From: Candidatus Stahliibacteriota bacterium
GTDB taxonomy: Bacteria > Hydrothermota > Tepidihabitantia > B3-TA06
Direction of reading: 5' to 3'
Assembly: GCA_004375895.1 (NCBI GenBank)
Contig: SOJW01000068.1
Coordinates: forward strand, 640 to 64,639
DNA length: 64,000 nucleotides
Part shown: piece after piece, positions 1 through 64,000 of the stretch
Layout: the number at the start of each line of letters is the position of its first letter
Numbering within the stretch: position 1 is the first letter of the stretch
Program-made: the position numbers and the translations under genes
The notes under the pieces: generated by a model
Databases searched by the model: none
What the model saw: the letters and a program-made list of their open reading frames with translations, nothing else
What the model was told of the DNA's origin: nothing

Positions 1-736
1 CGGTGAATTGCATGACTTCAGGATGCCGGGGTAGGCGATTATGCTCGATGATCAGCTTGACCCTGCTTGCCTTTGCCAATCTGCCTGCATCGGTTGAGAT
101 TCCGTCAGATACGTCCATGCACGCCGAGACCTTTCCCCTAAGCGCTATCCCCAGGGCGATGCGCGGTTGGGGCCTCAGGTGTCGGGCCTTGGATTCTGGG
201 AACCCTTCCACCCCCTTCCACAGCGCCTGCTGACCAACTCGGGAAAGGCCTGGGAATCCGGAGAGATAAAGCAGGTCGCCTGCTAAAGCCCCTGAGCGAA
301 GCAGAGGATCGGTGGTCTTGCCCAGGGCGGTGCAGCTTAAGATCAGCTTATCTGACGCAACGCTATCCCCTCCTGCAATCTCTACTCCCAACCGACCACA
401 AACCTCTTCCATACCGCTATAGAGACGCTTAAGGAAATCTATCTCGCAGCGAGGGGGCGCAAAAAGATTCAGCAAGAAACAGATAGGTTCTGCACCCATA
501 GCGGCTAGGTCCGAGAGCGTCGCTGCGGCTGCCTTGAAGCCTATATCCTCTGGCGAGAAGTAGAGCCGTGAGAAGTGAACGCCCTCCTCGTATGAATCCG
601 AGGTAACAACCGTCCCGTCTCTAAGCACTAGGGCATCGTCGCCAATGCTTATACGAACCGCTGGATTCCTGGTTTTTACCCAGGTCGCAAGCCGCTCAAG
701 GAACCCCTCCTCGCCAAGGTCCTCAAGCTTCAACAT
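1..736 (-). CDS. thiL: Thiamine-monophosphate kinase, 3' end outside window (absent from ORF track because no stop in window)
   Basis: Manual translation from ATG at 736: MLKLEDLGEEGFLERL...IGDDALVL...VVTSDSYEEGVHF...SDLAAMGAEP...IAGGDSV...ACMDVSDGISTDAGRLAKAS, the ThiL motifs; overlaps mcsB stop. Confidence 0.9.
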   Translation of the reverse strand, partial: MLKLEDLGEEGFLERLATWVKTRNPAVRISIGDDALVLRDGTVVTSDSYEEGVHFSRLYFSPEDIGFKAAAATLSDLAAMGAEPICFLLNLFAPPRCEIDFLKRLYSGMEEVCGRLGVEIAGGDSVASDKLILSCTALGKTTDPLLRSGALAGDLLYLSGFPGLSRVGQQALWKGVEGFPESKARHLRPQPRIALGIALRGKVSACMDVSDGISTDAGRLAKASRVKLIIEHNRLPRHPEVMQFT

Positions 737-1790
737 CCTTAAGGGCCTCTCGGATAAGCTCGGCGCGTTTGCGGTCGCGCTGCTCCGGCGAAAGTTCCTC
801 GTCGAAGAAGAACTGCAGGTTCGCAGGTCGGGTAAGTATCATAAGCTTATTGATCTTTGCTGCATCGAGTCCTTTCAAGGAACCAAGCCCCAACCGCAAA
901 GCAGAGAGTAGGTTAAGTGCCTCCTCGCTGGTCAGGGTACGGGCATAGCGGAGAATTCCAAAGGAGCGCATGATCTTATCCTCGATGTAGGTGTCCATCT
1001 TGGTCGAAAGGTACTCTCGCGCGTCGCGCTCGTAGCGGATAAGCTGCTCTGTCATCCTGATTAAGGTCTCAACGATCTCCTCCTCGCTCTGCCCCAGGGT
1101 GCGCTGGTTGGAGATCTGGAAGATATGTCCCTTGGTCTCGGTGCCCTCGCCGTACGTGCCTCGTACTGAAAGTCCCAACTGCAGAACTCCGCGCAGGACG
1201 CGGTCTATCTCCCTGGTAACTACCACCCCAGGCACATGGATGAGTATTGACGCGCGCATCCCGGTCCCTACATTGGTAGGACAAGCGGTAAGAAATCCGT
1301 AGCGCTCGCTATAGGCAAACGGCAGCGCCGAGTTCAAACGTTCTTCGATCTCGCTCGTGCGCTTGAAGGCCTCTTTAAGGGAAAGCCCTGATGCAAGAAC
1401 CTGAAGCCTGAGATGATCCTCCTCGTTTATCATCAAACTGAATGTCTCGTCTTCTGTGGCAAAGAATCCTCTCGGCCCCTTGCTTTTCAGGAAATCCGCT
1501 GAGATCAGATGACGCTCCAGAAGGAACTGAGCTTCAAGTGGCGACAGGTCCTCCACATTGACAACCCCGCGTCCGTTAGAGATAAGCGCCTCAGCCAACG
1601 CTCGATTTATGCTGGAAACCAGTTCCTTCTGTTCCTGGGGAGACGCTTTTGGAAGGAAGGATACCCCGGCCACGTTGCGTGCAAGGCGTATCCGGGAGCT
1701 GATAACGATGTCAGCCTGGGGCCCTTTGCCTGAAAGCCAGGCTCCAACCTTACGGGCCTTCAGTCCGCTCTTCATATTTCTTGAGGTCAT
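723..1790 (-). CDS. mcsB: Protein arginine kinase McsB (ATP:guanido phosphotransferase)
   Basis: SSRIRLARN, MINEEDHLRLQ, GFLTACPTNVGTGMRAS, QISNQRTLG motifs; follows mcsA. Confidence 0.93.
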   Translation of the reverse strand: MTSRNMKSGLKARKVGAWLSGKGPQADIVISSRIRLARNVAGVSFLPKASPQEQKELVSSINRALAEALISNGRGVVNVEDLSPLEAQFLLERHLISADFLKSKGPRGFFATEDETFSLMINEEDHLRLQVLASGLSLKEAFKRTSEIEERLNSALPFAYSERYGFLTACPTNVGTGMRASILIHVPGVVVTREIDRVLRGVLQLGLSVRGTYGEGTETKGHIFQISNQRTLGQSEEEIVETLIRMTEQLIRYERDAREYLSTKMDTYIEDKIMRSFGILRYARTLTSEEALNLLSALRLGLGSLKGLDAAKINKLMILTRPANLQFFFDEELSPEQRDRKRAELIREALKDVEA

Positions 1791-2250
1791 CTCGTATCCT
1801 TGCGGCTTTTTCGTATTCCTCCTGCTGTATCGCCTTGATAAGCTGCTGTCTCAGGCGTTTCTTTTCTATCTCGACAAAAACAGGAGAAGTTTTCTGATCC
1901 CCTGCAGCCTCGCGACCGGTATGCTGGGTGGTGCCCTGGATGCGGGAGATCAACTTTTCCACATGATTCCCAAACTCCTGGTAACATCCCTCACACCCGA
2001 ATCTACCAAGGCGGCGGAACTCTGCCCAGCTCATCCCACACGCAGAACACCGCAGCTCCTCATCCTCGCCCTCCCCAAGTTCCTTGAGAAGCTCGATGAA
2101 CATCTGTGAAAGCGGCTTATGCTTCTCTAAAAGATACCCCTTCTTTGACGCACAAGCCTTGCACAGATGCCTTTCGGCAAGATTGCCGCCGGCGTCAACC
2201 TCGGTAATCAAAACCTCGGCTTCGTTCTCGTGACATTCTTCACAGAGCAT
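1750..2250 (-). CDS. mcsA: McsA, UVR-domain McsB activator
   Basis: CxxC pairs (CEEC, CKAC, CSAC, CEGC), GRFGC..CY motif and C-terminal UVR domain (EEYEKAARIRD). Confidence 0.92.
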   Translation of the reverse strand: MLCEECHENEAEVLITEVDAGGNLAERHLCKACASKKGYLLEKHKPLSQMFIELLKELGEGEDEELRCSACGMSWAEFRRLGRFGCEGCYQEFGNHVEKLISRIQGTTQHTGREAAGDQKTSPVFVEIEKKRLRQQLIKAIQQEEYEKAARIRDDLKKYEERTEGP

Positions 2251-2921
2251 TACATCTTCCCATCTATAAGGTTGTACTGTCTATCGGTGAACCTCTTAAT
2301 TATAGGATTATGTGAGACTATGACAAACGTAACCTTAAGCTTATCGTTAAGGTCAGTAAACACCCCCATGACCTCTCGTTCGGTCTCCAGATCCAGATTA
2401 CCGGTTGGTTCATCTGCCAGCACAAGACGTGGATTATGCACCAACGCCCTTGCAACGGCAACGCGCTGCTTCTCGCCCCCTGAGAGCTTGACAGGCAGGA
2501 AATCGGTGCGATCAGCCAGACCTACCTCAACAAGGACCGCATTGGCGCGCTCAAATGCCTCAGTCCTGGGAATTTTTGCTATAAGCAGGGGTAAGGCGAC
2601 ATTCTCAAGGGCAGAAAACTCAGGCAGCAGATGGTGGAACTGGAAAACGAACCCAATCTCACGATTGCGAAACTCGGCAAGCTCGGAATCGTCCATCTCG
2701 AACACGTCTTTACCGTCGAAGAAAACCTTGCCTGAGGTAGGCCTGTCAAAAGCACCCAGAAGATGAAGGAACGTGCTCTTGCCTGAACCTGAGGGGCCGA
2801 ATATCGAAACTGCCTCGCCCTTATTAAGCTTCAAAGACGCAGATCGAAGGGCATGAACCCTGTCGTCGCCGTTGATGTAAATCTTCTCCAAATCTTCCGC
2901 CACCAGAAAAATCCTACTCAT
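2250..2921 (-). CDS. lolD: Lipoprotein-releasing ABC transporter ATPase (LolD-like); start moved to ATG 2921
   Basis: Walker A GPSGSGKST, LSGGEKQRVA, LADEPTGNLD, GFVFQFHHLLPEFSALEN; follows lolC/E. Confidence 0.88.
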   Translation of the reverse strand: MSRIFLVAEDLEKIYINGDDRVHALRSASLKLNKGEAVSIFGPSGSGKSTFLHLLGAFDRPTSGKVFFDGKDVFEMDDSELAEFRNREIGFVFQFHHLLPEFSALENVALPLLIAKIPRTEAFERANAVLVEVGLADRTDFLPVKLSGGEKQRVAVARALVHNPRLVLADEPTGNLDLETEREVMGVFTDLNDKLKVTFVIVSHNPIIKRFTDRQYNLIDGKM

Positions 2922-4143
2922 AACGAATCGCCTCCACAGGATCGAGCCTTGAGGCACGTCTGGCAGGATAGAGCGTGGCAAGGAAGGTTATAATGACGGC
3001 TGCCACGGCTATCAGGATTACGTCCAACGGTTGAACCTTAACAGGCACCGTATCAATAAACCAGACCTCTGCAGGCAAGCGAATGATCTTGAATCGGTCA
3101 ATGATCCAGGAGACACCAACCCCGAAAACCGTGCCTGAGACGGTGCCAACCACCCCTATCAGCAGACCAAAATAGGTAAAGACGCGCATAACGTCTTTTG
3201 ACTTCATGCCAATCGCCCTTAAGATCCCTATCTCACGGGTCTTGCGCATCACGGTCATGATCAAAGTGCCGATTATGTTGAACGCCGCAACCAGGATAAT
3301 CAACGCAAGCACTATAAAAACGACCACCTTCTGCATCTTCAAGGCGGAAAAGAGGTTCTTGTTCTCCATGAGCCAGTCGATGGGTACGAACGGATAGCCC
3401 AGTTCGTCACGTATCTTCTGGGATACCCTGGTAGAGCGCAGGGGATCTGTAAGCTTCACCTCTACGTTGGTGATGCGATCGCCGTAGCCGAATAACTGCT
3501 GGGCGTTGCGGATGTCAATAAAAACCATCACCATGTTGTAGTCATAGAAACCCGCGTCAAAGATACCGCGAACCACGTGGTGTTTAACTATGGGGATAGG
3601 CCCTACCGGCGTCATGATAACATCCTCGGGTGAGGCGATCAGGACAGTATCACCCACCTTCACGCGCAGGTTATCTGCAAGCTGACGACCTATAACCACC
3701 CCGCGACCCTCGAACGACCACTCCCCTTCCAATGGATAGCGCGGATCGGTAATGCTTGAGGTTCGCGCCAGGAGCTCAGGATCAACCCCGCGCACAAGCA
3801 CACCCTCAGCGCCGTATTTTGACTGAATCAGGGTCTTGCGCATAAGCGCCGGGCCAAATCCAACAACCTCACGCATTTCAGAAAGCTTGGCTGCAACCCG
3901 CTCGTACTCCTCAGGTGTAATGGGATTTGAGTAAAACTTTTGAATAGTTATGTGAGGAGCTACCCCTACGATACGGTCCTTGAGCTCGCCGTTGAAACCG
4001 TTCAAAACAGACAACGCGATTATAAGTGCAGCAACGCCGACGAACACACCGGCTATGGCGATGGTGGAGATCAGGTTGTAGAAACCCTCGCCCCTGCGCC
4101 GCTGGCGTAGATAACGACGAGCAACAAAGAGATTAACGTTCAC
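2914..4143 (-). CDS. Lipoprotein-releasing ABC transporter permease (LolC/E family)
   Basis: GVAALIIALSVLNGF, NLFSALKMQK, VAAFNIIGTLIM..KTREIGILRAIG, LYPARRASRLDPVEAIRYE. Confidence 0.9.
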   Translation of the reverse strand: MNVNLFVARRYLRQRRRGEGFYNLISTIAIAGVFVGVAALIIALSVLNGFNGELKDRIVGVAPHITIQKFYSNPITPEEYERVAAKLSEMREVVGFGPALMRKTLIQSKYGAEGVLVRGVDPELLARTSSITDPRYPLEGEWSFEGRGVVIGRQLADNLRVKVGDTVLIASPEDVIMTPVGPIPIVKHHVVRGIFDAGFYDYNMVMVFIDIRNAQQLFGYGDRITNVEVKLTDPLRSTRVSQKIRDELGYPFVPIDWLMENKNLFSALKMQKVVVFIVLALIILVAAFNIIGTLIMTVMRKTREIGILRAIGMKSKDVMRVFTYFGLLIGVVGTVSGTVFGVGVSWIIDRFKIIRLPAEVWFIDTVPVKVQPLDVILIAVAAVIITFLATLYPARRASRLDPVEAIRYE

Positions 4144-5579
4144 TTTCCCTCTTCTCTAAGCTGCGGAAAGATGATTACGTCGCGGATGGTTGAAGAATCC
4201 GTAAATAGCATTACCATGCGATCTATGCCCAGTCCCAGTCCGCCCGTGGGAGGCATACCCTGCTCAAGGGTCTGGATAAAATCCTCGTCCATCACCGAAA
4301 ACTCCTCATGCCGAGCCACCTGCTCTTCGAACCGCTTGCGCTGCTCTAAAGGATCATTAAGCTCTGAAAAAGCGTTGCCGAATTCAACACCGGCGATCAC
4401 CGGCTCGAACCGCTCGACTAATTGAGGATTATTCCTGTGCACCTTGGCAAGGGGCGAGATAAGCCTGGGGTGATCGGCCACGAACGCCGGGCCGTGGATG
4501 TGATCCTGAATCAACTCGGTAAAGAGCTTATCTAACATCTTGCCGTAAGGGGCCTCATCACCTACTTCGACGTTTTTTTTCTTGCAGATGTTGCGCAATT
4601 CTTTATCGGACAAAGCCAGAGGGTCGGTGCCGATATTCTCCTGCAGGGTCGGCACAAATTCAACCCTCTGCCACGGCTTGCCGAAGTCGAACTCGGCTCC
4701 CATCCAGGTAACGGTGGTTGAACCGGTAAGCTCGGAGGCGAGGAGTCTGAACAGCTCCTCGGTAAGCTTCATCATCTGGAAGTAATCCACGTACGCCTGG
4801 TAAGCCTCAAGCATGGTGAACTCAGGGTTGTGCACCCGGTCCAGCCCCTCGTTGCGGAAGTCCTTGCCTATCTCATAAACCTTCTCGAACCCGCCCACGA
4901 TGAGCCGCTTGAGATAAAGCTCGGTGGCGATTCGCAGAAAGTAGTCGCGGTCAAGCACCCGGTAGTGGGTGCAGAACGGCTCGGCCGCAGCCCCGCCGTA
5001 TAAAGGCTGAAGCATCGGGGTCTCCACCTCAAGGAAGCCGCGCTCATCAAAGAATCGGCGGGTAAGTGCAATCAGCCTGGTGCGGAGCCTGAAGACCTCG
5101 CGCGTCTCCTGATTTACAAGCAGGTCAAGATGACGCTTACGTAGTCGCTGCTCGGTATCCTGAAGCCCGTGAAATTTCTCAGGCAGAGCGGCAAGCGACT
5201 TGGACAAGAGGGTGAACTCCTTGACGTTGACGGTCGGCTCGCCGGTCTTGGTTTTGAAGAGCGTTCCCGATACCCCGACAAAGTCACCAAGGTCAATCAA
5301 TGGGAGGGGGGCGAGGGCTTCGTCCTTGCGGATGTAGAGCTGAATCTTGCCACTCTCATCGTGCAGGTCGAAGAAGATAGTCTTGCCGAAGTCCCGCCGG
5401 GTGCGGAGCCTTCCTGCAACCTTTACCATCGTCTCAGACTCAGAGAGTTTATCGAAATTCGCCAACGCCTCGGCTGCGGTGTGGGTGCGATCGAACTTGT
5501 AAGGATAAGGCTCTATGGCTTTGGAACGCAGCTCCTCCAATTTCCGGATACGATTTTCCCTATCAGGAAGTGAAGACAT
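4140..5579 (-). CDS. lysS: Lysyl-tRNA synthetase, class II
   Basis: EPYPYKF, LSKSLAALPEKFHGL, FLEVETPML, LYLKRLIVGGFEKVYEIGKDFRNEG, GMPPTGGLGLGIDR. Confidence 0.97.
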   Translation of the reverse strand: MSSLPDRENRIRKLEELRSKAIEPYPYKFDRTHTAAEALANFDKLSESETMVKVAGRLRTRRDFGKTIFFDLHDESGKIQLYIRKDEALAPLPLIDLGDFVGVSGTLFKTKTGEPTVNVKEFTLLSKSLAALPEKFHGLQDTEQRLRKRHLDLLVNQETREVFRLRTRLIALTRRFFDERGFLEVETPMLQPLYGGAAAEPFCTHYRVLDRDYFLRIATELYLKRLIVGGFEKVYEIGKDFRNEGLDRVHNPEFTMLEAYQAYVDYFQMMKLTEELFRLLASELTGSTTVTWMGAEFDFGKPWQRVEFVPTLQENIGTDPLALSDKELRNICKKKNVEVGDEAPYGKMLDKLFTELIQDHIHGPAFVADHPRLISPLAKVHRNNPQLVERFEPVIAGVEFGNAFSELNDPLEQRKRFEEQVARHEEFSVMDEDFIQTLEQGMPPTGGLGLGIDRMVMLFTDSSTIRDVIIFPQLREEGK

Positions 5580-5585
5580 ACTTGG

Positions 5586-5613
5586 ATGATAGTCATTGAA
5601 AGCTGTAAGTCAA
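5586..5613 (-). promoter_or_regulatory. Sigma70-type promoter of lysS operon, probably leaderless
   Basis: TTGACT-16 bp-TATCAT, ATG 6 nt downstream, no SD. Confidence 0.7.
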
Positions 5614-5631
5614 CATAATCCCTCTCCCATT

Positions 5632-5661
5632 GCGATCTTTTTGCCCGCGGCAAAAAGGAGC
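5632..5661 (+). repeat. Covarying hairpin element, copy 1
   Basis: GCGATCTTTTTGCC-CGC-GGCAAAAAGGAGC. Confidence 0.8.
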
Positions 5662-5759
5662 ATTAAGGTGAGGGCGTGCGGTCTTTTTGCGAAGCCAAAA
5701 AAACCTCTTGACAAAACACCTCATCTGGTTATCTTTAGGTAAGAGAATTGGAGGTAGAC

Positions 5760-6560
5760 ATGAAACGCTTAGTAGTAAAGAGAGGGTTGATGGTGAGCCT
5801 TGTGATCCTTTTGCTTGCAATCTCAGGTTGTGATCTATTCGAGGGCGTCAACAAGATCGAATACCCCTTCACCTATCGTTTATACGAAACCCCGGGTTCC
5901 CCTGTCTCGCTTATCGTTTCTATTGATTTCTTCGATGAAACCCCTGACTTAAGTGGCGTGGATCATCAATGGGAGCTTCGCGGCGATACGATCTGGATTC
6001 TCCTGAAGGGAAACAACGAGGAAGACGAGGTCTCGGGTTCACACTCCAACACCCTTCCTGTAGACGTAGGAGCCCTGGAGAACGGAAACTACACCCTTCT
6101 TTTCGAAGGCAAAGATGAAGAACAAGACGCCTTCGTGCTTGCGGTAAAAGACAGCATCTACCTGGTGGAAGGGGAAGGCGAGGAGGTGGCTCTGTATTAC
6201 GGGGTGGACACACTGCACCGGCTTTTCGAGAACATGCTGCTGCTGGAGATGGCGTACGACACTTCCCAGGCACCGTACAGTGATTCGCTCAAGGAGGCCC
6301 TCACAGCCCTGGGCGCAGCCGAGACCGCTCTTGAACCGGGCTTCTACTCTATCTTTTCTGTCGATTCACAAGGGGAGGTGTCCGGCAGTAGAGTATCTAA
6401 TCATCCATCGTTTATCACCCACTCAGCGCTTTTTGCATACGATGGAGATACGTTGGAATTAGAAGGTGTCTTCAAAACCTACCAAGATCAATTGGAGTAT
6501 CTGAGTCTACGTATGGGTAATGGATTTGACCTTCACAAGCCTCACATCTTCGGCGAGTAA
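5760..6560 (+). CDS. Hypothetical lipoprotein
   Basis: Signal peptide with lipobox LAISGC, SD GGAGG, promoter TTGACA-16-TATCTT at 5708-5735; no family recognised. Confidence 0.7.
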   Translation: MKRLVVKRGLMVSLVILLLAISGCDLFEGVNKIEYPFTYRLYETPGSPVSLIVSIDFFDETPDLSGVDHQWELRGDTIWILLKGNNEEDEVSGSHSNTLPVDVGALENGNYTLLFEGKDEEQDAFVLAVKDSIYLVEGEGEEVALYYGVDTLHRLFENMLLLEMAYDTSQAPYSDSLKEALTALGAAETALEPGFYSIFSVDSQGEVSGSRVSNHPSFITHSALFAYDGDTLELEGVFKTYQDQLEYLSLRMGNGFDLHKPHIFGE

Positions 6561-6576
6561 GTAATCAGAGAGTCGA

Positions 6577-7590
6577 CTATTCTGCGGAAGCCTCTTCCCA
6601 CTCAACGGCTTTAGCCGCCAGTTCCGCAATATTGATGTTCACAGGGCAGGCGCGACCGCACCGTCCGCAGCCAAGGCACTGGTAGGAGCCGAACACCTGG
6701 GGGAAGTAAGAAAACTTGTGCATAAGCCGCTGGCGCCAGCGCTCGCGGCCCGACGGCCTGGGGTTGTGGCCCGAGGTCTCCAGGGTGTAGCCCTCGTACA
6801 AACAGGAGTCCCACTGACGGGAACGCAGTCCGCGCGAACCCCTGGACGCATCGCTTACGTCAAAGCAGTGGCAGGAAGGGCACACAAACGCGCACGTCCC
6901 GCACCCGATGCACGGGTTGTGGACCCTGTCCCAGAAGTTACTGTCTACCATTAACTTAAGCTTGTCCGCGATTCCTTCAAAGTTGTACTTCTCAATCTTG
7001 TCTTCCGCCCGACGGCGGTCGGCCTCCAACTGGGAGACATCCCCGACTTCCTCAACGTCCAGACCTTGGATAGCTGCCTCCCCCTTCTTCGATGGCGTCT
7101 CTATAAGATACCCATCCTCCGTAGGATAGATGAAGATGTCCGCGCCCTCGGACTTGTAAGGAGAACCCTCCACCGAGGTGCAGAAGCATGAAGGCCACGG
7201 TTCGGAGCACGCGAGACCTACGATTAACGTTCGCTCAAACCGCTGCATAAAGTAGGGATCCTTATAGCCCTCCTCCCCCACCTGGTTGAACATCCGCTCC
7301 AGTTCACCGATTCCGGCAATGTCGCAGGGACGCACACCCCACAGAACGTTGGGTTTGACCTCATCCTTGGGAAGAATCGTCTTCTGGGCCTTGAAGTAAA
7401 ACAGCACCTCGTCTTGCGGAAAGAAGACCTCTTTGGGCGAGAAGTTACCCAGAAGAACGTTGGACTGCCATTGATCGAACGAGTCTAAGGCCCGGTAGAA
7501 GTATCGGTTATCCTCTTTGGTGAGACCCACGATCTGCCGATCCTTGGAAAGATGGTCGTAGAGGGTTTTGAGGACGGGAACTTTCTTCAT
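6577..7590 (-). CDS. 4Fe-4S dicluster protein, AsrA/FlxB/sulfhydrogenase-beta family
   Basis: GVRPCD, C.EPWPSCFC, CIGCGTCAFVCPSCHCF, RQWDSC, CLGCGRCGRACP. Confidence 0.88.
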   Translation of the reverse strand: MKKVPVLKTLYDHLSKDRQIVGLTKEDNRYFYRALDSFDQWQSNVLLGNFSPKEVFFPQDEVLFYFKAQKTILPKDEVKPNVLWGVRPCDIAGIGELERMFNQVGEEGYKDPYFMQRFERTLIVGLACSEPWPSCFCTSVEGSPYKSEGADIFIYPTEDGYLIETPSKKGEAAIQGLDVEEVGDVSQLEADRRRAEDKIEKYNFEGIADKLKLMVDSNFWDRVHNPCIGCGTCAFVCPSCHCFDVSDASRGSRGLRSRQWDSCLYEGYTLETSGHNPRPSGRERWRQRLMHKFSYFPQVFGSYQCLGCGRCGRACPVNINIAELAAKAVEWEEASAE

Positions 7591-8555
7591 AAGATAAACT
7601 CCTGGGGGTCTTCCTTCTTGTATGTAGCCAGTGGCGGCAGTGCCTCGGGGTCAACGCCTGCCTCGAACCCGAAACGCTCGCGCACCACAAGGTTCATCTT
7701 CCGGGTCAGCCATAACAATTTCACTCCCATAGGACACGCCTCCTCGCACGCACCGCAGTCTACGCACCGCCCGGCCTGGTGATAGGTTCGTATAAGCTGC
7801 CATATTGCGAGATCTGTGGGCTCCAACCCCTTGTCCACCCACTTTGGCTGGGTGATGTCTACAAAGCACTCGTCGCAGTTGCAGGTAGGACACGCCTGCC
7901 GGCACGCGTAGCACCGGATGCAAGCTGACATCTCAGACATCAGGTACTGGTAACGTTCCGGGGCAGGTTTGTTCTCGAATTCGCGGATCGAGTCGTAGCC
8001 GTCGTCTTCGACGTCCGGTTCTTTGATTGAATCCCCGACTACTACATCGGAGATAACCGGGGCATGATGTCTGCAAGCCACGCAGTTGGAGGGCATTAGG
8101 TCGAAACAGGAGATTTCTTTGGTTCCCTCGGTGGTCTCAAAAGACCACTTATCACCATTGGATGAAGCGGCAACAATTTCTCCCGCCTTTTCCCTTGCCA
8201 CCTGCCTTGACAGCATTCCCGGACAGTTAACCCCGATGATGAAGAGCCGGTCCCTATCTATTTGATTTTCCTTGAGTAAGGCCACGATCGAACGGGAGTC
8301 GCAACCCTTGGCCACTATGCCTATCTTGTGCGGGGTGTTACGGGTAGTACGATATCTTAAGAGATAATTTGCGAGATTTATGAGACCGAACGACGGCCAC
8401 ACGAGTTTATCGATATCCTCGACCTTGTCGATGAACACCGGCTGGGTGCGCATGGAGTTATCACCCTGGCCGTAGCCGATTACGAAATCTACCTTGCCTT
8501 CTTGCAATATCTTGCGCGCTTCCTCGCGGATGGAATTAGTGAGAGATTTAGACAT
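7587..8555 (-). CDS. FlxC/FdhB-like Fe-S protein (F420-reductase beta N-terminal-like plus 4Fe-4S dicluster)
   Basis: KIGIVAKGCDSRS, IIGVNC, CVACRHH, CIRCYACRQACPTCNC, GRCVDCGACEEACP; start at ATG 8555. Confidence 0.85.
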   Translation of the reverse strand: MSKSLTNSIREEARKILQEGKVDFVIGYGQGDNSMRTQPVFIDKVEDIDKLVWPSFGLINLANYLLRYRTTRNTPHKIGIVAKGCDSRSIVALLKENQIDRDRLFIIGVNCPGMLSRQVAREKAGEIVAASSNGDKWSFETTEGTKEISCFDLMPSNCVACRHHAPVISDVVVGDSIKEPDVEDDGYDSIREFENKPAPERYQYLMSEMSACIRCYACRQACPTCNCDECFVDITQPKWVDKGLEPTDLAIWQLIRTYHQAGRCVDCGACEEACPMGVKLLWLTRKMNLVVRERFGFEAGVDPEALPPLATYKKEDPQEFIL

Positions 8556-9165
8556 CACCCCGATTCCATTTTTCAAAGAAGCTCAACCCTTCAAATCTCT
8601 GCAAACCGGGATCGGGAATCAAAAAGCTCTTGTATACCTTTACCTGTTTCTTCTTCGTTTTTCTGAGACGTGCAAAGCGTTTTTCACGATGCGCCAGCTT
8701 GATCTTCCAGTTCCCTCCCATTCTCTTAACTATCCCATCTCTGGTTACTTGTCGTTTAGGAGGGTTGTAAATAAAGCATTCGAGTGTCTCAAGAACCTTC
8801 GAGGGGATTACCCAGTAGGTTCCTCCATGAATCTCACGCTCTTCCTCAGGTCTAAAAGCTTCTTCAATGAAAAAGAGGTAATAATAGTTTTCACGAGTGG
8901 TATACGACTTCAAGGTCAATGCTCCTATGCTGTGCCCCCTCCTGACGTGTGCCTTACCGTGGAACCTGGGCCGCACCACTAATTCTATCTCCAGATATTC
9001 AGATTTCCCTTTAACGTTACGTTTAATAATCCATGTACGCGGCCTCACTTCTCCATAAGGAAGGTACAACTGGCAACCCAGATTCAACAGCTTTAACATA
9101 ATAATAGTTTCAGCATAGTCAACTTCATTCATGTTATCTAGAATTGAACTCACGCTCTCATTCAC
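8548..9165 (-). CDS. Hypothetical basic protein, N-terminus resembles PD-(D/E)XK group-I-intron-like endonucleases with degenerate active site
   Basis: AETIIMLKLLNLGCQLYLPYG resembles E..v...Ll..G..V..P.G motif; canonical D and QxK not seen; overlaps both neighbours. Confidence 0.5.
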   Translation of the reverse strand: MNESVSSILDNMNEVDYAETIIMLKLLNLGCQLYLPYGEVRPRTWIIKRNVKGKSEYLEIELVVRPRFHGKAHVRRGHSIGALTLKSYTTRENYYYLFFIEEAFRPEEEREIHGGTYWVIPSKVLETLECFIYNPPKRQVTRDGIVKRMGGNWKIKLAHREKRFARLRKTKKKQVKVYKSFLIPDPGLQRFEGLSFFEKWNRGDV

Positions 9166-9589
9166 TTGGCCAATCCCTTTTCTTCAAAAACTGACTAGTA
9201 TCCTTAACCTGCTTGACTCCGTCGGTTACTTCCTTGACCACCTCGGCGAACTTACCGCCCTCGGCGGCAGAGACCCAGGAGAAGCGAACCCGGCCTTTTT
9301 CCAGACCCACGTATTCGAGCAAGTCGAGCATCGTTGCGAACTTGCGGCGGGCGTAGTAGTTGCCTTCAAGGTAGTGACAGTCCCCGGGATGACATCCGGA
9401 CACCAGCACCCCGTCAGCGCCTTCCTGAAGCGCTTTAAGGATAAACTGGGGGTTCACCCGTGCCGAGCAGGGCACGCGTAAGACACGCAGTGTCGTAGGA
9501 TACTGGATACGCGAGGTCCCTGCCAGGTCAGCACCGGCATAGGAGCACCAGTTGCATAAGAAAGCCAGGATTTTCGGATCATCGTTCAT
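9158..9589 (-). CDS. mvhD: MvhD/FlxD [2Fe-2S] subunit
   Basis: KILAFLCNWCSYAGADLAG, RVPCSARV, GCHPGDCHY, WVSAAEG. Confidence 0.93.
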   Translation of the reverse strand: MNDDPKILAFLCNWCSYAGADLAGTSRIQYPTTLRVLRVPCSARVNPQFILKALQEGADGVLVSGCHPGDCHYLEGNYYARRKFATMLDLLEYVGLEKGRVRFSWVSAAEGGKFAEVVKEVTDGVKQVKDTSQFLKKRDWPSE

Positions 9590-9591
9590 AT

Positions 9592-10806
9592 TCAATTTCC
9601 TCCGCCTGCCCGACCCGTGTTCTGGTTGTCGTGTTGGAACTTAGGCCAGGGGCTTGAGACCAGCCCTTTTGAATCGCTGTGAACCGCGTAAAAACAGCTA
9701 TCCAGTGACCCAACGTATACGGTCCCATCTGAGCCTATCGCTGGCGATGATTTTATCTCGCCGCCGATTTTATATCTCCACTTGCGTTCGCCTTCAGGCG
9801 TAAAAGCGTAAAGGTAACCTACCAGCTGCATGTTACTTAATTTCCTACCCACCCAGTCGTTCACCCCGAAGTATATGGTCCCATCCGAGCCTATGGTTGG
9901 AGTTGTTTCAACATTACCGTAACCAATTTCTTCGTCAAGTCTCCATTTTTCTGTGTAGTCCGAGTTCAGAACGCTGAAATGGTTCCCTCCTAAATATAGT
10001 GTACCGTCAGTATCTATTGCTGGCGAAGTCCACTCAGATGTCCAAACAACATATTGTAAAATGTCAAGCTTAAACTTAAGCTCCCCCTGGGGAGTAAACA
10101 CATAAAAACTACCCCCTTCCGTACAAAAACATATGTTGCCTTCACCATCTATCGCCATGGAAGAAATGGTGGTAGTGGACCACATACCAGGAACTTCAAA
10201 GCTCCATTTAAGATTACCTAGTGTATCTACTGCATAAATCATGTTACTAATACTGACATATAACGTGCCATCTAACCCTATCGCTGGAGGAAACATTGTC
10301 ATCCAACCTTTAATTTGTGATGATTCCCACTTCAGCTCTCCTTCAGGTGTGATTGCATAGAGACGACCACCGGTAGCCGCAACATATACAGTTCCATCAT
10401 GATCAATCGCAGGTGATGATAGTGTATAGTAGGTCTCACATTTCCATTTCAGCTTGCCTTCGGGTGAAATCGCATAGGTATAACCGTCCCACGGGTTGAT
10501 ATATACCGTTCCATCAGCCCCTATGGTAGGTGAAGCGACTATTTGCCCGTCAGTCTTAAAACTCCACTTGAGGTTCCCTTCAGGACTAAAGGCATACAGA
10601 CAACTGTCCATTGAGGTGACGTATACCGTTCCGTCATGTCCGATTGCCGGAGAAGACCTTATCGGGCCCCCGGTCTTGTACTTCCACTTCAGCGTACCCG
10701 GCCCCTCGGTTTTGCATTGAGTGGAGAGAAGTAAAACCACGCTGAAAAGTAAGGTGCTGAGAATCCTCAACTTACCTTTCAGTAACTGATGGTGTCGTCC
10801 ATTCAT
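9592..10806 (-). CDS. PQQ-binding-like beta-propeller protein, probable lipoprotein (paralog A)
   Basis: Repeated SSPAIG.DGTVY...LYA..P.G.LKW units; hydrophobic N-terminus ending TQC. Confidence 0.85.
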   Translation of the reverse strand: MNGRHHQLLKGKLRILSTLLFSVVLLLSTQCKTEGPGTLKWKYKTGGPIRSSPAIGHDGTVYVTSMDSCLYAFSPEGNLKWSFKTDGQIVASPTIGADGTVYINPWDGYTYAISPEGKLKWKCETYYTLSSPAIDHDGTVYVAATGGRLYAITPEGELKWESSQIKGWMTMFPPAIGLDGTLYVSISNMIYAVDTLGNLKWSFEVPGMWSTTTISSMAIDGEGNICFCTEGGSFYVFTPQGELKFKLDILQYVVWTSEWTSPAIDTDGTLYLGGNHFSVLNSDYTEKWRLDEEIGYGNVETTPTIGSDGTIYFGVNDWVGRKLSNMQLVGYLYAFTPEGERKWRYKIGGEIKSSPAIGSDGTVYVGSLDSCFYAVHSDSKGLVSSPWPKFQHDNQNTGRAGGGN

Positions 10807-10808
10807 AA

Positions 10809-11945
10809 TCAATTTCCTCCGCCTGCCCGACCCGTGTTCTGATTATCGTGTTGGAACTTAGGCCACGGGCTATCTGCAAGGCCTTTGGAATCGGAGTGAA
10901 TTGCGTAAAAACAGCTATCCAGTGACCCAACGTATACGGTCCCATCTGAGCCTATCGCTGGCGAACTGAAAATTTCACTATCAATATCTGCTTCCCATCT
11001 CAGAGAACCATCGGCATTTAATGCAATTAACCCTCGATCCTTAGTTCCGATATAAATTGTACCATCTGAACCTACTGCAGGAGATGCAGGAGAAAAAACT
11101 CTTAAAGTGCTATCGATTATATATCGCCATTTCAAATTTCCCGTTGGATTAATCGCCCAGAGGCAGCCATCAGAATTCACATATATTGTTCCATCCGAAC
11201 CTATCACAGGAAACGCCAACTCGTTCGTAAAAACATGTTGAACGTCAAGCTGGGCTTTATGTTCTCCTTGAGGCGTAAGAACGTGAAAACCACCCACATT
11301 CGTACAAAAACATATGTTGCCTTCACTATCTATCGCCAAGGGTGCAGTAGTAGTAGGGCACGTATCAGGAACCTCAAAACTCCACTTAAAATTACCCAGA
11401 GAATCATGGGCGTATACTTTATTAGATCCCCCCGAATACACCGCACCACCTGCCGCTATAACAGGAGGGAAAATATTCAAACTAGTATCCAGGGAAGATT
11501 TCCACTTCAGCTTTCCTTCTGGCGTGATAGCAAAAAGATAAGCATGGATATTCGCAACTAATAGTGTTCTATCATTAGCAATCGCAGGTGATGATACGGA
11601 CTGGGTCTCATATTCCCATTTCAGTTCGCCATCAGGAGTAATAGCATAAGTATAAGCATCCCATGATGAGATGTATACCGTACCATCAGCTCCTATGGAA
11701 GGTGAAGCGTAAATTTTGCCGCTAGTCTGATATTTCCACTTGAGGTCCCCTTCCGGACTAAAGGCATACAAACAACTGTCCATTGAGGTGATGTATACTG
11801 TGCCGTCATGTCCAATTGCAGATGAAGACATAATCGGACCATCAGTTTTGTACTTCCACTTCAGCGTACTCTGCCCCTCGGATTTGCATCCTGAGATAAG
11901 CAAAAGCATTGCACAAAACACTAAGATACGGGGTTTTTTATCCAT
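10809..11945 (-). CDS. PQQ-binding-like beta-propeller lipoprotein (paralog B)
   Basis: Same repeat; lipobox LISGC; C-terminus SPWPKFQHDNQNTGRAGGGN identical to paralog A. Confidence 0.85.
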   Translation of the reverse strand: MDKKPRILVFCAMLLLISGCKSEGQSTLKWKYKTDGPIMSSSAIGHDGTVYITSMDSCLYAFSPEGDLKWKYQTSGKIYASPSIGADGTVYISSWDAYTYAITPDGELKWEYETQSVSSPAIANDRTLLVANIHAYLFAITPEGKLKWKSSLDTSLNIFPPVIAAGGAVYSGGSNKVYAHDSLGNFKWSFEVPDTCPTTTAPLAIDSEGNICFCTNVGGFHVLTPQGEHKAQLDVQHVFTNELAFPVIGSDGTIYVNSDGCLWAINPTGNLKWRYIIDSTLRVFSPASPAVGSDGTIYIGTKDRGLIALNADGSLRWEADIDSEIFSSPAIGSDGTVYVGSLDSCFYAIHSDSKGLADSPWPKFQHDNQNTGRAGGGN

Positions 11946-11975
11946 TATCGACTCTCCTTTCCGAAGTGTAGCTCT

Positions 11976-12140
11976 TCACCCTCCCCCTTATCCCCTGCCC
12001 GACAGGGGCACGCTGTCCCGTCGAGGGAGGGGTGAAATTAAGGAAGCTTTTAGTCCTTGAACTAAAAGCCAACCGCCCCAATATCTCCCCCTTGATGGGG
12101 GAGAACGCCTCTCCGTAAGGAGAGGTAAGAGGGGGTGGAA
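11976..12140. repeat. C/G-run REP-like palindrome cluster (family also near 17841-17880, 26521-26575, 52188-52235, 53728-53770, 61741-61830, 62085-62125, 63085-63345)
   Basis: Recurring CCCCCTTGACGGGGGAGG..GGGGGTGA and TCACCCTCCCCC..TCCCC..AAGGGAGGGG motifs in intergenic gaps. Confidence 0.7.
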
Positions 12141-12166
12141 TGAAAAATCTTACCATCTCAAATATC

Positions 12167-15100
12167 CTATACTCCACAGCACCCGATTATATCGTCCTCT
12201 TCCCACATCAGCTGCTCGAAGGCGGACACCAGGTCCTGGTTGGTGAATCCGGCAAGGTCAATGGAGTTTGACCTGCAGGAGGCGGCGCATCCGCCGCAGC
12301 CCTTGCACAAAGCGGCATTTACCGCAGCGACCTTCTTTTCAATACCGAGAACACGCTTCTCTGCCAGTTCGATTGCTCCGTACGGACAGACCTCCACGCA
12401 GTAGCCGCAGCCGATGCAGGTTCGCTCGTTGGTCAGGGCTATCTTGCCCTCGGCCTCGATGTGGTCTTTATTGAGGATAAGTACCGCTCTTGCGGCAGTT
12501 GCCGCAGCCTGCGCGATCGCCTCATCGGTGAACTTGGGCGCGTGGGCCAGACCACAAAGGTAGACACCGTCGGTGGCGAAATCTACAGGGCGGAGCTTCA
12601 TGTGCGCCTCGAGGAAGAATCCGTCCTCGTTGAGAGGCACCTTGTAGTGCTGGGCCAGGACTTTATTGGAATCGGCTTCGGCCACGATGCCGGTGGAGAG
12701 GGCTACGATATCTGGGGAGAATTCTACTTCACGTCCGATGAGTTCGTCCATTATTCGTACAGTTATTGTCCCGTTTTTGTCCACTATTTGGGGCTCTTTT
12801 TCCTGGTCAAATCTCATGAATAACACACCCTTCTGCCGCGCCTCTTCGTACGCAAGCTCTTTAAGTCCGTAGGTTCGCAGGTCCCGAAACATGATGATGA
12901 CCTCGGTATCAGGCGAGGTTTCTTTTATGGTCAAGGCGTTCTTCACGGCCTCGGTGCAGCACACACGAGAGCAGTAAGGATGCTCGTCATTGCGCGAGCC
13001 AACGCACTGGATCATCACCACGGTTTTGGCGTTGAAGTTACCTTTGTGCAGGGATTCCTCCAACTCCCGCTGGGTGATGATCAGCGGATCGCCAGACAAA
13101 TATTCATCAGGTTTGGGTTGGTATTCAACCGCTCCGGTGGCGATGATGGTCGCGCCGTGCTCGATCACTTCACCGTTGGACAGGGTCGTTTTGAAGCTTC
13201 CTACAAATCCTTCTACAGACTGAACTTCGGTGTCCTTGTATACAGTGATATTGGAATCTTCCTCGACTTGTGCAATAAGTTCGGCAAGGAAAACCTGAGC
13301 GTCTTCACCCCAAAGGGTCTTGGTCAAATGAGTCAGATTTCCGCCCAGCTGGTCGGATTTTTCGATGAGAACCGTCTCAAATCCTGCCTGTGAGATGGTT
13401 TTTGCCGCAGTCATGCCTGCCACTCCCCCGCCGATCACCAACGCGCGCTTGGTAACGGGAAGTTCGATATTGGGAAGCGCCTTAAGTCTCGCTGCCTTGG
13501 CCACCGCCATGCGCACCAGGTCCTTGGCCTTGGCTGTAGCTTTTTCCGGCTCGTGCATGTGCACCCAGGAGTCCTGATCGCGGATGTTCGCCATCTCAAA
13601 CAGATACTTGTTCAGTCCGGCTTCGCGGATGGTGGACTGAAACAGCGGCTCGTGCGTCCTCGGCGTGCAAGCAGAGACAACCACGCGGTTTAGACGGAAG
13701 TTATTGATAATTTCTTTGATCTTCTCCTGGGTGTCCGAGGAGCAGGTGTAGAGGTTTTCGGTGGCAAACACCACGTTGGGCAGGGTCTTTGCGTATTCTA
13801 CAACCTCAGGCACGTTGACCACCAAGCCAATGTTGATGCCGCAGTGGCAGACAAACACACCGATGCGTGGCGGCTCGGTGAAGACGTCGCGCTCAAGAGG
13901 CAGGTCCTTGGCCTTGACCTCGGTGTTGCGCGCTTCTCCTAAAAGCCCCTGCACCATACCAACAGCACCCGATGCCTGAGCCACGCTCTCCGGGATATCC
14001 TTGGGTGCCGAAGCCGCACCTGCGACGAATACCCCGTAGCGGGTAGTAAGCATGGGCGCAAAGGTGGAGGTTTTCACGAAACCCTGCTCATCAAGCTCTA
14101 TACCTAACGCACTAGCAAATTGAGGTGAAGACCGAGGGGGTTCTAACCCCACGGAGAGCACCACCAGATCGAAGGTTTCGGTAGCAAGTTTACCGTCATC
14201 GGTCTCGTAAGTTAAAGAGACTTCTTTGGTTACAGGATCTTCTACCATCTTGGCCACCCTTCCCCGAACGTAGCGGACGCCAAACTGCTCCTGGGCGCGT
14301 TCGATATACTTGTCAAAATCCTTGCCGTAGGCACGGATATCCATGTAGAAGATGGTTTTCTGCATCTGGGGCGCGTGCTCTGCGGCGATAATCGCCTCCT
14401 TGGTGGCGTACATGCAGCAGACAGACGAGCAGTAGGGCCGGTTGATATGCCTGTCGCGGCTGCCCACACACTGGATCCAGGCGACTTTTCCGACCTCCTT
14501 GCCGTCCGAAGGTCGCAGGATATGCCCGGCAGTTGGACCGGATGAGGACATAAATCGTTCAAACTCGATGCTTGTAAGAACGTTCGGGTAGCGTCCGTAG
14601 CCGTATTCGCTTAACCGTTTGGCATCGAACTCATCGAATCCGGGAGCAAGAAGCACCGCGCCGACTTCGATCTCGGTCTCATTATCTTTATCATTATACC
14701 GCACCGCGTCGGGCGGACAGATATTGGCACAAAGCCCGCAGCCAATGCACTTATCCTTGTCAATGGCATACGCCAGGGGCACGGCCTGAGGATAGCTGAT
14801 GTAGGCGGCGCGGCGCTCGGAGAGTCCCTCGTTGTAGGAGTCTATGGCAGATACCGGACAGTGCACAGCGCAAAGATTACAGGCGGTGCAGGCTTCGATA
14901 TCGATGTAACGCGCGTGCTTGCGCAGCTTGGCTATGAAATTCCCGGCTTTGCCGTCAAGGGCGACCAGTTCGGTGTTGGTGATGATGTTGATGTTGAGAT
15001 GACGACCGGTATCCACCAGCTTTGGTGAGAGGATGCACATGGAACAGTCGTTGGTTGGAAAGGTTTTGTCCAGCTGGGCCATGACCCCGCCGATGGTGGG

Positions 15101-15205
15101 TTTTGAATCCACAAGATAGGCCTTTATGCCGCCGTCGGCCAGGTCGAGCGCGGCCTGGATGCCTGCTATTCCGCCGCCGATCACTAATGTAGCACCTTTA
15201 CCCAT
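12167..15205 (-). CDS. hdrA: Heterodisulfide reductase subunit A-like flavoprotein, 1012 aa, two FAD modules
   Basis: VIGGGIAG, MAQLDKTFPTNDCSMCI, IQCVGSR..CSSVCC, GVFVCHCGINI, SACTPRTHE, second VIGGGVAG and QCVGSR, ferredoxin CxxCxxCxxxC motifs. Confidence 0.93.
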   Translation of the reverse strand: MGKGATLVIGGGIAGIQAALDLADGGIKAYLVDSKPTIGGVMAQLDKTFPTNDCSMCILSPKLVDTGRHLNINIITNTELVALDGKAGNFIAKLRKHARYIDIEACTACNLCAVHCPVSAIDSYNEGLSERRAAYISYPQAVPLAYAIDKDKCIGCGLCANICPPDAVRYNDKDNETEIEVGAVLLAPGFDEFDAKRLSEYGYGRYPNVLTSIEFERFMSSSGPTAGHILRPSDGKEVGKVAWIQCVGSRDRHINRPYCSSVCCMYATKEAIIAAEHAPQMQKTIFYMDIRAYGKDFDKYIERAQEQFGVRYVRGRVAKMVEDPVTKEVSLTYETDDGKLATETFDLVVLSVGLEPPRSSPQFASALGIELDEQGFVKTSTFAPMLTTRYGVFVAGAASAPKDIPESVAQASGAVGMVQGLLGEARNTEVKAKDLPLERDVFTEPPRIGVFVCHCGINIGLVVNVPEVVEYAKTLPNVVFATENLYTCSSDTQEKIKEIINNFRLNRVVVSACTPRTHEPLFQSTIREAGLNKYLFEMANIRDQDSWVHMHEPEKATAKAKDLVRMAVAKAARLKALPNIELPVTKRALVIGGGVAGMTAAKTISQAGFETVLIEKSDQLGGNLTHLTKTLWGEDAQVFLAELIAQVEEDSNITVYKDTEVQSVEGFVGSFKTTLSNGEVIEHGATIIATGAVEYQPKPDEYLSGDPLIITQRELEESLHKGNFNAKTVVMIQCVGSRNDEHPYCSRVCCTEAVKNALTIKETSPDTEVIIMFRDLRTYGLKELAYEEARQKGVLFMRFDQEKEPQIVDKNGTITVRIMDELIGREVEFSPDIVALSTGIVAEADSNKVLAQHYKVPLNEDGFFLEAHMKLRPVDFATDGVYLCGLAHAPKFTDEAIAQAAATAARAVLILNKDHIEAEGKIALTNERTCIGCGYCVEVCPYGAIELAEKRVLGIEKKVAAVNAALCKGCGGCAASCRSNSIDLAGFTNQDLVSAFEQLMWEEDDIIGCCGV

Positions 15206-15239
15206 CTATGACCTCCATGTTCAAGAAACGCCGCAGCAT

Positions 15240-15286
15240 GTAGCGCGAGACTTTAGTCTCGCAGCGGAGCTAAAGCTCCGCACTAC
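15240..15286. repeat. Inverted doublet of GTAG-headed REP hairpins (REPIN-like)
   Basis: GTAG-CGCGAGACT-TT-AGTCTCGC followed by CGGAGCT-AA-AGCTCCGCA-CTAC. Confidence 0.75.
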
Positions 15287-15302
15287 GTTGATTAATGATA
15301 CC

Positions 15303-15369
15303 GTAGGGGCACGGCAGAGCCTGCCCCTTGAGCGATTCGTGCCGCTCATAGGGCATGCCGTGCCCCTAC
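15303..15369. repeat. Second GTAG...CTAC inverted REP doublet
   Basis: GTAGGGGCACGGCA...TGCCGTGCCCCTAC terminal inverted repeat. Confidence 0.75.
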
Positions 15370-15380
15370 CTTTATATGTA

Positions 15381-15410
15381 AATCTGCGCTAATCTGCGTC
15401 ATCTGCGGTT
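15381..15410. repeat. AATCTGCG short tandem repeat (reverse copies at 52321-52347 and 61921-61966; single units near 53771, 63339)
   Basis: AATCTGCGCT AATCTGCGTC ATCTGCGGTT directly after gene ends. Confidence 0.65.
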
Positions 15411-15433
15411 TATTCGACATTTCGGACAACCTC

Positions 15434-16249
15434 CTACCCATCTACTACCTCCACGTACAAGGGACGCTCTTTTCTTATCTTATCGAGACGTGCCCTGGTT
15501 TCGCGCTCAAGCTCAACGATCAACTCGAACACCCGGTGGGCTGGGATTCCTGTTGCCTCAGCAACGTCAACTGCGGAACAAGGCTCTTTAAGATTTTCCA
15601 GAATCAGCCCCTTCTCGTACTCCTCTCGAAGTATATGCTTAATCATTGTATCGTAGTCTTGCGGATCGAGCTTCTCATCGAACACGTTGCCCTTGCGCAC
15701 AAGCTCCAGCTCCTTGGAAAGAAGCCAGCGCACCGGCTCAGACGTGCATACACGTTTCATTGCGGCGACCCGTAACACAAGCTCCGGCCTGCCAAGTGCT
15801 TGAGACGATAATGTTCCAAATTCCTTTAACTTTTCCTCAAACCCGTTGATAGCCTGGGCAAGCCCGAACGCGTAGGTTGTATCGGCATGATAGAAGGCGA
15901 CGCGGTCACGGCGCAGACCGGCGATCTCCAATAAATCGGCAAGATGGTTGATACGGGCCAGGGCATGATGGTTGCCTGGTTCGTAGTGGCAGTCACCCAG
16001 AGGACACAGGGCGAAGAACAGGCCATCGGCACCCTTTGTCAGCGCCTGGACCCCATCTGCAAGGTCGAACCTGGCAGAGCAGCGCAAATTGATAAAGGCG
16101 ATGTCGGCAGGGTAGGACATACGCTGCATACCGGCGTAATCAAGCGCAAACCCGGCCCAGTCGCAGGTGAAGCCTAATATCTTAGGAACATGCTCAGATT
16201 CTCCAGAACTTGCTGATTGGGGATGAGTTGTGTGTGTTACGGGCTTCAT
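15434..16249 (-). CDS. MvhD-like [2Fe-2S] protein with C-terminal extension ending in a winged-helix-like segment
   Basis: KILGFTCDW, LRCSARF, LCPLGDCHYEPGN; C-terminal SAVDVAEATGIPAHRVFELIVELE. Confidence 0.8.
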   Translation of the reverse strand: MKPVTHTTHPQSASSGESEHVPKILGFTCDWAGFALDYAGMQRMSYPADIAFINLRCSARFDLADGVQALTKGADGLFFALCPLGDCHYEPGNHHALARINHLADLLEIAGLRRDRVAFYHADTTYAFGLAQAINGFEEKLKEFGTLSSQALGRPELVLRVAAMKRVCTSEPVRWLLSKELELVRKGNVFDEKLDPQDYDTMIKHILREEYEKGLILENLKEPCSAVDVAEATGIPAHRVFELIVELERETRARLDKIRKERPLYVEVVDG

Positions 16250-17835
16250 GATGTCTCACCCCAAGCTCGTATCTGAGCTTTAATAGTATCTCTGGACTTG
16301 ACTGGATCAGAGATGGCGAACACCGGGCATCCGGCGATGCACAAACCACATAACGTGCAGAATCTTGGCGACATACGCGCTTTATGACCGGTATCGGTCC
16401 GCTCTAAGATAGGCGCTCCGTAAGGACATACTGCGGCACAGTAGCCGCATCCGATGCAGACTTCTTCATCGATTTGTGCACCAGGCAGTCGCTTGGGTTT
16501 CGTATCGAATAACGCCTTGATACGGGCGGCCACAACGAACGCGTGGTTTATGGTTTCCTCCATGGGCATAGGCGTGTGCGCACCGCCCACAACGAAGATA
16601 CCAGGATGCACCACGTCCCGGGGTCGTATCCGGTAGCGGCGCTGGGCAAGGTAACCGTTCGTATCCTGTGGAATCCTGAGGGCTTGTGCGAGATTCTCAG
16701 AAAGGTTGCCCACCAGTTTTCCCAGCTTCACGTGCGCACCCTTCCAACCCGTAACACCCGTAACACCCGTACCCCTACGGGGCATTTTCACTATTACTCG
16801 GAGCTTGCACTCAGGTCGCAAGGACATAACACCCGTAACACCCGTAACACCCGTAACACCACCTGGGATACTCCCTCTGATGATTTCGATGTTATGTTTT
16901 TCCGCACCCTCCTTGAACCCTTCGGGAAGAACCACAGATTCAGGCATAAAGAAAACGATTCGCTCCTCCGGCTTTTCGTGCCGCAGCATCACCGCATCCC
17001 AAAAAGCGGTTTCCAGAAGGAACGGATGTACCCCTTCCTTGACCTCGAACGCCAGCGGACCGCGGAACTTACCCCTATCGCGCCACCGGTACTCGAACTC
17101 GAAAAGATTGCCTCCGACCTCACGCACGCCGGTGGCAACAACAATCGCTCCCACCTCCTCTTCGGCATCATTGGAAAGCTTTACTTCGTAGCCGTGCAGC
17201 GATTCTTCAAGGTTTACAAGCTCTGTTTCCTGATAAACCGTTACGTGAAGTTTGTCCTGTAACCCATCGTAAAGTCGATGCAAAAGCTTTTCGGAATCCT
17301 CGCCAGAGGGCCAGACCGTGCGGGTTCTGCGCAGGGTTCCGCCTAAGCGATTGGATTTTTCAATAAGAACAACGTCTATACCTTGCTCAGCTAAAGCACG
17401 CGAACACGCCAGCCCGGCAGGACCGGCACCGATGATTAGTACACGTTCCAAGAGGTCGAGATCCCATTCGGTAAGATGCTCTCTGGTTACGAGCTCTGCC
17501 AACCCCATAGAAAGGAGTCTTTGGGCCTTAAGTGTAGCTTCGGACTTGTTATCATGAACCCAGGCGCAGCGCTCGCGCAGGTTTACGAGCTGGTAGGGAT
17601 TACCTCCGGCCAGGAATTTGAAGATGCTCCCGTGGGTTCTCTCGTCGCACGCGCCGAAGAGGAGGGCTCCTTCGACACCATTGAGATGCTCACGGGCCGC
17701 GCCGTCGCCTAGTTGGGCAAGTGTCTCTACTGATTGGACTTGTGCGAGAGAGTTAAAGTGTTTCTTTAACTTCTCAAGGTCAATCTTTTGGGAGATTTCG
17801 CACCCTTGGCACAAGAAAATTTTAACCTTTTCCAT
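16246..17835 (-). CDS. Divergent HdrA-like flavoprotein (530 aa) carrying an in-frame repeat insertion
   Basis: FLCQGC, GACDERTHG, VNLRERCAWVH, IIGAGPAG, GIFVVGG, CIGCGYCAAVCPY, CTLCGLCIAGCP; lacks QCVGSR..CC motif. Confidence 0.8.
   Translation of the reverse strand: MEKVKIFLCQGCEISQKIDLEKLKKHFNSLAQVQSVETLAQLGDGAAREHLNGVEGALLFGACDERTHGSIFKFLAGGNPYQLVNLRERCAWVHDNKSEATLKAQRLLSMGLAELVTREHLTEWDLDLLERVLIIGAGPAGLACSRALAEQGIDVVLIEKSNRLGGTLRRTRTVWPSGEDSEKLLHRLYDGLQDKLHVTVYQETELVNLEESLHGYEVKLSNDAEEEVGAIVVATGVREVGGNLFEFEYRWRDRGKFRGPLAFEVKEGVHPFLLETAFWDAVMLRHEKPEERIVFFMPESVVLPEGFKEGAEKHNIEIIRGSIPGGVTGVTGVTGVMSLRPECKLRVIVKMPRRGTGVTGVTGWKGAHVKLGKLVGNLSENLAQALRIPQDTNGYLAQRRYRIRPRDVVHPGIFVVGGAHTPMPMEETINHAFVVAARIKALFDTKPKRLPGAQIDEEVCIGCGYCAAVCPYGAPILERTDTGHKARMSPRFCTLCGLCIAGCPVFAISDPVKSRDTIKAQIRAWGETS
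16748..16859 (+). repeat. 112-bp (CCCGTAACA)n-flanked element, copy 1, inside the HdrA-like gene
   Basis: 101/112 identical to 50128-50239 by manual alignment. Confidence 0.9.
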
Positions 17836-17947
17836 CACCTCCCCCTTGACGGGGGAGGACTAAGGTGGGGGTCACCCTCTATTATTATTGTTGAGGTTTG
17901 AGCGAACTTAAAGGGTCGCACTACATGGAGAGGTGTGTTACGGGTCA

Positions 17948-18637
17948 TCACTTCTCCCCCACTTTCGACTCTGATTCCAGATTCATTTCTCCGCAGATCG
18001 AACAGTCGGGAGCCTCGTAATCGTATGGATGTTTATGGACACCAGGCATGGGCTTGGAAACGTCCTTGAGGGTTATCGCCGCCGTAGGACAGATGTAGAC
18101 GCAGGTGCCGCAGCCGATACAGCGTTCGGAAAGCCGCTCGATGGGCGGACCCACGTGGCGCTCGGTGCCGCGATCTATGAACCCGATGGCTGAAGCACCG
18201 ATGATCTCATGGCAGGCACGCACGCAAAGCCCGCAGAGTATGCACTTATCGTTTAAGACCAGGGGATAGCGGGATTTCTCGATACCATATTCACGGGCCA
18301 GTTTCTGGATAAGCGAAGCGTCAGGAGCACGGGCAAGAAGAAGCTCAAGCACCGCCTTGCGGTTGCGGATCACCCGCTCGGTCGAGGTTTTGACCTCGAT
18401 ATCGGGAGCAACTTCATAAATACAAGAAGTTACTAGCTTTGTGCGGCGTCCTGTTGTAACCTCCACAAGACATAACCGGCAGGCAGCGTAAGGTTCAAGC
18501 GCTTCGTGATAACAGAGAGTGGGGATATCAAACCCCTCACGCCGGGCCACCTCGAGGATTGTCTCTCCTTTATAACCAACCACTTCCCTGCCGTCTATGG
18601 TAAATTTGGCCTGACCTTCCCAGTCTGCGTGACTCAC
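17948..18637 (-). CDS. NuoG/HydA N-terminal-like Fe-S protein without catalytic domain
   Basis: IPTLCYH..ACRLCLVEV..LVTSC [2Fe-2S], CILCGLCVRAC, CIGCGTCVYICP; ends after ferredoxin domain. Confidence 0.88.
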   Translation of the reverse strand: MSHADWEGQAKFTIDGREVVGYKGETILEVARREGFDIPTLCYHEALEPYAACRLCLVEVTTGRRTKLVTSCIYEVAPDIEVKTSTERVIRNRKAVLELLLARAPDASLIQKLAREYGIEKSRYPLVLNDKCILCGLCVRACHEIIGASAIGFIDRGTERHVGPPIERLSERCIGCGTCVYICPTAAITLKDVSKPMPGVHKHPYDYEAPDCSICGEMNLESESKVGEK

Positions 18638-18728
18638 AACACTATCTCTCCATCATTACAGATTCCAGCATTATCCAGACGATCTAAAACATATACGGAC
18701 AGTCCAAAAGGTGTGTTACGGGCGTGGT

Positions 18729-20663
18729 TCATTGTGACTTCCCCCCGGAGTGTGTGTTACGGGTGTTACGGGTCACCGCGTCGAATTTACACACGTCAAG
18801 ACAAACGCCGCATTTGATGCAGGCATCCTGATCTATCACGTGGACTTGTTTGCGTTCGCCTGTAATCGCGTCAACCGGGCAGTTGCGGACGCATAAGGTG
18901 CATCCGGTGCAGTTTTCGTTGATCTCGAAGTTGATAAGCGCGGTGCACACCCCGGCAGGGCAGCGCTTATTCTTAATGTGTTCAAGGTACTCGTCGCGGA
19001 AGAAACGCAAGGTGGAAAGCACTGGGTTTGGTGCCGAGCCGCCTAAGGCACACAAAGACGAATCTTGCATCGCCTTACCCAGCTCTTCCAGGAGATCAAG
19101 GTCCGATTCCTGTCCCTCGCCCTCAGTGATACGTTTCAAAATCTCGTGGGTTTGAGATAAACCTTCCCTGCATGGCACGCACTTGCCGCAGCTTTCATCC
19201 TTCAAGAACTCGGTGAAGAACTTGGCCACGTCCACCATGCAGGTCTCGGAGTCCATAACGATCATGCCGCCCGAGCCCATCATCGAGCCTGCCTCCCACA
19301 GCCTGTCGAAGTCTACTTCAAGGTCCAAGAGATTCGCGGGGATACAGCCTCCGGAAGGCCCACCGGTCTGCACCGCCTTGAACTTTTTGCCCTCGGGTAT
19401 CCCGCCGCCGATGTCGTAGATGATTTCCCTGAGTGTAATTCCCATGGGAACTTCCACGAGACCCGCGCGGTTCACCTTGCCCACCAGGGAGAAGATCTTG
19501 GTTCCGGTAGACTCCGGATTGCCGATCGAGGCAAACCACTCCGCGCCCCGCACCGCGATTACTGGAACGTTGGCCCAGGTCTCCACGTTGTTGAGTGTGG
19601 TGGGTTGGTTCCATAAACCTTTTTCGACGGTGTGGACGTACTTGGCGCGGGGTTCGCCCGGCTTGCCCTCGATTGACGCCATAAGTGCCGTGGATTCGCC
19701 GCACACGAACGCACCCCCGCCCTTCACGATTCTGAGATCGAAGTTGAACCCGGTACCGAAGATGTCAGATCCCAAAAGACCGTGCACACGTGCGTCATCT
19801 ATCGCCTTCTCGAGCCGCTTTACTGCCAAGGGGTACTCGGCGCGGACGTATACATAGCCCTGCTGTGAACCTATGGCAAAGGCTCCGATGAGCATCCCTT
19901 CAAGGATGGAATGCGGATCGCCTTCGAGAAGCGAGCGATCCATGTATGCGCCAGGGTCGCCCTCGTCCGCGTTGCAGATAACGTAGCGGTAGCCTTCTGC
20001 GGCCTTGCAGTAGCGCCACTTGCGGCCGGTTCCGAATCCGCCGCCCCCGCGGCCACGCAGACCGGAGGCATCCACCATATCAATAACCTCGTCCGGCTTC
20101 ATCTCGGTAAGGACTCTGTAAAGGCCGCGGTATCCGCCCCGCGCAATATACTCCTCAATGGATTCAGGGTCGATGATCCCGCAGTTGCGCATCGCGATAT
20201 GTTGCTGCTTGGCGGTAAATTCCAGCCCAAACAGATTCTCCACAGCCGCAATTTCGGGCGGAACATTCTCCAGGGGATAGCGGTAGCGGGTGTTACGGGT
20301 GTAATCTTCAATCTCTTCTATCTTTCCTAAGAGCCCCTCTTTGACGACCTTGCCTTCCTTGACTGCAGAAAGAATCTCGGCGACCTGCTCCGGTTTCACG
20401 TGCGAGTAAGTTATCCTGGGCCAGCCCGGTTTGAGGATATCCATAAGCGGCTCCTCATAGCACATTCCGATACAGCCGGTTCGGGCCGACGCGGCTCCGT
20501 TGCCGAACTGTTTTAAGGTCTCTTCGACTGCATGGATGACATCCTTGGCTCCTGATGCGATGCCGCAGGTGGCAGCACCAACCATCACTTTAAGATGCGG
20601 CGGATGTATCCTGCGCTCACCCTCGGACGCTACCTTTTCCAAGTCGGCTAATGATTTTATCAT
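18729..20663 (-). CDS. NuoF/HydB-like FMN/NADH-binding subunit with N-terminal thioredoxin-like [2Fe-2S] and C-terminal ferredoxin
   Basis: GLRGRGGGGF, CNADEGDPGAYMDR, AFVCGESTAL, ESCGKCVPCREG, CALG, CTGCTLC..CP, CIKCGVC. Confidence 0.93.
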   Translation of the reverse strand: MIKSLADLEKVASEGERRIHPPHLKVMVGAATCGIASGAKDVIHAVEETLKQFGNGAASARTGCIGMCYEEPLMDILKPGWPRITYSHVKPEQVAEILSAVKEGKVVKEGLLGKIEEIEDYTRNTRYRYPLENVPPEIAAVENLFGLEFTAKQQHIAMRNCGIIDPESIEEYIARGGYRGLYRVLTEMKPDEVIDMVDASGLRGRGGGGFGTGRKWRYCKAAEGYRYVICNADEGDPGAYMDRSLLEGDPHSILEGMLIGAFAIGSQQGYVYVRAEYPLAVKRLEKAIDDARVHGLLGSDIFGTGFNFDLRIVKGGGAFVCGESTALMASIEGKPGEPRAKYVHTVEKGLWNQPTTLNNVETWANVPVIAVRGAEWFASIGNPESTGTKIFSLVGKVNRAGLVEVPMGITLREIIYDIGGGIPEGKKFKAVQTGGPSGGCIPANLLDLEVDFDRLWEAGSMMGSGGMIVMDSETCMVDVAKFFTEFLKDESCGKCVPCREGLSQTHEILKRITEGEGQESDLDLLEELGKAMQDSSLCALGGSAPNPVLSTLRFFRDEYLEHIKNKRCPAGVCTALINFEINENCTGCTLCVRNCPVDAITGERKQVHVIDQDACIKCGVCLDVCKFDAVTRNTRNTHSGGKSQ

Positions 20664-21208
20664 TTACCAGGCTTCCCGGAGGTTTGGGAGGAGGGCGAGG
20701 GCTCTGGTGGGTGTCTTACGGGTGTTACGGGTGAGGAGGGCCGATACTTCTTGATGATCTCCGGCACCTTATCCTGTCGTACGTGGGCGTGGGTCTCCTC
20801 GTCGATCATCACCGCAGGTGCGATGGAACAGCATCCGACGCATCGCACTCCCTGCAGGGTGAACTGGCCGTCTCGAGTTGTCTCGTCCTGCTCAACACCA
20901 AGATCGCGCTTGAACCGATCCATAATCAGGCTAGCTCCCTTAACGTGACACGCTGTTCCCAGACAGACATTAATTATGTGCTTACCTTTGGGTTTTAATG
21001 AGAACGCGGAATAGAACGTAGCCACATGATAGACCTGAGCTACAGGTATGCGCAATCTGGCCGCGACCTGGCGCATGGCCGCTTCGGGCAGATACCGGTA
21101 GCGCACCTGAAGCTCCTGAAGGGCCGCTATGAGAGACGCCCTCTTTTCTTCAACTTCGTTAAGGATGGTATAAGCGTTTTCGCTCACCAACCCTTTTAGT
21201 TGATCCAT
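20660..21208 (-). CDS. NuoE/HydC-like [2Fe-2S] subunit; start at ATG 21208
   Basis: VATFYSAF, INVCLGTACHVKG, VRCVGCCSIAPAVMID. Confidence 0.92.
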   Translation of the reverse strand: MDQLKGLVSENAYTILNEVEEKRASLIAALQELQVRYRYLPEAAMRQVAARLRIPVAQVYHVATFYSAFSLKPKGKHIINVCLGTACHVKGASLIMDRFKRDLGVEQDETTRDGQFTLQGVRCVGCCSIAPAVMIDEETHAHVRQDKVPEIIKKYRPSSPVTPVRHPPEPSPSSQTSGKPGK

Positions 21209-21216
21209 TGACGCGA

Positions 21217-21244
21217 ATTCTACACGGTTACTGAAGAATGTCAA
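21217..21244 (-). promoter_or_regulatory. Promoter of nuoEFG-hdr cluster, probably leaderless
   Basis: TTGACA-16-TAGAAT-TCGCGTCA-ATG. Confidence 0.7.
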
Positions 21245-21446
21245 GGATCTTCGGGGTAATTTTCTCCTCTTGCCGGGGTCTAGTGCCCCAGCTTGCACTT
21301 GCCGTCTAGTGTCGAGTGAGTGGGACAAAGTGTGAGTGGATCTAAATCCGCGTCACCGAAGGAGAACGACCGCAGGGAGTTCTAATCCGCGTACGCTTTG
21401 CGACGGAAGTAATCTGTGGTTCCTTCAACCTCCTCCCCCGGCGGGG

Positions 21447-22541
21447 CTAAGGGGTTATTGTTTCCCCTTTCCGAATCAACGCGCTTGTTTCTTTCATTTC
21501 CTTCGGAGTGCGTTTGTAGACTTTCGTAACTATACAAATGGCTGGAGGGCCTTCAATATATCTCCCTTCAACCTTCCTTGGTGTCTTAAACTCTTGTTCT
21601 ATTTCAACCATCACTAAATTTGCCCTCTGCGCCCTCTGCGCTACGTATTTTGCGTAATCAATGTTTTCTTTACCAGCGAGTATATATATGTAATCGAAGC
21701 CCTGGCTTATCGCCACTTTAACAGCTCTTATATACGGGCTTGCACCTTCCCTTCTAAACTTCTCTGGTTTAGCAATAAGGAGTATAAATATATTCATTAG
21801 ATTTCCCTGAAATCCCATCTCAATCTCCTCTCCTCGTTCTCTCATGGCCACCCTATATAGAAAGTCAAGAAATCTCTTACATTCTTGGTTCATTTCTTTC
21901 CCAGTAAGTCCTTCCCATTGCCTTATACTCAAATATGAAAATTCTCTAATCATAATTCGCGTAAAGATTCCTACAAAATCCAATTTGATCATTTTTTTTC
22001 TGAGCTCTTTAATGTTATCATAATTCTTAAAGACGGGTATCAATATTTCTCTATAAAACCTTGCCGCTAACTCTGGGTCTACTTTTCTAGCTATAATCAA
22101 CTCTGCCAAAGTATGATCCATAGCTTTTGAGAGTTCCTCCCCTAAGTAAGGTTTAGATTCGGGAATGACACCTTTTTGAGTATAGGCCAAGACGGCCGTT
22201 ACCAAGTTTTCCCACGAATCATGTTGATCTGCCATCTTTATAACAATTTTATTATCATCAAGTAAAACTTTAGCCTTTTCTGGACTTACCAGTTTCAATT
22301 CTACAAGATCCCGACCTATTCCTGCGAGTCCGGAGTCGTATATAAAGTCATTTATGGACATTTTTAGATCCTCTACTATAAATTCAACTCGGCGTTCCGG
22401 TCGGGCTTTGCTCACCTGGCGGAGGAATTTTAGTCTGATTTGACCCCGGAAATGTGGATCTCTTTGCATTCTAATTAAGAAACCAATTACTACCATTGCC
22501 AGCAAGAGTAAAATCGATAACGCGATTGTTATAGCAACCAT
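21447..22541 (-). CDS. AT-rich hypothetical protein with N-terminal membrane anchor
   Basis: Long open ORF, hydrophobic N-terminus, SD AAGGAG; no family recognised. Confidence 0.7.
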   Translation of the reverse strand: MVAITIALSILLLLAMVVIGFLIRMQRDPHFRGQIRLKFLRQVSKARPERRVEFIVEDLKMSINDFIYDSGLAGIGRDLVELKLVSPEKAKVLLDDNKIVIKMADQHDSWENLVTAVLAYTQKGVIPESKPYLGEELSKAMDHTLAELIIARKVDPELAARFYREILIPVFKNYDNIKELRKKMIKLDFVGIFTRIMIREFSYLSIRQWEGLTGKEMNQECKRFLDFLYRVAMRERGEEIEMGFQGNLMNIFILLIAKPEKFRREGASPYIRAVKVAISQGFDYIYILAGKENIDYAKYVAQRAQRANLVMVEIEQEFKTPRKVEGRYIEGPPAICIVTKVYKRTPKEMKETSALIRKGETITP

Positions 22542-22542
22542 A

Positions 22543-22992
22543 TTACTCAACTCCTTCAAAAACCGATCCGTCCATCTTTATTTTCCGGAGGCAATTTAAG
22601 CAAATTACTCTTTGCCCCTCTGATTCTGGAATAGTAAGGAAAGGCCCCACCGGATCAATCTTTTCACCACACAAACTGCAATTCTTTACCCCCACTTTAT
22701 CCAAAAATTCAATAGCCTCCCTAGTAGTAGATAGGACTCCTATTTCTCTAATCTCCGGGGCTTCAAAAAATTCAGCCTGAAGCCCAGCTTTGCTAATGTT
22801 AAACATTTTAAGTCTTTCAGGGAATGCAATTATTAGTAATATAATCCCTCCCATTATAATCACACAAAAAGGAAGAAGCCACCACTGGTGCCAAATAACT
22901 GCACACCCCGCAATAGCCAGTAAAGCTAACATCGCCACATAAGCCAATATTATCTTGACACGCAGCCAAATCCAAACAAGTGCTCTTGTCAT
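22543..22992 (-). CDS. AT-rich two-TM protein with ClpX-type C4 zinc finger; start uncertain
   Basis: Two hydrophobic helices then CSLCG...VICLNC; promoter TTGACA-16-TATAGT at 23015-23042 lies inside the longer ORF-track call. Confidence 0.65.
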   Translation of the reverse strand: MTRALVWIWLRVKIILAYVAMLALLAIAGCAVIWHQWWLLPFCVIIMGGIILLIIAFPERLKMFNISKAGLQAEFFEAPEIREIGVLSTTREAIEFLDKVGVKNCSLCGEKIDPVGPFLTIPESEGQRVICLNCLRKIKMDGSVFEGVE

Positions 22993-23151
22993 CAACAACT
23001 CTTGATATAATTTTACTATACTCCTTTTACGCTTCATGTCAAGAGTTAACCAAATTACGTCGCCAAGCTGACGCTTGGCCTTTTCCCTGGCTGTCTCCCA
23101 TCTGCTGATGTTGACAAGCATTCCAAGCGGTGTAGAATTCAGCGTGTATGC

Positions 23152-23225
23152 GCCCGGCTAGCTCAATCAGGCAGAGCGGCGGATTCTTAATCCGTAGGTT
23201 ATAGGTTCGATTCCTATGCCGGGTA
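23152..23225 (+). tRNA. tRNA-Lys (CTT), CCA not encoded
   Basis: Acceptor GCCCGGC/GCCGGGT, D arm AGCTCAATCAGGCAGAGC, anticodon arm GCGGA-TTCTTAA-TCCGT, T arm GGTTCGATTCC; promoter TTGACA-16-TAGAAT at 23111-23138. Confidence 0.95.
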
Positions 23226-23246
23226 TGGCGACAATCTGCTAATAAA

Positions 23247-23270
23247 TCAGGGGGCCTCAGGCTCCCCTGA
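23247..23270 (+). terminator. Hairpin after the tRNA
   Basis: TCAGGGG..GC-CTCAG-GC..CCCCTGA; no clear U tract. Confidence 0.4.
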
Positions 23271-23281
23271 AAGGAGGCAAC

Positions 23282-23569
23282 GTGGAACAACCGCTGACCC
23301 TTGAAGAAAAGAAACGGGTTCGCTTTGAGGCAACAATAGACATCCTTTACCTCATGAACCTTCTCGGTCTCTACGTGGGATCATTCCTGAGCCCTATCAT
23401 AGGGATTATCTACGCGATTATCCTCAAGTCCGGTTCGCTTTCCGAGCGGGCAAAAAGGGTCGGGCACATCTGTCTGATCCTTGCCCTGATCGGCCTGGGG
23501 ATATGGGTGCTGTTTATCATCATCATCGTCGTTATCGCAGTCGCGGTAGGGGTAGGATACGGCTTCTAG
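23282..23569 (+). CDS. Small membrane protein
   Basis: GTG start after AAGGAGG; 2-3 hydrophobic helices. Confidence 0.7.
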   Translation: MEQPLTLEEKKRVRFEATIDILYLMNLLGLYVGSFLSPIIGIIYAIILKSGSLSERAKRVGHICLILALIGLGIWVLFIIIIVVIAVAVGVGYGF

Positions 23570-23578
23570 GACATAGCA

Positions 23579-26374
23579 TTGGATATTAAATTGTTGAGGA
23601 GAAGAGGAGTGCTCGTCTTCTCCTCTCTTCTGCTTTTCGCATCAACCGCTTTTGCACAAAGCCCCTACTGGATATACCTGGCAAACAAGGGTGAGGGGCG
23701 CTCACCTGATGTGATGCGTGTTCATCGTTTTACCGCAGAGCGACGCCAGGCTTCAAAGTTGGCCTCTAAAGCGGGGTTCGGGGATATTCCTCTTCATCCA
23801 CGCTATCTGCGTTTGATTGAGCTCTCAGGTGCGCGCATCCGCGCCCGCTCGCGCTGGCTTAACGCAGTCAGTGTTGAAACGGACTCCATGCGCTTGGAAA
23901 GTCTGCAGGCAATGCCCTTTGTTCGTTCAGTCGAGCCCGTTGCAGTTGAGATAATCCAGTTGCCCATGAATCTAATCCAGCGCAAGGAGCCGATAGAACC
24001 TGAACACTACGGTAACACCTACACCCAGCTTGATCTCTTGAACATCCCGGCGGTTCACAACCTGGGGATATTCGGGCAGGGTGTGCGGATAGGGTTCCTT
24101 GACACAGGCTTCAAGCGCGATCACACGGTCTTTAGAACCGTTCGTTTGGGCGGTGAGCACGACTTCATCACAGGCGATGAGATCATGCTGTGGAACAACG
24201 GTCCCTCTGAGGCTGTGGTTTCGAATTACGAGATCGTGCAGCAGCCTGAGCTTCATGGAGACTGGATTTTCTTTATCGCCGACTCCACCGCTCTCAACGC
24301 AACCACAGCCCGTGTCCTATATGCCGCGCATCGTAGTGCAGGGTCGGTGGATGCAGTCCTTGCGCTCTCCGAGCCAAAAATCACCTCCACCGAGGGCATT
24401 GCCCGTTCCCACGCCATAGTAACCAAGGCAAACAGTGATACCATGCTCGTGATCTGGGAGGCCGGCTCAACAAACGATTATAGGCGGCGTGATCTGCACT
24501 GCGGGGTGCTCAGCAATACGAGTTTTAAGGAGTTTGCAAAGCTGCCGGAGTCTAATTGTCGCAACCCCTTTGTTATCTCCGACCAGAATGATACCAGTCT
24601 TTTATTCTATGTCAGGGACGATGGGGAGGTACGGATGAACCGTGCAGTATGGACACTAGATAACGTGGAATGGCTTGGAGCAAGCCAGGTATTTGCCCCT
24701 GGCGGGATCCTCGATCAACCAAAGGCCTCGGTTTCGGGAGATACCATAATAGTCGCCGCGCTTGATCTTACAAAGGGAGCACTCCATCTTGCACAAAGCC
24801 TGGATAAAGGCCAGAACTTCTCCGACATCTCATCTCCTGCAAACGAAGAGGTGGTGGCATTCGATCTTGAAGGAAATTACCTTACGGTTGCGGAGATCGA
24901 TCCTGCCTCAGGCGGTTTCAGGCTGCACTCCTTTGAAACCCTGGACGGAGGAAGCAGTTGGACTAATGATTTCATACACCCTGACGTCTTTGAGGTTATC
25001 GGAAGTATAGATCTGTTAAGCATCGCCGGTGGAGGCCTTCATGCTGTTTTTGAAAGCGCAGGAGATATACTGCTGACCAGCAGCCCTGGAGCAGTGGATT
25101 CCTGGAGTACCCCCTCCATACTGGCCCAGGAGTTTTCTTACCAACCCTACCTGGCATTCAATGCCGGCGAACTGGAGGTGGTGTGGTCTTCGCGCGGTGA
25201 TGAGGATACCGATTACGATCCTGAGGAGGACTGGAGAGACATAAACGGATTCAGCCAGCCAGCGCACGGTTCCCGCACCGCGGCGCTCGCGGTGGGCTAT
25301 CAGGGACGTTCTTATATAGGGGCTTCTCCGGGCGCAGAGCTTTACGTTGCCAAGACCGAAAAACACGTGAACCTCTACGGGTCTACGTACGAGATGCGGG
25401 TTGAGGAAGATATGTGGATCGAAGGCCTTGAATGGCTCGAGCGCAACGGTGTGGATATAGTGAACTCCTCCCTTGCCTACGGCGACTGGTACAGCCAAGA
25501 TGAGTTGGACGCTAAGACCTCACCCGCCTCTCGTGCAGCCAGCATGGCTGCAAAACGAGGTGTGCTTATCACGAACGCGGCAGGCAACGTGGAATCCGCA
25601 GCACCATACATCTCACCTCCAGGCGACGCTTATGGAATCATTACCGTAGGCGGCGTAGATACCCTGGGTAACTGGTGGGAGCATGGAGCCGGGGTTACAG
25701 GAAGTGCCGTTGGCTTGCCGGACGACGGAAGGATAAAACCGGAGCTCGTGGCTCCTGCTGCGGGTGTTTACGTAATCGATGTAGACGACACAATCAGCCA
25801 CTACTTCTACGGCAACGGAACCTCTTATGCCGCGCCTCTTGTGGCAGGAATAGCCGCACTTATGCTTGAGGTTCACCCTGAGTACCGGGGAAATCCCGAT
25901 ACCATCATCTCTTTGCTCGAGCAAAGCGCTTCAAATACCTCCTCGCCGAACGATACCATAGGCTACGGTATACCTGATGCTTACCAGGCCATACTGCCCT
26001 TGCCTGCGGACATAGACACCTTTTCACGCAACGAGCTTCTGCCGCCCTATCCTAATCCCTTCTATCCTGGCTCACAAGCCTTGATATACTTCCCGTTCCG
26101 GCTCAACAAGGCCTCTACCAGGATCAGGCTGCGCATCTTTACCTTAAGTGGGGAACGGGTCTTAGAAAAGCCGCTTGTGCCGCTTTATGCTACTGAAGAG
26201 GTTGACGACGAGATAGCCATCGGGACCTACGACGATCCCGCTGATCTTGAGCAAATAGGTGCTTTCTGGGACGGCTTGACTGAGAACGGCAAACCTGTTG
26301 CTTCAGGGCTTTATCTCGTGGTTCTTTCCACCCAGTACGGCAGCCACGCGGCTAAGTTCCTCCTGTTGCGATAG
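23579..26374 (+). CDS. Secreted S8 (subtilisin) peptidase with ~341-aa Asp-box insert and FlgD-Ig/T9SS-like C-terminal domain
   Basis: Triad GFLDTG / QPAHGS / GNGTSYAAP, oxyanion AAGN, IKPELVAP; C-terminal YPNPF...WDGLTENGKPVASGLY. Confidence 0.9.
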   Translation: MDIKLLRRRGVLVFSSLLLFASTAFAQSPYWIYLANKGEGRSPDVMRVHRFTAERRQASKLASKAGFGDIPLHPRYLRLIELSGARIRARSRWLNAVSVETDSMRLESLQAMPFVRSVEPVAVEIIQLPMNLIQRKEPIEPEHYGNTYTQLDLLNIPAVHNLGIFGQGVRIGFLDTGFKRDHTVFRTVRLGGEHDFITGDEIMLWNNGPSEAVVSNYEIVQQPELHGDWIFFIADSTALNATTARVLYAAHRSAGSVDAVLALSEPKITSTEGIARSHAIVTKANSDTMLVIWEAGSTNDYRRRDLHCGVLSNTSFKEFAKLPESNCRNPFVISDQNDTSLLFYVRDDGEVRMNRAVWTLDNVEWLGASQVFAPGGILDQPKASVSGDTIIVAALDLTKGALHLAQSLDKGQNFSDISSPANEEVVAFDLEGNYLTVAEIDPASGGFRLHSFETLDGGSSWTNDFIHPDVFEVIGSIDLLSIAGGGLHAVFESAGDILLTSSPGAVDSWSTPSILAQEFSYQPYLAFNAGELEVVWSSRGDEDTDYDPEEDWRDINGFSQPAHGSRTAALAVGYQGRSYIGASPGAELYVAKTEKHVNLYGSTYEMRVEEDMWIEGLEWLERNGVDIVNSSLAYGDWYSQDELDAKTSPASRAASMAAKRGVLITNAAGNVESAAPYISPPGDAYGIITVGGVDTLGNWWEHGAGVTGSAVGLPDDGRIKPELVAPAAGVYVIDVDDTISHYFYGNGTSYAAPLVAGIAALMLEVHPEYRGNPDTIISLLEQSASNTSSPNDTIGYGIPDAYQAILPLPADIDTFSRNELLPPYPNPFYPGSQALIYFPFRLNKASTRIRLRIFTLSGERVLEKPLVPLYATEEVDDEIAIGTYDDPADLEQIGAFWDGLTENGKPVASGLYLVVLSTQYGSHAAKFLLLR

Positions 26375-26934
26375 CCCGCACCTGAAAAGCAGGAGGGCAA
26401 AGAGAACTTAGTCATCGCGACCGACCGAAGGGTGGCGCTCTCATATGGGGCACAATGCAATGCGAGGATTTAGCTCCAAGTGTTTATTCCTCGACTACCT
26501 ATTGTCCAGGTCTCATCTTCTCCCCCTTGACGGGGGACAAAGTGCTACCGTCTGGAAGGATTGAGGTGGGTGTGAAACTATGGAGTGCAATGACCGTGTC
26601 ATTGCTGCAACAATACGATTGTTGCACTCCAAAGTGGATTTCGCGGATTTTTAACATTCATCTGCGTCAATCGGCGTTCCGAAGGGAAACCCTGATTGGG
26701 TTCCACCGGAGGAAAACGAGTGCAACGAGTTTTAATCTGCGGATTGGGGACCCCGGACGGAGAAGGAGCAGCCGTTTGGGGTGTGTTTTTTGCCCACACA
26801 AATAATAATTGCGATAACGCCCAAGGGCGAATCCCTTGGCAAACCCTTGACATATCTAAAAAGGCTTCTATACTTATACGTAGAGGAAAACGGAGGTGTA
26901 AAAACGAACCGTATCACACAGAGGAGGATGAATC

Positions 26935-28611
26935 ATGAGAAAAGCCGTAATCATAACCCTGGCCATCGCAATGATGGTCACAACCGTGATAGCCGCTCCC
27001 ACGGTTACAGCCGGAAACGGACTGCTCAGAATCCAGAACGCCGCCACGATGCATAAGGGCGCTTTAGGATTCAACCTGCACTGGGCAGGCTATCCGGTAG
27101 GCGCCTATCACTACAACGACGGCGAGATAACCACCTGGGACGGCATAGCAAGGTTAGGCGCCGGCTGGACACCTCTGGGGTTCCTTGAAGTGGGAGTGGT
27201 GCCTGCTCTGGCATACAACAGACCCAACACCGATACCGACCCTGAGACAGGTCTGTGGGACCTGGAGATCAACGCAAAGGCAAGCTATACAAAGATACCG
27301 GTTCTCAAGCTCGGCGTGCAGGTGAAAACGCTTCTTCCCGTGGGTTCCGACGCGTTCTTCCCCGAAGGCTACAACAACGGCCTTGATCTCGGGGCTCTGG
27401 CTCTTGTTACCTCCGACTTCGGCGATGTCGTGCCCCTTCCCTTAAGGATCCATCTCAACGCCGGATATCTCATGACAGGCGACGATATTGATGGTGCTGA
27501 CGTTACCGACTACATACCAATCGGCGCAGGACTCGAGGTGGATGCAAAGTATGTGGTTCTCTTCACCGAACTCTACTCCAATTATCCTCTGGACAGCGAT
27601 CAAGATGCTGATTTCTGGCTTACCCCCGGTATCCGACTCTCCCTTCCCTTCGGGATGAACTTTGATCTTGGAATGGACTTTCTTATCCTCAAACAGGAGG
27701 ACGACCCTCGCGAGAACTGGTACAGAACCTTTACTGCCGGCATATCCTGGGCAACGCCTGAGAAGAAGTACGTACCCATGGGCGCAATCTCAGGCAACGT
27801 CAAGGATGCAGAGACGAACGAAGGCCTCGTGGCCAAGCTAAGCTACTCCGGTGCAGAGACAGGCATGATAACTGCAGGCTCGATGGGATTTAAGATCGAT
27901 TCCCTTGATCCGGGCATATACACGCTCGAGGCCACAGCGGACGGATACCAGGACGCTAAAAAAACCGTGACCGTGATGGACGGCAAGGTTGCCCGGGTAG
28001 AGTTCATGCTGGAATCCAGGATGGCGACTCTTTCCGGCGCGGTTCGCGACCGTGAGACCGACGCAGGCCTGCCCGCTGCGATTCGCTTCACCGACGCTCC
28101 CATCCCCGAGGTTAAAACCGACCCCTCAACAGGTCTGTACAAGACAGAGGTTAAACCAGGCACCTACGGCGTGGAGGTCTCGTCTGAAGACTACCTGCCG
28201 CAAACCGCATCGGTTATTGTCGGCGCGGCGGGAACGAGCAGGGACTTCAACCTGATCAAGAAGGGCATGAAGATTGTCTTCCGCGGCATCAACTTCGAGA
28301 CCGCCAAGGCCGTAATCCTTCCCGAATCCTATCCTATACTTGACGAGGCGGCCAAGATCCTCAAGGAGAATCCCACTATCAGGGTCGAGATAGGCGGACA
28401 CACCGACTCGCGCGGCTCGGCGAGCTACAATCAGAGGCTCTCCCAGGAGCGTGCAGAGGCGGTAAGACTCTATCTGATTCAGAACCACTCGATCGAATCC
28501 AACCGCCTTCTGGCCAAGGGCTACGGCGAAAGCCAGCCTGTGGCACCCAACGACACCGAGGAGAACATGGCTAAGAATCGCCGGGTGGAGTTCACCATCC
28601 TGGGCAAATAG
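26935..28611 (+). CDS. OmpA-family protein: N-terminal barrel-like region, two carboxypeptidase-regulatory-like domains, OmpA C domain
   Basis: Signal peptide; INFETAKA, EIGGHTDSRGS..YNQRLSQERAEAV, GYGESQP, NRRVEF. Confidence 0.88.
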   Translation: MRKAVIITLAIAMMVTTVIAAPTVTAGNGLLRIQNAATMHKGALGFNLHWAGYPVGAYHYNDGEITTWDGIARLGAGWTPLGFLEVGVVPALAYNRPNTDTDPETGLWDLEINAKASYTKIPVLKLGVQVKTLLPVGSDAFFPEGYNNGLDLGALALVTSDFGDVVPLPLRIHLNAGYLMTGDDIDGADVTDYIPIGAGLEVDAKYVVLFTELYSNYPLDSDQDADFWLTPGIRLSLPFGMNFDLGMDFLILKQEDDPRENWYRTFTAGISWATPEKKYVPMGAISGNVKDAETNEGLVAKLSYSGAETGMITAGSMGFKIDSLDPGIYTLEATADGYQDAKKTVTVMDGKVARVEFMLESRMATLSGAVRDRETDAGLPAAIRFTDAPIPEVKTDPSTGLYKTEVKPGTYGVEVSSEDYLPQTASVIVGAAGTSRDFNLIKKGMKIVFRGINFETAKAVILPESYPILDEAAKILKENPTIRVEIGGHTDSRGSASYNQRLSQERAEAVRLYLIQNHSIESNRLLAKGYGESQPVAPNDTEENMAKNRRVEFTILGK

Positions 28612-28625
28612 ATCTGGGGAATCTA

Positions 28626-28654
28626 AAGCGCTCTGCCTAGCAGGGCGCTTCTTT
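28626..28654. terminator. Intrinsic terminator between convergent genes
   Basis: AAGCGCTCTGC-CTA-GCAGGGCGCTT followed by CTTT. Confidence 0.7.
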
Positions 28655-28665
28655 ATTCAAACCTA

Positions 28666-28941
28666 TCATTTTATCCTTTGTTTTATGCGATGCACCTCAC
28701 GATTGATCATCCTCTCGCGAAACTTGCCAAACACGAATACACTCAAGGCATGCACAATCACTCCAACCCCCCAGCCCCCAAGCGGGATAAGAAACCAAGG
28801 GAATCCTTTCCCATGATCTGAGATAAAATACCACGCCAGAAACAGCCCCGCGTTGACAACAAGATATGTCACAAGGTGGGTAAAAAAACCCATTCGCCTC
28901 TCTACCCTCTCCTCTGCCCTACGATGGATATCTTGTTCCAT
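28666..28941 (-). CDS. 2TM-domain protein
   Basis: GFFTHLVTYLVVN...WFLIPLGGWGVGVIVH. Confidence 0.8.
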   Translation of the reverse strand: MEQDIHRRAEERVERRMGFFTHLVTYLVVNAGLFLAWYFISDHGKGFPWFLIPLGGWGVGVIVHALSVFVFGKFRERMINREVHRIKQRIK

Positions 28942-29471
28942 TCTTCATTGCTCCTTTACCGCTGAATCATGCACAATACACACAAAAGGCCAATTGTCAA
29001 GCTGACGATCTTCCTCAAAAATAATCCGCCCGAACGATATCGGTTTACTCAGAATTAACTATCTGAAATTGAAGCCTCTTCCAGAAACATGCATCATCCT
29101 TAAGCTATCCTATGACAGCAACCATACCAAAAGCTAGTATCACTATCTTGATGGACAAGACGAAGGTGACCTCTGAGAACGCAAACAAATACAGGCGTGT
29201 CAGAACGTTTGCTCAGGGTGCCTGAAGAGCTCGACTTCTTCGGACTCCTAAAGTCTATGGCAGACCATAGAAAGAAACTTGACCTCGCCTATAACAACGA
29301 ATATCATCTTAAGGAGGCAGTATGAAATCCCCCCCTCCTTTCGGGAAGATTTATTTCTGAGGAAAGACGGCCTATAGTCTGTGCGCCAAGTGATCAATGT
29401 TAGGCCGCATGTCCCTACCTGCAAAACTTATAGCTATTGACAGTCTCTAACAAAGGGATATAATCCTACTC

Positions 29472-31352
29472 ATGCAGCTACTCCTACTACTTTCCCTTAT
29501 AACGTTACCGGTAGGTGAGGCAAGGGTCAACGGGCTTGCCGATGCTGGTGTAACCATTGCCGATCAACCCCTGGCTCTTTACGTTAACCCGGCCCTTCTA
29601 ACCAGCACTAACGACAGTAAGTTTCTCTTTAACCCTGTCGGCTTCAGGTTCGAACCGCCTGAGAACAGACCTGATGATATCAATGCTGTTCTACCTCGGG
29701 TGTTTGGCTCCTATACCAGCGTAGGATTCATCGGCTACTCCCAGCCTTTTGGAGATTTCGGCGCAGGCCTGGCCGGTTTTCAGGATGAGGCCCGAGCACG
29801 CGGCCTCCTCCTGGGAGCGGCTTACCGATGGAGATTCCTGCAGACCGGGGCCAGCCTGGGGATTCGATATCTGGACTACGACCCTGGCCATGATGAAAGC
29901 CGTCTCAAATCGACCTTTGCTCTGGGCATATCCATACCGGATATAAAGTTTGAAGACGTCCCAGGCGAGATCTCGGTTGCCGCAGCTGCCCGTAAGATAG
30001 AGTGGCCCGCCATTCAAGTTGGTCTGGATTACAACATAGCGTTCTTCCGCTTTCTTGTCAACTTCAATCTTCGCGAGCCGTTCCATGAAGAAGGCAGGCA
30101 GGGAACCGTTCACCTCGCCGGCCTCTTCGCCTTCAAGGATCTTCTGGGGATTCCCCTCGAGTTCGGTGGCGGCTGGGCAAGCGATAATCGTTTCGGGGTG
30201 CTGACAGCCGTGGACCTGACCCTTTGTAAAATCAATCTCAGCTATTCGCAGATACCTACATCCAGCATCCAGCCCAACGGAATAATTGCATTTTCGTTTC
30301 TGTTCAACATCGCCTCCACCAAAGAGGTTGAAGAGCGACTGGCCTCCATAGAGAGCGAAAAGCGGGCGAAGAACAGGATAACCAGCAAGACCTACACAAC
30401 CCAGGGGATAGATTTCTACAACGACGGCGCCTTTGATGATGCTATTTATGCCTTTGACGTTGCCCTTATCTGGGACCCTGCCAACGATGAGGCGCTAAAC
30501 TGGCTCCAGCGCGTTAAGGAAGAGAAGAGCGCCTCCGAGCTGCGCGCGCTGATTGCCGCAGCAAACGCGGCTATGCGAACAGCCGACTATCTCGAAGCGA
30601 TGAGCAAGGCGGAAGCCGCTTTAGAGATTGACTCCACCTCAAACCAAGCCCGATCCCTCGCCGAAGAGGCGCAGCGCAAGTTCTCAGAATCCATCCTTGC
30701 TCAAACCTCATCGGTGCGCAACGCGGGAGAGATCAACGCACTATACCAGAAAGGGCTTGAGGAGTATGCAGCCGGCGAGTACAAGAATGCCGCCGAGACA
30801 TGGGAAAAGATAGAAAAGCTTCAACCCCGGTCCAGAACCGTCCAGACCTACAAGAAAAAGACCTCAGAGAAGCTCGGCCAACAGATTGCCGAAGGCATGA
30901 AGCAGATGGAAAGCCTTGAACGCAAGGGGAGGTGGCTGAAAGCCCTTAACCTTGCCAAACAACTAAAGGCTCTGGCGCCGTCCAATCGCGAGATCGCGGC
31001 CAAGATAACCCTCTATCAAGCTAAGATTGCCTCCTTGGCGTCCACCTATGAAACCCAGGGGATCGACTACTATAACCGCGGGTACTACGTTCAGGCGCAG
31101 AACTCGTTCTACGCCCTGCTCGCGGTTAACCCTGACAACGCCACCGCCAAAGATTACCTTACGCGCATCAAATCCAGGCTTCAAAAAAAGGACGCGGACG
31201 AGCTCTACCTGCAAGGTGTGCAGGCCTATACCAACAACAACTACGAACAGGCAGTCTACTACTGGGAGCAGGTGCTCGCTATCGATCCATCATACGCGAA
31301 CGCGACCCGCAACATCCAGCGCGCAAAGGAAAAGCTCGCAAAACTGAAGTAA
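29472..31352 (+). CDS. PorV/UPF0164-like beta-barrel fused to TPR repeats
   Basis: GEARVNGLADAGV...ALYVNPALL resembles family N-terminal motif; C-terminal TPRs; leaderless promoter TTGACA-16-TATAAT at 29437-29464. Confidence 0.7.
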   Translation: MQLLLLLSLITLPVGEARVNGLADAGVTIADQPLALYVNPALLTSTNDSKFLFNPVGFRFEPPENRPDDINAVLPRVFGSYTSVGFIGYSQPFGDFGAGLAGFQDEARARGLLLGAAYRWRFLQTGASLGIRYLDYDPGHDESRLKSTFALGISIPDIKFEDVPGEISVAAAARKIEWPAIQVGLDYNIAFFRFLVNFNLREPFHEEGRQGTVHLAGLFAFKDLLGIPLEFGGGWASDNRFGVLTAVDLTLCKINLSYSQIPTSSIQPNGIIAFSFLFNIASTKEVEERLASIESEKRAKNRITSKTYTTQGIDFYNDGAFDDAIYAFDVALIWDPANDEALNWLQRVKEEKSASELRALIAAANAAMRTADYLEAMSKAEAALEIDSTSNQARSLAEEAQRKFSESILAQTSSVRNAGEINALYQKGLEEYAAGEYKNAAETWEKIEKLQPRSRTVQTYKKKTSEKLGQQIAEGMKQMESLERKGRWLKALNLAKQLKALAPSNREIAAKITLYQAKIASLASTYETQGIDYYNRGYYVQAQNSFYALLAVNPDNATAKDYLTRIKSRLQKKDADELYLQGVQAYTNNNYEQAVYYWEQVLAIDPSYANATRNIQRAKEKLAKLK

Positions 31353-31573
31353 AAAGATTCCATAGAGATCCGAACCCAATCGATAATCAGGGTATCATTA
31401 TCTTCTGACAAAGCAAAGACAGAATACTTAGCTGAAGCTTAGGCTTCGCCTCCTTCCTTTACTACAAAGTCCCCCCGCAATGAAAGAGGTTATCGCAGCA
31501 GCATGAACTAGTCTATTTAAAGAAAGAGCCGGATACAACGTTGATGGAACCACTCTTTTTTTCTGTTCGGGGT

Positions 31574-31604
31574 CCCCGCGCGAATGCAACGCATTAGCGT
31601 GGGG
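31574..31604 (-). terminator. Hairpin at end of hydrogenase operon
   Basis: CCCCGCGC-GAATGC-AAC-GCATT-AGCGTGGGG just past stop at 31610. Confidence 0.45.
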
Positions 31605-31609
31605 TTTAC

Positions 31610-32215
31610 TTAATATCCCCAGAGCTCGTTAAGGATCACCTTGCGCCGGCAAGCAGGGCACAAAAGCCGCTGGTGGTCACTGCGGTAAGGCTCGGCATCA
31701 CCACGCTCAGGCTTCATCTCAACCGTATCCAAACTGCTCTGACGCGCCAGAACCAGGGTAGGGTTGGCATAGGCAAGCTCCCCCAGGCGTCGGGCGATCC
31801 ACTCCAGATGCTCACGGGTAGTTATCACCCCACCGCAGCGCTCGCAGAACAAAAGTTCCTTTTCGATCTCATCCCGGTATTGCTCCTTGTCAAGATAGGT
31901 CATATCGTAGTCCACGGTGTGGCGAATAGCCTCTGTCGGGCAATATGTAACGCACTGACCGCAGAAGATGCACATATCCTTTAGATAGACCACGTGCCTG
32001 ATGCCTTTCTCAAGATCATCCTCAAGCTCACGCGCCCTGGCAGGACAAACCTCAACGCATGCCCCGCAACCGATACATTTCTCCTCATCGAAAACGATAA
32101 CGCCGCGGAACCGAGGCGGAGGCAGGGTTGCCCTTTTGGGAAATTTAGTGGTGTAAGGAGCGGAGAAGAGAGATCGCAGCGCCTCACCCAGTTCTCGAAT
32201 CTTAGGCCACTTCAT
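31610..32215 (-). CDS. NuoI/MbhN-like 2x[4Fe-4S] subunit
   Basis: PYTTKFP, CIGCGACVEVCP, CIFCGQCVTYCP, plus CERC/CPAC; start ATG 32215. Confidence 0.9.
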   Translation of the reverse strand: MKWPKIRELGEALRSLFSAPYTTKFPKRATLPPPRFRGVIVFDEEKCIGCGACVEVCPARARELEDDLEKGIRHVVYLKDMCIFCGQCVTYCPTEAIRHTVDYDMTYLDKEQYRDEIEKELLFCERCGGVITTREHLEWIARRLGELAYANPTLVLARQSSLDTVEMKPERGDAEPYRSDHQRLLCPACRRKVILNELWGY

Positions 32216-32612
32216 CGTCCTTCTCCTTACTCTCTTTGGCTTCGCCTTCCTCGCTTTCGATCTGCGGCCCTCCCAGTTTATCCTTGCCGTAGGAATCAAT
32301 CACGGTTCCCTTCCACATCTTTGCTCCAAAGCGCAAGGAACCACGGGAAAGGGCGTGTGCCGAAACGGGTGCGGTCAACAGCAAAAAAACGCCGCAGATG
32401 AGCGCCTTGATACCCAAAGGGGTAAAGCCTGCAACGATCAGGATACCGATCATGATCCCGAAGGTGCCCAGGGTAACGCTCTTTGTTGCCGACTGCAGGC
32501 GGTTGTAAACATCCGGGAACCGGACAAGACCGATGGCACCAAGAAGGTCAAAAACCACACCCACAAAGATCACGATGTATCCGATTATATCAACTACAGT
32601 TACCTCAGTCAT
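32202..32612 (-). CDS. MrpG/MbhC antiporter subunit
   Basis: GAIGLVRFPDVYNRLQSATK, TAPVSAHAL. Confidence 0.9.
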   Translation of the reverse strand: MTEVTVVDIIGYIVIFVGVVFDLLGAIGLVRFPDVYNRLQSATKSVTLGTFGIMIGILIVAGFTPLGIKALICGVFLLLTAPVSAHALSRGSLRFGAKMWKGTVIDSYGKDKLGGPQIESEEGEAKESKEKDDEVA

Positions 32613-32871
32613 CAAGCGTCCTCCGCTCAAGGTACTTGGCCAGGGCAAGCGTCCCGACAAAACTAATCAAGGCAAGGGCAATCGCGATATCCACCAGGAA
32701 TGAAAGATTGTAAAGTATACCGGTAATCGCCGTTATCCCGACGAAGAGTATGCCCATGATGTCAACCCCAACCATGCGGTCGGCAATCGTGGGCCCGCGG
32801 AAGATGCGGAAAAGGCACAGGAAAGACGCAACCCCAAGGATAATGAGAATAACAATCCAGAGAACACTCAT
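32605..32871 (-). CDS. MrpF/MbhB antiporter subunit
   Basis: RIFRGPTIADRMVGVD, SFVGTLALAKYL. Confidence 0.9.
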   Translation of the reverse strand: MSVLWIVILIILGVASFLCLFRIFRGPTIADRMVGVDIMGILFVGITAITGILYNLSFLVDIAIALALISFVGTLALAKYLERRTLDD

Positions 32872-33362
32872 TCGAAGATCCTCCTCAAGTACTTCTCGAA
32901 CTTCGCCACTATTGCCTTTGTGTTGGCTTCGACATCCTCCCCATCGTCCAGTACATCGATCCAATGAACGTAAAGGACATCTTCATCCACGTCAACGGTC
33001 ATGGTTCCAGGGGTAAGGGTGATGGAGTTGGCAAGAAACGCCTTGGCCACGTCTGTCTTGAGCACGGTTTTCACCTTCACGATTCCGGGTTTTACAGGAC
33101 AGGCAGGATGAAGCACGCGGAACGCAACGTCAAGATTGGCCACCAGCATGTGCCAGAAGAATACAGGTATATAGATGATGCCCCAGAACCAGCGACGAGG
33201 GTTGAGGAATGAAAGGGGCCGATGGGTAAACTCTGCACCGAAGAAGATAGCCACAAGAAGCGCCAACACCGCTCCAACAACATAGACCGGCCAATCGCCT
33301 CCTGGCAAGGTCAAGAGCAGCCACAATCCATAGCTGAGGACAAACAAAACCACTCGCCGCAT
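32868..33362 (-). CDS. MrpE/MbhA antiporter subunit
   Basis: ANLDVAFRVL, KPGIVKV, LANSITLTPGT, LYVHWID. Confidence 0.92.
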   Translation of the reverse strand: MRRVVLFVLSYGLWLLLTLPGGDWPVYVVGAVLALLVAIFFGAEFTHRPLSFLNPRRWFWGIIYIPVFFWHMLVANLDVAFRVLHPACPVKPGIVKVKTVLKTDVAKAFLANSITLTPGTMTVDVDEDVLYVHWIDVLDDGEDVEANTKAIVAKFEKYLRRIFE

Positions 33363-33363
33363 G

Positions 33364-34872
33364 CTAACCCCCCGTCCCTATCCTGAACACAATATCAGCA
33401 TACTCGGTCCCCTTGAGCAGAACATCGGCCGCAGGCTGCAAAAGGTGGGGTTTGAGCCAGAAGAAGAACGCGCCGCCTGCCACCAACAGAACAACAAGAC
33501 AGACCATGGCGAAGACCATAACGAACGGGGATTCCTTTATCCCCTTTATACCCTCCTTGCCCCAGAATACCTTGTTGGTGATCTTCAAGAGATAGCCCAG
33601 GGTAACCACAGCAAAGAGCCCGGCTACGACGGCAGGGACGATGAACCCCGCTTTTACCGCACCCAGGATAATAAACAGCTTGGAGAAGAAGCCCAGGAAA
33701 GGAGGCATGCCGGCAACAGAAAGAGCGCCCAGGTTATAGGAAAGCGAGGTCCAGGGCATCTGCTTGCCCAGCCCACCGGTAAACTTGGTTATGTCGCGTT
33801 CTCCAACACGGTAGACGACAGAACCTGAGGTGAGAAACAGAAGCCCCTTACCGAGCGAGTGGCTCAGGATATGCGCAAACGCACCTATAAGTGCAAACTC
33901 GTTGCCTATACCCAACGCAAGCACAATGTAGCCGATCTGACTGATGCTTGAGTAGGCCAGAAGCCGCTTGTAATCCTTCTGAGGGAGTGCAAGTAGGCCT
34001 CCCACCACGATCGAGACAAGTCCGAGGATTAGAAGTGCATTAAAGACCTCTGGGGAGCTGGCTCGAGAGAAGCCGTATACGTTGAAGAGAATCCGCGCCA
34101 TAGCATAAACCCCCAGCGCCTTGGTAAAGACACCTGAAAGCACGGCGGTAACAGGAGCAGGAGCCGAGGGGTAGGCATCGGGTAACCAGAAGTGGAAGGG
34201 AACAAGGCCCGCCTTAAGCGAAAAACCGAACATCAAGAGAATAACCACGAAGTAAAAGCCCGGGGTCTTATCCATAGTAGCGAACGCGCGGGAAAGATCG
34301 GCAAGATTGAGGGTAGAGGTAGCGGCGTAGATTAATGCGATCGCCAGAAGGATCATCAGACTTGCTATCTCCCCCATCACCATGTACTTGAATCCGGCCT
34401 CCAGCTCCTTAGGCTTGGTCCCGAAGGCCACGAGCGCGTAGGCAGCGAGACCCGCGATCTCCATAAACACAAACATATTGAAAAGATCGCCGGTCATCAC
34501 CACCCCGTTCATCCCGACGAGCATCAAAAGATACAGGGTGTAGAACTTCCCCGCCCCGGTGAACTGATCCATGTATCGGATAGCGAAGAGATAGGAAAAG
34601 AACGCCAGGATAGAGACAATCAGAAGCATGAGGGAAGAGAGCTTATCAACCGCAAACGCGATCCCCAAAGGAACCGGCCAGTTGCCAAACAGGTAAACCA
34701 AGGGCTTCCCAGGCACAAGGAAGAAGGCGAGATAGATACTCAAAGCCAGAACGGTCGCTAGGCAAAGCCCGGCGACGATCTCTGCCAAACGCCTCCAGGC
34801 CTTGTAAAGAATGGGCACAAGGAAGGCTCCACCCAGGGGGATTGCAATCAAAAGAACCGGAAATGTCTCCAT
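33364..34872 (-). CDS. MrpD/MbhH-like antiporter subunit
   Basis: GDLFNMFVFMEI, KAGLVPFHFWLPDAY, KRLLAYSSISQIG, GMPPFLGFFSK. Confidence 0.9.
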   Translation of the reverse strand: METFPVLLIAIPLGGAFLVPILYKAWRRLAEIVAGLCLATVLALSIYLAFFLVPGKPLVYLFGNWPVPLGIAFAVDKLSSLMLLIVSILAFFSYLFAIRYMDQFTGAGKFYTLYLLMLVGMNGVVMTGDLFNMFVFMEIAGLAAYALVAFGTKPKELEAGFKYMVMGEIASLMILLAIALIYAATSTLNLADLSRAFATMDKTPGFYFVVILLMFGFSLKAGLVPFHFWLPDAYPSAPAPVTAVLSGVFTKALGVYAMARILFNVYGFSRASSPEVFNALLILGLVSIVVGGLLALPQKDYKRLLAYSSISQIGYIVLALGIGNEFALIGAFAHILSHSLGKGLLFLTSGSVVYRVGERDITKFTGGLGKQMPWTSLSYNLGALSVAGMPPFLGFFSKLFIILGAVKAGFIVPAVVAGLFAVVTLGYLLKITNKVFWGKEGIKGIKESPFVMVFAMVCLVVLLVAGGAFFFWLKPHLLQPAADVLLKGTEYADIVFRIGTGG

Positions 34873-34878
34873 AGCCAG

Positions 34879-35217
34879 CTATCCTTTCAGCCTCTGGATC
34901 TCTTCGAGATCAAAGGAACCGATGCGGTTGTAGATCCGCAATATCAACGAGAGCATGAAAGCAGTAACGCCAAGACCGATCACTATAGCGGTAAGCACCA
35001 GGGCTTGAGGCAAGGGATCGGAGTAAACCTTACCTACCTCAACCGCCTGGAGTATGGGCGGTACGGCGCCGGGGCGAAATCCCACAATAGCAAACAGAAA
35101 GTTTACCGAGTACTCCATAAGCGAAAACCCCACCGCTATCTTTATCATGTTGCGCTTGGTGATTATGGCATAAAGCCCAACAAGGAACAGAATCAATGAA
35201 GCAACCAGGATAATCAC
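34879..35217 (-). CDS. MrpC/MbhG subunit; start at GTG 35217
   Basis: KRNMIKIAVG, DPLPQALVLTAIVIG. Confidence 0.9.
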   Translation of the reverse strand: MIILVASLILFLVGLYAIITKRNMIKIAVGFSLMEYSVNFLFAIVGFRPGAVPPILQAVEVGKVYSDPLPQALVLTAIVIGLGVTAFMLSLILRIYNRIGSFDLEEIQRLKG

Positions 35218-35221
35218 CGCA

Positions 35222-35659
35222 TCACTCCTTGAATATGTATTTGGTTGACGCCAGCACAAGGAAGATGGAAAGTATAGCCGCCGCTACCTTGATGCCGATC
35301 GCAATGTTAGAGAAGGGAATGGAACCGGCAGAGACAAGCCTTCCTTGTGTACCGAAGGAAGGAAAGAGATTTATAAAGAAGTACCCGCCGACAAAGAGCC
35401 CAAGCAAACCAACGAGAAGGAAGAGAAGTCCACCGGTGCTTTCGAAGATGGACGAGGAGATCGAGGCGCTCTTCTCCTGCTTTGCGGTTGTGCCGAATGC
35501 AAGCCGTGAAAGTATAAGGCCTGCAGCTATAATCGCCCCGCCTGCGAACCCGCCGCCGGGCGAGAGATGCCCGTAGAGTACGATGTAGCAGCCGTAAAGG
35601 AAGATGAATCCTCCAACGAGGCGGACTACCACCTTGACAATCGGGGTCATTCCACTCAT
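35222..35659 (-). CDS. MnhB/MbhF domain subunit
   Basis: GHLSPGGGFAGG, NIAIGIKV. Confidence 0.9.
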   Translation of the reverse strand: MSGMTPIVKVVVRLVGGFIFLYGCYIVLYGHLSPGGGFAGGAIIAAGLILSRLAFGTTAKQEKSASISSSIFESTGGLLFLLVGLLGLFVGGYFFINLFPSFGTQGRLVSAGSIPFSNIAIGIKVAAAILSIFLVLASTKYIFKE

Positions 35660-36189
35660 TTCCTTCTCCCTTCAAGCCTGAGAACTGCAAGGACTCCAAT
35701 CACGGCGGTAAAGAGAACCGTTGTCTCGCCCAGGGTATCCAACGCCCGGTAGTCGAGCACCACCGAGGTTACCCGATTCACTGCCCCGGTCTCTGCCAGA
35801 CCCTGCGTTAGATAGTGACTTGCAACCTGACCGAGCTCCCGACTCATAGGGGCAAGACCTGCAAACAGCCTGATACCGAAGTAGACAAAGGCCAGCGCAA
35901 ACACCCCGAATACCACAAAGGTAAAGATGTCAGCCGGCTTATAAGGCCGTCCTGCTGCAGAATCCACGTGCGTGGTCTTAAGGATCACGGCGACAAAGAA
36001 GACCACCGAGAGGACCTCGATCACGATCTGAACTATGGCCAGATCGGGCGCTGCAAGCATTATGAACCCAATGGCTACAGCGAACCCCACCGCACCTAAC
36101 GCTATCACCGAAGCCAGGAGGTCCTTGATCTCGACGGCCACAATTCCAGCCGCTATCATAAAGATCAACAAAACGATAAGATCAAGCAC
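35656..36189 (-). CDS. DUF4040 + MnhB N-terminal (MbhD/E-like) subunit
   Basis: APDLAIVQ, AVNRVTSVVLDYRALDTLGETTVL. Confidence 0.88.
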   Translation of the reverse strand: MLDLIVLLIFMIAAGIVAVEIKDLLASVIALGAVGFAVAIGFIMLAAPDLAIVQIVIEVLSVVFFVAVILKTTHVDSAAGRPYKPADIFTFVVFGVFALAFVYFGIRLFAGLAPMSRELGQVASHYLTQGLAETGAVNRVTSVVLDYRALDTLGETTVLFTAVIGVLAVLRLEGRRK

Positions 36190-38143
36190 CGCCGCCTCCT
36201 CGAATCAGGAACAGGATCAAGATCAAGATCCCCAATAATATCCAGCCCAGGTAAAACGTCAACCGCCCGGTTTGCCACCGGCTCAAGCCCTTACCGGCCA
36301 GATTGAAAAAGTACATTATGAACCGTGTGAGTGCGTTGAGAGAGTCGTCTATCAGCCCTTTCACGGCCTTCCCTAAGGCTCGGGCAACGCTTTCTATATA
36401 GTGGAAGGGGTCGAAGGAACCTCCTTCTGCAAAGCGGTAGAACTCTCCAAAGATCTTGACCTCTTTGATAGATGAGTAGAAGTGCGTACCGGAGAAGTGC
36501 ATCTCCTCCTCGGTCAACTCCTCGGCACCCAAGAAGACCTTACGCGGACGAGGCTTATAGCTGCCGCCGACAAGGTAGATAAGGAAACCAAGAGACATAA
36601 TAACGAGAATGATTGCTGCAAACGCAAGGGGGGAAAAGTGCCCTAAAGGAACTATGACCGAGGCCGAAAGTGCAGGAGACACAAGATACCGTAAAGGTAA
36701 GCGGAAAGCAAAGAGACCGAACGCGATGCAGGCCAAAGCCATCACCAGAGGCGGGAACCAGCCGGTGAAGGATACCTCTTTTACCCCTTCCAGCGGTTTT
36801 GGCCGCCTGCCGAGGAAGAGCGAATGGGTAAGCTTGAGGAAAGACGCAAGGGTCAGCACGCTACCGAACGCACCTGCAACCAGGAAGATAAGGAAGAAAG
36901 GCTGGGTTCGTCCCAGTTCAACAAACGACTGATAGACAAGCCACTTGGACACAAAACCGTTGAGCGGCGGCACGCCTGAGATGGCCATAGCCGCGATAAG
37001 GAAGGAGAAGAAGGTAACGGGCATAGCCCGTGCAAGTCCTCCCAGCTTCTCAAGATCGCTCTCCCCGGTCTGGCGTCTCACCGCTCCGCCGGTAAGAAAG
37101 AGGGCACTCTTGTAGATAGCGTGGTTCATCATGTGGAAAAATCCACCAGCGATTCCAATTACCGTACCTGAGGCTATACCCAGGATCATGTAGCCTACCT
37201 GGCTCACCGCGTGGTAGGAAAGAAGGCGCATGGCATCCTTCTGTACAATTGCCATAAACACCGCGGCAAGAACGGTAACCGCCCCTATTGTAAGGAAGAT
37301 AAGCTGCACCGTAAGGTTGGAACGGATGTCAAAGATGGAGTAGCAAAGACGGACAAACAGGTAGATACCCAACAGCTTATCCAGGCTGGCAGGAATGAAC
37401 GCCATTGTTTCTGCAGGAGCCGATTCCGCCGCTTTGGGTATCCAGGTATGCATCGGGAACGCCCCGGCCTTGGTTAAAGCAGCGGCAGCGATGCAAACAA
37501 AAGCAACAATAGCCAGAGGGTCTGTAAGCGCAAAACGCTCAGCCCTGACCCCAGGGAAGTAGGCAAGTTGACCCGGCTCTACTCCCTGCTGTTTGGTATA
37601 TATGATAAAAACAAGTACCCCGAACAGCAACAGGAAGTCGGCCACCCCGTTCAGAACGAACATCTTGCGTGCGGCCATCTCCACGTCTCCCCTGCCGTAG
37701 AACAGGAGTCCATACACAGTAAAAAGCAGAACCCCCCAGAAGAAGTAAAGAACAAGCACTGAGCTGGCCAAAAGCGCCCCGTTTGCCGCACCGTAGGTGA
37801 GAAGAGCGAAGGTAAAGAACTTCCAGTCATCCCGGGGCCCGCCACGGAAGCGGAAGCTGTAAAGGAATATAAGGAACGCGAATCCGGAAACAAGCAGTAA
37901 GATAACACCTGAAAGCCCATCAACTTGAAGACGGTTAGCAATCCCGAATACCTCGGGTAAAGGGATGGGCGAGGTTCCGGTTCCGCTAAGCCCATCCAAG
38001 AAGATCCGCAGAGCGAAATAACCGGTTCCAAGAGCCGCTGCTATGGCTATATAACGCCGAGCAGGACGAATCAAAAACGCCAGCAACGCCCCGACCAAAG
38101 GAATAAGAACGAGCAACGTCATCGGTTGAAACAGATACCGCAT
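36182..38143 (-). CDS. NuoL/MrpA/HyfB-like proton-translocating subunit (653 aa)
   Basis: KAGAFPMHTWIP, RLLSYHAVSQVG, HAIYKSALFL, GVPPLNGFVSKW. Confidence 0.88.
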   Translation of the reverse strand: MRYLFQPMTLLVLIPLVGALLAFLIRPARRYIAIAAALGTGYFALRIFLDGLSGTGTSPIPLPEVFGIANRLQVDGLSGVILLLVSGFAFLIFLYSFRFRGGPRDDWKFFTFALLTYGAANGALLASSVLVLYFFWGVLLFTVYGLLFYGRGDVEMAARKMFVLNGVADFLLLFGVLVFIIYTKQQGVEPGQLAYFPGVRAERFALTDPLAIVAFVCIAAAALTKAGAFPMHTWIPKAAESAPAETMAFIPASLDKLLGIYLFVRLCYSIFDIRSNLTVQLIFLTIGAVTVLAAVFMAIVQKDAMRLLSYHAVSQVGYMILGIASGTVIGIAGGFFHMMNHAIYKSALFLTGGAVRRQTGESDLEKLGGLARAMPVTFFSFLIAAMAISGVPPLNGFVSKWLVYQSFVELGRTQPFFLIFLVAGAFGSVLTLASFLKLTHSLFLGRRPKPLEGVKEVSFTGWFPPLVMALACIAFGLFAFRLPLRYLVSPALSASVIVPLGHFSPLAFAAIILVIMSLGFLIYLVGGSYKPRPRKVFLGAEELTEEEMHFSGTHFYSSIKEVKIFGEFYRFAEGGSFDPFHYIESVARALGKAVKGLIDDSLNALTRFIMYFFNLAGKGLSRWQTGRLTFYLGWILLGILILILFLIRGGGGA

Positions 38144-38144
38144 C

Positions 38145-39548
38145 CTATCCTCCTGCTCCGATATAGGCCAAAAGCGGCTTTATTGCAAAACTGGCACCGA
38201 AAAGGGAAAGGGATATCACAAGAACGAGTATGGAGAGGAAAACGGATTGAGACATCTGTGGCTCCGGTTTCTTGCCTATAAGAAAAACGGACGAAAAGAG
38301 CCTGAGCATGTAGAGCAGGGTGAGGATCGAAGCAAGGATAAATCCTGCTCCTATGAGGATCCTGCCGCTGGATAGGATGCCGAAGATGACGTCGAGCTTT
38401 GCAAAGAACCCGAGAAGTGGGGGCAGACCTATGACTGAAAGGGTTGCGATAATAACACCCACAAAAAGGATCGGGAAGTTAGCAACCAGCCGCCCCTTAT
38501 GTCTGATGCCACGTCCGCCCATCTCGCGCTCCACTATTCCATACCCCATAAGAAGTGTCGCCTTGCCTAATCCATGCGCGATTATGAAAAGAATCGCTCC
38601 GATCATGCCCAGCTGGGGCGATATAGCAAATCCTGCAAGAACGAACGCAAGCTGGCTTACGGTTGAGTATCCCAGGATGCGCCGGTAGTCGTTAACGACA
38701 AGGGCGACTCCACCCGTTACAATACTGGAAGCAAGCGCTATCCACAGGATGGAAAGCTGCCAAGCCCCGGAAAGCGCAAAGGTTTCCACAAAGATCTTCA
38801 TAAAGGCGATAAGTCCGAAGTTCTCCAGCATCCCGGCCAGGAGAGCTACTACCGGTGTGGGTGATACCGCATATGCCGATGGAACCCAGATGTAGAGTGG
38901 TATCACCGCAGACTTTGCGAAGACGCCGCAGAGTATGAAGATACCTGCAAGCACAGGCATAGGCTTGCCCACCATATCGCCCAGATTAAGCGAACCGAAC
39001 TCTGAAGCCAGAAGAAGGAACCCGACCAGCATAAAGGCTGAACCGAAGAAATTAATAAGGAGGGTTCTTGCGGCGATAGAGATCTTCTCCTGGGTTCGAC
39101 CGAAACCGATAAGCCGCCAGGCAGCCACCGCCGCTATCTCCCAGAAGATATAGATGAAAACAAGATCGTTGGTGAAAAGCAAACCCATTGCGGAGCCAAG
39201 CATGAAAAGCATTAAGGAATAATACTCGGTATCTGCTTCTTCACTCTTCCGGAAGAACCCGAAGGAAAAAAGCATTATGATCAGACAGAGGAAGACAAAG
39301 GCAGCGGCGATAACAAGGGTTATGGGAGAAGTAAAGAACTGCGGGGATTCTGCCGATCCCAAAATATGCCAGAGCCTGAATCCTTTATTGCTCGCCGAGG
39401 TGAAGTTCAGCGCCAAAAGTAATCCAGTAGCAAGAACGGTCAAAAGACTGAATATCCACCGCAGCACCCGCAGGAAACGCCCGGGGAAGAGCACCAATAG
39501 ACCACCTATGAAAGGCACCGCGATAAGCAAAAGCAGCACAACGTTCAC
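38145..39548 (-). CDS. NuoL/M/MrpD-like proton-translocating subunit (467 aa)
   Basis: IFWEI, KSAVIPLYIWVP, RILGYSTVSQ, HGLGKATL, GLPPLLGFFAK. Confidence 0.88.
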   Translation of the reverse strand: MNVVLLLLIAVPFIGGLLVLFPGRFLRVLRWIFSLLTVLATGLLLALNFTSASNKGFRLWHILGSAESPQFFTSPITLVIAAAFVFLCLIIMLFSFGFFRKSEEADTEYYSLMLFMLGSAMGLLFTNDLVFIYIFWEIAAVAAWRLIGFGRTQEKISIAARTLLINFFGSAFMLVGFLLLASEFGSLNLGDMVGKPMPVLAGIFILCGVFAKSAVIPLYIWVPSAYAVSPTPVVALLAGMLENFGLIAFMKIFVETFALSGAWQLSILWIALASSIVTGGVALVVNDYRRILGYSTVSQLAFVLAGFAISPQLGMIGAILFIIAHGLGKATLLMGYGIVEREMGGRGIRHKGRLVANFPILFVGVIIATLSVIGLPPLLGFFAKLDVIFGILSSGRILIGAGFILASILTLLYMLRLFSSVFLIGKKPEPQMSQSVFLSILVLVISLSLFGASFAIKPLLAYIGAGG

Positions 39549-40738
39549 GATCCGCCTCCCATGCGTGCCGTCTTCTCCTGAGAAAGCTTCACAAGATCAT
39601 CCCATGTGTAGAGAAGTTTACCTTTGGTGTTGAATGCTGCGATTCGTTCGGTGCAGCAGTAGCAAGGGTCAACCGCAGCCAGGGTGATGGCGGCATCGGC
39701 AACCGAGGCGCCTAAGACGGCCACCTCGTTGGACTTGATATTCATAAAGCTTGGGGCGCGGATCTTGTAGCGCACCGGATAGAGTGAACCATCCCCCTTA
39801 ACGTAGTGGAAGACCTCACCGCGAGGCGCCTCGTAGCGGCCGATACCCTTGCCGTCAGGCGGATACTCCATGCGGGCATCTATCTCGCCCGCTGGCAAAT
39901 CCTTCAGCTTCCCAAGACACTGACGGATAATCTTGGTGGACTCAAAGCACTCAAGCAGACGAACCTTGGCCTTGGCAAACACATCCCCTTCATGTAAAAC
40001 TATCTCTTCCCACTCGATCCAATCATAGGCGGCATGCGGATCGTCCTTGCGAACGTCAGTCGCCAGACCCGAGGCACGAGCCGTGGGTCCGACAACGCTG
40101 TACTCTACCGCCTTCTCCTTAGTAAGGACCCCGACACCCTCAAGCCTGCGGTGGAGCACAGGATCATCCAGTATAGCCTTGGTAAGCATCATGATCTTCT
40201 TATCGGCGGCGTCAAGCACCTGCAAGAGCGGTGGGATCATACCGCCTTCGATGTCGCGGCGAACCCCGCCTGGCTTGAACATCGCGTAGTGGTTGCGGTT
40301 TCCGGTAATTAGCTCAAGCATCTCCAGCACAGGCTCGCGGTACTTCCACGCCCACATCCAGACGGTGTTGTAGCCCAAAAAGTGCCCGGCAAGCCCGACC
40401 CAGAGGAGGTGGGAGTGCAAACGCTCAAGCTCGCCGACGATGGTACGGATGTATGCGGCGCGTGGCGGGATCTCGATGCCTGCCGCGTCTTCGATTGCCT
40501 GCACGCATGCGAATGGATGCGAGGTGGAACATATCCCGCAGATGCGCTCAACAACAAAGGGGATCTGGTCATAGGTTTTGCCCTCGCATATCTTCTCGTG
40601 GCCGCGGTGCATGTAACCGAGCTGAATGTCGAGCCCGACTACCTTCTCCCCCTCGACCGTCAGCTTGAAGTACTCGGCCTCCTCCTGCAGAGGGTGGAAC
40701 GGCCCGATGGGGATTATCTTACGTTCGAGTTCAGCCAA
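39545..40738 (-). CDS. Group 4 [NiFe]-hydrogenase large subunit; TTG start at 40738
   Basis: Both Ni-binding motifs: ERICGIC and DPCYCCTER, plus ~30-aa C-terminal extension; PIGPFHP, EAPRGE; SD AGGAGG. Confidence 0.9.
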   Translation of the reverse strand: MAELERKIIPIGPFHPLQEEAEYFKLTVEGEKVVGLDIQLGYMHRGHEKICEGKTYDQIPFVVERICGICSTSHPFACVQAIEDAAGIEIPPRAAYIRTIVGELERLHSHLLWVGLAGHFLGYNTVWMWAWKYREPVLEMLELITGNRNHYAMFKPGGVRRDIEGGMIPPLLQVLDAADKKIMMLTKAILDDPVLHRRLEGVGVLTKEKAVEYSVVGPTARASGLATDVRKDDPHAAYDWIEWEEIVLHEGDVFAKAKVRLLECFESTKIIRQCLGKLKDLPAGEIDARMEYPPDGKGIGRYEAPRGEVFHYVKGDGSLYPVRYKIRAPSFMNIKSNEVAVLGASVADAAITLAAVDPCYCCTERIAAFNTKGKLLYTWDDLVKLSQEKTARMGGGS

Positions 40739-41255
40739 AGGACCTCCTATAGGGATGATAGTCATCAGGTGAGTCGTCCGGAAGCAAGAGATGACGGGTA
40801 TCACCCAGACCGCGGAACCCGATTCCAAGTATCTCGTGCATCTCGCGCTCAATCCACTCGAAGCCGCGGCCAAGAACGGAAAGGGAGTCAACCTGAGGAT
40901 CGTCGTGAGGCAGCGTAACCCGGACGTTTATTAAAAGACCGAGACGATCCAGGGAGAAGTGATAGAGTATGGTAAATCCCCTCGGGATATCTTCGCCAGT
41001 GGCGATCGAGAAGCGACAGCCAAGGGTATTGAAGCAGAAATCGGCGACCTTAACGACATCCTCGGCGGCTATCTCCCAGTACCAGCGGCGCTTACGGACA
41101 AGGTTGAGCTCTCCTTCGGGGTAGAACTCGCGGCATTGCCCCTCTACCCGCTTGAACTCAGCCTCGCTGTCCCTTTGATGACAGAAGCCTTTGTCACCGA
41201 TATAAGCGCCGTTCTTTTCAAGATTCTTGGTCTTGGTTACTTCATCAGGCATCAC
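40731..41255 (-). CDS. NuoC/MbhK-like subunit
   Basis: RFSIATG.D, ILYHF, WIEREMHEILGI.F.G, HLLLPDD. Confidence 0.88.
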   Translation of the reverse strand: MMPDEVTKTKNLEKNGAYIGDKGFCHQRDSEAEFKRVEGQCREFYPEGELNLVRKRRWYWEIAAEDVVKVADFCFNTLGCRFSIATGEDIPRGFTILYHFSLDRLGLLINVRVTLPHDDPQVDSLSVLGRGFEWIEREMHEILGIGFRGLGDTRHLLLPDDSPDDYHPYRRSFG

Positions 41256-41692
41256 AGGTCCTTAAGTTTCTTTATCTTTTCGATAGCGCGCACCACCCCG
41301 AGTATCATCGCCTCGGGCTTGGGCGGGCAGCCACCTATGTAAACATCAACCGGAATATGCTTATCCAAAGGGCCGGCGAAGTTGTAGGAGTCCACGAATA
41401 AATCACCGGAGATAGCGCACGAGCCGAACGCAGCAACCAGGCAGGGTTTAGGGGTCTGGGCGTAGACGCGCAGGACCCGGTCGAGAACCTTTTTATTCAC
41501 CATACCGGTAACCAGAAGCAAGTCTGCGTGACGCGGGGAGCCGACAAGAAGAAGCCCGAAACGCTCCACGTCGAATCGAGGGGTCAGGAGGTCGAGTATC
41601 TCGATATCACAGTTGTTGCACGGGCTTGCGGAAACGTGGTAAACCCACAAAGAACGGGCAAGTGCACCTTTCTTAAGTCCTTTCAACATCAC
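41252..41692 (-). CDS. Group 4 hydrogenase small subunit (NuoB/MbhJ-like)
   Basis: CNNCDIE, SPRHAD, GSCAISG, GGCPPKP. Confidence 0.92.
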   Translation of the reverse strand: MMLKGLKKGALARSLWVYHVSASPCNNCDIEILDLLTPRFDVERFGLLLVGSPRHADLLLVTGMVNKKVLDRVLRVYAQTPKPCLVAAFGSCAISGDLFVDSYNFAGPLDKHIPVDVYIGGCPPKPEAMILGVVRAIEKIKKLKDL

Positions 41693-42636
41693 AGCCCCAC
41701 AGCAGCCAGTATGAATCCCACGATCGAGAGGACTAAAACGATAGACCAGAAGAAACGCAACGCCTGATCTATCCGCAGCCGGGGATTCGTGTTCTTGATA
41801 AGGATGATCAAAACGATTATTGCCACAGGCTTAAGCCAACCCAGGATGTGGTACCAGCCTTGGCGCGGCGAGCGGAAACCGCCCCAGAAAAACACGGTAA
41901 GAAAGATGCTTGCCGTAAAGTAAAGCATCGCCTTGGTTAGTTTGAGCACGGCCAACGCAGGACCAGAATACTCCAGTATGGTTCCACCCATGATCTCCTG
42001 CTCCGCCTCGGCTATATCGAAGGGAACAAACCCCAGCTTGGCCTGCATGCATAAAAACGCCGAGACAAAAGCAATCGCCCCTGAAGCTGAGTAAAGAAAC
42101 GGATGATTGGCCCATTGCCACTGCAGCAAATCCCCTATCTTCAGGAGTCCGCCTGACTTGACTATGATCGTGGCCAGAGCAAAGAGCAGCGGAAGCTCAT
42201 AGGCAAGATAAAGCGTCATCTCACGCGAGGCACCAAGCGCTGAGATCGGGTTGGAGGAGGCCGAAGCACCAATGATCAGAATAATCGGCACGAACACAAA
42301 GAGGTAGAGAACGACTATCAAATCACCTGCAAACGCCTGCTGGGGGAACATATTGGAAACAAGAAGCACGGTGGATAGGACACTCACCGAGGCAAGCCCT
42401 ACAAGTGGAGCGCCAAGGAAAATAGAACGTGGAGCACCTTCAGGCACAAAGGTATCTTTACCTAGAAGCTTGAAGAAATCGTAAAACGGCTGAAGCAGGG
42501 GCGGACCGACCCTGAACTGCACCCGGGCGGTTACCTTACGATCTATCCAGGTGTAAAGAAGTCCAACCACGCTGGTAAAGAGGAACCCTGGGAAGACAAG
42601 GAGATAGAAGAACACCCAGCCGACGCTCATATTCAT
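41689..42636 (-). CDS. NuoH/MbhM-like membrane subunit
   Basis: IDRKVTARVQFRVGPP..QPFYDFFKL, PFDIAEAEQEI..G..LEYSG. Confidence 0.92.
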   Translation of the reverse strand: MNMSVGWVFFYLLVFPGFLFTSVVGLLYTWIDRKVTARVQFRVGPPLLQPFYDFFKLLGKDTFVPEGAPRSIFLGAPLVGLASVSVLSTVLLVSNMFPQQAFAGDLIVVLYLFVFVPIILIIGASASSNPISALGASREMTLYLAYELPLLFALATIIVKSGGLLKIGDLLQWQWANHPFLYSASGAIAFVSAFLCMQAKLGFVPFDIAEAEQEIMGGTILEYSGPALAVLKLTKAMLYFTASIFLTVFFWGGFRSPRQGWYHILGWLKPVAIIVLIILIKNTNPRLRIDQALRFFWSIVLVLSIVGFILAAVGL

Positions 42637-43100
42637 TGACGCCTCCAGGATGGTGAACGGGAGATGAACCGATCGTTTACAGGCGTCTTGGGGAGCTCAT
42701 CAACACTTATATATTTAAGGGCGAAGGAAGAACAACTGGCCACACATCTGGGGCCGCCATCCCGCTCTTGACAGTAGTCACACTTCGTGGCGATGTGTCT
42801 TTCCAGATACTGCTGAATGACCCCGAAAGGACATGCAAAGGTACAGGACTGACAGCCCACGCAAAGGAAGGGACGATGAACAACCACTCCGGTCTCCTCA
42901 TCCTTTACAAGGGCTTCTGTGAGACAGGAAGCTGCACATAAAGGGTCCTCGCAGTGACGACAGGCAGAGGGAAGATTGGCCTGTCCCGCTATATACCCAT
43001 GACGGATACGCGGCTCACCGTGGTGGGACTGCATACAGGCCGCTCTGCAACTCTCGCAACCGCAGCATAGATCAAGATCAAGGACTATTACCTTTTCCAT
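42633..43100 (-). CDS. HycB/CooF/DmsB-like 4x[4Fe-4S] protein
   Basis: CCGCESCRAAC, CRHCEDPLCAASC, CVGCQSCTFACP, KCDYC...RCVASC. Confidence 0.9.
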   Translation of the reverse strand: MEKVIVLDLDLCCGCESCRAACMQSHHGEPRIRHGYIAGQANLPSACRHCEDPLCAASCLTEALVKDEETGVVVHRPFLCVGCQSCTFACPFGVIQQYLERHIATKCDYCQERDGGPRCVASCSSFALKYISVDELPKTPVNDRFISRSPSWRRQ

Positions 43101-44689
43101 ATCCTGCTCCATGAAGGCTTAAGCAGGCCTTCGCCGGTTGCCGAATCCGTGCCCAGCTCAAAGAGCGCAAGCGAGGGTTGATGGTTCGTGCTGACAACCG
43201 CAACGCCAGAAGGTATACCGGGCTGAATCCTCGTGCTTAACCAGGCCTCCCCCTGTTCGGTCTCAATCCCGACCTCTTCCTTATCCTTAACCCCAAGCGA
43301 GGAGGCATCTTCAGGGCTAAGCTTAACCCAGGCCTCTTCGGCAAAGATGGAAAGAAAGCCAATCGCTGACTGGGTTCCTACAAGAAGATAATCCCTGCCC
43401 CTTCTTCGCTTTGCCTTGTAAGACACAAGCGCCTCGGCACGCTCATCGATCGCGGCATCATCCAACGCTTCATGATTCCCAACCAGGGACTCTACCGGCT
43501 TCACCGTGCCACCCAGGCGCCTTATATACTCCCCTGCTGGCAGGCTGCCGGAAAGTGGGGGAAGTTCACCGGTGAGTTCTGCATCACCGAAAAGGGTAAG
43601 GATACTTCCCTGCTTCTCTAGCTCCGCGGTCATCGGCAGAACGAGCTCCAACTCAAAACGTCCGTCCGGGATAAAAAGAGCCCCTGCGGCCACAAACTCG
43701 GCCTTACGAAGAACCGGCTTCAGTTGAGGCTGACCCCAGGGGAAGTAAGCGCCAAAACTCACCACCGCCTTGATGCGTCCTCCCATGAGCATGGGAAGAT
43801 AGGAGTAGAAGGAACTCCTAACCCCGGAAGGCACCCTGCGACCAAGGGGAAGATACCTCATCTGCTCAAGCACGCCGGCGAGCCCAAGAGCGGCTGCGTG
43901 GGTAAGAAAGGGATCAAAGCTGCGGCCACGGGAAGGCGCATTCACAAGAACACCATCCTTGTTGCGAATCATCAAAGCAACAGCCTCAAAGGTCGAGACC
44001 TCAACCCCGCATGCCTCGGTAATAGACTCAAGATCAACCTTATCGCTCGCAATGTGTTTATAAAGACCGTATAAAAACAGCCCCTCGTAACCGGCTTTTA
44101 CCTGCACGAATCTGTGGGCAAAGTGCGAGGTGTTGGTCTCGAACGCATCTACCACTATGTAGCGAAACTTCCGGTTATCACCCTTTGCCTTGCCGAGGTA
44201 GCCAGAGATAACCGAGTCCTGACCAAAGGCGTCCCCCACAATGAAGGCATACTCACCGGTGGTGATCTTCTCTACAGAGGTTGCCGGCGACTTACCGTAA
44301 AGGAACGCCGACTCCGGACCTAACGTTACGTAAGCCAGATTCTCGTAGCCAGCTCCGCGGGTCCATGCCGCGAGCAAAGCAGCCTCCTCACAGGTAAGCG
44401 AGGCGTCGTAGACCACAAGCACCTCGTCAGGCTTGAAGTCAGTAAGCCTTTGACGAAGATACCCTATCGCCTCTGCCAACGAAGCCTGCTCGCCCTTTAT
44501 GATAGGATGATAAAGTCGCTTACGGTGATTGGCTATCTCGGCAGCCGCGTTTCCTTTAGGGCAAAGACTGCCTTCATTACGTGAATCGGAAACATAATCT
44601 ACTCTCCTGATATCCCTTCCCTTAACCTCGAACCCCAACTCGCAGCCCAGGTTGCAGAATGGACATACGGTGCGAGTGGTCTTGCTCAT
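43088..44689 (-). CDS. Molybdopterin-oxidoreductase-fold (NuoG C-terminal/FdhF-like) protein; start ATG 44689
   Basis: VCPFCNLGC...SLCPKG [4Fe-4S], C-terminal dinucleotide-binding-like region (LSPEDASSLGV); no Mo-ligand Cys/Sec motif recognised. Confidence 0.75.
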   Translation of the reverse strand: MSKTTRTVCPFCNLGCELGFEVKGRDIRRVDYVSDSRNEGSLCPKGNAAAEIANHRKRLYHPIIKGEQASLAEAIGYLRQRLTDFKPDEVLVVYDASLTCEEAALLAAWTRGAGYENLAYVTLGPESAFLYGKSPATSVEKITTGEYAFIVGDAFGQDSVISGYLGKAKGDNRKFRYIVVDAFETNTSHFAHRFVQVKAGYEGLFLYGLYKHIASDKVDLESITEACGVEVSTFEAVALMIRNKDGVLVNAPSRGRSFDPFLTHAAALGLAGVLEQMRYLPLGRRVPSGVRSSFYSYLPMLMGGRIKAVVSFGAYFPWGQPQLKPVLRKAEFVAAGALFIPDGRFELELVLPMTAELEKQGSILTLFGDAELTGELPPLSGSLPAGEYIRRLGGTVKPVESLVGNHEALDDAAIDERAEALVSYKAKRRRGRDYLLVGTQSAIGFLSIFAEEAWVKLSPEDASSLGVKDKEEVGIETEQGEAWLSTRIQPGIPSGVAVVSTNHQPSLALFELGTDSATGEGLLKPSWSRIWKR

Positions 44690-45498
44690 ACGAAGGGATC
44701 CTCCAGATGCTTGATTCGATCCCAGGTAATCACAGGACCGTCCTTGCAGCAGAAGAGTTCTCCCAGCCGGCAGTGGCCGCACTTACCGAATCCACACGAC
44801 ATGTTCTTCTCCATCGAGAGGTAGATATCCTCATCTGCAAACCCCAGCTCAAGGAGCCTTTTGGTGGCAAACTTCATCATGACAGGCGGTCCGCAGGCAA
44901 CGGCAAGGCCGTCATTGGGTTTGAAGGGAAGATTGTCCAAAAGCACGGTCACAACGCCCACCTTCTCCTTCCAGTTCTTATCCCCCACGTCAACGCTGCG
45001 GCGTATCTCCACATTCTTGATCTTGCCCCACTCCTTGAACAGACGGTCGTAGACTATATCCCTGGGGGTGCGTGCCCCGTAGTAGAGATGAATCTTCTTG
45101 TATGCGGAGACGTTGTGCAGAAGTGCAAGGAAGAGCGATCGCAGCGGGGCAAGTCCGACGCCGCCGCCCACTATAAGCACGTGACGCCCTTCATAGCGGT
45201 CTGTCTCATAGGGTACGCCATACGGACCGCGGACAGCCAATGTGTCGCCAGGACGAACATCAAAGAGCTTCGAGGTGACGCGACCGACCTTCATTATCGT
45301 AACCTCCATACTCTCCTCCACGTAAGGAGAGGACGAGGGTGTAAATGGTGCCTCTCCAACCCCGGGGGCCGTCAGCTCGATAAACTGACCCGCGTGGAAT
45401 GAGAGCGCCGGCTTTGGCTCCAGCGTAAACGTGCGGATGGTCGGGGTCTCGATTATAACTTCCTTGACCTTAGCCTGGCGGGATTCGTAGGGATTCAT
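44686..45498 (-). CDS. FAD/NAD(P)H-binding subunit, AsrB/HydG/FlxA family
   Basis: GQF, RGPYG, GGGVGLAPLRS, CGPPVMM, MSCGFGKCGHC..CCKDGP. Confidence 0.92.
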   Translation of the reverse strand: MNPYESRQAKVKEVIIETPTIRTFTLEPKPALSFHAGQFIELTAPGVGEAPFTPSSSPYVEESMEVTIMKVGRVTSKLFDVRPGDTLAVRGPYGVPYETDRYEGRHVLIVGGGVGLAPLRSLFLALLHNVSAYKKIHLYYGARTPRDIVYDRLFKEWGKIKNVEIRRSVDVGDKNWKEKVGVVTVLLDNLPFKPNDGLAVACGPPVMMKFATKRLLELGFADEDIYLSMEKNMSCGFGKCGHCRLGELFCCKDGPVITWDRIKHLEDPFV

Positions 45499-46517
45499 AG
45501 CGCCCTCAGGACCTCACGAATGTCTATCTTACCCGTGCACCCGGCGATACAGCGCCCGCAGCCGGTGCACGCGGAAACCTTGAAGTTGCGCGGAAAGGCC
45601 ATAAACTTGCACTCGAAACGGTTACGCAGCCGGTGAGAAAAATGTGCAAGCGGGTTCACGCCACCGCCTACCCTGCCATAGGCGGCGTGGTAGCACCAGT
45701 CAAGCACCTTGACACGCTCAACACCCTTACCGACAGGGATATCATAAAGCAGGAAGCAGTAGCACGTCGAACAGATCCGCTCGCAGGCCTGGCAGTCAAC
45801 ACAGTTGGCCAGGGCCTTGGCCCAGAACGTGGTGTCAAGTTGATGCTCAATCCGATCGGGAAGGTCCGGGGCAAACTCATCGGGGTTGACCTTGGCAAGC
45901 TTGCGCTCGGCGTCGGTACGATGTTTGTCGCGCTTCTTAATCTCTTTTTTATCCACCTCCTTGAGAAGGTCCCCCATCTTCTCAACGATCTCTTCCCCCT
46001 TTGCGGAAAGCACATCCACGATTATCCCCTCCTCGCCAAAGGATAGGTTCAGGTCTCCACCCCAGACAGAGTAAGGTTTGCCGCCGATCCGCAGGCAGAA
46101 GCAGGTATCTGCAGGCTCAGGGCAATCCACGGTAACAACGAGATACTTCTCCCGGCGTTCCTTGTAGAACGGGTCCTCGAGCACGCCCTTAAGGTAGACG
46201 TTATCCTGAATCTCAATAAGCGAGCGGATGTCGCAGTCCTTCGCTCCCACTATCACCTTAGGTTTGATGTCCTTGGAGAAAAGCTGCGGGAAGCTTGCCA
46301 CCCGTTCACGTGAGCCTAAGAAAAATTCCTTCAAAGGCTCTACCGGTCGAACCATCTTGAGGGCTTGGTGAAGTTCCTCTGCTGCAATCTCCTCCTCGCG
46401 CCAGAGCTCGTAGATGGCGTGACGGTCAAACACGCGCGGGTAGTAGGTTTCGCCATATTTTGCCAACTGGGTATAGAACGCAGGAATTGAGGCTAGGGGT
46501 AAAAAAAGAGACCTCAT
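45495..46517 (-). CDS. AsrA/HydB/FlxB-family 4Fe-4S subunit, first gene of the hydrogenase operon
   Basis: GAKDCDI, C.EPADTCFC, CVDCQACERICSTCYCF, CTGCGRCIAGC. Confidence 0.9.
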   Translation of the reverse strand: MRSLFLPLASIPAFYTQLAKYGETYYPRVFDRHAIYELWREEEIAAEELHQALKMVRPVEPLKEFFLGSRERVASFPQLFSKDIKPKVIVGAKDCDIRSLIEIQDNVYLKGVLEDPFYKERREKYLVVTVDCPEPADTCFCLRIGGKPYSVWGGDLNLSFGEEGIIVDVLSAKGEEIVEKMGDLLKEVDKKEIKKRDKHRTDAERKLAKVNPDEFAPDLPDRIEHQLDTTFWAKALANCVDCQACERICSTCYCFLLYDIPVGKGVERVKVLDWCYHAAYGRVGGGVNPLAHFSHRLRNRFECKFMAFPRNFKVSACTGCGRCIAGCTGKIDIREVLRAL

Positions 46518-46525
46518 TGCCGCGA

Positions 46526-46553
46526 ACTATACACAGAAATCAGGGCTTGTCAA
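46526..46553 (-). promoter_or_regulatory. Promoter of hydrogenase operon, probably leaderless
   Basis: TTGACA-16-TATAGT-TCGCGGCA-ATG. Confidence 0.72.
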
Positions 46554-46631
46554 GTTATTTGAACGTTAATTAAACTGGATATCAGGCGCACGGCATCTTG
46601 TGTCTTACGGGTTGCTCTCCCTGTGTCCCCT

Positions 46632-46662
46632 GCGATCTTTTGTGCGCCAGCACAAAAGGAGC
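46632..46662 (+). repeat. Covarying hairpin element, copy 2
   Basis: GCGATCTTTTGTGC-GCCA-GCACAAAAGGAGC. Confidence 0.8.
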
Positions 46663-46666
46663 AATT

Positions 46667-46822
46667 TTGCATTTTGACCGTAGGACGACGCTTGCGGAGC
46701 TATCTTCCAATCTGTAATCTTCTAATCTTCCAATCTTCAATCTGTAATCTGAAATCGCGACGCAGTCGCGCCCCTATTGCCGTTCGCTGTCAGCTGTTCG
46801 CCGTGAGCCGTATGCCGTCAGC
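46667..46822 (+). repeat. Composite repeat block: 33-bp segment shared with 48276-48308, AATCTTC-type units, GCGACGCAGTCGC hairpin, TGAGCYG units
   Basis: TTGCATTTTGACCGTAGGACGACGCTTGCGGAG identical at both sites; hairpin at 46757-46769. Confidence 0.8.
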
Positions 46823-46832
46823 CGAGATTGCG

Positions 46833-47300
46833 TCAAGGAGATATGACGGGGTTAGATTTGGATGGCCAATATCTTTTTCTGGCGCGTATGAAATATATCA
46901 ACCAAGCGATAGGTATCCCGAATGTTAAAACTACGACAATCAAAAGAAACAAAAGTTGTCCCGTCGTTTCCGCTTCAATTTCTCCCCTGAACAACCACCA
47001 TATCCACGATACTGAACGATAAACAAGCGTAAAAGCTAACGTAACAAGCGCAAAAATCCAGCCGATTTTACGTTTAATCAGCATCGTGACAGCTGATGCA
47101 ATCAATATGAGGATATTAAAACATCTCAGCCCAAACGCTTTGAAGACGTCCAACCAGATGACATCAGGGTCACCTTCGATTCCATGAGAAATCTCGACAA
47201 TCGTCCCAACTATAAGTACCCCTCCCACAATAAGACCTCCAACCACCCAGATCCACGCAGGCCAGTGCAGCTTGGACGACGCCGCTTTCTCCTCAACCAT
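46833..47300 (-). CDS. Membrane protein, one copy of an LHWP...W..YF..AR.RY module
   Basis: Four hydrophobic helices; SKLHWPAWIWVVGG ... WLIYFIRARKRY. Confidence 0.75.
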   Translation of the reverse strand: MVEEKAASSKLHWPAWIWVVGGLIVGGVLIVGTIVEISHGIEGDPDVIWLDVFKAFGLRCFNILILIASAVTMLIKRKIGWIFALVTLAFTLVYRSVSWIWWLFRGEIEAETTGQLLFLLIVVVLTFGIPIAWLIYFIRARKRYWPSKSNPVISP

Positions 47301-48111
47301 GACTCACTACCCCGTACCTGCGACGCGCCTTAATGAAGTACACCAGCCAGGCGACGTTGATGACTCCCGCGTATATCAACCACATAATCCCACTGGAGCG
47401 ATGAGGAGTCAGGATACCGTAAACCATGTTAAAAGCAAAGTAGGCAAAAGATATCCCCAGGGTGATGAAAACCAGGAGGTAGCCGATTCTGCGATTGACA
47501 AGCAGCATTACTGAAGACCCGGCACAAGCAAGGACGAAGACAAGCCTCAGTACCTCAAGGGTCATTGCCATGCCCGAATCCAGCGGGTAGATCACCCTGT
47601 CTATGAACAGATATAAAAGGTAAGCCGAAAGCGCAAAATTGCCGACCACCCACACAATGCCTGGCCAGTGCAGAGGCTGTTTTTCAGGAGTGTCCCCTGA
47701 CTTCACAGCGATTCCGTACCTGTGCCGGAAGATAACAAAATAAACTGCCCAAACAAAATTTGAAATAAATGCAATACCCCATAAATATAGAGAGTATGAA
47801 GAAATATCTATCCTGCCACCCAGGAGCACGTAAGCATAGATTGTCGATACAACCAGAGCAATCATCACCAGAACGAAACTCGATTTACGCCTTTTGTACA
47901 AGGCCGTTGCGGCAGCAATATAAAAAATGGCGTAGAGCAAGAAACCTGCTACCGTCGAGGTTTTTAGCCACGGTTGCAGCATGTAAAACGGCTGCTTAAT
48001 AGCCCACACGAACCTAACCACGAGAGCAACAACAATCAAAGGATGCCCTAGCATCCATGCAACAGCTGGCCAGTGCAGAGACGGCTGCTTACTGCTCCTC
48101 TCCTTAGCCAT
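47293..48111 (-). CDS. Membrane protein, two copies of the same module; leaderless start at 48111
   Basis: PSLHWPAVAWMLG..WAVYFVIFRHRYG and QPLHWPGIVWVVG..WLVYFIKARRRYG; promoter TTGACA-16-TATACT at 48117-48144. Confidence 0.78.
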   Translation of the reverse strand: MAKERSSKQPSLHWPAVAWMLGHPLIVVALVVRFVWAIKQPFYMLQPWLKTSTVAGFLLYAIFYIAAATALYKRRKSSFVLVMIALVVSTIYAYVLLGGRIDISSYSLYLWGIAFISNFVWAVYFVIFRHRYGIAVKSGDTPEKQPLHWPGIVWVVGNFALSAYLLYLFIDRVIYPLDSGMAMTLEVLRLVFVLACAGSSVMLLVNRRIGYLLVFITLGISFAYFAFNMVYGILTPHRSSGIMWLIYAGVINVAWLVYFIKARRRYGVVSHG

Positions 48112-48169
48112 AAAGAAGTATACCATAGTTTACCGGCTTGTCAATCCCTCTCCCCCCGCCGCCAGCCCC

Positions 48170-48392
48170 TTCCATTTTGCACTTTGCACTTTGCATTTTG
48201 ACTTTTGCATTGGCGACGCAGTCGCCCCTATTGCTGTCTGCTGTGAGCCGTGAGCTGTGAGCTTCCCCTTCCATTTTGCATTTTGACCGTAGGACGACGC
48301 TTGCGGAGTAAATTTGCATTGGCGACGCAGTCGCCCCTATTGCCGTTCGCTGTCTGCTGTCAGCCGTGAGCCGTGAGCTGTTAGCTGTAAGG
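48170..48392 (+). repeat. Composite repeat block with two GCGACGCAGTCGC hairpins, TTTGCAC/TTTTGCA and TGAGCYG heptamer runs
   Basis: Hairpins at 48213-48225 and 48322-48334. Confidence 0.8.
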
Positions 48393-48410
48393 TGATATGA
48401 CGGGGCTAGG

Positions 48411-48701
48411 TTATCCAACTCCTATAGTATAATGACATTGTTGTTCCTTAGAACCTTCAACCTTGAGTTCTATTGCCCACCCTGGTGGCACGATGTGTGA
48501 AATCGCTTGCGTAGCACCTGCCTTCACACTTCCTATACCCGGGTTTTCCTTACCACGGCGGAGCCGCAAAGTCGCACGTATGTGGCTATCATTCCTTACT
48601 TGTATCGTCACAGTCAATTCCTTGTCCTTGTTTGAATTCTCATAGATAACCCCTTCATACCCACCGGTTTTAGAAACCTCTGGAAAAACACCACACGCCA
48701 T
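48411..48701 (-). CDS. Hypothetical protein, 96 aa
   Basis: SD AAGGAGG; co-directional with neighbours. Confidence 0.65.
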   Translation of the reverse strand: MACGVFPEVSKTGGYEGVIYENSNKDKELTVTIQVRNDSHIRATLRLRRGKENPGIGSVKAGATQAISHIVPPGWAIELKVEGSKEQQCHYTIGVG

Positions 48702-48712
48702 TTTTTGCCTCC

Positions 48713-49027
48713 TTACTTTTTCTTTTTGGGAACAGAACGACGAGACCTGCCGTCCTTCGTTCTTACCGTTCCGCCAACGTCTGCGTTCTTCATTGTCTGC
48801 ACTGCTTGGGGTATGTCTTTCTTCTTGACTATCATAACCTTTTGGGGCTTGCGACTCTTTTTCAGTCTTTGTGCTGCACCGTTAAAATCCCCACTATATT
48901 CAACTTCTACAGCTTTTTTCTTAGTTGTTGCGTCAAGACGTTCTCCACCTTTTAAAGGAACCTCCGTTTTCCCCTTCTTTCCTACAGCTTGTTTCTTTGC
49001 CCTTTTGTGGGCTTCACTTTCTGGCAT
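48713..49027 (-). CDS. Small basic protein with minimal PD-(D/E)XK-like motif
   Basis: ESEAHKRAK ... E.PL...RLDA ... AVEVE pattern; SD CAGGAG. Confidence 0.6.
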   Translation of the reverse strand: MPESEAHKRAKKQAVGKKGKTEVPLKGGERLDATTKKKAVEVEYSGDFNGAAQRLKKSRKPQKVMIVKKKDIPQAVQTMKNADVGGTVRTKDGRSRRSVPKKKK

Positions 49028-49041
49028 TTTTTACTCCTGTT

Positions 49042-49767
49042 TTAACTCGTATGTGGAGCCATTAATTTAAAGACCCTTTCAAACCTCTCGCAATCTTTAC
49101 AGTCAGGGTGTCCTTCAGGTGGTTCTATCATATTAACGATTGTTCGGACTTTTTTCAGTATTTCAGGTACTAACTCATCAGGTCTAAGTTGAACACTAAA
49201 CGGCGTTGCTTTAAAGTTCATCCAGAATTCTTCCTGCCCCATGTATTCTTCTACATTGGGTTGTTTAATATCGGTGATTGGCTCAGTGTAGATTAAGGTT
49301 ATAGCAGATACAGGACTAAATCCTATTCGGTTGGCTATATATGCATATATATTCAGCTGAGCATCATACATAGGAAATAATTGATCCTGCTTTGAGGTTG
49401 CCTTAGCAGTCTTATAATCTACGATGTGGTAAGAACCGTCTTCCATTTGGAACATATCATCAGGTGTACCTGAGACAACAATTGAATAGGCTTGGTCTCT
49501 ATACCTAAAAGAGCTGTGATGTAATTTAGCCACGTAAGCCTTTACTTGTCCTATGTCAGGAAACCACGGTGGTAAACTCTGATGATTCTCAAAGTAATAA
49601 TGAACAACCTTTTTCCCGTAGGCGTCTATCGAGTTAAATATTCCAGGGAATGGGCTTTCAAAAGGAAGTTTTCTATCGCAGTGCAATTTTAACCAGTAAC
49701 ATCTAGGGCAGAAATCCGGCAACATTACCTCCCCCAACGCCCGAGATGGAATGACGATATCATTCAT
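49042..49767 (-). CDS. PD-(D/E)XK nuclease, Cas4/AddB-like with four Cys
   Basis: FCPRCYW, GTPDD, IVDYKT, QLNIY, DCKDC. Confidence 0.82.
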   Translation of the reverse strand: MNDIVIPSRALGEVMLPDFCPRCYWLKLHCDRKLPFESPFPGIFNSIDAYGKKVVHYYFENHQSLPPWFPDIGQVKAYVAKLHHSSFRYRDQAYSIVVSGTPDDMFQMEDGSYHIVDYKTAKATSKQDQLFPMYDAQLNIYAYIANRIGFSPVSAITLIYTEPITDIKQPNVEEYMGQEEFWMNFKATPFSVQLRPDELVPEILKKVRTIVNMIEPPEGHPDCKDCERFERVFKLMAPHTS

Positions 49768-50021
49768 TCTTCCTCCTACTTCTTTTCTAACTATACGCCT
49801 TTTTACGCCTCATGTCAAGCCCTAAAATGAACTTCTGTCACCAAGCTGACGCTTGGCTCTTTTCCTTGACTCTCCCCCATCCTTTTACCCCAGACATTCG
49901 CCGTGAGCTATTAGCTGTCAGCCGTAAGCCGCTCCATTTTGCAATTTGATATTTGACTTTTGCATTGGCGACGCAGTCGCACCCTTGACTCTCTCCCCTA
50001 TCTGGTTACAATGACGACTAC

Positions 50022-50360
50022 ATGTTTGAAACGGTGCTTATAATACTCATCGCGGGCGCGGTTGCGATTCTTGCGGCAATGCGTTTTATCGCCGCCGTAA
50101 GAAAGCTGGCCAGCCGCGAGCCCGACACCCGTAACACCCGTAACACCCGTACCCCTTCGGGGCATTCTCATAATTACTCGGAGCTTGCGCTCCGCTCACA
50201 AGGAAATAACACCCGTAACACCCATAACGCCCGTAACACGCATGCGTCCTCCAGACGCTACGACACCCGGCGCCAGGACAAGCCGCCGCTGGTGTTCTGG
50301 GCCGTAGCCTCACCCCTGCTTGCCGCCGCCTGCGTCACCGTTATCCTGCTGATGCTTTAA
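50022..50360 (+). CDS. Two-TM small protein whose loop is largely the 112-bp repeat element
   Basis: Promoter TTGACT-16-TACAAT at 49985-50012; hydrophobic N- and C-termini; TRNTRN loop. Confidence 0.55.
   Translation: MFETVLIILIAGAVAILAAMRFIAAVRKLASREPDTRNTRNTRTPSGHSHNYSELALRSQGNNTRNTHNARNTHASSRRYDTRRQDKPPLVFWAVASPLLAAACVTVILLML
50128..50239 (+). repeat. 112-bp (CCCGTAACA)n-flanked element, copy 2
   Basis: Matches 16748-16859; internal hairpins CCCC-TTC-GGGG and GAGC-TTGC-GCTC. Confidence 0.9.
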
Positions 50361-50407
50361 ACCACCCCAGACGCCTTCGCCACCTTCTCTCAACCGATCC
50401 ATTGTCC

Positions 50408-50643
50408 AATCTTCAATCTGCAATCTTCCAATCTTCAATCCTCCAATCTTCAATCTTCCAATCTTCCAATCTGCAATCTGCCAATCTTCTAATCTTCAAT
50501 CGCGACGCAGTCGCCCCTATTGCTGTTCGCCGTGAGCTGTCAGCCGTGAGCTGTCAGCTGTGAGCTGTCATTTGTCCATCTTTTGTCCATCTTTTGACCA
50601 GCTTTTGACCAGCTTTTGTCCAGCTTATTTTGAGTGTTACGGG
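50408..50643 (+). repeat. Composite repeat block: CAATCTTC(C) run, GCGACGCAGTCGC hairpin, TGAGCTG run, five 11-bp units, GTGTTACGGG
   Basis: Hairpin 50502-50514; TTTGTCCATCT/TTTGACCAGCT x5 at 50571-50626; decamer 50634-50643. Confidence 0.85.
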
Positions 50644-50695
50644 TTGACTTTTACCCCTTCTCGGCATACAATTTAGCTAAAAATTGGAGGAAAAC

Positions 50696-52186
50696 ATGGC
50701 CGAAGAGTACAAGAATTTTATCGGGGGAGAATGGGTTAAGTCCAAGTCAAATAAGACTTTCGAGAATCGCAACCCTGCCGATACCAGTGACCTTGTGGGA
50801 ACGTTTCAGCTTTCTTCACGAGATGACGTAGATGCGGCAGTTACAGCCGCCCAGGCCGCATTTCCAAATTGGCGCGACACCCCGGCCCCGGAGCGCGCGG
50901 ATTATATGTATCGTGTTGCCAATAAGTTACGCGAACGCAAGGAGGAGATTGCGAAGCTCATGACCCGTGAGATGGGCAAGGTGATTGCCGAAACCCGGGG
51001 CGACATGCAGGAAGGCATCGACACCGCCGACTTCGCCGCAGGCGAGGGCCGCCGCATGCACGGCCAAACCGTCCCCTCCGAGCTGCGCAACAAGGCGGCT
51101 TACGTTATCCACAGACCAATGGGCGTGTGGTGGCTGATTACCCCGTGGAACTTCCCCATCGCCATCCCCACCTGGAAGACGTTCCCCGCCATAACCACCG
51201 GTAATACGATAGTTATCAAGCCAGCCACCGACACTCCTGCCTGCACCGCAAAGCTCATGGAGATTCTTGACTCCGCCGGCATCCCCAAGGGCGTTATCAA
51301 CTACGTGACCGGCTCGGGCCGCATTGTGGGCGAACACCTCATCAACCACCCGGACATCAAGGGCATAAGCTTTACCGGTTCGAGTGAGGTCGGTAAGCGG
51401 ATCGCGGAGGTCACCGGCAAGACCCTGAAACGGTGCTCACTAGAGCTGGGCGGCAAGAACGCGCAGATCGTGATGGCGGACGCAAACCTCGAACTGGCGT
51501 TGGACGGCGCTCTGTGGGGCGCGTTCGGAACCACCGGTCAGCGCTGCACCGCGACCTCGAGGATCATTGTGCAGGAAGGCGTGCACGACGAGTTCCTGGC
51601 CGAGCTGGTCAAGCGCGCCAAGGCGCTCAAGGTAGGCAACGGTCTGGACGAGTCGGTCGAGATGGGTCCACTGGTGTCCAAGGCTCAGCAGGAGACCGTG
51701 GCAAGCTACGTGAAGATCGGTCTTGAGGAAGACAAGGCCGAACTGGTCTGCGGCGGACATGCTCTCACCGACGGGGATTGCGCCAAGGGCTTCTTCTTCG
51801 AACCCACGATATTTGATAAGGTTACGCCCGATATGCGCATCGCCCAGGAGGAGATCTTCGGGCCGGTGCTTTCGATTCTTACGGTAAAGAGCCTGGATGA
51901 GGCGATTGAGGTTCTGAACGGCACGGTTTACGGGCTTTCGTCCTCGATTTACACCCAGGACGTGAATTCTGCGATGCGGGCAATTGAGCGCATCGAGGCG
52001 GGCATTACCTACGTGAACGGCCCGACCATCGGCGCTGAGTGCCACCTGCCGTTCGGCGGCGTAAAGGAAACCGGCAACGGACATAGAGAAGGCGGCTGGA
52101 CAGCCTACGAGATCTTCACCGAAATGAAAACCGTCTATATCGACTACAGCGGGAAGTTACAACGAGCTCAGATTGATAATAAATAG
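50696..52186 (+). CDS. NAD(P)-dependent aldehyde dehydrogenase
   Basis: ITPWNFP, IKPA, FTGSSEVG, LELGGKN, GQRCTA, EEIFGPV, PFGG.K..G. Confidence 0.95.
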   Translation: MAEEYKNFIGGEWVKSKSNKTFENRNPADTSDLVGTFQLSSRDDVDAAVTAAQAAFPNWRDTPAPERADYMYRVANKLRERKEEIAKLMTREMGKVIAETRGDMQEGIDTADFAAGEGRRMHGQTVPSELRNKAAYVIHRPMGVWWLITPWNFPIAIPTWKTFPAITTGNTIVIKPATDTPACTAKLMEILDSAGIPKGVINYVTGSGRIVGEHLINHPDIKGISFTGSSEVGKRIAEVTGKTLKRCSLELGGKNAQIVMADANLELALDGALWGAFGTTGQRCTATSRIIVQEGVHDEFLAELVKRAKALKVGNGLDESVEMGPLVSKAQQETVASYVKIGLEEDKAELVCGGHALTDGDCAKGFFFEPTIFDKVTPDMRIAQEEIFGPVLSILTVKSLDEAIEVLNGTVYGLSSSIYTQDVNSAMRAIERIEAGITYVNGPTIGAECHLPFGGVKETGNGHREGGWTAYEIFTEMKTVYIDYSGKLQRAQIDNK

Positions 52187-52240
52187 TCCCCGCCCCCTTT
52201 GTCCCCCTCCACCAAGGAGGGGGATGGAGCGAAGCGACCA

Positions 52241-52269
52241 GCGATCTTTTTGCGTTAGCAAAAAGGAGC
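52241..52269 (+). repeat. Covarying hairpin element, copy 3; homology to copy 5 extends to ~52347
   Basis: GCGATCTTTTTGC-GTTA-GCAAAAAGGAGC. Confidence 0.85.
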
Positions 52270-52422
52270 ATGAAGGCAAGCTGCAAAGAGCGCAAATCGA
52301 TAACAAGTAACGGAATCTATCCGCAGATTTCGCAGATGACGCAGATTTTGAAGGCCGCCCGAAAGGGCGGCCTTTATTATTACCATTACTTGACAACCAA
52401 TAAAAAGAAAATAGTATATGGG

Positions 52423-53577
52423 ATGGATAAACTACACGAAGCTATCAGAAAATTGGCTATCAAGAAGGGTGTAAAGCCTGTACCTATTGAAATTCCAGAT
52501 GAAGCGGAATATATAATATACCTTGTACAAGGATTCTTGGTTGAGGCTCCCCAGTTCTTCAGCCACGAAGAATCCACCAAAGCTATATTATGTAGATTTG
52601 ATCATCTAGAATTCAAAGACAACTCAAATATCAAGGAGAAGATTAAACAAGAATTAGCTTTTTCGTGGATGAAATGGAATAGAATAGACTCTAAGGCTAC
52701 GCTCCAACTCAATGAACCTGTCGTCTTACTGCTTAATCGGGATCGTAATGATCCTGAAAGACGATTGCATACTTATGAATTTGCTCAGCAACTGCTAGAC
52801 TATTTTGCCTTCACTAGCAGACTTGATTTTCATTCTGTTCCATCTCTAACAGAAACAGATTTTATGTCTGGTTTAGCCGCAGGTGTCATTGTTACAAAAA
52901 ACGATGTTAAACCTATTTATCCCCCTAAGGAGAAATTCCCCTTTGCTGTGGTGGAAACTCGAAACTATGACCTTACTGATTACTTGAATGATTCAGAAGT
53001 AATCAAAGCATTCTGGCGAGCCATTCATTGGAGAAGACGCGCCAAATTAACCTCTTCTCTTATTGACAAATTCCTTTTCCTTTGGATATCTTTGGAATCT
53101 ACTTTGCCCGAAGAATGCTACCAGTCAAGTTGTATCGAAAGCAAAGTTGGGGTATTGTGGGGCGAAATTCCTAGAAGACTCCGTTCTCAATTAAGTAAAA
53201 AACAAAGAAAAATCATCCGCAATGTCATCAAAGGACGTAAAACTACAGTCTCCGACATTGCAGCAAAAATTAACCGGAAATGGAGAAACGAAGTTGTTCA
53301 CGTTGGAGAAACTGATTTCGCCTCTGACTCACAAAAAACCCTTGAAATCATTAAGGCCATAAGTACTCTAAACATAATCAACGCAAGATGCTGCCACCTT
53401 CTCACTTTCGCTATCCAAAAGAATGTTTCAACTCTACCAGAGGTCTGGGAAAAAACGGTATTAAATTACATATTTAGAGAAATAGATACAAACTCAGAAT
53501 TCATAACAAGACTCCCAACGGAAAACCTCGACGAAAAACATGTTGAAGCAACATTATTAGAAAACCCTCCTATATAA
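52423..53577 (+). CDS. AT-rich HEPN-domain protein (ApeA-like), leaderless start at 52423
   Basis: DKFLFLWISLE helix and RNEVVH (Rx4H) motif; promoter TTGACA-16-TAGTAT at 52390-52417. Confidence 0.7.
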   Translation: MDKLHEAIRKLAIKKGVKPVPIEIPDEAEYIIYLVQGFLVEAPQFFSHEESTKAILCRFDHLEFKDNSNIKEKIKQELAFSWMKWNRIDSKATLQLNEPVVLLLNRDRNDPERRLHTYEFAQQLLDYFAFTSRLDFHSVPSLTETDFMSGLAAGVIVTKNDVKPIYPPKEKFPFAVVETRNYDLTDYLNDSEVIKAFWRAIHWRRRAKLTSSLIDKFLFLWISLESTLPEECYQSSCIESKVGVLWGEIPRRLRSQLSKKQRKIIRNVIKGRKTTVSDIAAKINRKWRNEVVHVGETDFASDSQKTLEIIKAISTLNIINARCCHLLTFAIQKNVSTLPEVWEKTVLNYIFREIDTNSEFITRLPTENLDEKHVEATLLENPPI

Positions 53578-53596
53578 AGCTCTATCTACATACTTT

Positions 53597-53626
53597 GCGA
53601 TCTTTTTCGTGAAACGAAAAAGGAGC
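53597..53626 (+). repeat. Covarying hairpin element, copy 4
   Basis: GCGATCTTTTTCGT-GAA-ACGAAAAAGGAGC. Confidence 0.85.
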
Positions 53627-53634
53627 GTCAAGAA

Positions 53635-53662
53635 ACTATACTCCTCCCCTGCCCTATGTCAA
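53635..53662 (-). promoter_or_regulatory. Promoter-like sequence facing antisense into the HEPN gene
   Basis: TTGACA-16-TATAGT with no co-directional gene downstream. Confidence 0.55.
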
Positions 53663-53779
53663 GTGTTAGGCAAGGGGTTTAAGTGACGCTCCTCGCAACG
53701 AGGCGTTCGTTGCACTCCATAGACCTCTCACCCCTCCCCCTATCCCCCTCCACCAAGGGAGGGGGATATAATCTGCGGT

Positions 53780-53968
53780 TTATTCTTCCCTGTGTTTGTC
53801 GGCAATCAGTTCGCCGTTAGCACCCACGTTCTCCGGCGGGTTCTCGCGAATCAATACTGTGATGTGCTCGATCTCGTAAATCTTGACCGCGACATCAGTT
53901 AGTTCTTTGACCAGCCGCCTTTTCTTCTCGATATCAATCGGCGGGCCGTCTATCTGGATTAAAGGCAT
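53780..53968 (-). CDS. 4-oxalocrotonate tautomerase family protein
   Basis: Pro-1 (MPLIQI), KKRRLVKELT, ENPPENVG. Confidence 0.9.
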   Translation of the reverse strand: MPLIQIDGPPIDIEKKRRLVKELTDVAVKIYEIEHITVLIRENPPENVGANGELIADKHREE

Positions 53969-54109
53969 CTATCCTCCTTCGTGTTTATTGAATATACCCT
54001 TAGATACTTTTTTGTCAAGGGGTTACTTGAAAAGAACCAGCTTCTGGACACGGCAAAGACCTCAAGGATGGACGCTTCTTGCAATCTTAGTCCAAGATCT
54101 GTCAGTCCA

Positions 54110-54661
54110 TTAACCGCTATAAAGCTCCTTGAATCTTTCCCTGGAGAGTTCCATCATCTCGTGGCCTTGCCAAGCCTCCAGGCCGGTTAGCAAAAACCCC
54201 GCCTTCTCGTATACCCGGAACGCCGGAGGGTTATCCTTATGAGGGGGAACGACTAAGAGCTCACAGGAGGTTTTGGCAAATATAAGCTCTACGATCATCC
54301 GCATCCCTTGAGTCCCTATGCCCTGTCCCCAATACCCGGACAGGAGTTTGATGTCGGTCATAAAGCATCTCACACCTTCGGGCCTGCGCCAGTCGCCGAC
54401 CGCAAAGCCTTCAGGCACAGGGCCGTAGTGCGACTCACCTATACGGGTGCCGTCTTCTAGTGAGACGATAAGCTGGGTGTCGTCGCCTGCGGTTTTCTTG
54501 TGTTCGGCAAGATACTCCTGCCACCAGCGCCGGATGTCGGCATCTAACCAGCACCTGCCTTCGGGGTAGCCCGCGTACCGCATCACCCCGGGGTCGTTCC
54601 ACATCCCGAGCAGGAAACCGAGGTCCTCTTCTCGCGCTTCGGTAAGCAACAGTTCTTTCAT
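54110..54661 (-). CDS. GNAT acetyltransferase (RimJ/RimL-like)
   Basis: YWGQGIGT, N.PAFRVYEKAGF. Confidence 0.88.
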   Translation of the reverse strand: MKELLLTEAREEDLGFLLGMWNDPGVMRYAGYPEGRCWLDADIRRWWQEYLAEHKKTAGDDTQLIVSLEDGTRIGESHYGPVPEGFAVGDWRRPEGVRCFMTDIKLLSGYWGQGIGTQGMRMIVELIFAKTSCELLVVPPHKDNPPAFRVYEKAGFLLTGLEAWQGHEMMELSRERFKELYSG

Positions 54662-54676
54662 TTGAGACTCTCCTCG

Positions 54677-55579
54677 CTACGTCAGGCTGATAATGAAATT
54701 CTCCTCCATACGATCGGGATGATAGGAGAGCTTGGCCTTGCGAATCCCCTCCTCGCCCAGGTCCTGCTCACGATTTACATAGGTAACCTGACCCCATGCA
54801 TGCTCGCAGCACTGCTGGTTAATAGCGGCATAAAGCCCGCGAATCGCAGGGTTGGCCTTCTCGATATGAACCACAGCCGTATCCTTGTTGAGAAGCTCGC
54901 CCACACTGAACGCCTGCATCTTGCCCTCGATAAGTATCACCCCTCCCATAAGCTTCAACACAGAGAAGTTCGCAAGAGCCTCATTAACCGCCTCCCTTTC
55001 GCTGATAAGGCTCATGTCCTTCTCGCAGCGCTTCATCATCCACCAGGCAGAGGCAAGCTCACGGCATGCTTCGATGTTGGTCTCGTCAAGCGGGGCATAG
55101 CTAAACTCGTAGTTCCTCTTAAAAGCGTTCAGGTGATTCTTCTTGGAGTGGTACTTGCGACCGGACAGCGCAACCAATGCTTTACGCAGATACACGTAAT
55201 CGTGGTGCCCGCGCTGAGGTTCTATCGAGAAGTCAGGCGATCCTTCCAGTTCCTCCACCAGCCGCTTGTCCGCTCGCTCAATGCGCGGGTTGGGAGATTG
55301 CTTCTCATCTCTCAGCCAGTGCAGTAACATACGGACTACATCAACTCGTGATCCGGGGCCAACAGGAGGGAATGCGTAAGCTTCGCCTTCCTTGGAGGAG
55401 GCCAAAAGAAGGAGAGTATCCTTGTATATGCACCACTGCACAGAGTAGTGATGCCGCCAGTTGAAAAGGTTGGCAAAACACAGCTTGGATATCTCGGGCT
55501 GGTAGCTCCAGAGTATCTCGTGTATGAAATCACGATCTTCAAGCTCGATCGGTTTGAAGTTCGGAAACTCTGGATGCAT
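54677..55579 (-). CDS. DUF2156 / aminoacyl-PG-synthase C-terminal-like protein
   Basis: FKPIELEDR, CFANLFNW, DYVY..L..LSGRKYHSKKNHLNAF, VHIEKA, YVNREQDLGEEGIRKAKLSYHP. Confidence 0.88.
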   Translation of the reverse strand: MHPEFPNFKPIELEDRDFIHEILWSYQPEISKLCFANLFNWRHHYSVQWCIYKDTLLLLASSKEGEAYAFPPVGPGSRVDVVRMLLHWLRDEKQSPNPRIERADKRLVEELEGSPDFSIEPQRGHHDYVYLRKALVALSGRKYHSKKNHLNAFKRNYEFSYAPLDETNIEACRELASAWWMMKRCEKDMSLISEREAVNEALANFSVLKLMGGVILIEGKMQAFSVGELLNKDTAVVHIEKANPAIRGLYAAINQQCCEHAWGQVTYVNREQDLGEEGIRKAKLSYHPDRMEENFIISLT

Positions 55580-55647
55580 CGCGTTGCCTCCTTATGGATT
55601 AACATTATTGATTTATAACCGGTTATCCCCAGGTGTCAAGCTACCTC
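55560..55647 (-). repeat. 88-bp direct repeat (promoter + SD + first codons of DUF2156 gene), partner 56947-57034
   Basis: First 58 bp differ at one position; offset 1387 bp. Confidence 0.9.
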
Positions 55648-55671
55648 GAAGCTCACCCCACCAGAAAACCA

Positions 55672-56865
55672 TTACTCCGCGTGCACTATTGAGTAATTCT
55701 GTTGTATAAAGGGCAACGGCTCCCCGACAATGTCTTTCAGGTTGGTGAAGTAACAGGGCAGGCCCCGGGCGGAAAGTATATCCGGACCGTCCATCAGGTG
55801 GAAGTGAAGATGTGGGCAATCGGAGTTTCCGGTATTACCAAGATGACCGATAACCTGACCTTGCTTCACCTTCTGACCTTTTCTTACCTTAAGACTGCCA
55901 GGAATAAGATGGGCATAGAACGAATATTCACCGCCGGGATGTTTCAATATTACGTAGTTACCTGCAACTCCAGCCACGAAACCACACGTTTCTTTAAGCG
56001 TGTCCCATTGCTCCTGAGGCAATCGAGAACCAAGGCCAGGCGGATTATCCGGCATCCCATCAAAACAACTGACGACTTCGCCATCAGCTACAGCATAGAC
56101 ATCATTTCCATAGAAACAGTAATCTTCGCTGGCAGCTCTAGGATCTGTAACCAGCCAGAAATCCGGAGTAAGCTGAACAAAATCCACCGCAAACTCCTGA
56201 CTGTACATCTTGCGATGCCCGTAGATGTAATCGTAGTTCTCGCCTGCTAACCACGCTCCCTTGAGTGGAAAGATGTAGCTATTCTTATTATCGTACTGAA
56301 CAACCGGGATGCTGCAGGAAGCCTTCTCTTCCATGCCGTTTTGGGTGTAGAAGACCGTAACAACACATTCGTCAACCGGATACTTGTCAAGGACCTTGAA
56401 GTGCTGAAGCACGAGACCCAGTTCTTCGCCAGGGTTAAGTAGAGGCGTATCGCTTATACGTTCATTATCCCAGAATCCATCGGTGCCGAAAACCATCCGG
56501 GCAACTTCACCATGGATATTCTTCAGATGTTGTTTTAGATCTCGAGCCAGACTTCCCGTTATCTCTTCAGGATAGGCGACCTGTTTTACGGTTTTTCCTT
56601 TTGCCTTGACGTCGAACCGAAATCCTGTTATCGTAACTGGATTAGAGGTGTTATTCCTGGCCCTAACTCCACGAAGGAGAAAATCGGATTCCACCTTGCC
56701 AGCTTCCTCCCTTGGGGCGTTGATAACATAGCCCTGAGGAAGAATGGTTATCCCCACTGCATTCTGCTCATGGGCCTCACCTTCTACGACCTCGGTTCCC
56801 TTTGCAAGCATATTCGCTGCCCAAAGAGAAAGAAAAAGAGTTACAACGACCTTGGCTTTATTCAT
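55672..56865 (-). CDS. Secreted M23 family metallopeptidase
   Basis: Signal peptide; HR...FAVD, YAHL, GNTGNS..PHLHF. Confidence 0.88.
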   Translation of the reverse strand: MNKAKVVVTLFLSLWAANMLAKGTEVVEGEAHEQNAVGITILPQGYVINAPREEAGKVESDFLLRGVRARNNTSNPVTITGFRFDVKAKGKTVKQVAYPEEITGSLARDLKQHLKNIHGEVARMVFGTDGFWDNERISDTPLLNPGEELGLVLQHFKVLDKYPVDECVVTVFYTQNGMEEKASCSIPVVQYDNKNSYIFPLKGAWLAGENYDYIYGHRKMYSQEFAVDFVQLTPDFWLVTDPRAASEDYCFYGNDVYAVADGEVVSCFDGMPDNPPGLGSRLPQEQWDTLKETCGFVAGVAGNYVILKHPGGEYSFYAHLIPGSLKVRKGQKVKQGQVIGHLGNTGNSDCPHLHFHLMDGPDILSARGLPCYFTNLKDIVGEPLPFIQQNYSIVHAE

Positions 56866-56912
56866 CTTTGCTCCTTTCTAATAAACCAATAGAACCATAA
56901 GGTTCCAGGGGT

Positions 56913-56966
56913 CACGTCTCTATCTGTAACTTCGATTGGGTTTTGATTCGGAAACTCCGGATGCAT
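56913..56966 (-). pseudogene. Frameshifted 5' remnant of a DUF2156 paralog
   Basis: MHPEFPNQKP(+1)IEVTDRDV versus MHPEFPNFKPIELEDRDF. Confidence 0.7.
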
Positions 56967-57161
56967 CGCGTTGCCTCCTTATGGATTAACATTATTGATT
57001 TATAGGCGTATATTCTCCACTGTCAAGCCACCTCACCTTCCTTGACCTCCCTAATCCAGGCTGTGATGAACAGATACCCGGCAGGTGTTACCTGATAAAG
57101 AACGCCAGCACCAATCCACCTGATATTCCCATACTAATCCAAAGCCACAACGTGAAACCTC

Positions 57162-57479
57162 CTAGGCCTTTGCCAGCGCGGCCGCGTAGCTTTTGCGGAC
57201 GTAATCCATGATCTCTTCAAGCTCAGAGCAGTCCGCAACCACCACCTGCATCCAGCCGCCGATTGTTTTGCCTTTTGACTCGAACGCAAACGCCTCGTGC
57301 TCGGCGGCAAGGCTTTCTCTTGATTCATTGTCTAGCTGAGTGATGACAACGCTGTCGTCAACAAAAAATGCAAACAGCTTGCCTTTGAGCATGTAAGCCA
57401 GACACCCGAACATGAACCTGGTGGTAACGTGCGGCCAGGAAAGGACCTCTGACTCAAACGCCAGCCGCAGATCCTTCAT
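57162..57479 (-). CDS. TfoX/Sxy N-terminal-like protein
   Basis: RFMFGCLAYMLKGKLFAF, WMQV, YVRKSY. Confidence 0.75.
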   Translation of the reverse strand: MKDLRLAFESEVLSWPHVTTRFMFGCLAYMLKGKLFAFFVDDSVVITQLDNESRESLAAEHEAFAFESKGKTIGGWMQVVVADCSELEEIMDYVRKSYAAALAKA

Positions 57480-57544
57480 GTCCGATTCGGAGTAGTACTT
57501 GATGGTTTATCTTTTCGTGACCACAGAATCTGTCTATCCACGAT

Positions 57545-57988
57545 TCAGCCGTTGATTTGCTTCTTCAGTGCCTCAAAACACACGTTCCACATCTTCTCGA
57601 ACCATTGCCGTGCCTCTTCCCACTCTTCTGAGCTTCTCCAGCCGGAGTGGATGAGTTGGACCTCGGTAAATCCATCACCTGGAATAAAGAAGACCACCAC
57701 GTGGGTGAGTGGATCGGCGGCATTCATGAAGTCATTGTACTGCTTCGGCCCTTTCCATTCAAAGGAAAGGAACTTGTCCTCTTTGATTGCGGTTATCCTG
57801 CAGCCGATGGTAGAATCGTACTGCTTGTCCTCTGGATTCCAGAAGAGCTCGTATTTTCCGCCTACACGCGGCTCAACGTCCGCCTCTTCCGTAAGCCAGC
57901 TTTCAAGCTTCTCGTTGACGGTGAGCATCTCGAAAGCCTGATGCACATCGCAGTTCAGCATAAGTGAACGATGGATGATCTTATCCAT
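57545..57988 (-). CDS. SRPBCC/AHSA1 domain protein
   Basis: AFEMLT..EKLESW, EPRVGGKYEL, FLSFEW, TEVQLIHSGW. Confidence 0.85.
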   Translation of the reverse strand: MDKIIHRSLMLNCDVHQAFEMLTVNEKLESWLTEEADVEPRVGGKYELFWNPEDKQYDSTIGCRITAIKEDKFLSFEWKGPKQYNDFMNAADPLTHVVVFFIPGDGFTEVQLIHSGWRSSEEWEEARQWFEKMWNVCFEALKKQING

Positions 57989-57998
57989 ACGCTCCTCC

Positions 57999-58577
57999 TT
58001 ACTTTCCCGGCCACTCTGTGGATTCAGGCTTCTCTTTCGGGCTGGTGTAGACTTCAATCGTGTTGCCCTGAGGGTCCATCACAGAAAATCCCCAGTAGCT
58101 ATCCTGCCGCCACTGTGGATTATCAGAAAAGGTCTTGACCCCGGCATCCTTGAGACGCTTTACGGTTTCGGCAAAGTCTTCCTCCGGTATCTGGATGGCC
58201 CATGAGGTTACGTGCAGGCTGCCGCCATCGTAGCCGGGCTGCCACGCCCAATCCTTGAAGACGGGTGCTTCCTGCCCGGAGTAGAAGAACATGAGGTAGA
58301 CACCCTCGCATGGATAGGATAGATACCCGAACTGCTTTTCGTTGAAGAAAGCCTGCTCCTGCATCCCCAACAGATCGGAGTAAAAGTGCCTCATCGCCTC
58401 TATGTCGCTGCACAGGGAAAAGATGAATCGCACGTTGATCTTGGGCACCTTCTTCTCGGGAGCTTTTTCGGCTTCTGCCATATTGTTCTCCTCTGGTTTA
58501 GGTGTTTTACGCAACAGACAACAGCCTTGCATAAGTGACGCAAGCAAAACTACTATCAGAACCAACCTGAATTTCAT
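57999..58577 (-). CDS. VOC/glyoxalase family protein with lipoprotein-like signal
   Basis: LMQGCC; MRHFYSDLLG, YWGFSVMDPQGNTIEV. Confidence 0.85.
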   Translation of the reverse strand: MKFRLVLIVVLLASLMQGCCLLRKTPKPEENNMAEAEKAPEKKVPKINVRFIFSLCSDIEAMRHFYSDLLGMQEQAFFNEKQFGYLSYPCEGVYLMFFYSGQEAPVFKDWAWQPGYDGGSLHVTSWAIQIPEEDFAETVKRLKDAGVKTFSDNPQWRQDSYWGFSVMDPQGNTIEVYTSPKEKPESTEWPGK

Positions 58578-58638
58578 ACACTATCCTCCTTAGGGATCAG
58601 GGAACCTTTGTTCATCCATAGCTTCTCGTCTCTCCAGT

Positions 58639-59913
58639 TCAACCACCCTCCCCCATCGCTTTCTTTACACGGGCAATGCCGCGGTCGGCCTTCTCAACTT
58701 CGTGCTTTGCACCAATCTTTACATACATCTCACGAGCACGTTGAAAATAGGATAGGGCTTCTTTGAACTGCTTCAATGTCTCATAAACCACACCGATGTT
58801 GTTGAGTTGGTTAGCCTGGACTTCTGGATTCCCGATTTGTTCAGCGAGTTTTAAGGAACGCTCATGATACTCAAGCGCCTTCTCTGTATCCCCCAAGTCA
58901 CCGTAGACATTGCCAATGTTGCCGAGGGCGTTAGCCTGAATCTCTAGGTTCCCGATCTTCTTCGCTATCTTCAGCGCCTTCTGGTGATAATCAAGCGCCT
59001 TCTTTGGCTCGCCCAGGGTCTGATAGACAAGGCCAATGTTGCCAAGTTGGTGGGCTTGGCCCTCGAGTCTGCCGATCTTTTTGTTGATCTCCAGCGCCCT
59101 CTCGTGAAACTCAAGCGCCTTCTGTGGCTTGCCTAAGGTTTGATAGACAAGGCCGATGTTGCCGAAGGCATTAGCTTTGCTTTCAAGTCTGCCGAGCTTT
59201 TCTTCTATTTCTAAGACGCGATTGTAGAACTCAAGCGCCTTTTCTGGCTCGCCCAAGGTTTGGTAGACATTGCCGATGTTGCCGAGGACACTAGCCTGAA
59301 TTTCAAGGTTGCCGATCTTTTCTGCTACCTCCAACGCCTTCTGATGATACTCCAGCGCCTTGTGCGGCTCGCCCAGGGTTCGATAGACAAGGCCGATGTT
59401 CCCGAGGGCGGCGGCCAGCGCTTCTTCGATTTTAGCATTCTCGGCGATGCGGATCATCTCAAGGAAGGTCTGCTCGGCGTCCTTCCTGTCGCCTTTATCA
59501 AATTGGCTCAAACCAATCAGGTTCAAAAGCGCGCAGCGCTCGTTGTCATCTGTCTCTAAGTTAAAGACTTCTTGGAACTTATCAATCGCCTCGGCATGGT
59601 GATACTTGTCCATTGCATCAAGGCCCTCGTCAAGGAGTTTGGCCTTGTCGGGTTCGGTAGTTTGGGGCAGACCATCAAGGTAAACGGGTAAATTCCTGAA
59701 CTTCTCTTCCAAGATTCTTTCAAATTTCTGCTCTAGGTCTGTAGTTATATCTTGCTTTAGTTTTTCTTGCTCTTCCCTCCTGCGGACCTCCTCTTCCTTC
59801 CGTTTCTTTTTCTTTCTGCATTCTTTAACGAGAAACCAAATGAACCATCCAATTCCGACAGCGGCGCCAACACCCCCTAAGGCTTTAAGGAAAGTCACCC
59901 AAAAGGGACTCAT
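58639..59913 (-). CDS. Membrane-anchored TPR protein with 40-aa (120-bp) tandem repeats
   Basis: Repeated A..LGNIG.VY.TLGEP.KAL.YH..AL; leaderless promoter TTGACA-16-TATGAT at 59919-59946. Confidence 0.88.
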   Translation of the reverse strand: MSPFWVTFLKALGGVGAAVGIGWFIWFLVKECRKKKKRKEEEVRRREEQEKLKQDITTDLEQKFERILEEKFRNLPVYLDGLPQTTEPDKAKLLDEGLDAMDKYHHAEAIDKFQEVFNLETDDNERCALLNLIGLSQFDKGDRKDAEQTFLEMIRIAENAKIEEALAAALGNIGLVYRTLGEPHKALEYHQKALEVAEKIGNLEIQASVLGNIGNVYQTLGEPEKALEFYNRVLEIEEKLGRLESKANAFGNIGLVYQTLGKPQKALEFHERALEINKKIGRLEGQAHQLGNIGLVYQTLGEPKKALDYHQKALKIAKKIGNLEIQANALGNIGNVYGDLGDTEKALEYHERSLKLAEQIGNPEVQANQLNNIGVVYETLKQFKEALSYFQRAREMYVKIGAKHEVEKADRGIARVKKAMGEGG

Positions 59914-60000
59914 ATCACATCATACCGTTGACGCTCGCTCTGTCAAGGGATTTACCCCACGAACTCGCTGCCTCTTCGCGGGCTCTATCTAATCCTCCCG

Positions 60001-60879
60001 TTAGAATCTTTCAAGTATCTCTTTCTTCTTCGCCTCGTACTCCTCGTTGGTGATTAAATCATCCTCAAGCATCTTCTTGAGCGTTTTGAGCCTGGCAACC
60101 AGGGCATCGGTTTCGTCTCCAGTCTCAGGCTTGGGTTGTTCCCCTGAAGGCTGTTGCTGAGGGGTCTGACCGACCTGATCGCTCTCCATGGGCTTGCCCA
60201 GAACCTCCTGGAACTTATCCATCTCCTCCTTTGGGATGGAGATGCGCTTGATGTTGAAGTTCACTATCTCGACCCCGTAGCGGCCAAACTCGCGGGATAT
60301 AGCGCTGCCGGTAAAGGTGGAAAGCTCGTTCAGCTGGGCGTTCGCCTGGAAAACGGAAGTCTTCTGCTTCTCGAAGAACTCGGCCATCGCATCGGAAAAC
60401 TTTTGGTCTATCTCGCCGATAAAGTGTTCCTCTATCCGGGCTGTATCAGTCATCTTGAGTGTCCCGACTATCTGAGTAACAAAGCTGCGTGAATCGGTAA
60501 TTCGCAGACCCCAACGTCCATAGGCCCTGACATTGACAGGGTAGTTGTATACCGAATCAATGATGGGTATGGGGGTCTTGGTTCCCCATTTAAGGTCACG
60601 TCTCACCGTCTTGTTGACAAACCAGACCTCTGCGGTAAAAGGGGTATCTCCGCCGAAAGGCAGGTTGACCAGTCGGTGAAGCAGGGGCAGGTTGCCTGTG
60701 GAAAGGGTGTGGGTGCCCGGACCGAATACGTCAAGGGCCTCTCCCCTCTTGACAAAAACCGCCTCCTGGCTCTGGCTCACTACAAGCTGGGAGCCCAGTC
60801 TGAGCTGTTCACCTGGATACCGCCATACAAGTATTTCCTCAGACGGGGCATCAAACTTTATTCTATCTACGACTGCCAC
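60001..60879 (-). CDS. SPFH (virion core/YdjI-like) protein with C-terminal SHOCT domain
   Basis: LVVSQSQEAVFVK.G, FGPGTHTL.T.NLP, PFTAEVWFVN, WGT..PI; L..LKKMLEDDLITNEEYEAKKKEIL. Confidence 0.85.
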   Translation of the reverse strand: MAVVDRIKFDAPSEEILVWRYPGEQLRLGSQLVVSQSQEAVFVKRGEALDVFGPGTHTLSTGNLPLLHRLVNLPFGGDTPFTAEVWFVNKTVRRDLKWGTKTPIPIIDSVYNYPVNVRAYGRWGLRITDSRSFVTQIVGTLKMTDTARIEEHFIGEIDQKFSDAMAEFFEKQKTSVFQANAQLNELSTFTGSAISREFGRYGVEIVNFNIKRISIPKEEMDKFQEVLGKPMESDQVGQTPQQQPSGEQPKPETGDETDALVARLKTLKKMLEDDLITNEEYEAKKKEILERF

Positions 60880-60906
60880 TTGCTACCTCCTGGAACCAAA
60901 AGCTCA

Positions 60907-60970
60907 CCCGTAACACCCCAAAAACATACCCAAAAGATACCCAAAAGATACCCAAAAGATACCCAAAAGA
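60907..60970 (+). repeat. CCCGTAACAC followed by 11-bp CCCAAAAGATA tandem array
   Basis: Directly visible. Confidence 0.85.
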
Positions 60971-60986
60971 AGAGTTACCATCCCGG

Positions 60987-61436
60987 TTAATACCAGGGTT
61001 TGGGCGCTGCAATGATCTGGATCAGGGTGGTGATCGCCAGAATAACAACGATCAGCATTATCCCCCCGGAAATCCCAATCGCTATCCAGGCGAAAACCTT
61101 GCCCTTCGGCTCTTTCTTGAGCGCTATGATCCCAACGATAAGGGCAGGGATAAAGGTGATAATAACCGCGAGTCCGACGAGCGCCAGAACGAACGCTGTA
61201 ATCGAGAGTGTTTGAGAGGTTAATCCTGCCCCGACTGCAGGTGCTGGTACTATCTCTTGCTGGGTTGCTTGAGGTGAAGTGGTGGGTGTTACGGGAGGTG
61301 GTGTTACGGGTACGGGTGTTACGGGAGTGGGTGTTACGGGTGCGGGTCTTACGGGCTCCGCCCCGCAATGAGGACAGTAGGTTGCATCAGGGGGAAGCTC
61401 TGAGCGGCAGTACTCGCAAATCCTTCTATCACTCAT
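60987..61436 (-). CDS. Zinc-ribbon + Pro/Thr linker + DUF4190-like membrane protein
   Basis: CEYC..CPHCG, PVT repeats, SITAFVLALVG..GIIALKK..G...AWIAIG. Confidence 0.82.
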   Translation of the reverse strand: MSDRRICEYCRSELPPDATYCPHCGAEPVRPAPVTPTPVTPVPVTPPPVTPTTSPQATQQEIVPAPAVGAGLTSQTLSITAFVLALVGLAVIITFIPALIVGIIALKKEPKGKVFAWIAIGISGGIMLIVVILAITTLIQIIAAPKPWY

Positions 61437-61842
61437 CCTCCCTCCCTTGCAAACCCAACAAGCTGAGATTTGCGTCTTCCTTCTTGAAATCCTGCTTCAT
61501 AGTTAATCTCCATGAATTTGAAACTTACGAAGTTCCTATTAACAATACTCCTTGGCAATTAATTGTCAAGCTAAGCCGACCCTCAAACGGTTGCAAAACA
61601 ATTCGAGAGAAGCATTTAAAATCTGCAGATTGAACCTCGTTTCACTCATTTCCCTTCGGTAGAACTCCTTGCAGTCGTTCTCCTTCGGAACGCAGATTTC
61701 GCGGATTAAGAAGGGGCGACAGCCCCTTCTTCCATTACTACCTCCCCCTTGACGGGGGAGGATAAAGGAGGGGGTGATTCATAGGTTTCACCCTCCCCCT
61801 ACCCCCTCCCGTCAAGGGAGGGGTAATTGGGGCGAAGCCCCT

Positions 61843-61872
61843 GCAATCTTTTTACCGAGGGTGAAAAGGAGC
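61843..61872 (+). repeat. Covarying hairpin element, copy 5
   Basis: GCAATCTTTTTACC-GAG-GGTGAAAAGGAGC. Confidence 0.75.
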
Positions 61873-62132
61873 ATTGAGGCAAGCTGCAAAGGGCGCAGAT
61901 AGATAATAAATAGGATTTTATCCGCAGATTGACTTCGTCGCAAGCGTTCGCAGATGACGCGGATTAGGTTGATCCCTCCGTCCGCTCCTTTGGAGCGGCC
62001 ACCTCCCTTACGCAAAGCGGCAGGATTGCCAAAAGGGAGGCAACCTTAAACGTCTCCCTTACCAAGTGAGAATCAAAGAGGGATCAAATGTCCCACTTAT
62101 TAAGGGGGAACTAAAGGGGGATCAGATTAAAC

Positions 62133-62159
62133 GTAGGGGCCGGTTTTCAAACCGGCCCG
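62133..62159 (+). repeat. GTAG-headed REP hairpin, left of nuclease-like gene
   Basis: GTAG-GGGCCGGTTT-TC-AAACCGGCCC-G. Confidence 0.8.
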
Positions 62160-62167
62160 ATTATTGG

Positions 62168-62794
62168 TCATTTCCAACGTTCGAGTTTTGCTTTTGAATT
62201 GTGCTTTAGTAGAGTGATGTTATGTTCCTTGCAGGCGTTCTCTGCCACACTCTCAATGTCCTCATTCTGTATCCAATAATAGTCATCAAACAGTATGAAA
62301 ACTACCCTTTCGGATATTTCTAGGTCTCTAATAGTCACCAATCTTTTAAGGTCCTTCTCAATGTCTTTCTGCGGAATTCTGTAATATCGACCGACTGCAT
62401 AGTGGAAAAATTTTGCCTCAGCACATAATAAGAACCTTTCCGGGCTGTCTTCCTGAGCTATTATTAAATCTACTTCCGGCACTTTTCCAAGTTCTTTTTC
62501 TAGGACTTCTAATTTATCTCTAAATGTGTAACCTGGAAAATTAGAGTCTTTTAGATTAACATTAATGTGCATTTCAATACCCGACAGTGAGTGATTAGCT
62601 AATTGGTCATAGAAGAACCTACCAAGTTGCACCATCAAATCGTATTCATTCCATAATATCCAGTGCTCCGTCTTAGCCTTTTCTTCATCTTCTCTGCCTA
62701 GAGACTCAGAATATTCGCGCACCCTTTTATCGTAATCGTTACGAAATGCATCCCATGCCTTTTCGAGTAGCTCTTCTGCGTTGATGTCAGGCAT
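62168..62794 (-). CDS. AT-rich hypothetical protein, PD-(D/E)XK-like
   Basis: EYDL..QL, VPEVDLII...CAEAK motif; SD AAGGAGG; promoter TTGATA-16-TATAAT at 62889-62916. Confidence 0.65.
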   Translation of the reverse strand: MPDINAEELLEKAWDAFRNDYDKRVREYSESLGREDEEKAKTEHWILWNEYDLMVQLGRFFYDQLANHSLSGIEMHINVNLKDSNFPGYTFRDKLEVLEKELGKVPEVDLIIAQEDSPERFLLCAEAKFFHYAVGRYYRIPQKDIEKDLKRLVTIRDLEISERVVFILFDDYYWIQNEDIESVAENACKEHNITLLKHNSKAKLERWK

Positions 62795-62822
62795 TTCGCC
62801 TCCTTGTAAGTTTTGTCTTGTT

Positions 62823-62849
62823 CGGGCCGACCTAAAGGTCGGCCCCTAC
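62823..62849 (-). repeat. GTAG-headed REP hairpin, right of nuclease-like gene, inverted orientation
   Basis: Reverse complement GTAG-GGGCCGACCT-TT-AGGTCGGCCC-G. Confidence 0.8.
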
Positions 62850-63385
62850 GAACTACGAACTTTCTGTTTTCTTCGTTTTCATACATTTATTATAGGCAAG
62901 AACCATTAGATATCAAGATCTAATCTTCTCCTTCAATTGTAGTTAAATCAACCCAAAGGAAGCCTAAGCTGTAAATCTGTTTTGTCAAGTCCTCTCAGAC
63001 GCAGTGCTGGCGCGGGTTTGCGGAGGCAGTGTCGTAAGTTGCGGGATTTCAGTGTGTAATCTTTGCGTTTTAAGACGGTTTTTTATCCCTCCCCCTTTAT
63101 CCCCCTACCCTATGGGGCGCAGTAAAATTGGCGCCCCAAGGGGCACGCTGTCCACCAGGGAGGGGGAACTTTCCTTTTGGAGTGCAACAATCATATTGTT
63201 GCCGCAATGACGCGGTCATTGTACTCCATAATCCCCCCTACCCCCCTTAAAAAGGGGGGCTTTGAGAGGCCTCCCTTATCAAGGGAGGTGGCCGAAGGCC
63301 GGAGGGATTCTTATTAAGGGGGACACAGGGGGATCAAAATCTGCGGATTTATTCACCCCAAGAGATATAGCTACATTGACCGCCC

Positions 63386-63512
63386 TCAAAAAATCCCTGT
63401 AATCAGCCCTAATGTCTGCTCAACCCTCCCCCGCTCCAAGCCATTCGGGCAGACTCGCTCATCACCGGTTAGCCTCGCCTTGCAATACTCGCAAAACTCT
63501 TTCCTTAGCCAT
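63386..63512 (-). pseudogene. Frameshifted zinc-ribbon gene remnant
   Basis: SD AGGAGG, MAKER then +1 frame FCEYCKARLTGDERVCPN, resembling the 60987-61436 N-terminus. Confidence 0.5.
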
Positions 63513-63662
63513 TTTCTCCTCCTGAGAGAAACCTAAACTAACGACCTATAATAATCACAACCCTTACAAAAATCAACCCACTACCCCGCTATCTATCGGC
63601 GCACGAACTTCATCCGTTTGACACCACCAATCTTCTGCCTATAATCAAGGAAAGGAGGCACA

Positions 63663-64000
63663 ATGCCTTATCTATACATAGCCCTGGGTGTGGTTGTAAT
63701 CATCATCCTGGCTTCGGCTATCAGGATACTTAAGGAGTACGAACGCGGTGTAATCTTTCGCCTGGGTCGGCTTGTGGGTGCCAAGGGTCCGGGGCTTATT
63801 CTGCTCATCCCTTTTATCGATAGGATGGTGCGTGTGAGTCTGCGGACTATAACCATGGACATCCCACCGCAGGACGTTATCACCCGCGACAACGTAACCG
63901 TTGAGGTCAACGCCGTCACCTACTTCAGGGTAATGGATGCGTCAAAGGCGATAGTTGAGATTCAGGACTTCATCTTCGGCACATCCCAGATGGCCCAGAC
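63663..64000 (+). CDS. Stomatin/slipin (SPFH) family protein, runs off window (absent from ORF track)
   Basis: [61 protein letters not shown]; SD AGGAGG; promoter TTGACA-16-TATAAT at 63618-63645. Confidence 0.93.

Follow-up and report, generated by a model that had tools for sequence, protein, structure and literature searches.

How did two unrelated genes of a WOR-3 bacterium come to carry, in frame and in opposite orientations, the same stretch of 112 bp? In the window, by which we mean the whole stretch of 64,000 nucleotides that was analysed, positions 16748-16859 and 50128-50239 are identical at 101 of 112 positions, and the resemblance ends at the element ends. Here, we argue with a probability of roughly 0.8 that the two genes share a mobile module, non-autonomous and specific to its lineage, of which these stretches are copies. 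Re-comparison of the two copies bears out the match and the layout given in the original prediction, (CCCGTAACA)2-core-(CCCGTAACA)3 with a core of 66 nt. That prediction took the entire 112-mer as the mobile unit, whereas we find that the 66-nt core is what moves, its landing site being a flanking nonamer tract that is older and varies on its own.

Two copies and the family they belong to

Copy 1 consists of a 5' tract of two CCCGTAACA units (16748-16765, plus strand; GVTGVT when read on the minus strand), a 66-nt core of subfamily A2 (16766-16831, plus strand; read on the minus strand as VMSLRPECKLRVIVKMPRRGT) and a 3' tract of three CCCGTAACA units (16832-16858, plus strand). Its core runs from CCCGTA and the CCCCTACGGGG hairpin through GGAGC-TTGC-ACTCA to GGACATAACA. 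Copy 2 has two CCCGTAACA units (50128-50145, plus strand, reading TRNTRN), a 66-nt core of subfamily A1 (50146-50211, plus strand, reading TRTPSGHSHNYSELALRSQGNN) and a 3' tract CCCGTAACA CCCATAACG CCCGTAACA (50212-50238, plus strand) in which the middle unit is degenerate. Both hairpins of copy 2 are intact (CCCC-TTC-GGGG and GGAGC-TTGC-GCTCC), whereas two substitutions break the second hairpin of copy 1 (GCACTCA where copy 2 has GCGCTCC), and the reverse frame has TGA in copy 2 and CGA in copy 1; read directly, these differences are as earlier described. The CGA is a hallmark of subfamily A2 that recurs at further loci and in further species, and repair after insertion is therefore rejected as its origin.

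A family of only two copies had been named as the outcome that would speak against mobility. A whole-genome nhmmer search (E<0.01) instead gives 32 core matches at 27 loci, corresponding to about 30 cores, and the 2.2-Mb WOR-3 metagenome-assembled genome contains 310 exact nonamer units and about 260 scattered nonamer tracts. Within the window, the 18-mer CCCGTAACACCCGTAACA occurs 11 times with at most two mismatches, compared with no occurrence in 100 shuffles. Solo tracts of two units lie at 18755-18772 (minus strand), coding the C-terminal tail ...TRNTRNT... of a NuoF-like gene (18729-20663, minus strand), and, with one mismatch, at 20714-20731 (minus strand), directly upstream of that gene; a 15-mer array of nonamer plus 6-nt spacer, GGGTGTTACGGGAGG repeated 4.8 times, occupies 61284-61355 (minus strand). 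Over half of the tracts are inside ORFs, in the five stop-free frames, the unit being frame-neutral because it is 9 nt long.

The module is 66 nt or 22 codons long, with variants of 54-69 nt, and has a short hairpin near each end, the first beginning 6 nt in from the left and the second stopping 18 nt short of the right end. Its start (CCCGTA...) and its end (...TAACA) both resemble the nonamer, and these ends are direct half-nonamers; terminal inverted repeats are absent, 50120-50245 containing no inverted repeat of at least 7 nt. The distance from left to right end is a multiple of three in 20 of 22 cases, the exceptions being two composite variants of 104 and 107 nt, and all six subfamily cores have a length of 3n. 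Cores are mosaics of A, B and C modules in differing orders, with one A1/A2 hybrid in G001, and multi-copy loci are arranged head-to-tail, not inverted. In a survey of 132 genomes of the class, the element was found in 9 of the 11 genomes of one family-level clade (f1) and in none of the 121 others.

Could the cores serve the host as nucleic acid, for instance as a hairpin that stabilises transcripts or acts like a terminator, or as a protein-binding site? Such a function would explain the conservation and make the genic copies incidental. It would fit the location of about two thirds of the core loci between genes or at gene ends, the co-orientation of cores with neighbouring genes (19 co-oriented and 8 anti-oriented, a weak bias), the identity of the 66-mer across species, and the hairpins, whose pairing stands at 91% and which show compensatory changes at two pairs, values reached by 7-14 of 500 shuffles. 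However, fold stability is near that of shuffled sequence (z = -0.8 to -2.2), so that thermodynamic support is weak, no T-run follows the hairpins in either window copy, no Rfam family matches the element, and the positions are not conserved, sister species disagreeing at 9 of the 13 sites that were verified. We therefore consider a host function at the nucleotide level unlikely. Core orientation does not follow local GC skew (15:12) on these fragmentary contigs.

Filled and empty sites in related genomes

Copy 1 lies in frame in a gene for an HdrA-like flavoprotein of 530 residues (16246-17838, minus strand), hereafter hdrA', with an FAD-binding Rossmann domain and a C-terminal 2x[4Fe-4S] part, and contributes the peptide ...GGVTGVTGVTGVMSLRPECKLRVIVKMPRRGTGVTGVTGW... 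to it. Orthologs of hdrA' show every state of the site: no repeat at all (G009, P0007-P0011, P0014 and P0015, all of the same family), nonamers alone, and nonamers plus core. Where G002 has two nonamers, G001 has one, 66 nt, and one more; the core is absent from an intact gene in G002, P0003 and P0006. Similarly, the PG-binding gene has three nonamers in G004 and one, 66 nt, and two in G000, and the TatD gene has a single CCCGTAACA-CACC in G001, G002, G006 and G010 and the same nonamer plus 66 and 54 nt in G000. The same type of junction is seen at C51:31412, C33:24909 and C6:23619.

Nonamer counts are equal in filled and empty sites (hdrA' 2 versus 1+1, PG-binding 3 versus 1+2, TatD 1 versus 1), so there is no target duplication at these three sites, and TAACA closes the left flank at all three, TAACA-CA at C51:31412. 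The alignment of HdrA' orthologs, proposed to define insertion boundaries and duplication, thus establishes core gain at nonamers with no target duplication, but the module ends look like the nonamer, which leaves an ambiguity of up to 11 nt in the exact insertion point. At some sites the nonamer number changes along with the core, and insertion and tract slippage are for that reason not always separable; C5:58932 has five units in G001 and three units plus a core in G000.

Core presence contradicts the species tree ((G000,G001),(G004,G002)): the hdrA' core is present in G000, G001 and G004 and absent from G002, the core in the GT4 glycosyltransferase gene is found in G000 and G002, and those in the TatD and PG-binding genes in G000 alone among these four. 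Wider sampling of hdrA' places members with and without the core in both sub-clades. Between the sister genomes, 13 core sites of G000 could be verified in G001, nine being empty and four filled. Three core sites of G000 are clear recent gains on its lineage, and precise loss, instead of gain, is a possible reading of several presence/absence patterns. Together with at least seven host genes, the empty and filled sites and the conflict with the tree uphold the proposal of a miniature element that is mobile and is found in frame, in both orientations, within unrelated genes.

The original prediction had also left room for the reverse direction, in which a native hdrA sequence (a KLRVIV-like strand) was captured and spread. 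MAFFT does set the insert opposite GKLEVSAFDALSG, a segment native to distant HdrA homologs. Capture is nevertheless excluded by the core-free and repeat-free orthologs of the same family and by the occurrence of the same 66-mer elsewhere, the module being found at 27 mostly non-coding loci. An assembly artefact is likewise excluded, as independent assemblies from four sources (NCBI, ENA, JGI and Logan) carry the same in-frame insert. The chance that either accounts for the two copies is next to nil.

Host genes and the inserted peptides

Besides hdrA' and the small membrane-protein gene that carries copy 2, in-frame cores occur in the genes for the GT4 glycosyltransferase, TatD, the PG-binding protein and a ferredoxin-like protein and in a histidine-kinase tail, at least seven host genes in total, with Pfam domains on both sides of the inserts. 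The GVT frame is used by A2 cores (hdrA' and the PG-binding gene), the CYG frame by A1-like variants, and the RNT frame by any core type (the small ORF, GT4, TatD and the kinase tail). As module variants are nearly all 3n, a genic insertion is kept when the variant is stop-free in the frame concerned. Judging from the intact and conserved host ORFs, the inserts are probably read through as loop, linker or tail peptides.

The host of copy 2 encodes a two-TM membrane protein of 112 residues (50022-50360, plus strand), with the copy in frame in the inter-TM loop. A promoter-like TTGACT-N16-TACAAT (49985-50012, plus strand), a putative promoter, ends 9 nt before the ATG, and conservation across species extends from this stretch (49985) through the TAA stop. 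Members of the family are conserved in WOR-3 and range from 72 to 147 residues, their TM flanks being invariant and their loop hypervariable in repeats; this conservation across relatives settles that the ORF is a real gene. The loop contains anything from one nonamer to three cores, filled by the unrelated modules A, B, BB, BA or BBA, and always stays open, and the core is absent in P0037, P0039 and P0040.

Have these peptides been domesticated, as originally proposed, with selection keeping the inserts for a function in HdrA' and the two-TM protein? The hdrA' insert is in frame in at least six species or assemblies, the loop of the two-TM protein is never closed by a stop, and in the ferredoxin-like gene a nonamer encodes the Cys at the first position of the CxxCxxCxxxCP motif. 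However, both genes occur intact without the core in close relatives, and unrelated modules share one loop. In HdrA', the insert corresponds to residues ~327-364, which fall between two predicted strands (318-321 and 368-372), and is modelled as a disordered, low-confidence loop (pLDDT 22-47). The number of stop-free frames in the cores is at the chance level of shuffled sequence. Moreover, between G001 and G004 the hdrA' gene is 79.3% identical (58% at third positions) while the insert region is identical at 90 of 90 positions, for which our own calculation gives P ~1e-9 if the insert had evolved like the gene, and the same 66-mer is present, identical, in the PG-binding gene of G000. Such complete nucleotide identity points to processes at the level of DNA rather than to selection on a peptide. 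Domestication is thus very unlikely; the insert peptides are tolerated passengers, gained and lost between sister species.

Mobilisation and likeness to known repeats

What moves the module? It inserts at or beside existing CCCGTAACA units, single or tandem, and modules are able to stack head to tail because each brings its own TAACA at the right end. Provided in trans, an HUH/Y1 'peel-and-paste' reaction on single strands, as in the IS200/IS605-RAYT type, might be responsible; this fits the anatomy, namely subterminal hairpins with compensatory changes, no terminal inverted repeats or target duplication, a left-flank TAACA repeated at the right end, and stacking. Four RAYT-like genes with a Y1 domain (PF01797) are present in the genome, but a search for a mobilising enzyme adjoining the copies linked none to the element: different hairpins, particular to each gene, flank the four, no core lies beside any of six Y1 loci in relatives, and this 89.9% complete genome holds no longer autonomous element with the same pair of ends. 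The one family member without a Y1_Tnp match, G008, is also without a match to the element.

Alternatively, homology alone could drive spread and loss, through gene conversion, template switching or unequal recombination, with the core as the passenger of a dispersed minisatellite whose nonamers supply the homology. Nonamers on both sides of almost every core, their freely varying number, the precision of core gain and loss at unit boundaries, the mosaic and hybrid cores and the missing cognate enzyme would all be expected, and concerted evolution would account for the 90/90 identity across species. In contrast, the TatD insertion took place at a single nonamer with right-hand homology of only ...CACC (4 nt), homology is minimal on one side at C33:24909 and C51:31412, and a passive passenger need not keep its pairing by compensatory changes. 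Efficient RecA recombination usually needs more than the 9-18 nt of homology available here. We regard homology as the sole driver as plausible, if short of probable; as routes by which the mobile module is copied, homology-templated transfer between nonamer tracts and an HUH/Y1 reaction are about equally likely.

The module is an RPE-like intragenic repeat with its own target rule, the 9-base repeat CCCGTAACA. Rickettsia palindromic elements (RPE) were reportedly described by Ogata et al. in 2000, and we know of no established mechanism for their mobilisation. The suggested analogy holds in the in-frame hosts and in the empty and filled orthologous sites. Both are short, non-autonomous hairpin repeats with many copies and no coding capacity, and both lie many times in frame in unrelated genes (housekeeping genes for RPE), where they are read as peptide, here presumptively (RPE reviewed in PMC10969869). 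In contrast to RPE, whose core is ~100-150 bp, the WOR-3 element has a core of 66 nt, lands at a dispersed in-frame 9-nt repeat, stacks in tandem, is built of mosaic modules and has a documented turnover between sister species; its confinement to one WOR-3 family-level clade, an apparently unrelated sequence and the lack of an Rfam match set it apart from the RPE families of Rickettsia, to which it would not belong.

Other systems share single aspects. To our knowledge, the WOR-3 element is much shorter than any described IS200/IS605 derivative. Like these, it has neither TIR nor TSD, a small hairpin near each end and Y1 HUH genes in the genome; in the IS608 model of single-strand transposition (PMC3201880, PMC5027513) insertion occurs directly 3' of TTAC, here 3' of TAACA, and in both the right end carries a copy resembling the cleavage site. 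However, we found neither a TnpA with matching ends nor demonstrable guide-sequence pairing, and the strand bias is weak. REP, REPIN and BIME sequences with their RAYTs (PMC3116915; reviewed in PMC3184786 and PMC2229807) share short GC-rich hairpins, tens of copies, clade specificity, a BIME-like mosaic, fast turnover and the presence of RAYT-like genes, but REPs are extragenic and typically form inverted doublets around or near their own RAYT, which carries the repeat at its flanks, whereas WOR-3 cores are direct tandems, many of them intragenic, and the four RAYT-like genes have hairpins of a different kind at their sides. MITEs that fuse in frame, such as intragenic ERIC, BOX and Nezha (PMC10969869, PMC2229807), are likewise small, non-autonomous, able to carry open frames and fused with host ORFs; their defining TIRs and TSDs are absent here, and this genome yielded no parent IS with the same ends. 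The likeness to STRR covers the nonamer component only, and the nonamer differs in being 9 nt long, often genic and a landing site for a second element. STRR are heptamer repeats of heterocystous cyanobacteria, in which a short tandem unit has spread to hundreds of sites within a single lineage.

Finally, nonamer and module might form a two-tier system adapted to coding sequence as a habitat, although we consider this rather unlikely. The frame-neutral 9-nt unit would seed genic landing pads, to be colonised by a hairpin module, nearly all of whose variants are 3n, that brings a new landing site, and a single activity, such as Y1/HUH nicking and joining at TAACA, would make both tracts and module insertions. 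If true, this would provide fast and reversible variation of loop length, for example in the two-TM protein (0-3 modules), in linkers of envelope enzymes or at an Fe-S Cys ligand, and would amount to a contingency-like mechanism of diversification that has not been described in bacteria.

An in-frame repeat family in a WOR-3 genome

The stretches at window 16748-16859 (copy 1) and 50128-50239 (copy 2) agree at 101 of 112 positions, as originally noted, and their likeness breaks off sharply at either end of the 112 bp. Both consist of two CCCGTAACA nonamers, a 66-nt core and three more units, the middle unit of this 3' trio being degenerate in copy 2, and the hairpin details and the TGA versus CGA contrast described for the pair are likewise correct. 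Copy 1 lies in hdrA', an HdrA-like ORF of 530 aa (16246-17838, − strand) that combines an FAD-binding Rossmann domain with a 2x[4Fe-4S] region at its C-terminus and is set in an operon neighborhood of the Hdr/MvhD/NuoF type; in this frame the copy encodes GGVTGVTGVTGVMSLRPECKLRVIVKMPRRGTGVTGVTGW. Copy 2 is read as TRNTRNTRTPSGHSHNYSELALRSQGNNTRNTHNARNT within a two-TM ORF of 112 aa (50022-50360, + strand). As judged from the sequence, IPGGVTGVTGVTGVMSLRPECK / LRVIVK and EPDTRNTRNTRTPSGHSHNYSELALR are the predicted junction peptides of the translated inserts.

The two copies are members of a family and not a lone pair, in contradiction to the proviso that only two might exist: the source genome G000 (a MAG of candidate division WOR-3 with 2.2 Mb in 75 contigs, 89.9% complete, in which the window belongs to contig C57) has 32 matches to the core distributed over 27 loci, six of which contain head-to-tail runs of two or three cores. 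The cores fall into variants A1, A2 and A3 (66-69 nt), B (60 nt), a short form S (54 nt) and a C module. Exact CCCGTAACA units number 310, against about 17 expected by chance according to our own estimate, and are grouped into 259 tracts of 1-5 units each. Among 132 genomes of the class the element is present in nine, all belonging to family f1 and spanning three of its four genera, and it is thus limited to one family-level clade; the relative G008 has neither an element match nor a Y1_Tnp match. No Rfam match was obtained over the window at gathering thresholds, nor over the copy-2 ORF region (window 50000-50380) at permissive thresholds, and neither the nonamer motif nor the element occurs in the searchable literature.

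Further repeats are found elsewhere in the window. The NuoF-like protein of 644 aa (18729-20663, − strand) ends in ...DAVTRNTRNTHSGGKSQ, part of which is encoded by two nonamer units (18755-18772) right after the last 4Fe-4S motif. The region that separates the small ORF from an aldehyde dehydrogenase gene (50405-50626) is filled by tandem arrays of TCCAATCT (x13), GCCGTGAGCTGTCA (x3) and TTTGTCCAGCT (x5), and the stretch at about 50571-50630 is found again on many contigs in every genus member. A 15-mer array at 61284-61355 combines each nonamer with a 6-nt spacer (GGGTGTTACGGGAGG x4.8), and comparable forms with 12- and 15-nt spacing are present at C3:20691, C48:61640 and C21:25450 (contig:position). 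The tandem repeat at 58865-59410 (period 120 bp, 4.6 copies, 73% matches) is probably a coding repeat.

Empty and filled sites in orthologous genes

Aligned hdrA' orthologs present every intermediate state at a single position, from no repeat up to the full insert. In the genomes of relatives, the site carries no repeat (G009), nonamer-like units alone (G006), two clean nonamers in the form CCAA-CCCGTAACA-CCCGTAACA-CCACC (G002), one nonamer, 66 nt and another nonamer (G001), or three nonamers, a core and two nonamers (G004), next to the two nonamers, core and three nonamers of G000. The difference between an empty and a filled site is thus exactly 66 nt, which makes 22 codons. Wider sampling from a collection of 5.8 billion proteins places core-plus members (P0001, P0002, P0004, P0005) and core-minus members (P0003, P0006, G002) in each of two genus sub-clades, and seven more distant orthologs are repeat-free at the site. 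The core-minus and repeat-free orthologs rule out the reverse direction, in which the core would be native hdrA sequence. An assembly artefact is ruled out as well, because insert-bearing assemblies originate from NCBI, ENA, JGI and Logan. The hdrA' core of G000 has two private substitutions (one R to C, one silent) that break hairpin 2, consistent with a copy that is beginning to decay.

The hdrA' region shows other variation between relatives. The HdrA-like and MvhD-like genes of G000 share 4 nt (16246-16249); in G002 (contig C149) and P0010 one continuous ORF of 747 and 761 aa, respectively, spans both, through either a fusion of the genes or the loss of a stop. Near residue 118, P0001 has another nonamer tract, oriented the other way (...TTRNTHRNTQKH...), where G000 reads only ...VTREH..., so a single gene can hold landing pads in both orientations.

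Other G000 genes carry the element in frame. In a GT4 glycosyltransferase it lies in the linker joining both Rossmann domains, and a PG_binding_1 protein likewise has it in a linker. TatD has two cores following the GYHPHE motif, a ferredoxin-like protein has the element directly ahead of a CxxCxxCxxxCP motif, and in a histidine kinase it is part of the C-terminal tail. Three further ORFs carry it at their ends. The GT4 site holds a core in G000 and G002, nonamers alone in G001 (two units) and G004 (seven units), one degenerate unit in G003 and nothing in other genera. At the TatD site G001, G002, G006 and G010 have a lone CCCGTAACA-CACC, and only G000 has the same unit plus 66 + 54 nt. The PG-binding gene has three nonamers in G001 and G004, and the arrangement 1 + 66 + 2 only in G000. 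Among relatives, the number of CYG-frame nonamers in the ferredoxin-like gene is 0, 1, 2 or 4 (reading frames are named here by the encoded peptide).

Two of these hosts merit separate description. The CYG-frame nonamer (TGT-TAC-GGG) of the ferredoxin-like gene (G000 C67:50801-51418, − strand) imitates CxxC spacing, and in relatives the CYG units precede CAGCGLCxDVCP; in G000 the CAG unit is lost and the first Cys of CxxCxxCxxxCP is nonamer-encoded. The kinase tail in G000 (C5:62184-64022) is made of one core, and the orthologous site in G001 (C22:85906-86423) has about 158 nt between the flanks, room for two cores.

Core presence at four host sites is in conflict with the species tree ((G000,G001),(G004,G002)) inferred from hdrA' identities: the hdrA' core is shared by G000, G001 and G004 and missing from G002, the GT4 core is shared by G000 and G002 and missing from G001 and G004, and the TatD and PG-binding gene cores are present in G000 and missing from the other three. 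To count turnover, the flanks of 25 core loci of G000 were joined and searched for in these three relatives, with only alignment-verified sites included; in the sister genome G001 nine sites are verified empty and four verified filled. By alignment, C52:38407 is filled in G001, and C51:47874 in G004 and G002. The PG-binding gene, TatD and C6:23619 sites are empty in all three relatives and thus represent gains on the G000 lineage. The hdrA' genes of G001 and G004 are 79.3% identical (58% at third codon positions), whereas their insert regions are identical at 90 of 90 positions, and the same 66-mer lies within the G000 PG-binding gene. If the insert evolved at the rate of the gene, our own calculation gives P ~1e-9 for zero differences, so the cores were either copied recently or homogenised at the DNA level. 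The predicted mobile element that inserts into genes thus stands as a recently mobile, lineage-specific intragenic repeat.

Tolerance of the in-frame inserts

Its proposed domestication as peptide is not borne out, since stop-free frames are at chance, the insert is polymorphic and its loop is unstructured in a model. The AlphaFold model of HdrA' (17-sequence alignment) is moderate, with a mean pLDDT of 62 and a pTM of 0.52; in it the insert (residues 325-378, pLDDT 22-47) is modelled as an unstructured loop between two strands (318-321 and 368-372). The insertion region is not covered in any solved HdrA structure.

The locus of copy 2 has conserved counterparts in G004, in G002 and at two places in G001, with conservation running from a promoter-like TTGACT-N16-TACAAT ending 9 nt ahead of the ATG to the TAA. 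The small-ORF family in the protein collection comprises members of 72-147 aa with invariant TM flanks (MRFIAAVRKL...; QDKPPLVFW.VASP), including one merely 50% identical in which the substitutions are conservative, a pattern of conservation that marks the small ORF as a real gene with a repeat-expandable loop. This inter-TM loop contains about one nonamer (P0040, 78 aa), nonamers alone (P0037, P0039, P0043), a single A core, a single B core, B+A, B+B (G002) or B+B+A (P0029, 147 aa), in every case in the RNT frame.

Compared with shuffles of the same composition, cores have no excess of stop-free frames (P = 0.34-0.96), and the notion that they evolved to be translatable is therefore dropped, their 3n length excepted; the inserted peptides are tolerated, not domesticated. 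Among core variants the GVT frame is open only in A2, which has CGA where A1 has TGA and is the variant present at C3:39225, in hdrA' and in the PG-binding gene. Copy 1 thus owes its CGA to its subfamily and not to a post-insertion repair. CYG-frame sites hold A1-like variants and RNT-frame sites any variant, a pairing of frame and subfamily that is a filter on which variants persist. The sole core feature above chance is a length divisible by three (6/6 subfamily cores; 20/22 left-end to right-end distances), which may reflect element-level selection for survival in a genome that is 88% coding.

Core anatomy and mobilisation

What moves the cores? They start with CCCGTA and end with TAACA, so a filled tract resembles a run of nonamers in which 57 nt interrupt one unit, and the TAACA end of each unit lets the next join directly, which explains the spacer-less tandems. 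No terminal inverted repeats were found in the element, and target duplication is absent, as the number of intact nonamers is the same at three clean sites. The minimal target is a single nonamer with merely CACC on its right (TatD). A fixed 9-bp TSD and a single fixed cleavage point within the nonamer were also considered and misfit some junctions. The left end is separated by 6 nt from hairpin 1 (CCCC-TTC-GGGG), and the right end by 18 nt from hairpin 2 (GGAGC-TTRC-GCTCC). Among 22 copies 91% of the hairpin positions pair, with compensatory changes at two pairs; the observed values are reached by 7-14 of 500 shuffles, slid controls are 28-60% paired, and folding energies are weakly or marginally better than those of shuffles. 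The orientation bias of cores in G000 is weak (19:8).

Y1 transposases of the IS200/IS605 type recognise subterminal hairpins, cleave at a short left-flank sequence and at the right end, and involve neither TIR nor TSD (PMC3201880, PMC5027513). The structural features of the element fit these substrate criteria, and a Y1 HUH enzyme of this type, here a candidate, would act on the subterminal hairpins and cleave at TAACA. G000 has four RAYT-like Y1 (PF01797) genes (C32:5854-6336, C59:12252-12770, C5:12028-12522 and C5:94396-94950). The mobilising enzyme sought beside the copies was not found among them, as each is bracketed by its own, differing hairpins (for C32, e.g. GGGCCGACCT..AGGTCGGCCC with a GTAG head); these hairpin repeats are separate REP families. 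A core lies beside none of six Y1 loci of relatives, and no longer autonomous parent with the same ends was found in the G000 assembly. Homology-driven copying between nonamer tracts is about as likely as Y1-type transposition. In its favor are the nonamers flanking nearly all cores, the existence of mosaic and hybrid cores and the concerted sequence identity; against it speaks that homology at TatD, C33:24909 and C51:31412 is very short and on one side only.

The nonamer component is similar to the cyanobacterial STRR repeats, which, in contrast, are neither frame-neutral nor a landing pad. The element lacks the TIR and TSD that define MITEs and, unlike REP/REPIN sequences, is not confined to extragenic DNA, has no inverted doublets and does not flank a RAYT (PMC3116915). 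Its closest functional match are the RPEs of Rickettsia, which are in-frame, hairpin-forming and non-autonomous, with mobilisation unknown (PMC10969869). The predicted analogy therefore extends to function, with in-frame repeats in several genes, and not to membership of the RPE family; the element is an RPE-like intragenic repeat with an unusually clear target rule.

In conclusion, the WOR-3 element is a second, independent in-frame case, separate from the RPEs. To our knowledge, these have been essentially the one textbook example of in-frame "selfish" repeats in bacterial genes. A defined 66-nt unit, a 9-nt landing site, many empty and filled ortholog pairs and candidate HUH enzymes in a small genome make the question of mobility tractable here. 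Annotators of WOR-3 MAGs should be able to recognise these repeats, which interrupt assemblies and skew both gene calls and protein lengths. Repeat turnover alters loop and linker length in core metabolic proteins, and in one case repeat-derived codons lie inside a metal-binding motif.

Follow-up and report, generated by a model that had tools for sequence, protein, structure and literature searches.

A putative ApeA-like HEPN gene in a variable single-gene slot beside REP-like hairpins in a Candidatus Stahliibacteriota genome

Introduction

REP, BIME and REPIN elements of Enterobacteria and Pseudomonas are imperfect palindromes of about 30 nt, which occur in at least 100 copies per genome, are almost all intergenic and often near gene 3' ends, are restricted to particular lineages and frequently form inverted doublets. 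REPs and REPINs carry a GTAG/CGTC head and have a cognate RAYT inside the same repeats. The REPs of E. coli stabilise upstream mRNA, and may modulate translation when they are near stop codons. Integron cassettes combine a variable gene with a hairpin of another kind. There, a lone promoter-proximal gene is followed by the imperfect hairpin attC (57-141 nt), which has conserved ends, a covarying middle and R''/R' core sites (RYYYAAC/GTTRRRY boxes); the occupant varies among relatives, and the system includes an integrase, attI and an array. Variable genes are also found in the defence-island hotspots of E. coli and Pseudomonas, where conserved anchors enclose a slot of unrelated AT-rich, mostly orphan genes. 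ApeA, which Anantharaman et al. 2013 (PMC3710099) listed among the HEPN families, is an abortive-infection protein that cuts tRNA anticodon loops and forms a large ring oligomer (bioRxiv 10.64898/2026.01.26.701840).

Here, we analysed a locus that resembles each of these systems in part. It lies in a stretch of 64,000 nucleotides (the window) from contig SOJW01000068.1, positions 640 to 64,639, of the Candidatus Stahliibacteriota bacterium assembly GCA_004375895.1, which is a MAG of 2.2 Mb in 75 contigs, 86% coding. All positions given are those of the window. This genome is designated G000 and its congeners G001 to G005, and the related genomes compared include sister genera. A preliminary description of the locus had proposed an undescribed cassette system, in which a HEPN gene between two direct hairpin copies was inserted by recombination at the hairpin. 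We show that the gene occupies a hotspot and that the hairpin is a dispersed REP-like repeat; the two probably coincide at this gap.

Results

The left anchor of the locus is aldH, an aldehyde dehydrogenase gene (50684-52186, plus strand; 500-aa ORF) with 84-95% identical orthologues in seven relatives of the same family. Downstream of it lies a C-rich/G-rich palindrome, CCCCCTCCACCAAGGAGGGGGAT (52203-52225), which belongs to a separate dispersed repeat family with numerous copies in the same genome, one of them at 53730-53767. Next come hairpin copy 3 (GCGATCTTTTTGCGTTAGCAAAAAGGAGC, 52241-52269, plus strand) and a 36-nt relic duplicate of the final 11 aldH codons and stop (GKLQRAQIDNK-stop, 52275-52310, plus strand); the relic is closer to the functional aldH end of G001 than the window's own functional end is. 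It is followed by 9-nt tandem repeats, CGCAGAT(T) (52322-52353, plus strand), and by a GC-rich stem-loop leading into T-rich TTTATTATT (52350-52375, plus strand; -23.1 kcal/mol, z -5.5), the probable terminator of aldH. A terminator occupies the equivalent position in G001.

The 384-aa HEPN gene (52423-53577, plus strand) follows a promoter-like TTGACA-16-TAGTAT sequence (52390-52417, plus strand), which is a consensus match only, at 10 of 12 positions. Since its ATG at 52423 comes just 5 nt after this site, a leaderless start is plausible, and the family alignment favours it over an upstream ATG at 52270. The GC content of the gene is 0.37-0.40, as compared to 0.53 for the genome. Its TAA stop (53575-53577) is separated by 19 nt from hairpin copy 4 (GCGATCTTTTTCGTGAAACGAAAAAGGAGC, 53597-53626, plus strand), which has the same orientation as copy 3. 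On the right, a conserved promoter-like TTGACA-16-TATAGT sequence on the minus strand (53635-53662; 11 of 12 matches) faces hairpin 4 and, behind it, the HEPN gene in antisense. The right anchor is a 4-oxalocrotonate tautomerase-family gene (53780-53968, minus strand), assigned by Pfam and syntenic in G001 and G004, beyond which lie a GNAT gene and then an LPG-synthase-C gene. Thus far, coordinates and sequence agree with the preliminary description, which had placed two hairpins around an AT-rich, leaderless gene with its own promoter, the second one 19 nt past the stop.

Between aldH and the tautomerase gene lies a hotspot, whose AT-rich orphan gene differs from one examined species to the next. 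Orthologues of aldH were found in all congeners but G002, and in three sister-genus genomes. The order from aldH to the tautomerase, GNAT and LPG-synthase-C genes is kept in G001 and G004, each with a different gene in the gap: G001 has a gene of 213 aa on the opposite strand, 68% identical to the window ORF at 62168-62794, and G004 one of 169 aa, also on the opposite strand. Other genes adjoin aldH in G005 (328 aa) and in G003 (186 aa). The passengers of all four genomes are AT-rich (GC 0.39-0.45), and none of them matched Pfam. The HEPN gene had been taken for a variable passenger, and these occupants bear this out.

The junctions of the HEPN segment were located by alignment. G000 and G004 are collinear from aldH across hairpin 3, its flanks and the aldH relic as far as 52336, within the tandem repeats and 67 nt beyond the hairpin, and the alignment of G000 with G001 extends to 52354. 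On the right side, homology is back at 53635, at 96% over 50 nt with G005 and 83% with G003. The segment of about 52337-53634 (1.3 kb) thereby has no counterpart at this locus in these relatives. Since homology breaks at 52336 and 53635, hairpin 3 lies outside the genome-specific segment and is old, and hairpin 4 is part of it, ending 8 nt short of its right edge. The orthologue of hairpin 3 in G005 is split by a 33-nt insertion, with the same linker before it, and G001 has a hairpin with a near-identical insertion, placed further downstream. The TTGACA-16-TATAGT site at the right junction is found directly upstream of the passengers in both G005 and G003. No hairpin of the GCGATC type was found after the passengers of G001, G004, G005 or G003. 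GTAG REPs adjoin the passengers in G001 and G005.

A profile search of 81 related genomes gave one real homologue of the HEPN protein, in G004 (E=4.6e-70; 36% identity, full length). It is encoded on a different contig and at a different locus, within an AT-rich island (GC 0.39-0.42 in a 0.56 background), behind a TTGACA-17-TATAGT site of its own and ahead of a GTAG REP doublet. The nearest GCGATC-type hairpins are 1.8 kb off, past another gene. Because the homologue lies elsewhere and no such hairpin is near it, the HEPN family moves between slots without the GCGATC hairpin. The orthologous position in this genome, on contig C51, holds a different AT-rich orphan gene of 257 aa, and therefore a second single-gene hotspot exists (G004:C80 and G000:C51). 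With at least two such hotspots, this uncultured phylum offers a compact place to seek new defence genes.

The hairpin itself was characterised by a fuzzy search of the 2.2-Mb assembly, which returned 116 strict copies, with at most one mismatch within the conserved arms, and 165 loose ones. All but four of the strict copies (112/116) are intergenic, though 86% of the genome is coding. The hairpins are 29-34 nt long, with arms GCGATCTTTT and AAAAGGAGC, and the consensus of the commonest length class is T-[G/C]-C-G-A-T-C-TTTT-NN-CC-GNA-GG-NN-AAAA-G-G-A-G-[C/G]-A. The outer stem contains a tandem G.A/A.G mismatch and one bulged T, and the apical 4-bp stem is variable and complementary, with a loop that is often G-N-A. 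We counted pairs in 58 distinct copies against a model of three outer pairs, the tandem G.A/A.G, the bulged T, nine inner pairs and a triloop. Stem cells were paired in 97.7%, as compared to 81% in shuffles, and changes were two-sided in 111 cells as compared to 32.9 ± 5.4 in shuffles, a level reached in none of 500; slid controls collapsed. Covariation extends to the second outer pair, which is G-C in 47 of these copies and C-G in 10 (103 and 11, respectively, for the outer pair across strict copies). The covarying hairpin of the preliminary description is thus real and well defined. Copies 3 and 4 illustrate it, the inner stem being GC/GC in one and CG/CG in the other with pairing kept in both. 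Shuffled sequences fold less well than either copy, whether taken as DNA or as RNA (z about -3.2 to -3.6), and no chance occurrence of the pattern is expected in the window.

The family is narrowly distributed. Exact matches to the pattern numbered 111 in this genome, 101-133 in each of four congeners and 10 in the remaining one. There were 6-37 in two sister genera, none in the fourth genus of the family and 0-1 in other families of the class; the reversed-pattern control gave 0-1. The named matches to the hairpin are MAGs of candidate division WOR-3 / Candidatus Stahlbacteria. Inverted doublets less than 400 nt apart occur 12 times in the (-,+) order and never in the (+,-) order, and direct doublets three times. 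The stop codon of an opposite-strand gene is found within 10 nt of the GGAGC end in 19 of 60 cases, and of the other end in 2 of 59 (P=5.5e-5). Orientation shows no bias to flanking genes, with 31 same/same and 32 opposite/opposite in co-directional gaps. It shows none to local GC skew either (P=0.85), and a replication-strand bias as in IS200/IS605 was rejected on this test. The hairpin is, then, a REP-like palindromic repeat with its own architecture, limited to one WOR-3 (Stahlbacteria) family.

Several known roles were considered for the hairpin and rejected. By inspection, there is no 3-nt bulge ahead of the G.A pairs, as a kink-turn reading of the outer stem would need. Sequestering of an SD sequence, or a thermometer, was dismissed since no start codon lies at a consistent distance, and an intrinsic terminator since, on either strand, the stem is preceded by the T-run and followed by the A-run. 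Four matches to the Y1-transposase family (PF01797, RAYT-like) are present in the genome. The clearest of them (C32:5854-6336) was rejected as the partner of the hairpin because it is bordered by GTAG REPs instead: inverted GTAG-GGGCCGACC REPs are on both its sides, with a GCGATC hairpin outside those. None of the other three matches adjoins a strict hairpin copy, and no partner enzyme was found for the family. What is left standing is a REP-like repeat whose stem, with its G.A pairs and bulge, is fixed and unusual, whose tip covaries freely, and for which no partner enzyme is known.

Since the genome holds about 116-165 hairpin copies, a pair of them around one gene is not unusual in itself. 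Consecutive hairpins 400-3000 nt apart form four direct and seven inverted pairs. Single genes are bracketed in seven cases, three of them direct, when about six would be expected by chance (by arithmetic, 116 copies over about 1970 intergenic gaps). The gene within the direct pair on C67 is also present in G001, with two identical inner stems and a spacing of 1009 vs 1010 nt, and both G001 and G004 have the gene enclosed by the direct pair on C66, at 88-91% DNA identity. These two are two-thirds of the remaining direct pairs, and the genes that they bracket are kept in G001 and G004. Three identical direct hairpins in G001 looked like a cassette array, a reading that was rejected because they form the 3' ends that three tandem paralogues have in common. 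AT-rich islands, defined as 500-nt windows under 42% GC, number 99 in the genome. Nine have a hairpin at an edge, as compared to 6.0 ± 2.3 at random placement, and the HEPN island is the only one with a hairpin at both edges. No tyrosine recombinase (PF00589) was found on this contig, the five matches in the genome being on C45, C74, C65 and C61.

On these data, insertion of a cassette by recombination at the hairpins, as put forward in the preliminary description, is not supported. The direct pairs on C66 and C67 bracket genes that are conserved in relatives, brackets occur at about chance level, and hairpin 3 is old and shared with G004. A related expectation, that relatives would show one hairpin together with a different passenger, holds. 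In G004, homology does not end at the hairpin and runs 67 nt beyond it. A new cassette system would be notable, and the lack of support for the one proposed spares a false lead.

It was pertinent to ascertain the family of the passenger protein. The R-x4-H motif noted earlier is present as R288-N-E-V-V-H293 (53284-53301). A word-indexed homologue search returned the protein itself only, and an exhaustive search of 1.8 billion proteins gave 19 representatives at E<=1e-3, mostly of 350-390 aa. All 19 members share W203, R205, W221, R288 and H293, and E225 and G295 are nearly invariant. Compared with solved structures, the family profile matched ApeA proteins only (9hxb, 9hxd, 9hxi, 9hxn and 9hxj), at E=1.9e-4 for Ec2ApeA and about 1e-3 (up to 1.2e-3) for Ec1 and Ec3. 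Both HEPN motifs are aligned, 'KFlfyWiALES' with 'LLNLWIAIES' and 'yRlRneivHdG' with 'YRTRNLIVHTG', in keeping with the HEPN identity first proposed for the gene.

Searches with other resources gave less. The protein alone drew a sub-threshold MauJ match only from Pfam and PADLOC, and none of the 19 members matched the Pfam HEPN_Apea or PADLOC ApeA models at E<=0.01. A single-sequence AF2 model was unusable (pLDDT 35.6). The alignment-based model (pLDDT 80.7) has a mixed alpha/beta N-terminal part of about 190 aa and a helical C-terminal half, and Foldseek found nothing significant for it in the PDB (best E=0.097). Because Foldseek, Pfam and PADLOC gave no significant match, the assignment rests on motif-level profile similarity, which supports placing the protein among HEPN proteins as 'ApeA-like', outside ApeA proper. 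The gene probably has an RNase or defence role. The family appears to be a very small, previously unannotated group of short ApeA-like HEPN proteins, and a candidate single-gene defence system or toxin. One of the homologues has a GmrSD restriction gene near it on the same contig.

Discussion

We consider it likely that the gap holds a REP-like repeat and an independent hotspot that coincide, and that the hairpins do not serve as crossover sites for a cassette system. Hairpin 3 is part of the old aldH flank, and hairpin 4 sits at the 3' end of the acquired segment, either imported from a related genome or added later. The HEPN gene would be expressed from its own predicted promoter, and the protein may act as an infection-triggered or toxin-type RNase via R288/H293. 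Hairpin 4 would serve at most as a 3'-end structure and as a buffer against the converging relic promoter. Two observations stand against a coincidence of repeat and hotspot: only 8 nt separate hairpin 4 from the right end of the segment, where an attC-like site would lie, and relatives show one hairpin with a different passenger.

Of the alternatives, the one that survives best is that the hairpins are RNA-level gene-boundary elements, i.e. 3'-end stabilisers, terminators or insulators, which are selected where transcription units end and so mark the limits of the HEPN transcript. The intergenic position of nearly all copies and the closeness of the GGAGC end to opposite-strand stops are consistent with such a role, as is the mRNA-stabilising role of E. 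coli REPs; moreover, hairpin 4 is the sole stable structure 3' of the HEPN stop and faces a converging promoter. Yet the hairpin takes both orientations equally in co-directional gaps, although its arms are asymmetric and it has G.A pairs on just one strand. The U-tract is missing 3' of the stem, and an Rfam scan of 49500-54500 at E<=1 gave no match for the hairpin. Hairpin 3, being between the duplicated aldH tail and the real aldH terminator, marks no transcript end. We therefore regard a boundary role in RNA as unlikely.

Still less can be said for a mobile cassette made up of the promoter, the HEPN gene and hairpin 4, with the hairpin as an attC-like element and a fixed site beside the minus-strand promoter. 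Such a cassette would account for the 8 nt between hairpin 4 and the right junction of the segment, and for the position of this junction next to a promoter that G005 and G003 conserve directly upstream of their own passengers; conserved arms with a covarying centre are also a feature of attC sites. However, the left junction has no hairpin, and the passengers of G001, G004, G005 and G003 at the hotspot have no such terminal hairpin. The G004 homologue has GTAG REPs downstream instead of the GCGATC hairpin, and 90 of the 99 AT-rich islands have no adjoining hairpin. There is no integrase on the contig, and the 30-nt hairpin is devoid of RYYYAAC/GTTRRRY boxes. Taken together, these data make the cassette quite improbable.

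An assembly or binning artefact, by which an AT-rich segment was misjoined into the MAG contig at repeats, is hardly credible: a GC gap of 14 points, segment borders near repeats and a MAG of 75 contigs would suit it, but the conserved repeat arms of about 10 nt are far under assembler word sizes, G001 and G004 keep the synteny on both flanks, a lineage-specific hairpin closes the segment, a congener has a homologue and the genome holds 99 comparable AT-rich islands.

In a wider model, single AT-rich defence-like genes with their own promoters would be swapped at fixed intergenic slots of this WOR-3 genus by a dedicated mechanism. The palindromic repeats crowded into the slots, such as the GCGATC hairpin and the GTAG REPs, would then be border or recognition elements, hairpin 4 the 3' border mark of the HEPN unit and the promoter at 53635-53662 a fixed expression platform. 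We consider this model a long shot.

How the locus compares with known systems can now be summarised. As in integrons, the variable gene is single and promoter-proximal, the imperfect hairpin behind it has conserved ends around a covarying middle, and relatives differ in their occupant. Unlike attC, the hairpin here is only about 30 nt long, has no R''/R' core sites and is scattered genome-wide in both orientations; integrase, attI and array are all absent, the other passengers at the hotspot have no hairpin and the left junction is not at a hairpin. The hairpin is closer to REP, BIME and REPIN elements, which it resembles in its size and imperfect palindromic form, its copy number, its almost wholly intergenic and lineage-restricted distribution, its frequent position near gene 3' ends and its inverted doublets. 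It differs from them in its head, which is (T)GCGATC or (T)CCGATC in place of GTAG/CGTC, in its fixed arms with tandem G.A and bulged T around a 4-bp apical stem that varies with compensation, and in that no cognate RAYT was found inside the same repeats.

The protein shares with ApeA (PDB 9hxb, 9hxn, 9hxj) a predicted C-terminal HEPN domain, with a W/L-x-A-[IL]-E-S helix and the motif R-N-x-I-V-H-x-G, and it would likewise be a single-gene system with an N-terminal non-catalytic domain. At 384 aa it is smaller than ApeA (about 590-620 aa), its N-terminal domain is much shorter, and it is left unmatched by the curated Pfam HEPN_Apea and PADLOC ApeA models. As for the slots, they resemble the defence-island hotspots of E. 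coli and Pseudomonas in having conserved anchors around unrelated AT-rich, mostly orphan genes. In contrast to those hotspots, the slots described here are free from integrase and mobile-element genes, hold single genes in about 1-1.5 kb, and have several palindromic repeat families packed into them.

Passenger genes and their slots

The AT-rich 208-aa gene at 62168-62794 of the window (minus strand) is enclosed by GTAG REPs, a palindromic repeat type distinct from the hairpin family. A homologue with 68% identity is present in the related genome G001 (locus L021, 2279-2920), where it sits in the aldH-tautomerase slot, the very slot that is occupied by the HEPN gene in our own genome. Therefore, one passenger family is found at different slots in the two species.

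Comparison with G004 revealed a second single-gene hotspot. Its occupant in G004 is a homologue of the HEPN gene (contig C80, 22478-23650; L085 4979-6151), and the orthologous place in our own genome (contig C51, 38591-39585) holds an unrelated AT-rich orphan of 257 aa (MIKKSVFMVMPFEDKNAQEIY...). A GTAG REP doublet forms the right border of this hotspot in both genomes.

Just upstream of aldH, the aldehyde dehydrogenase gene, lies an AT-rich gene (49042-49767, minus strand) encoding a 241-aa PD-(D/E)XK / Cas4-like nuclease, which matched Pfam PDDEXK_1 with an E-value of 9.5e-8 and PADLOC Cas4 with an E-value of 4e-8. CRISPR context was absent around this gene, which is likely to be another acquired gene.

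G005 and G003 share a conserved near-consensus promoter (TTGACA-16-TATAGT), which lies on the minus strand at 53635-53662 of the window. The ATG of the G005 passenger follows the -10 box of this promoter by about 6 nt. In the window the promoter is directed into hairpin copy 4 and, in antisense, into the HEPN gene. It could be a remnant, or it could give rise to antisense RNA.

Hairpins, aldH tails and composite repeats

The final 36 nt of aldH (GKLQRAQIDNK*), within which GCGCAGAT is present, occur three times in the window (52151-52186, 52275-52310 and 61878-61913). Both non-functional copies are located directly 3' of a member of the hairpin family, one of them 10 kb away from aldH. Three or four copies of the tail were found in G009 (L026 2965-3210), at least two of them also directly 3' of a hairpin. 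It seems that either the target next to a hairpin is copied when the hairpin inserts or is duplicated, or hairpins land preferentially in the aldH tail with its GCGCAGAT.

A non-coding block of 315 bp at 61634-61948 is missing from G004 at the orthologous position. Within it lie CGCAGAT repeats, one terminator-like hairpin, a pair of C/G-rich palindromes, hairpin copy 5 and an aldH tail. This block showed 87-89% homology to the aldH flank of G001, and appears to be a repeat-rich flank that was copied from the aldH locus to 61634-61948.

When all contigs of our own genome were considered, the hairpin's GGAGC(A) end abutted the stop codon of a gene on the opposite strand in 19 of 60 cases, as compared to 2 of 59 at its other end; GGAGCATTA is the reverse complement of TAATGCTCC. 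Inverted hairpin doublets 40-220 nt apart were frequent (12 in the (-,+) arrangement versus 0), and CGGGGTCCCC was often present 8-10 nt beyond the hairpin. On contig C14 (40982-42318), two small membrane-protein genes are surrounded by two directly oriented copies of a composite repeat, each copy being about 150 bp long and made up of two hairpin-family members with a GGGGTYCCC element between them. The two genes may be paralogues, and the arrangement looks like a segmental duplication.

A RAYT-like gene

The stretch 5782-6375 on contig C32 of our own genome comprises a Y1-transposase (RAYT-like) gene of 160 aa flanked by inverted GTAG-GGGCCGACC REPs, and the same REP type also borders the AT-rich passengers in G001, G004 and G005.
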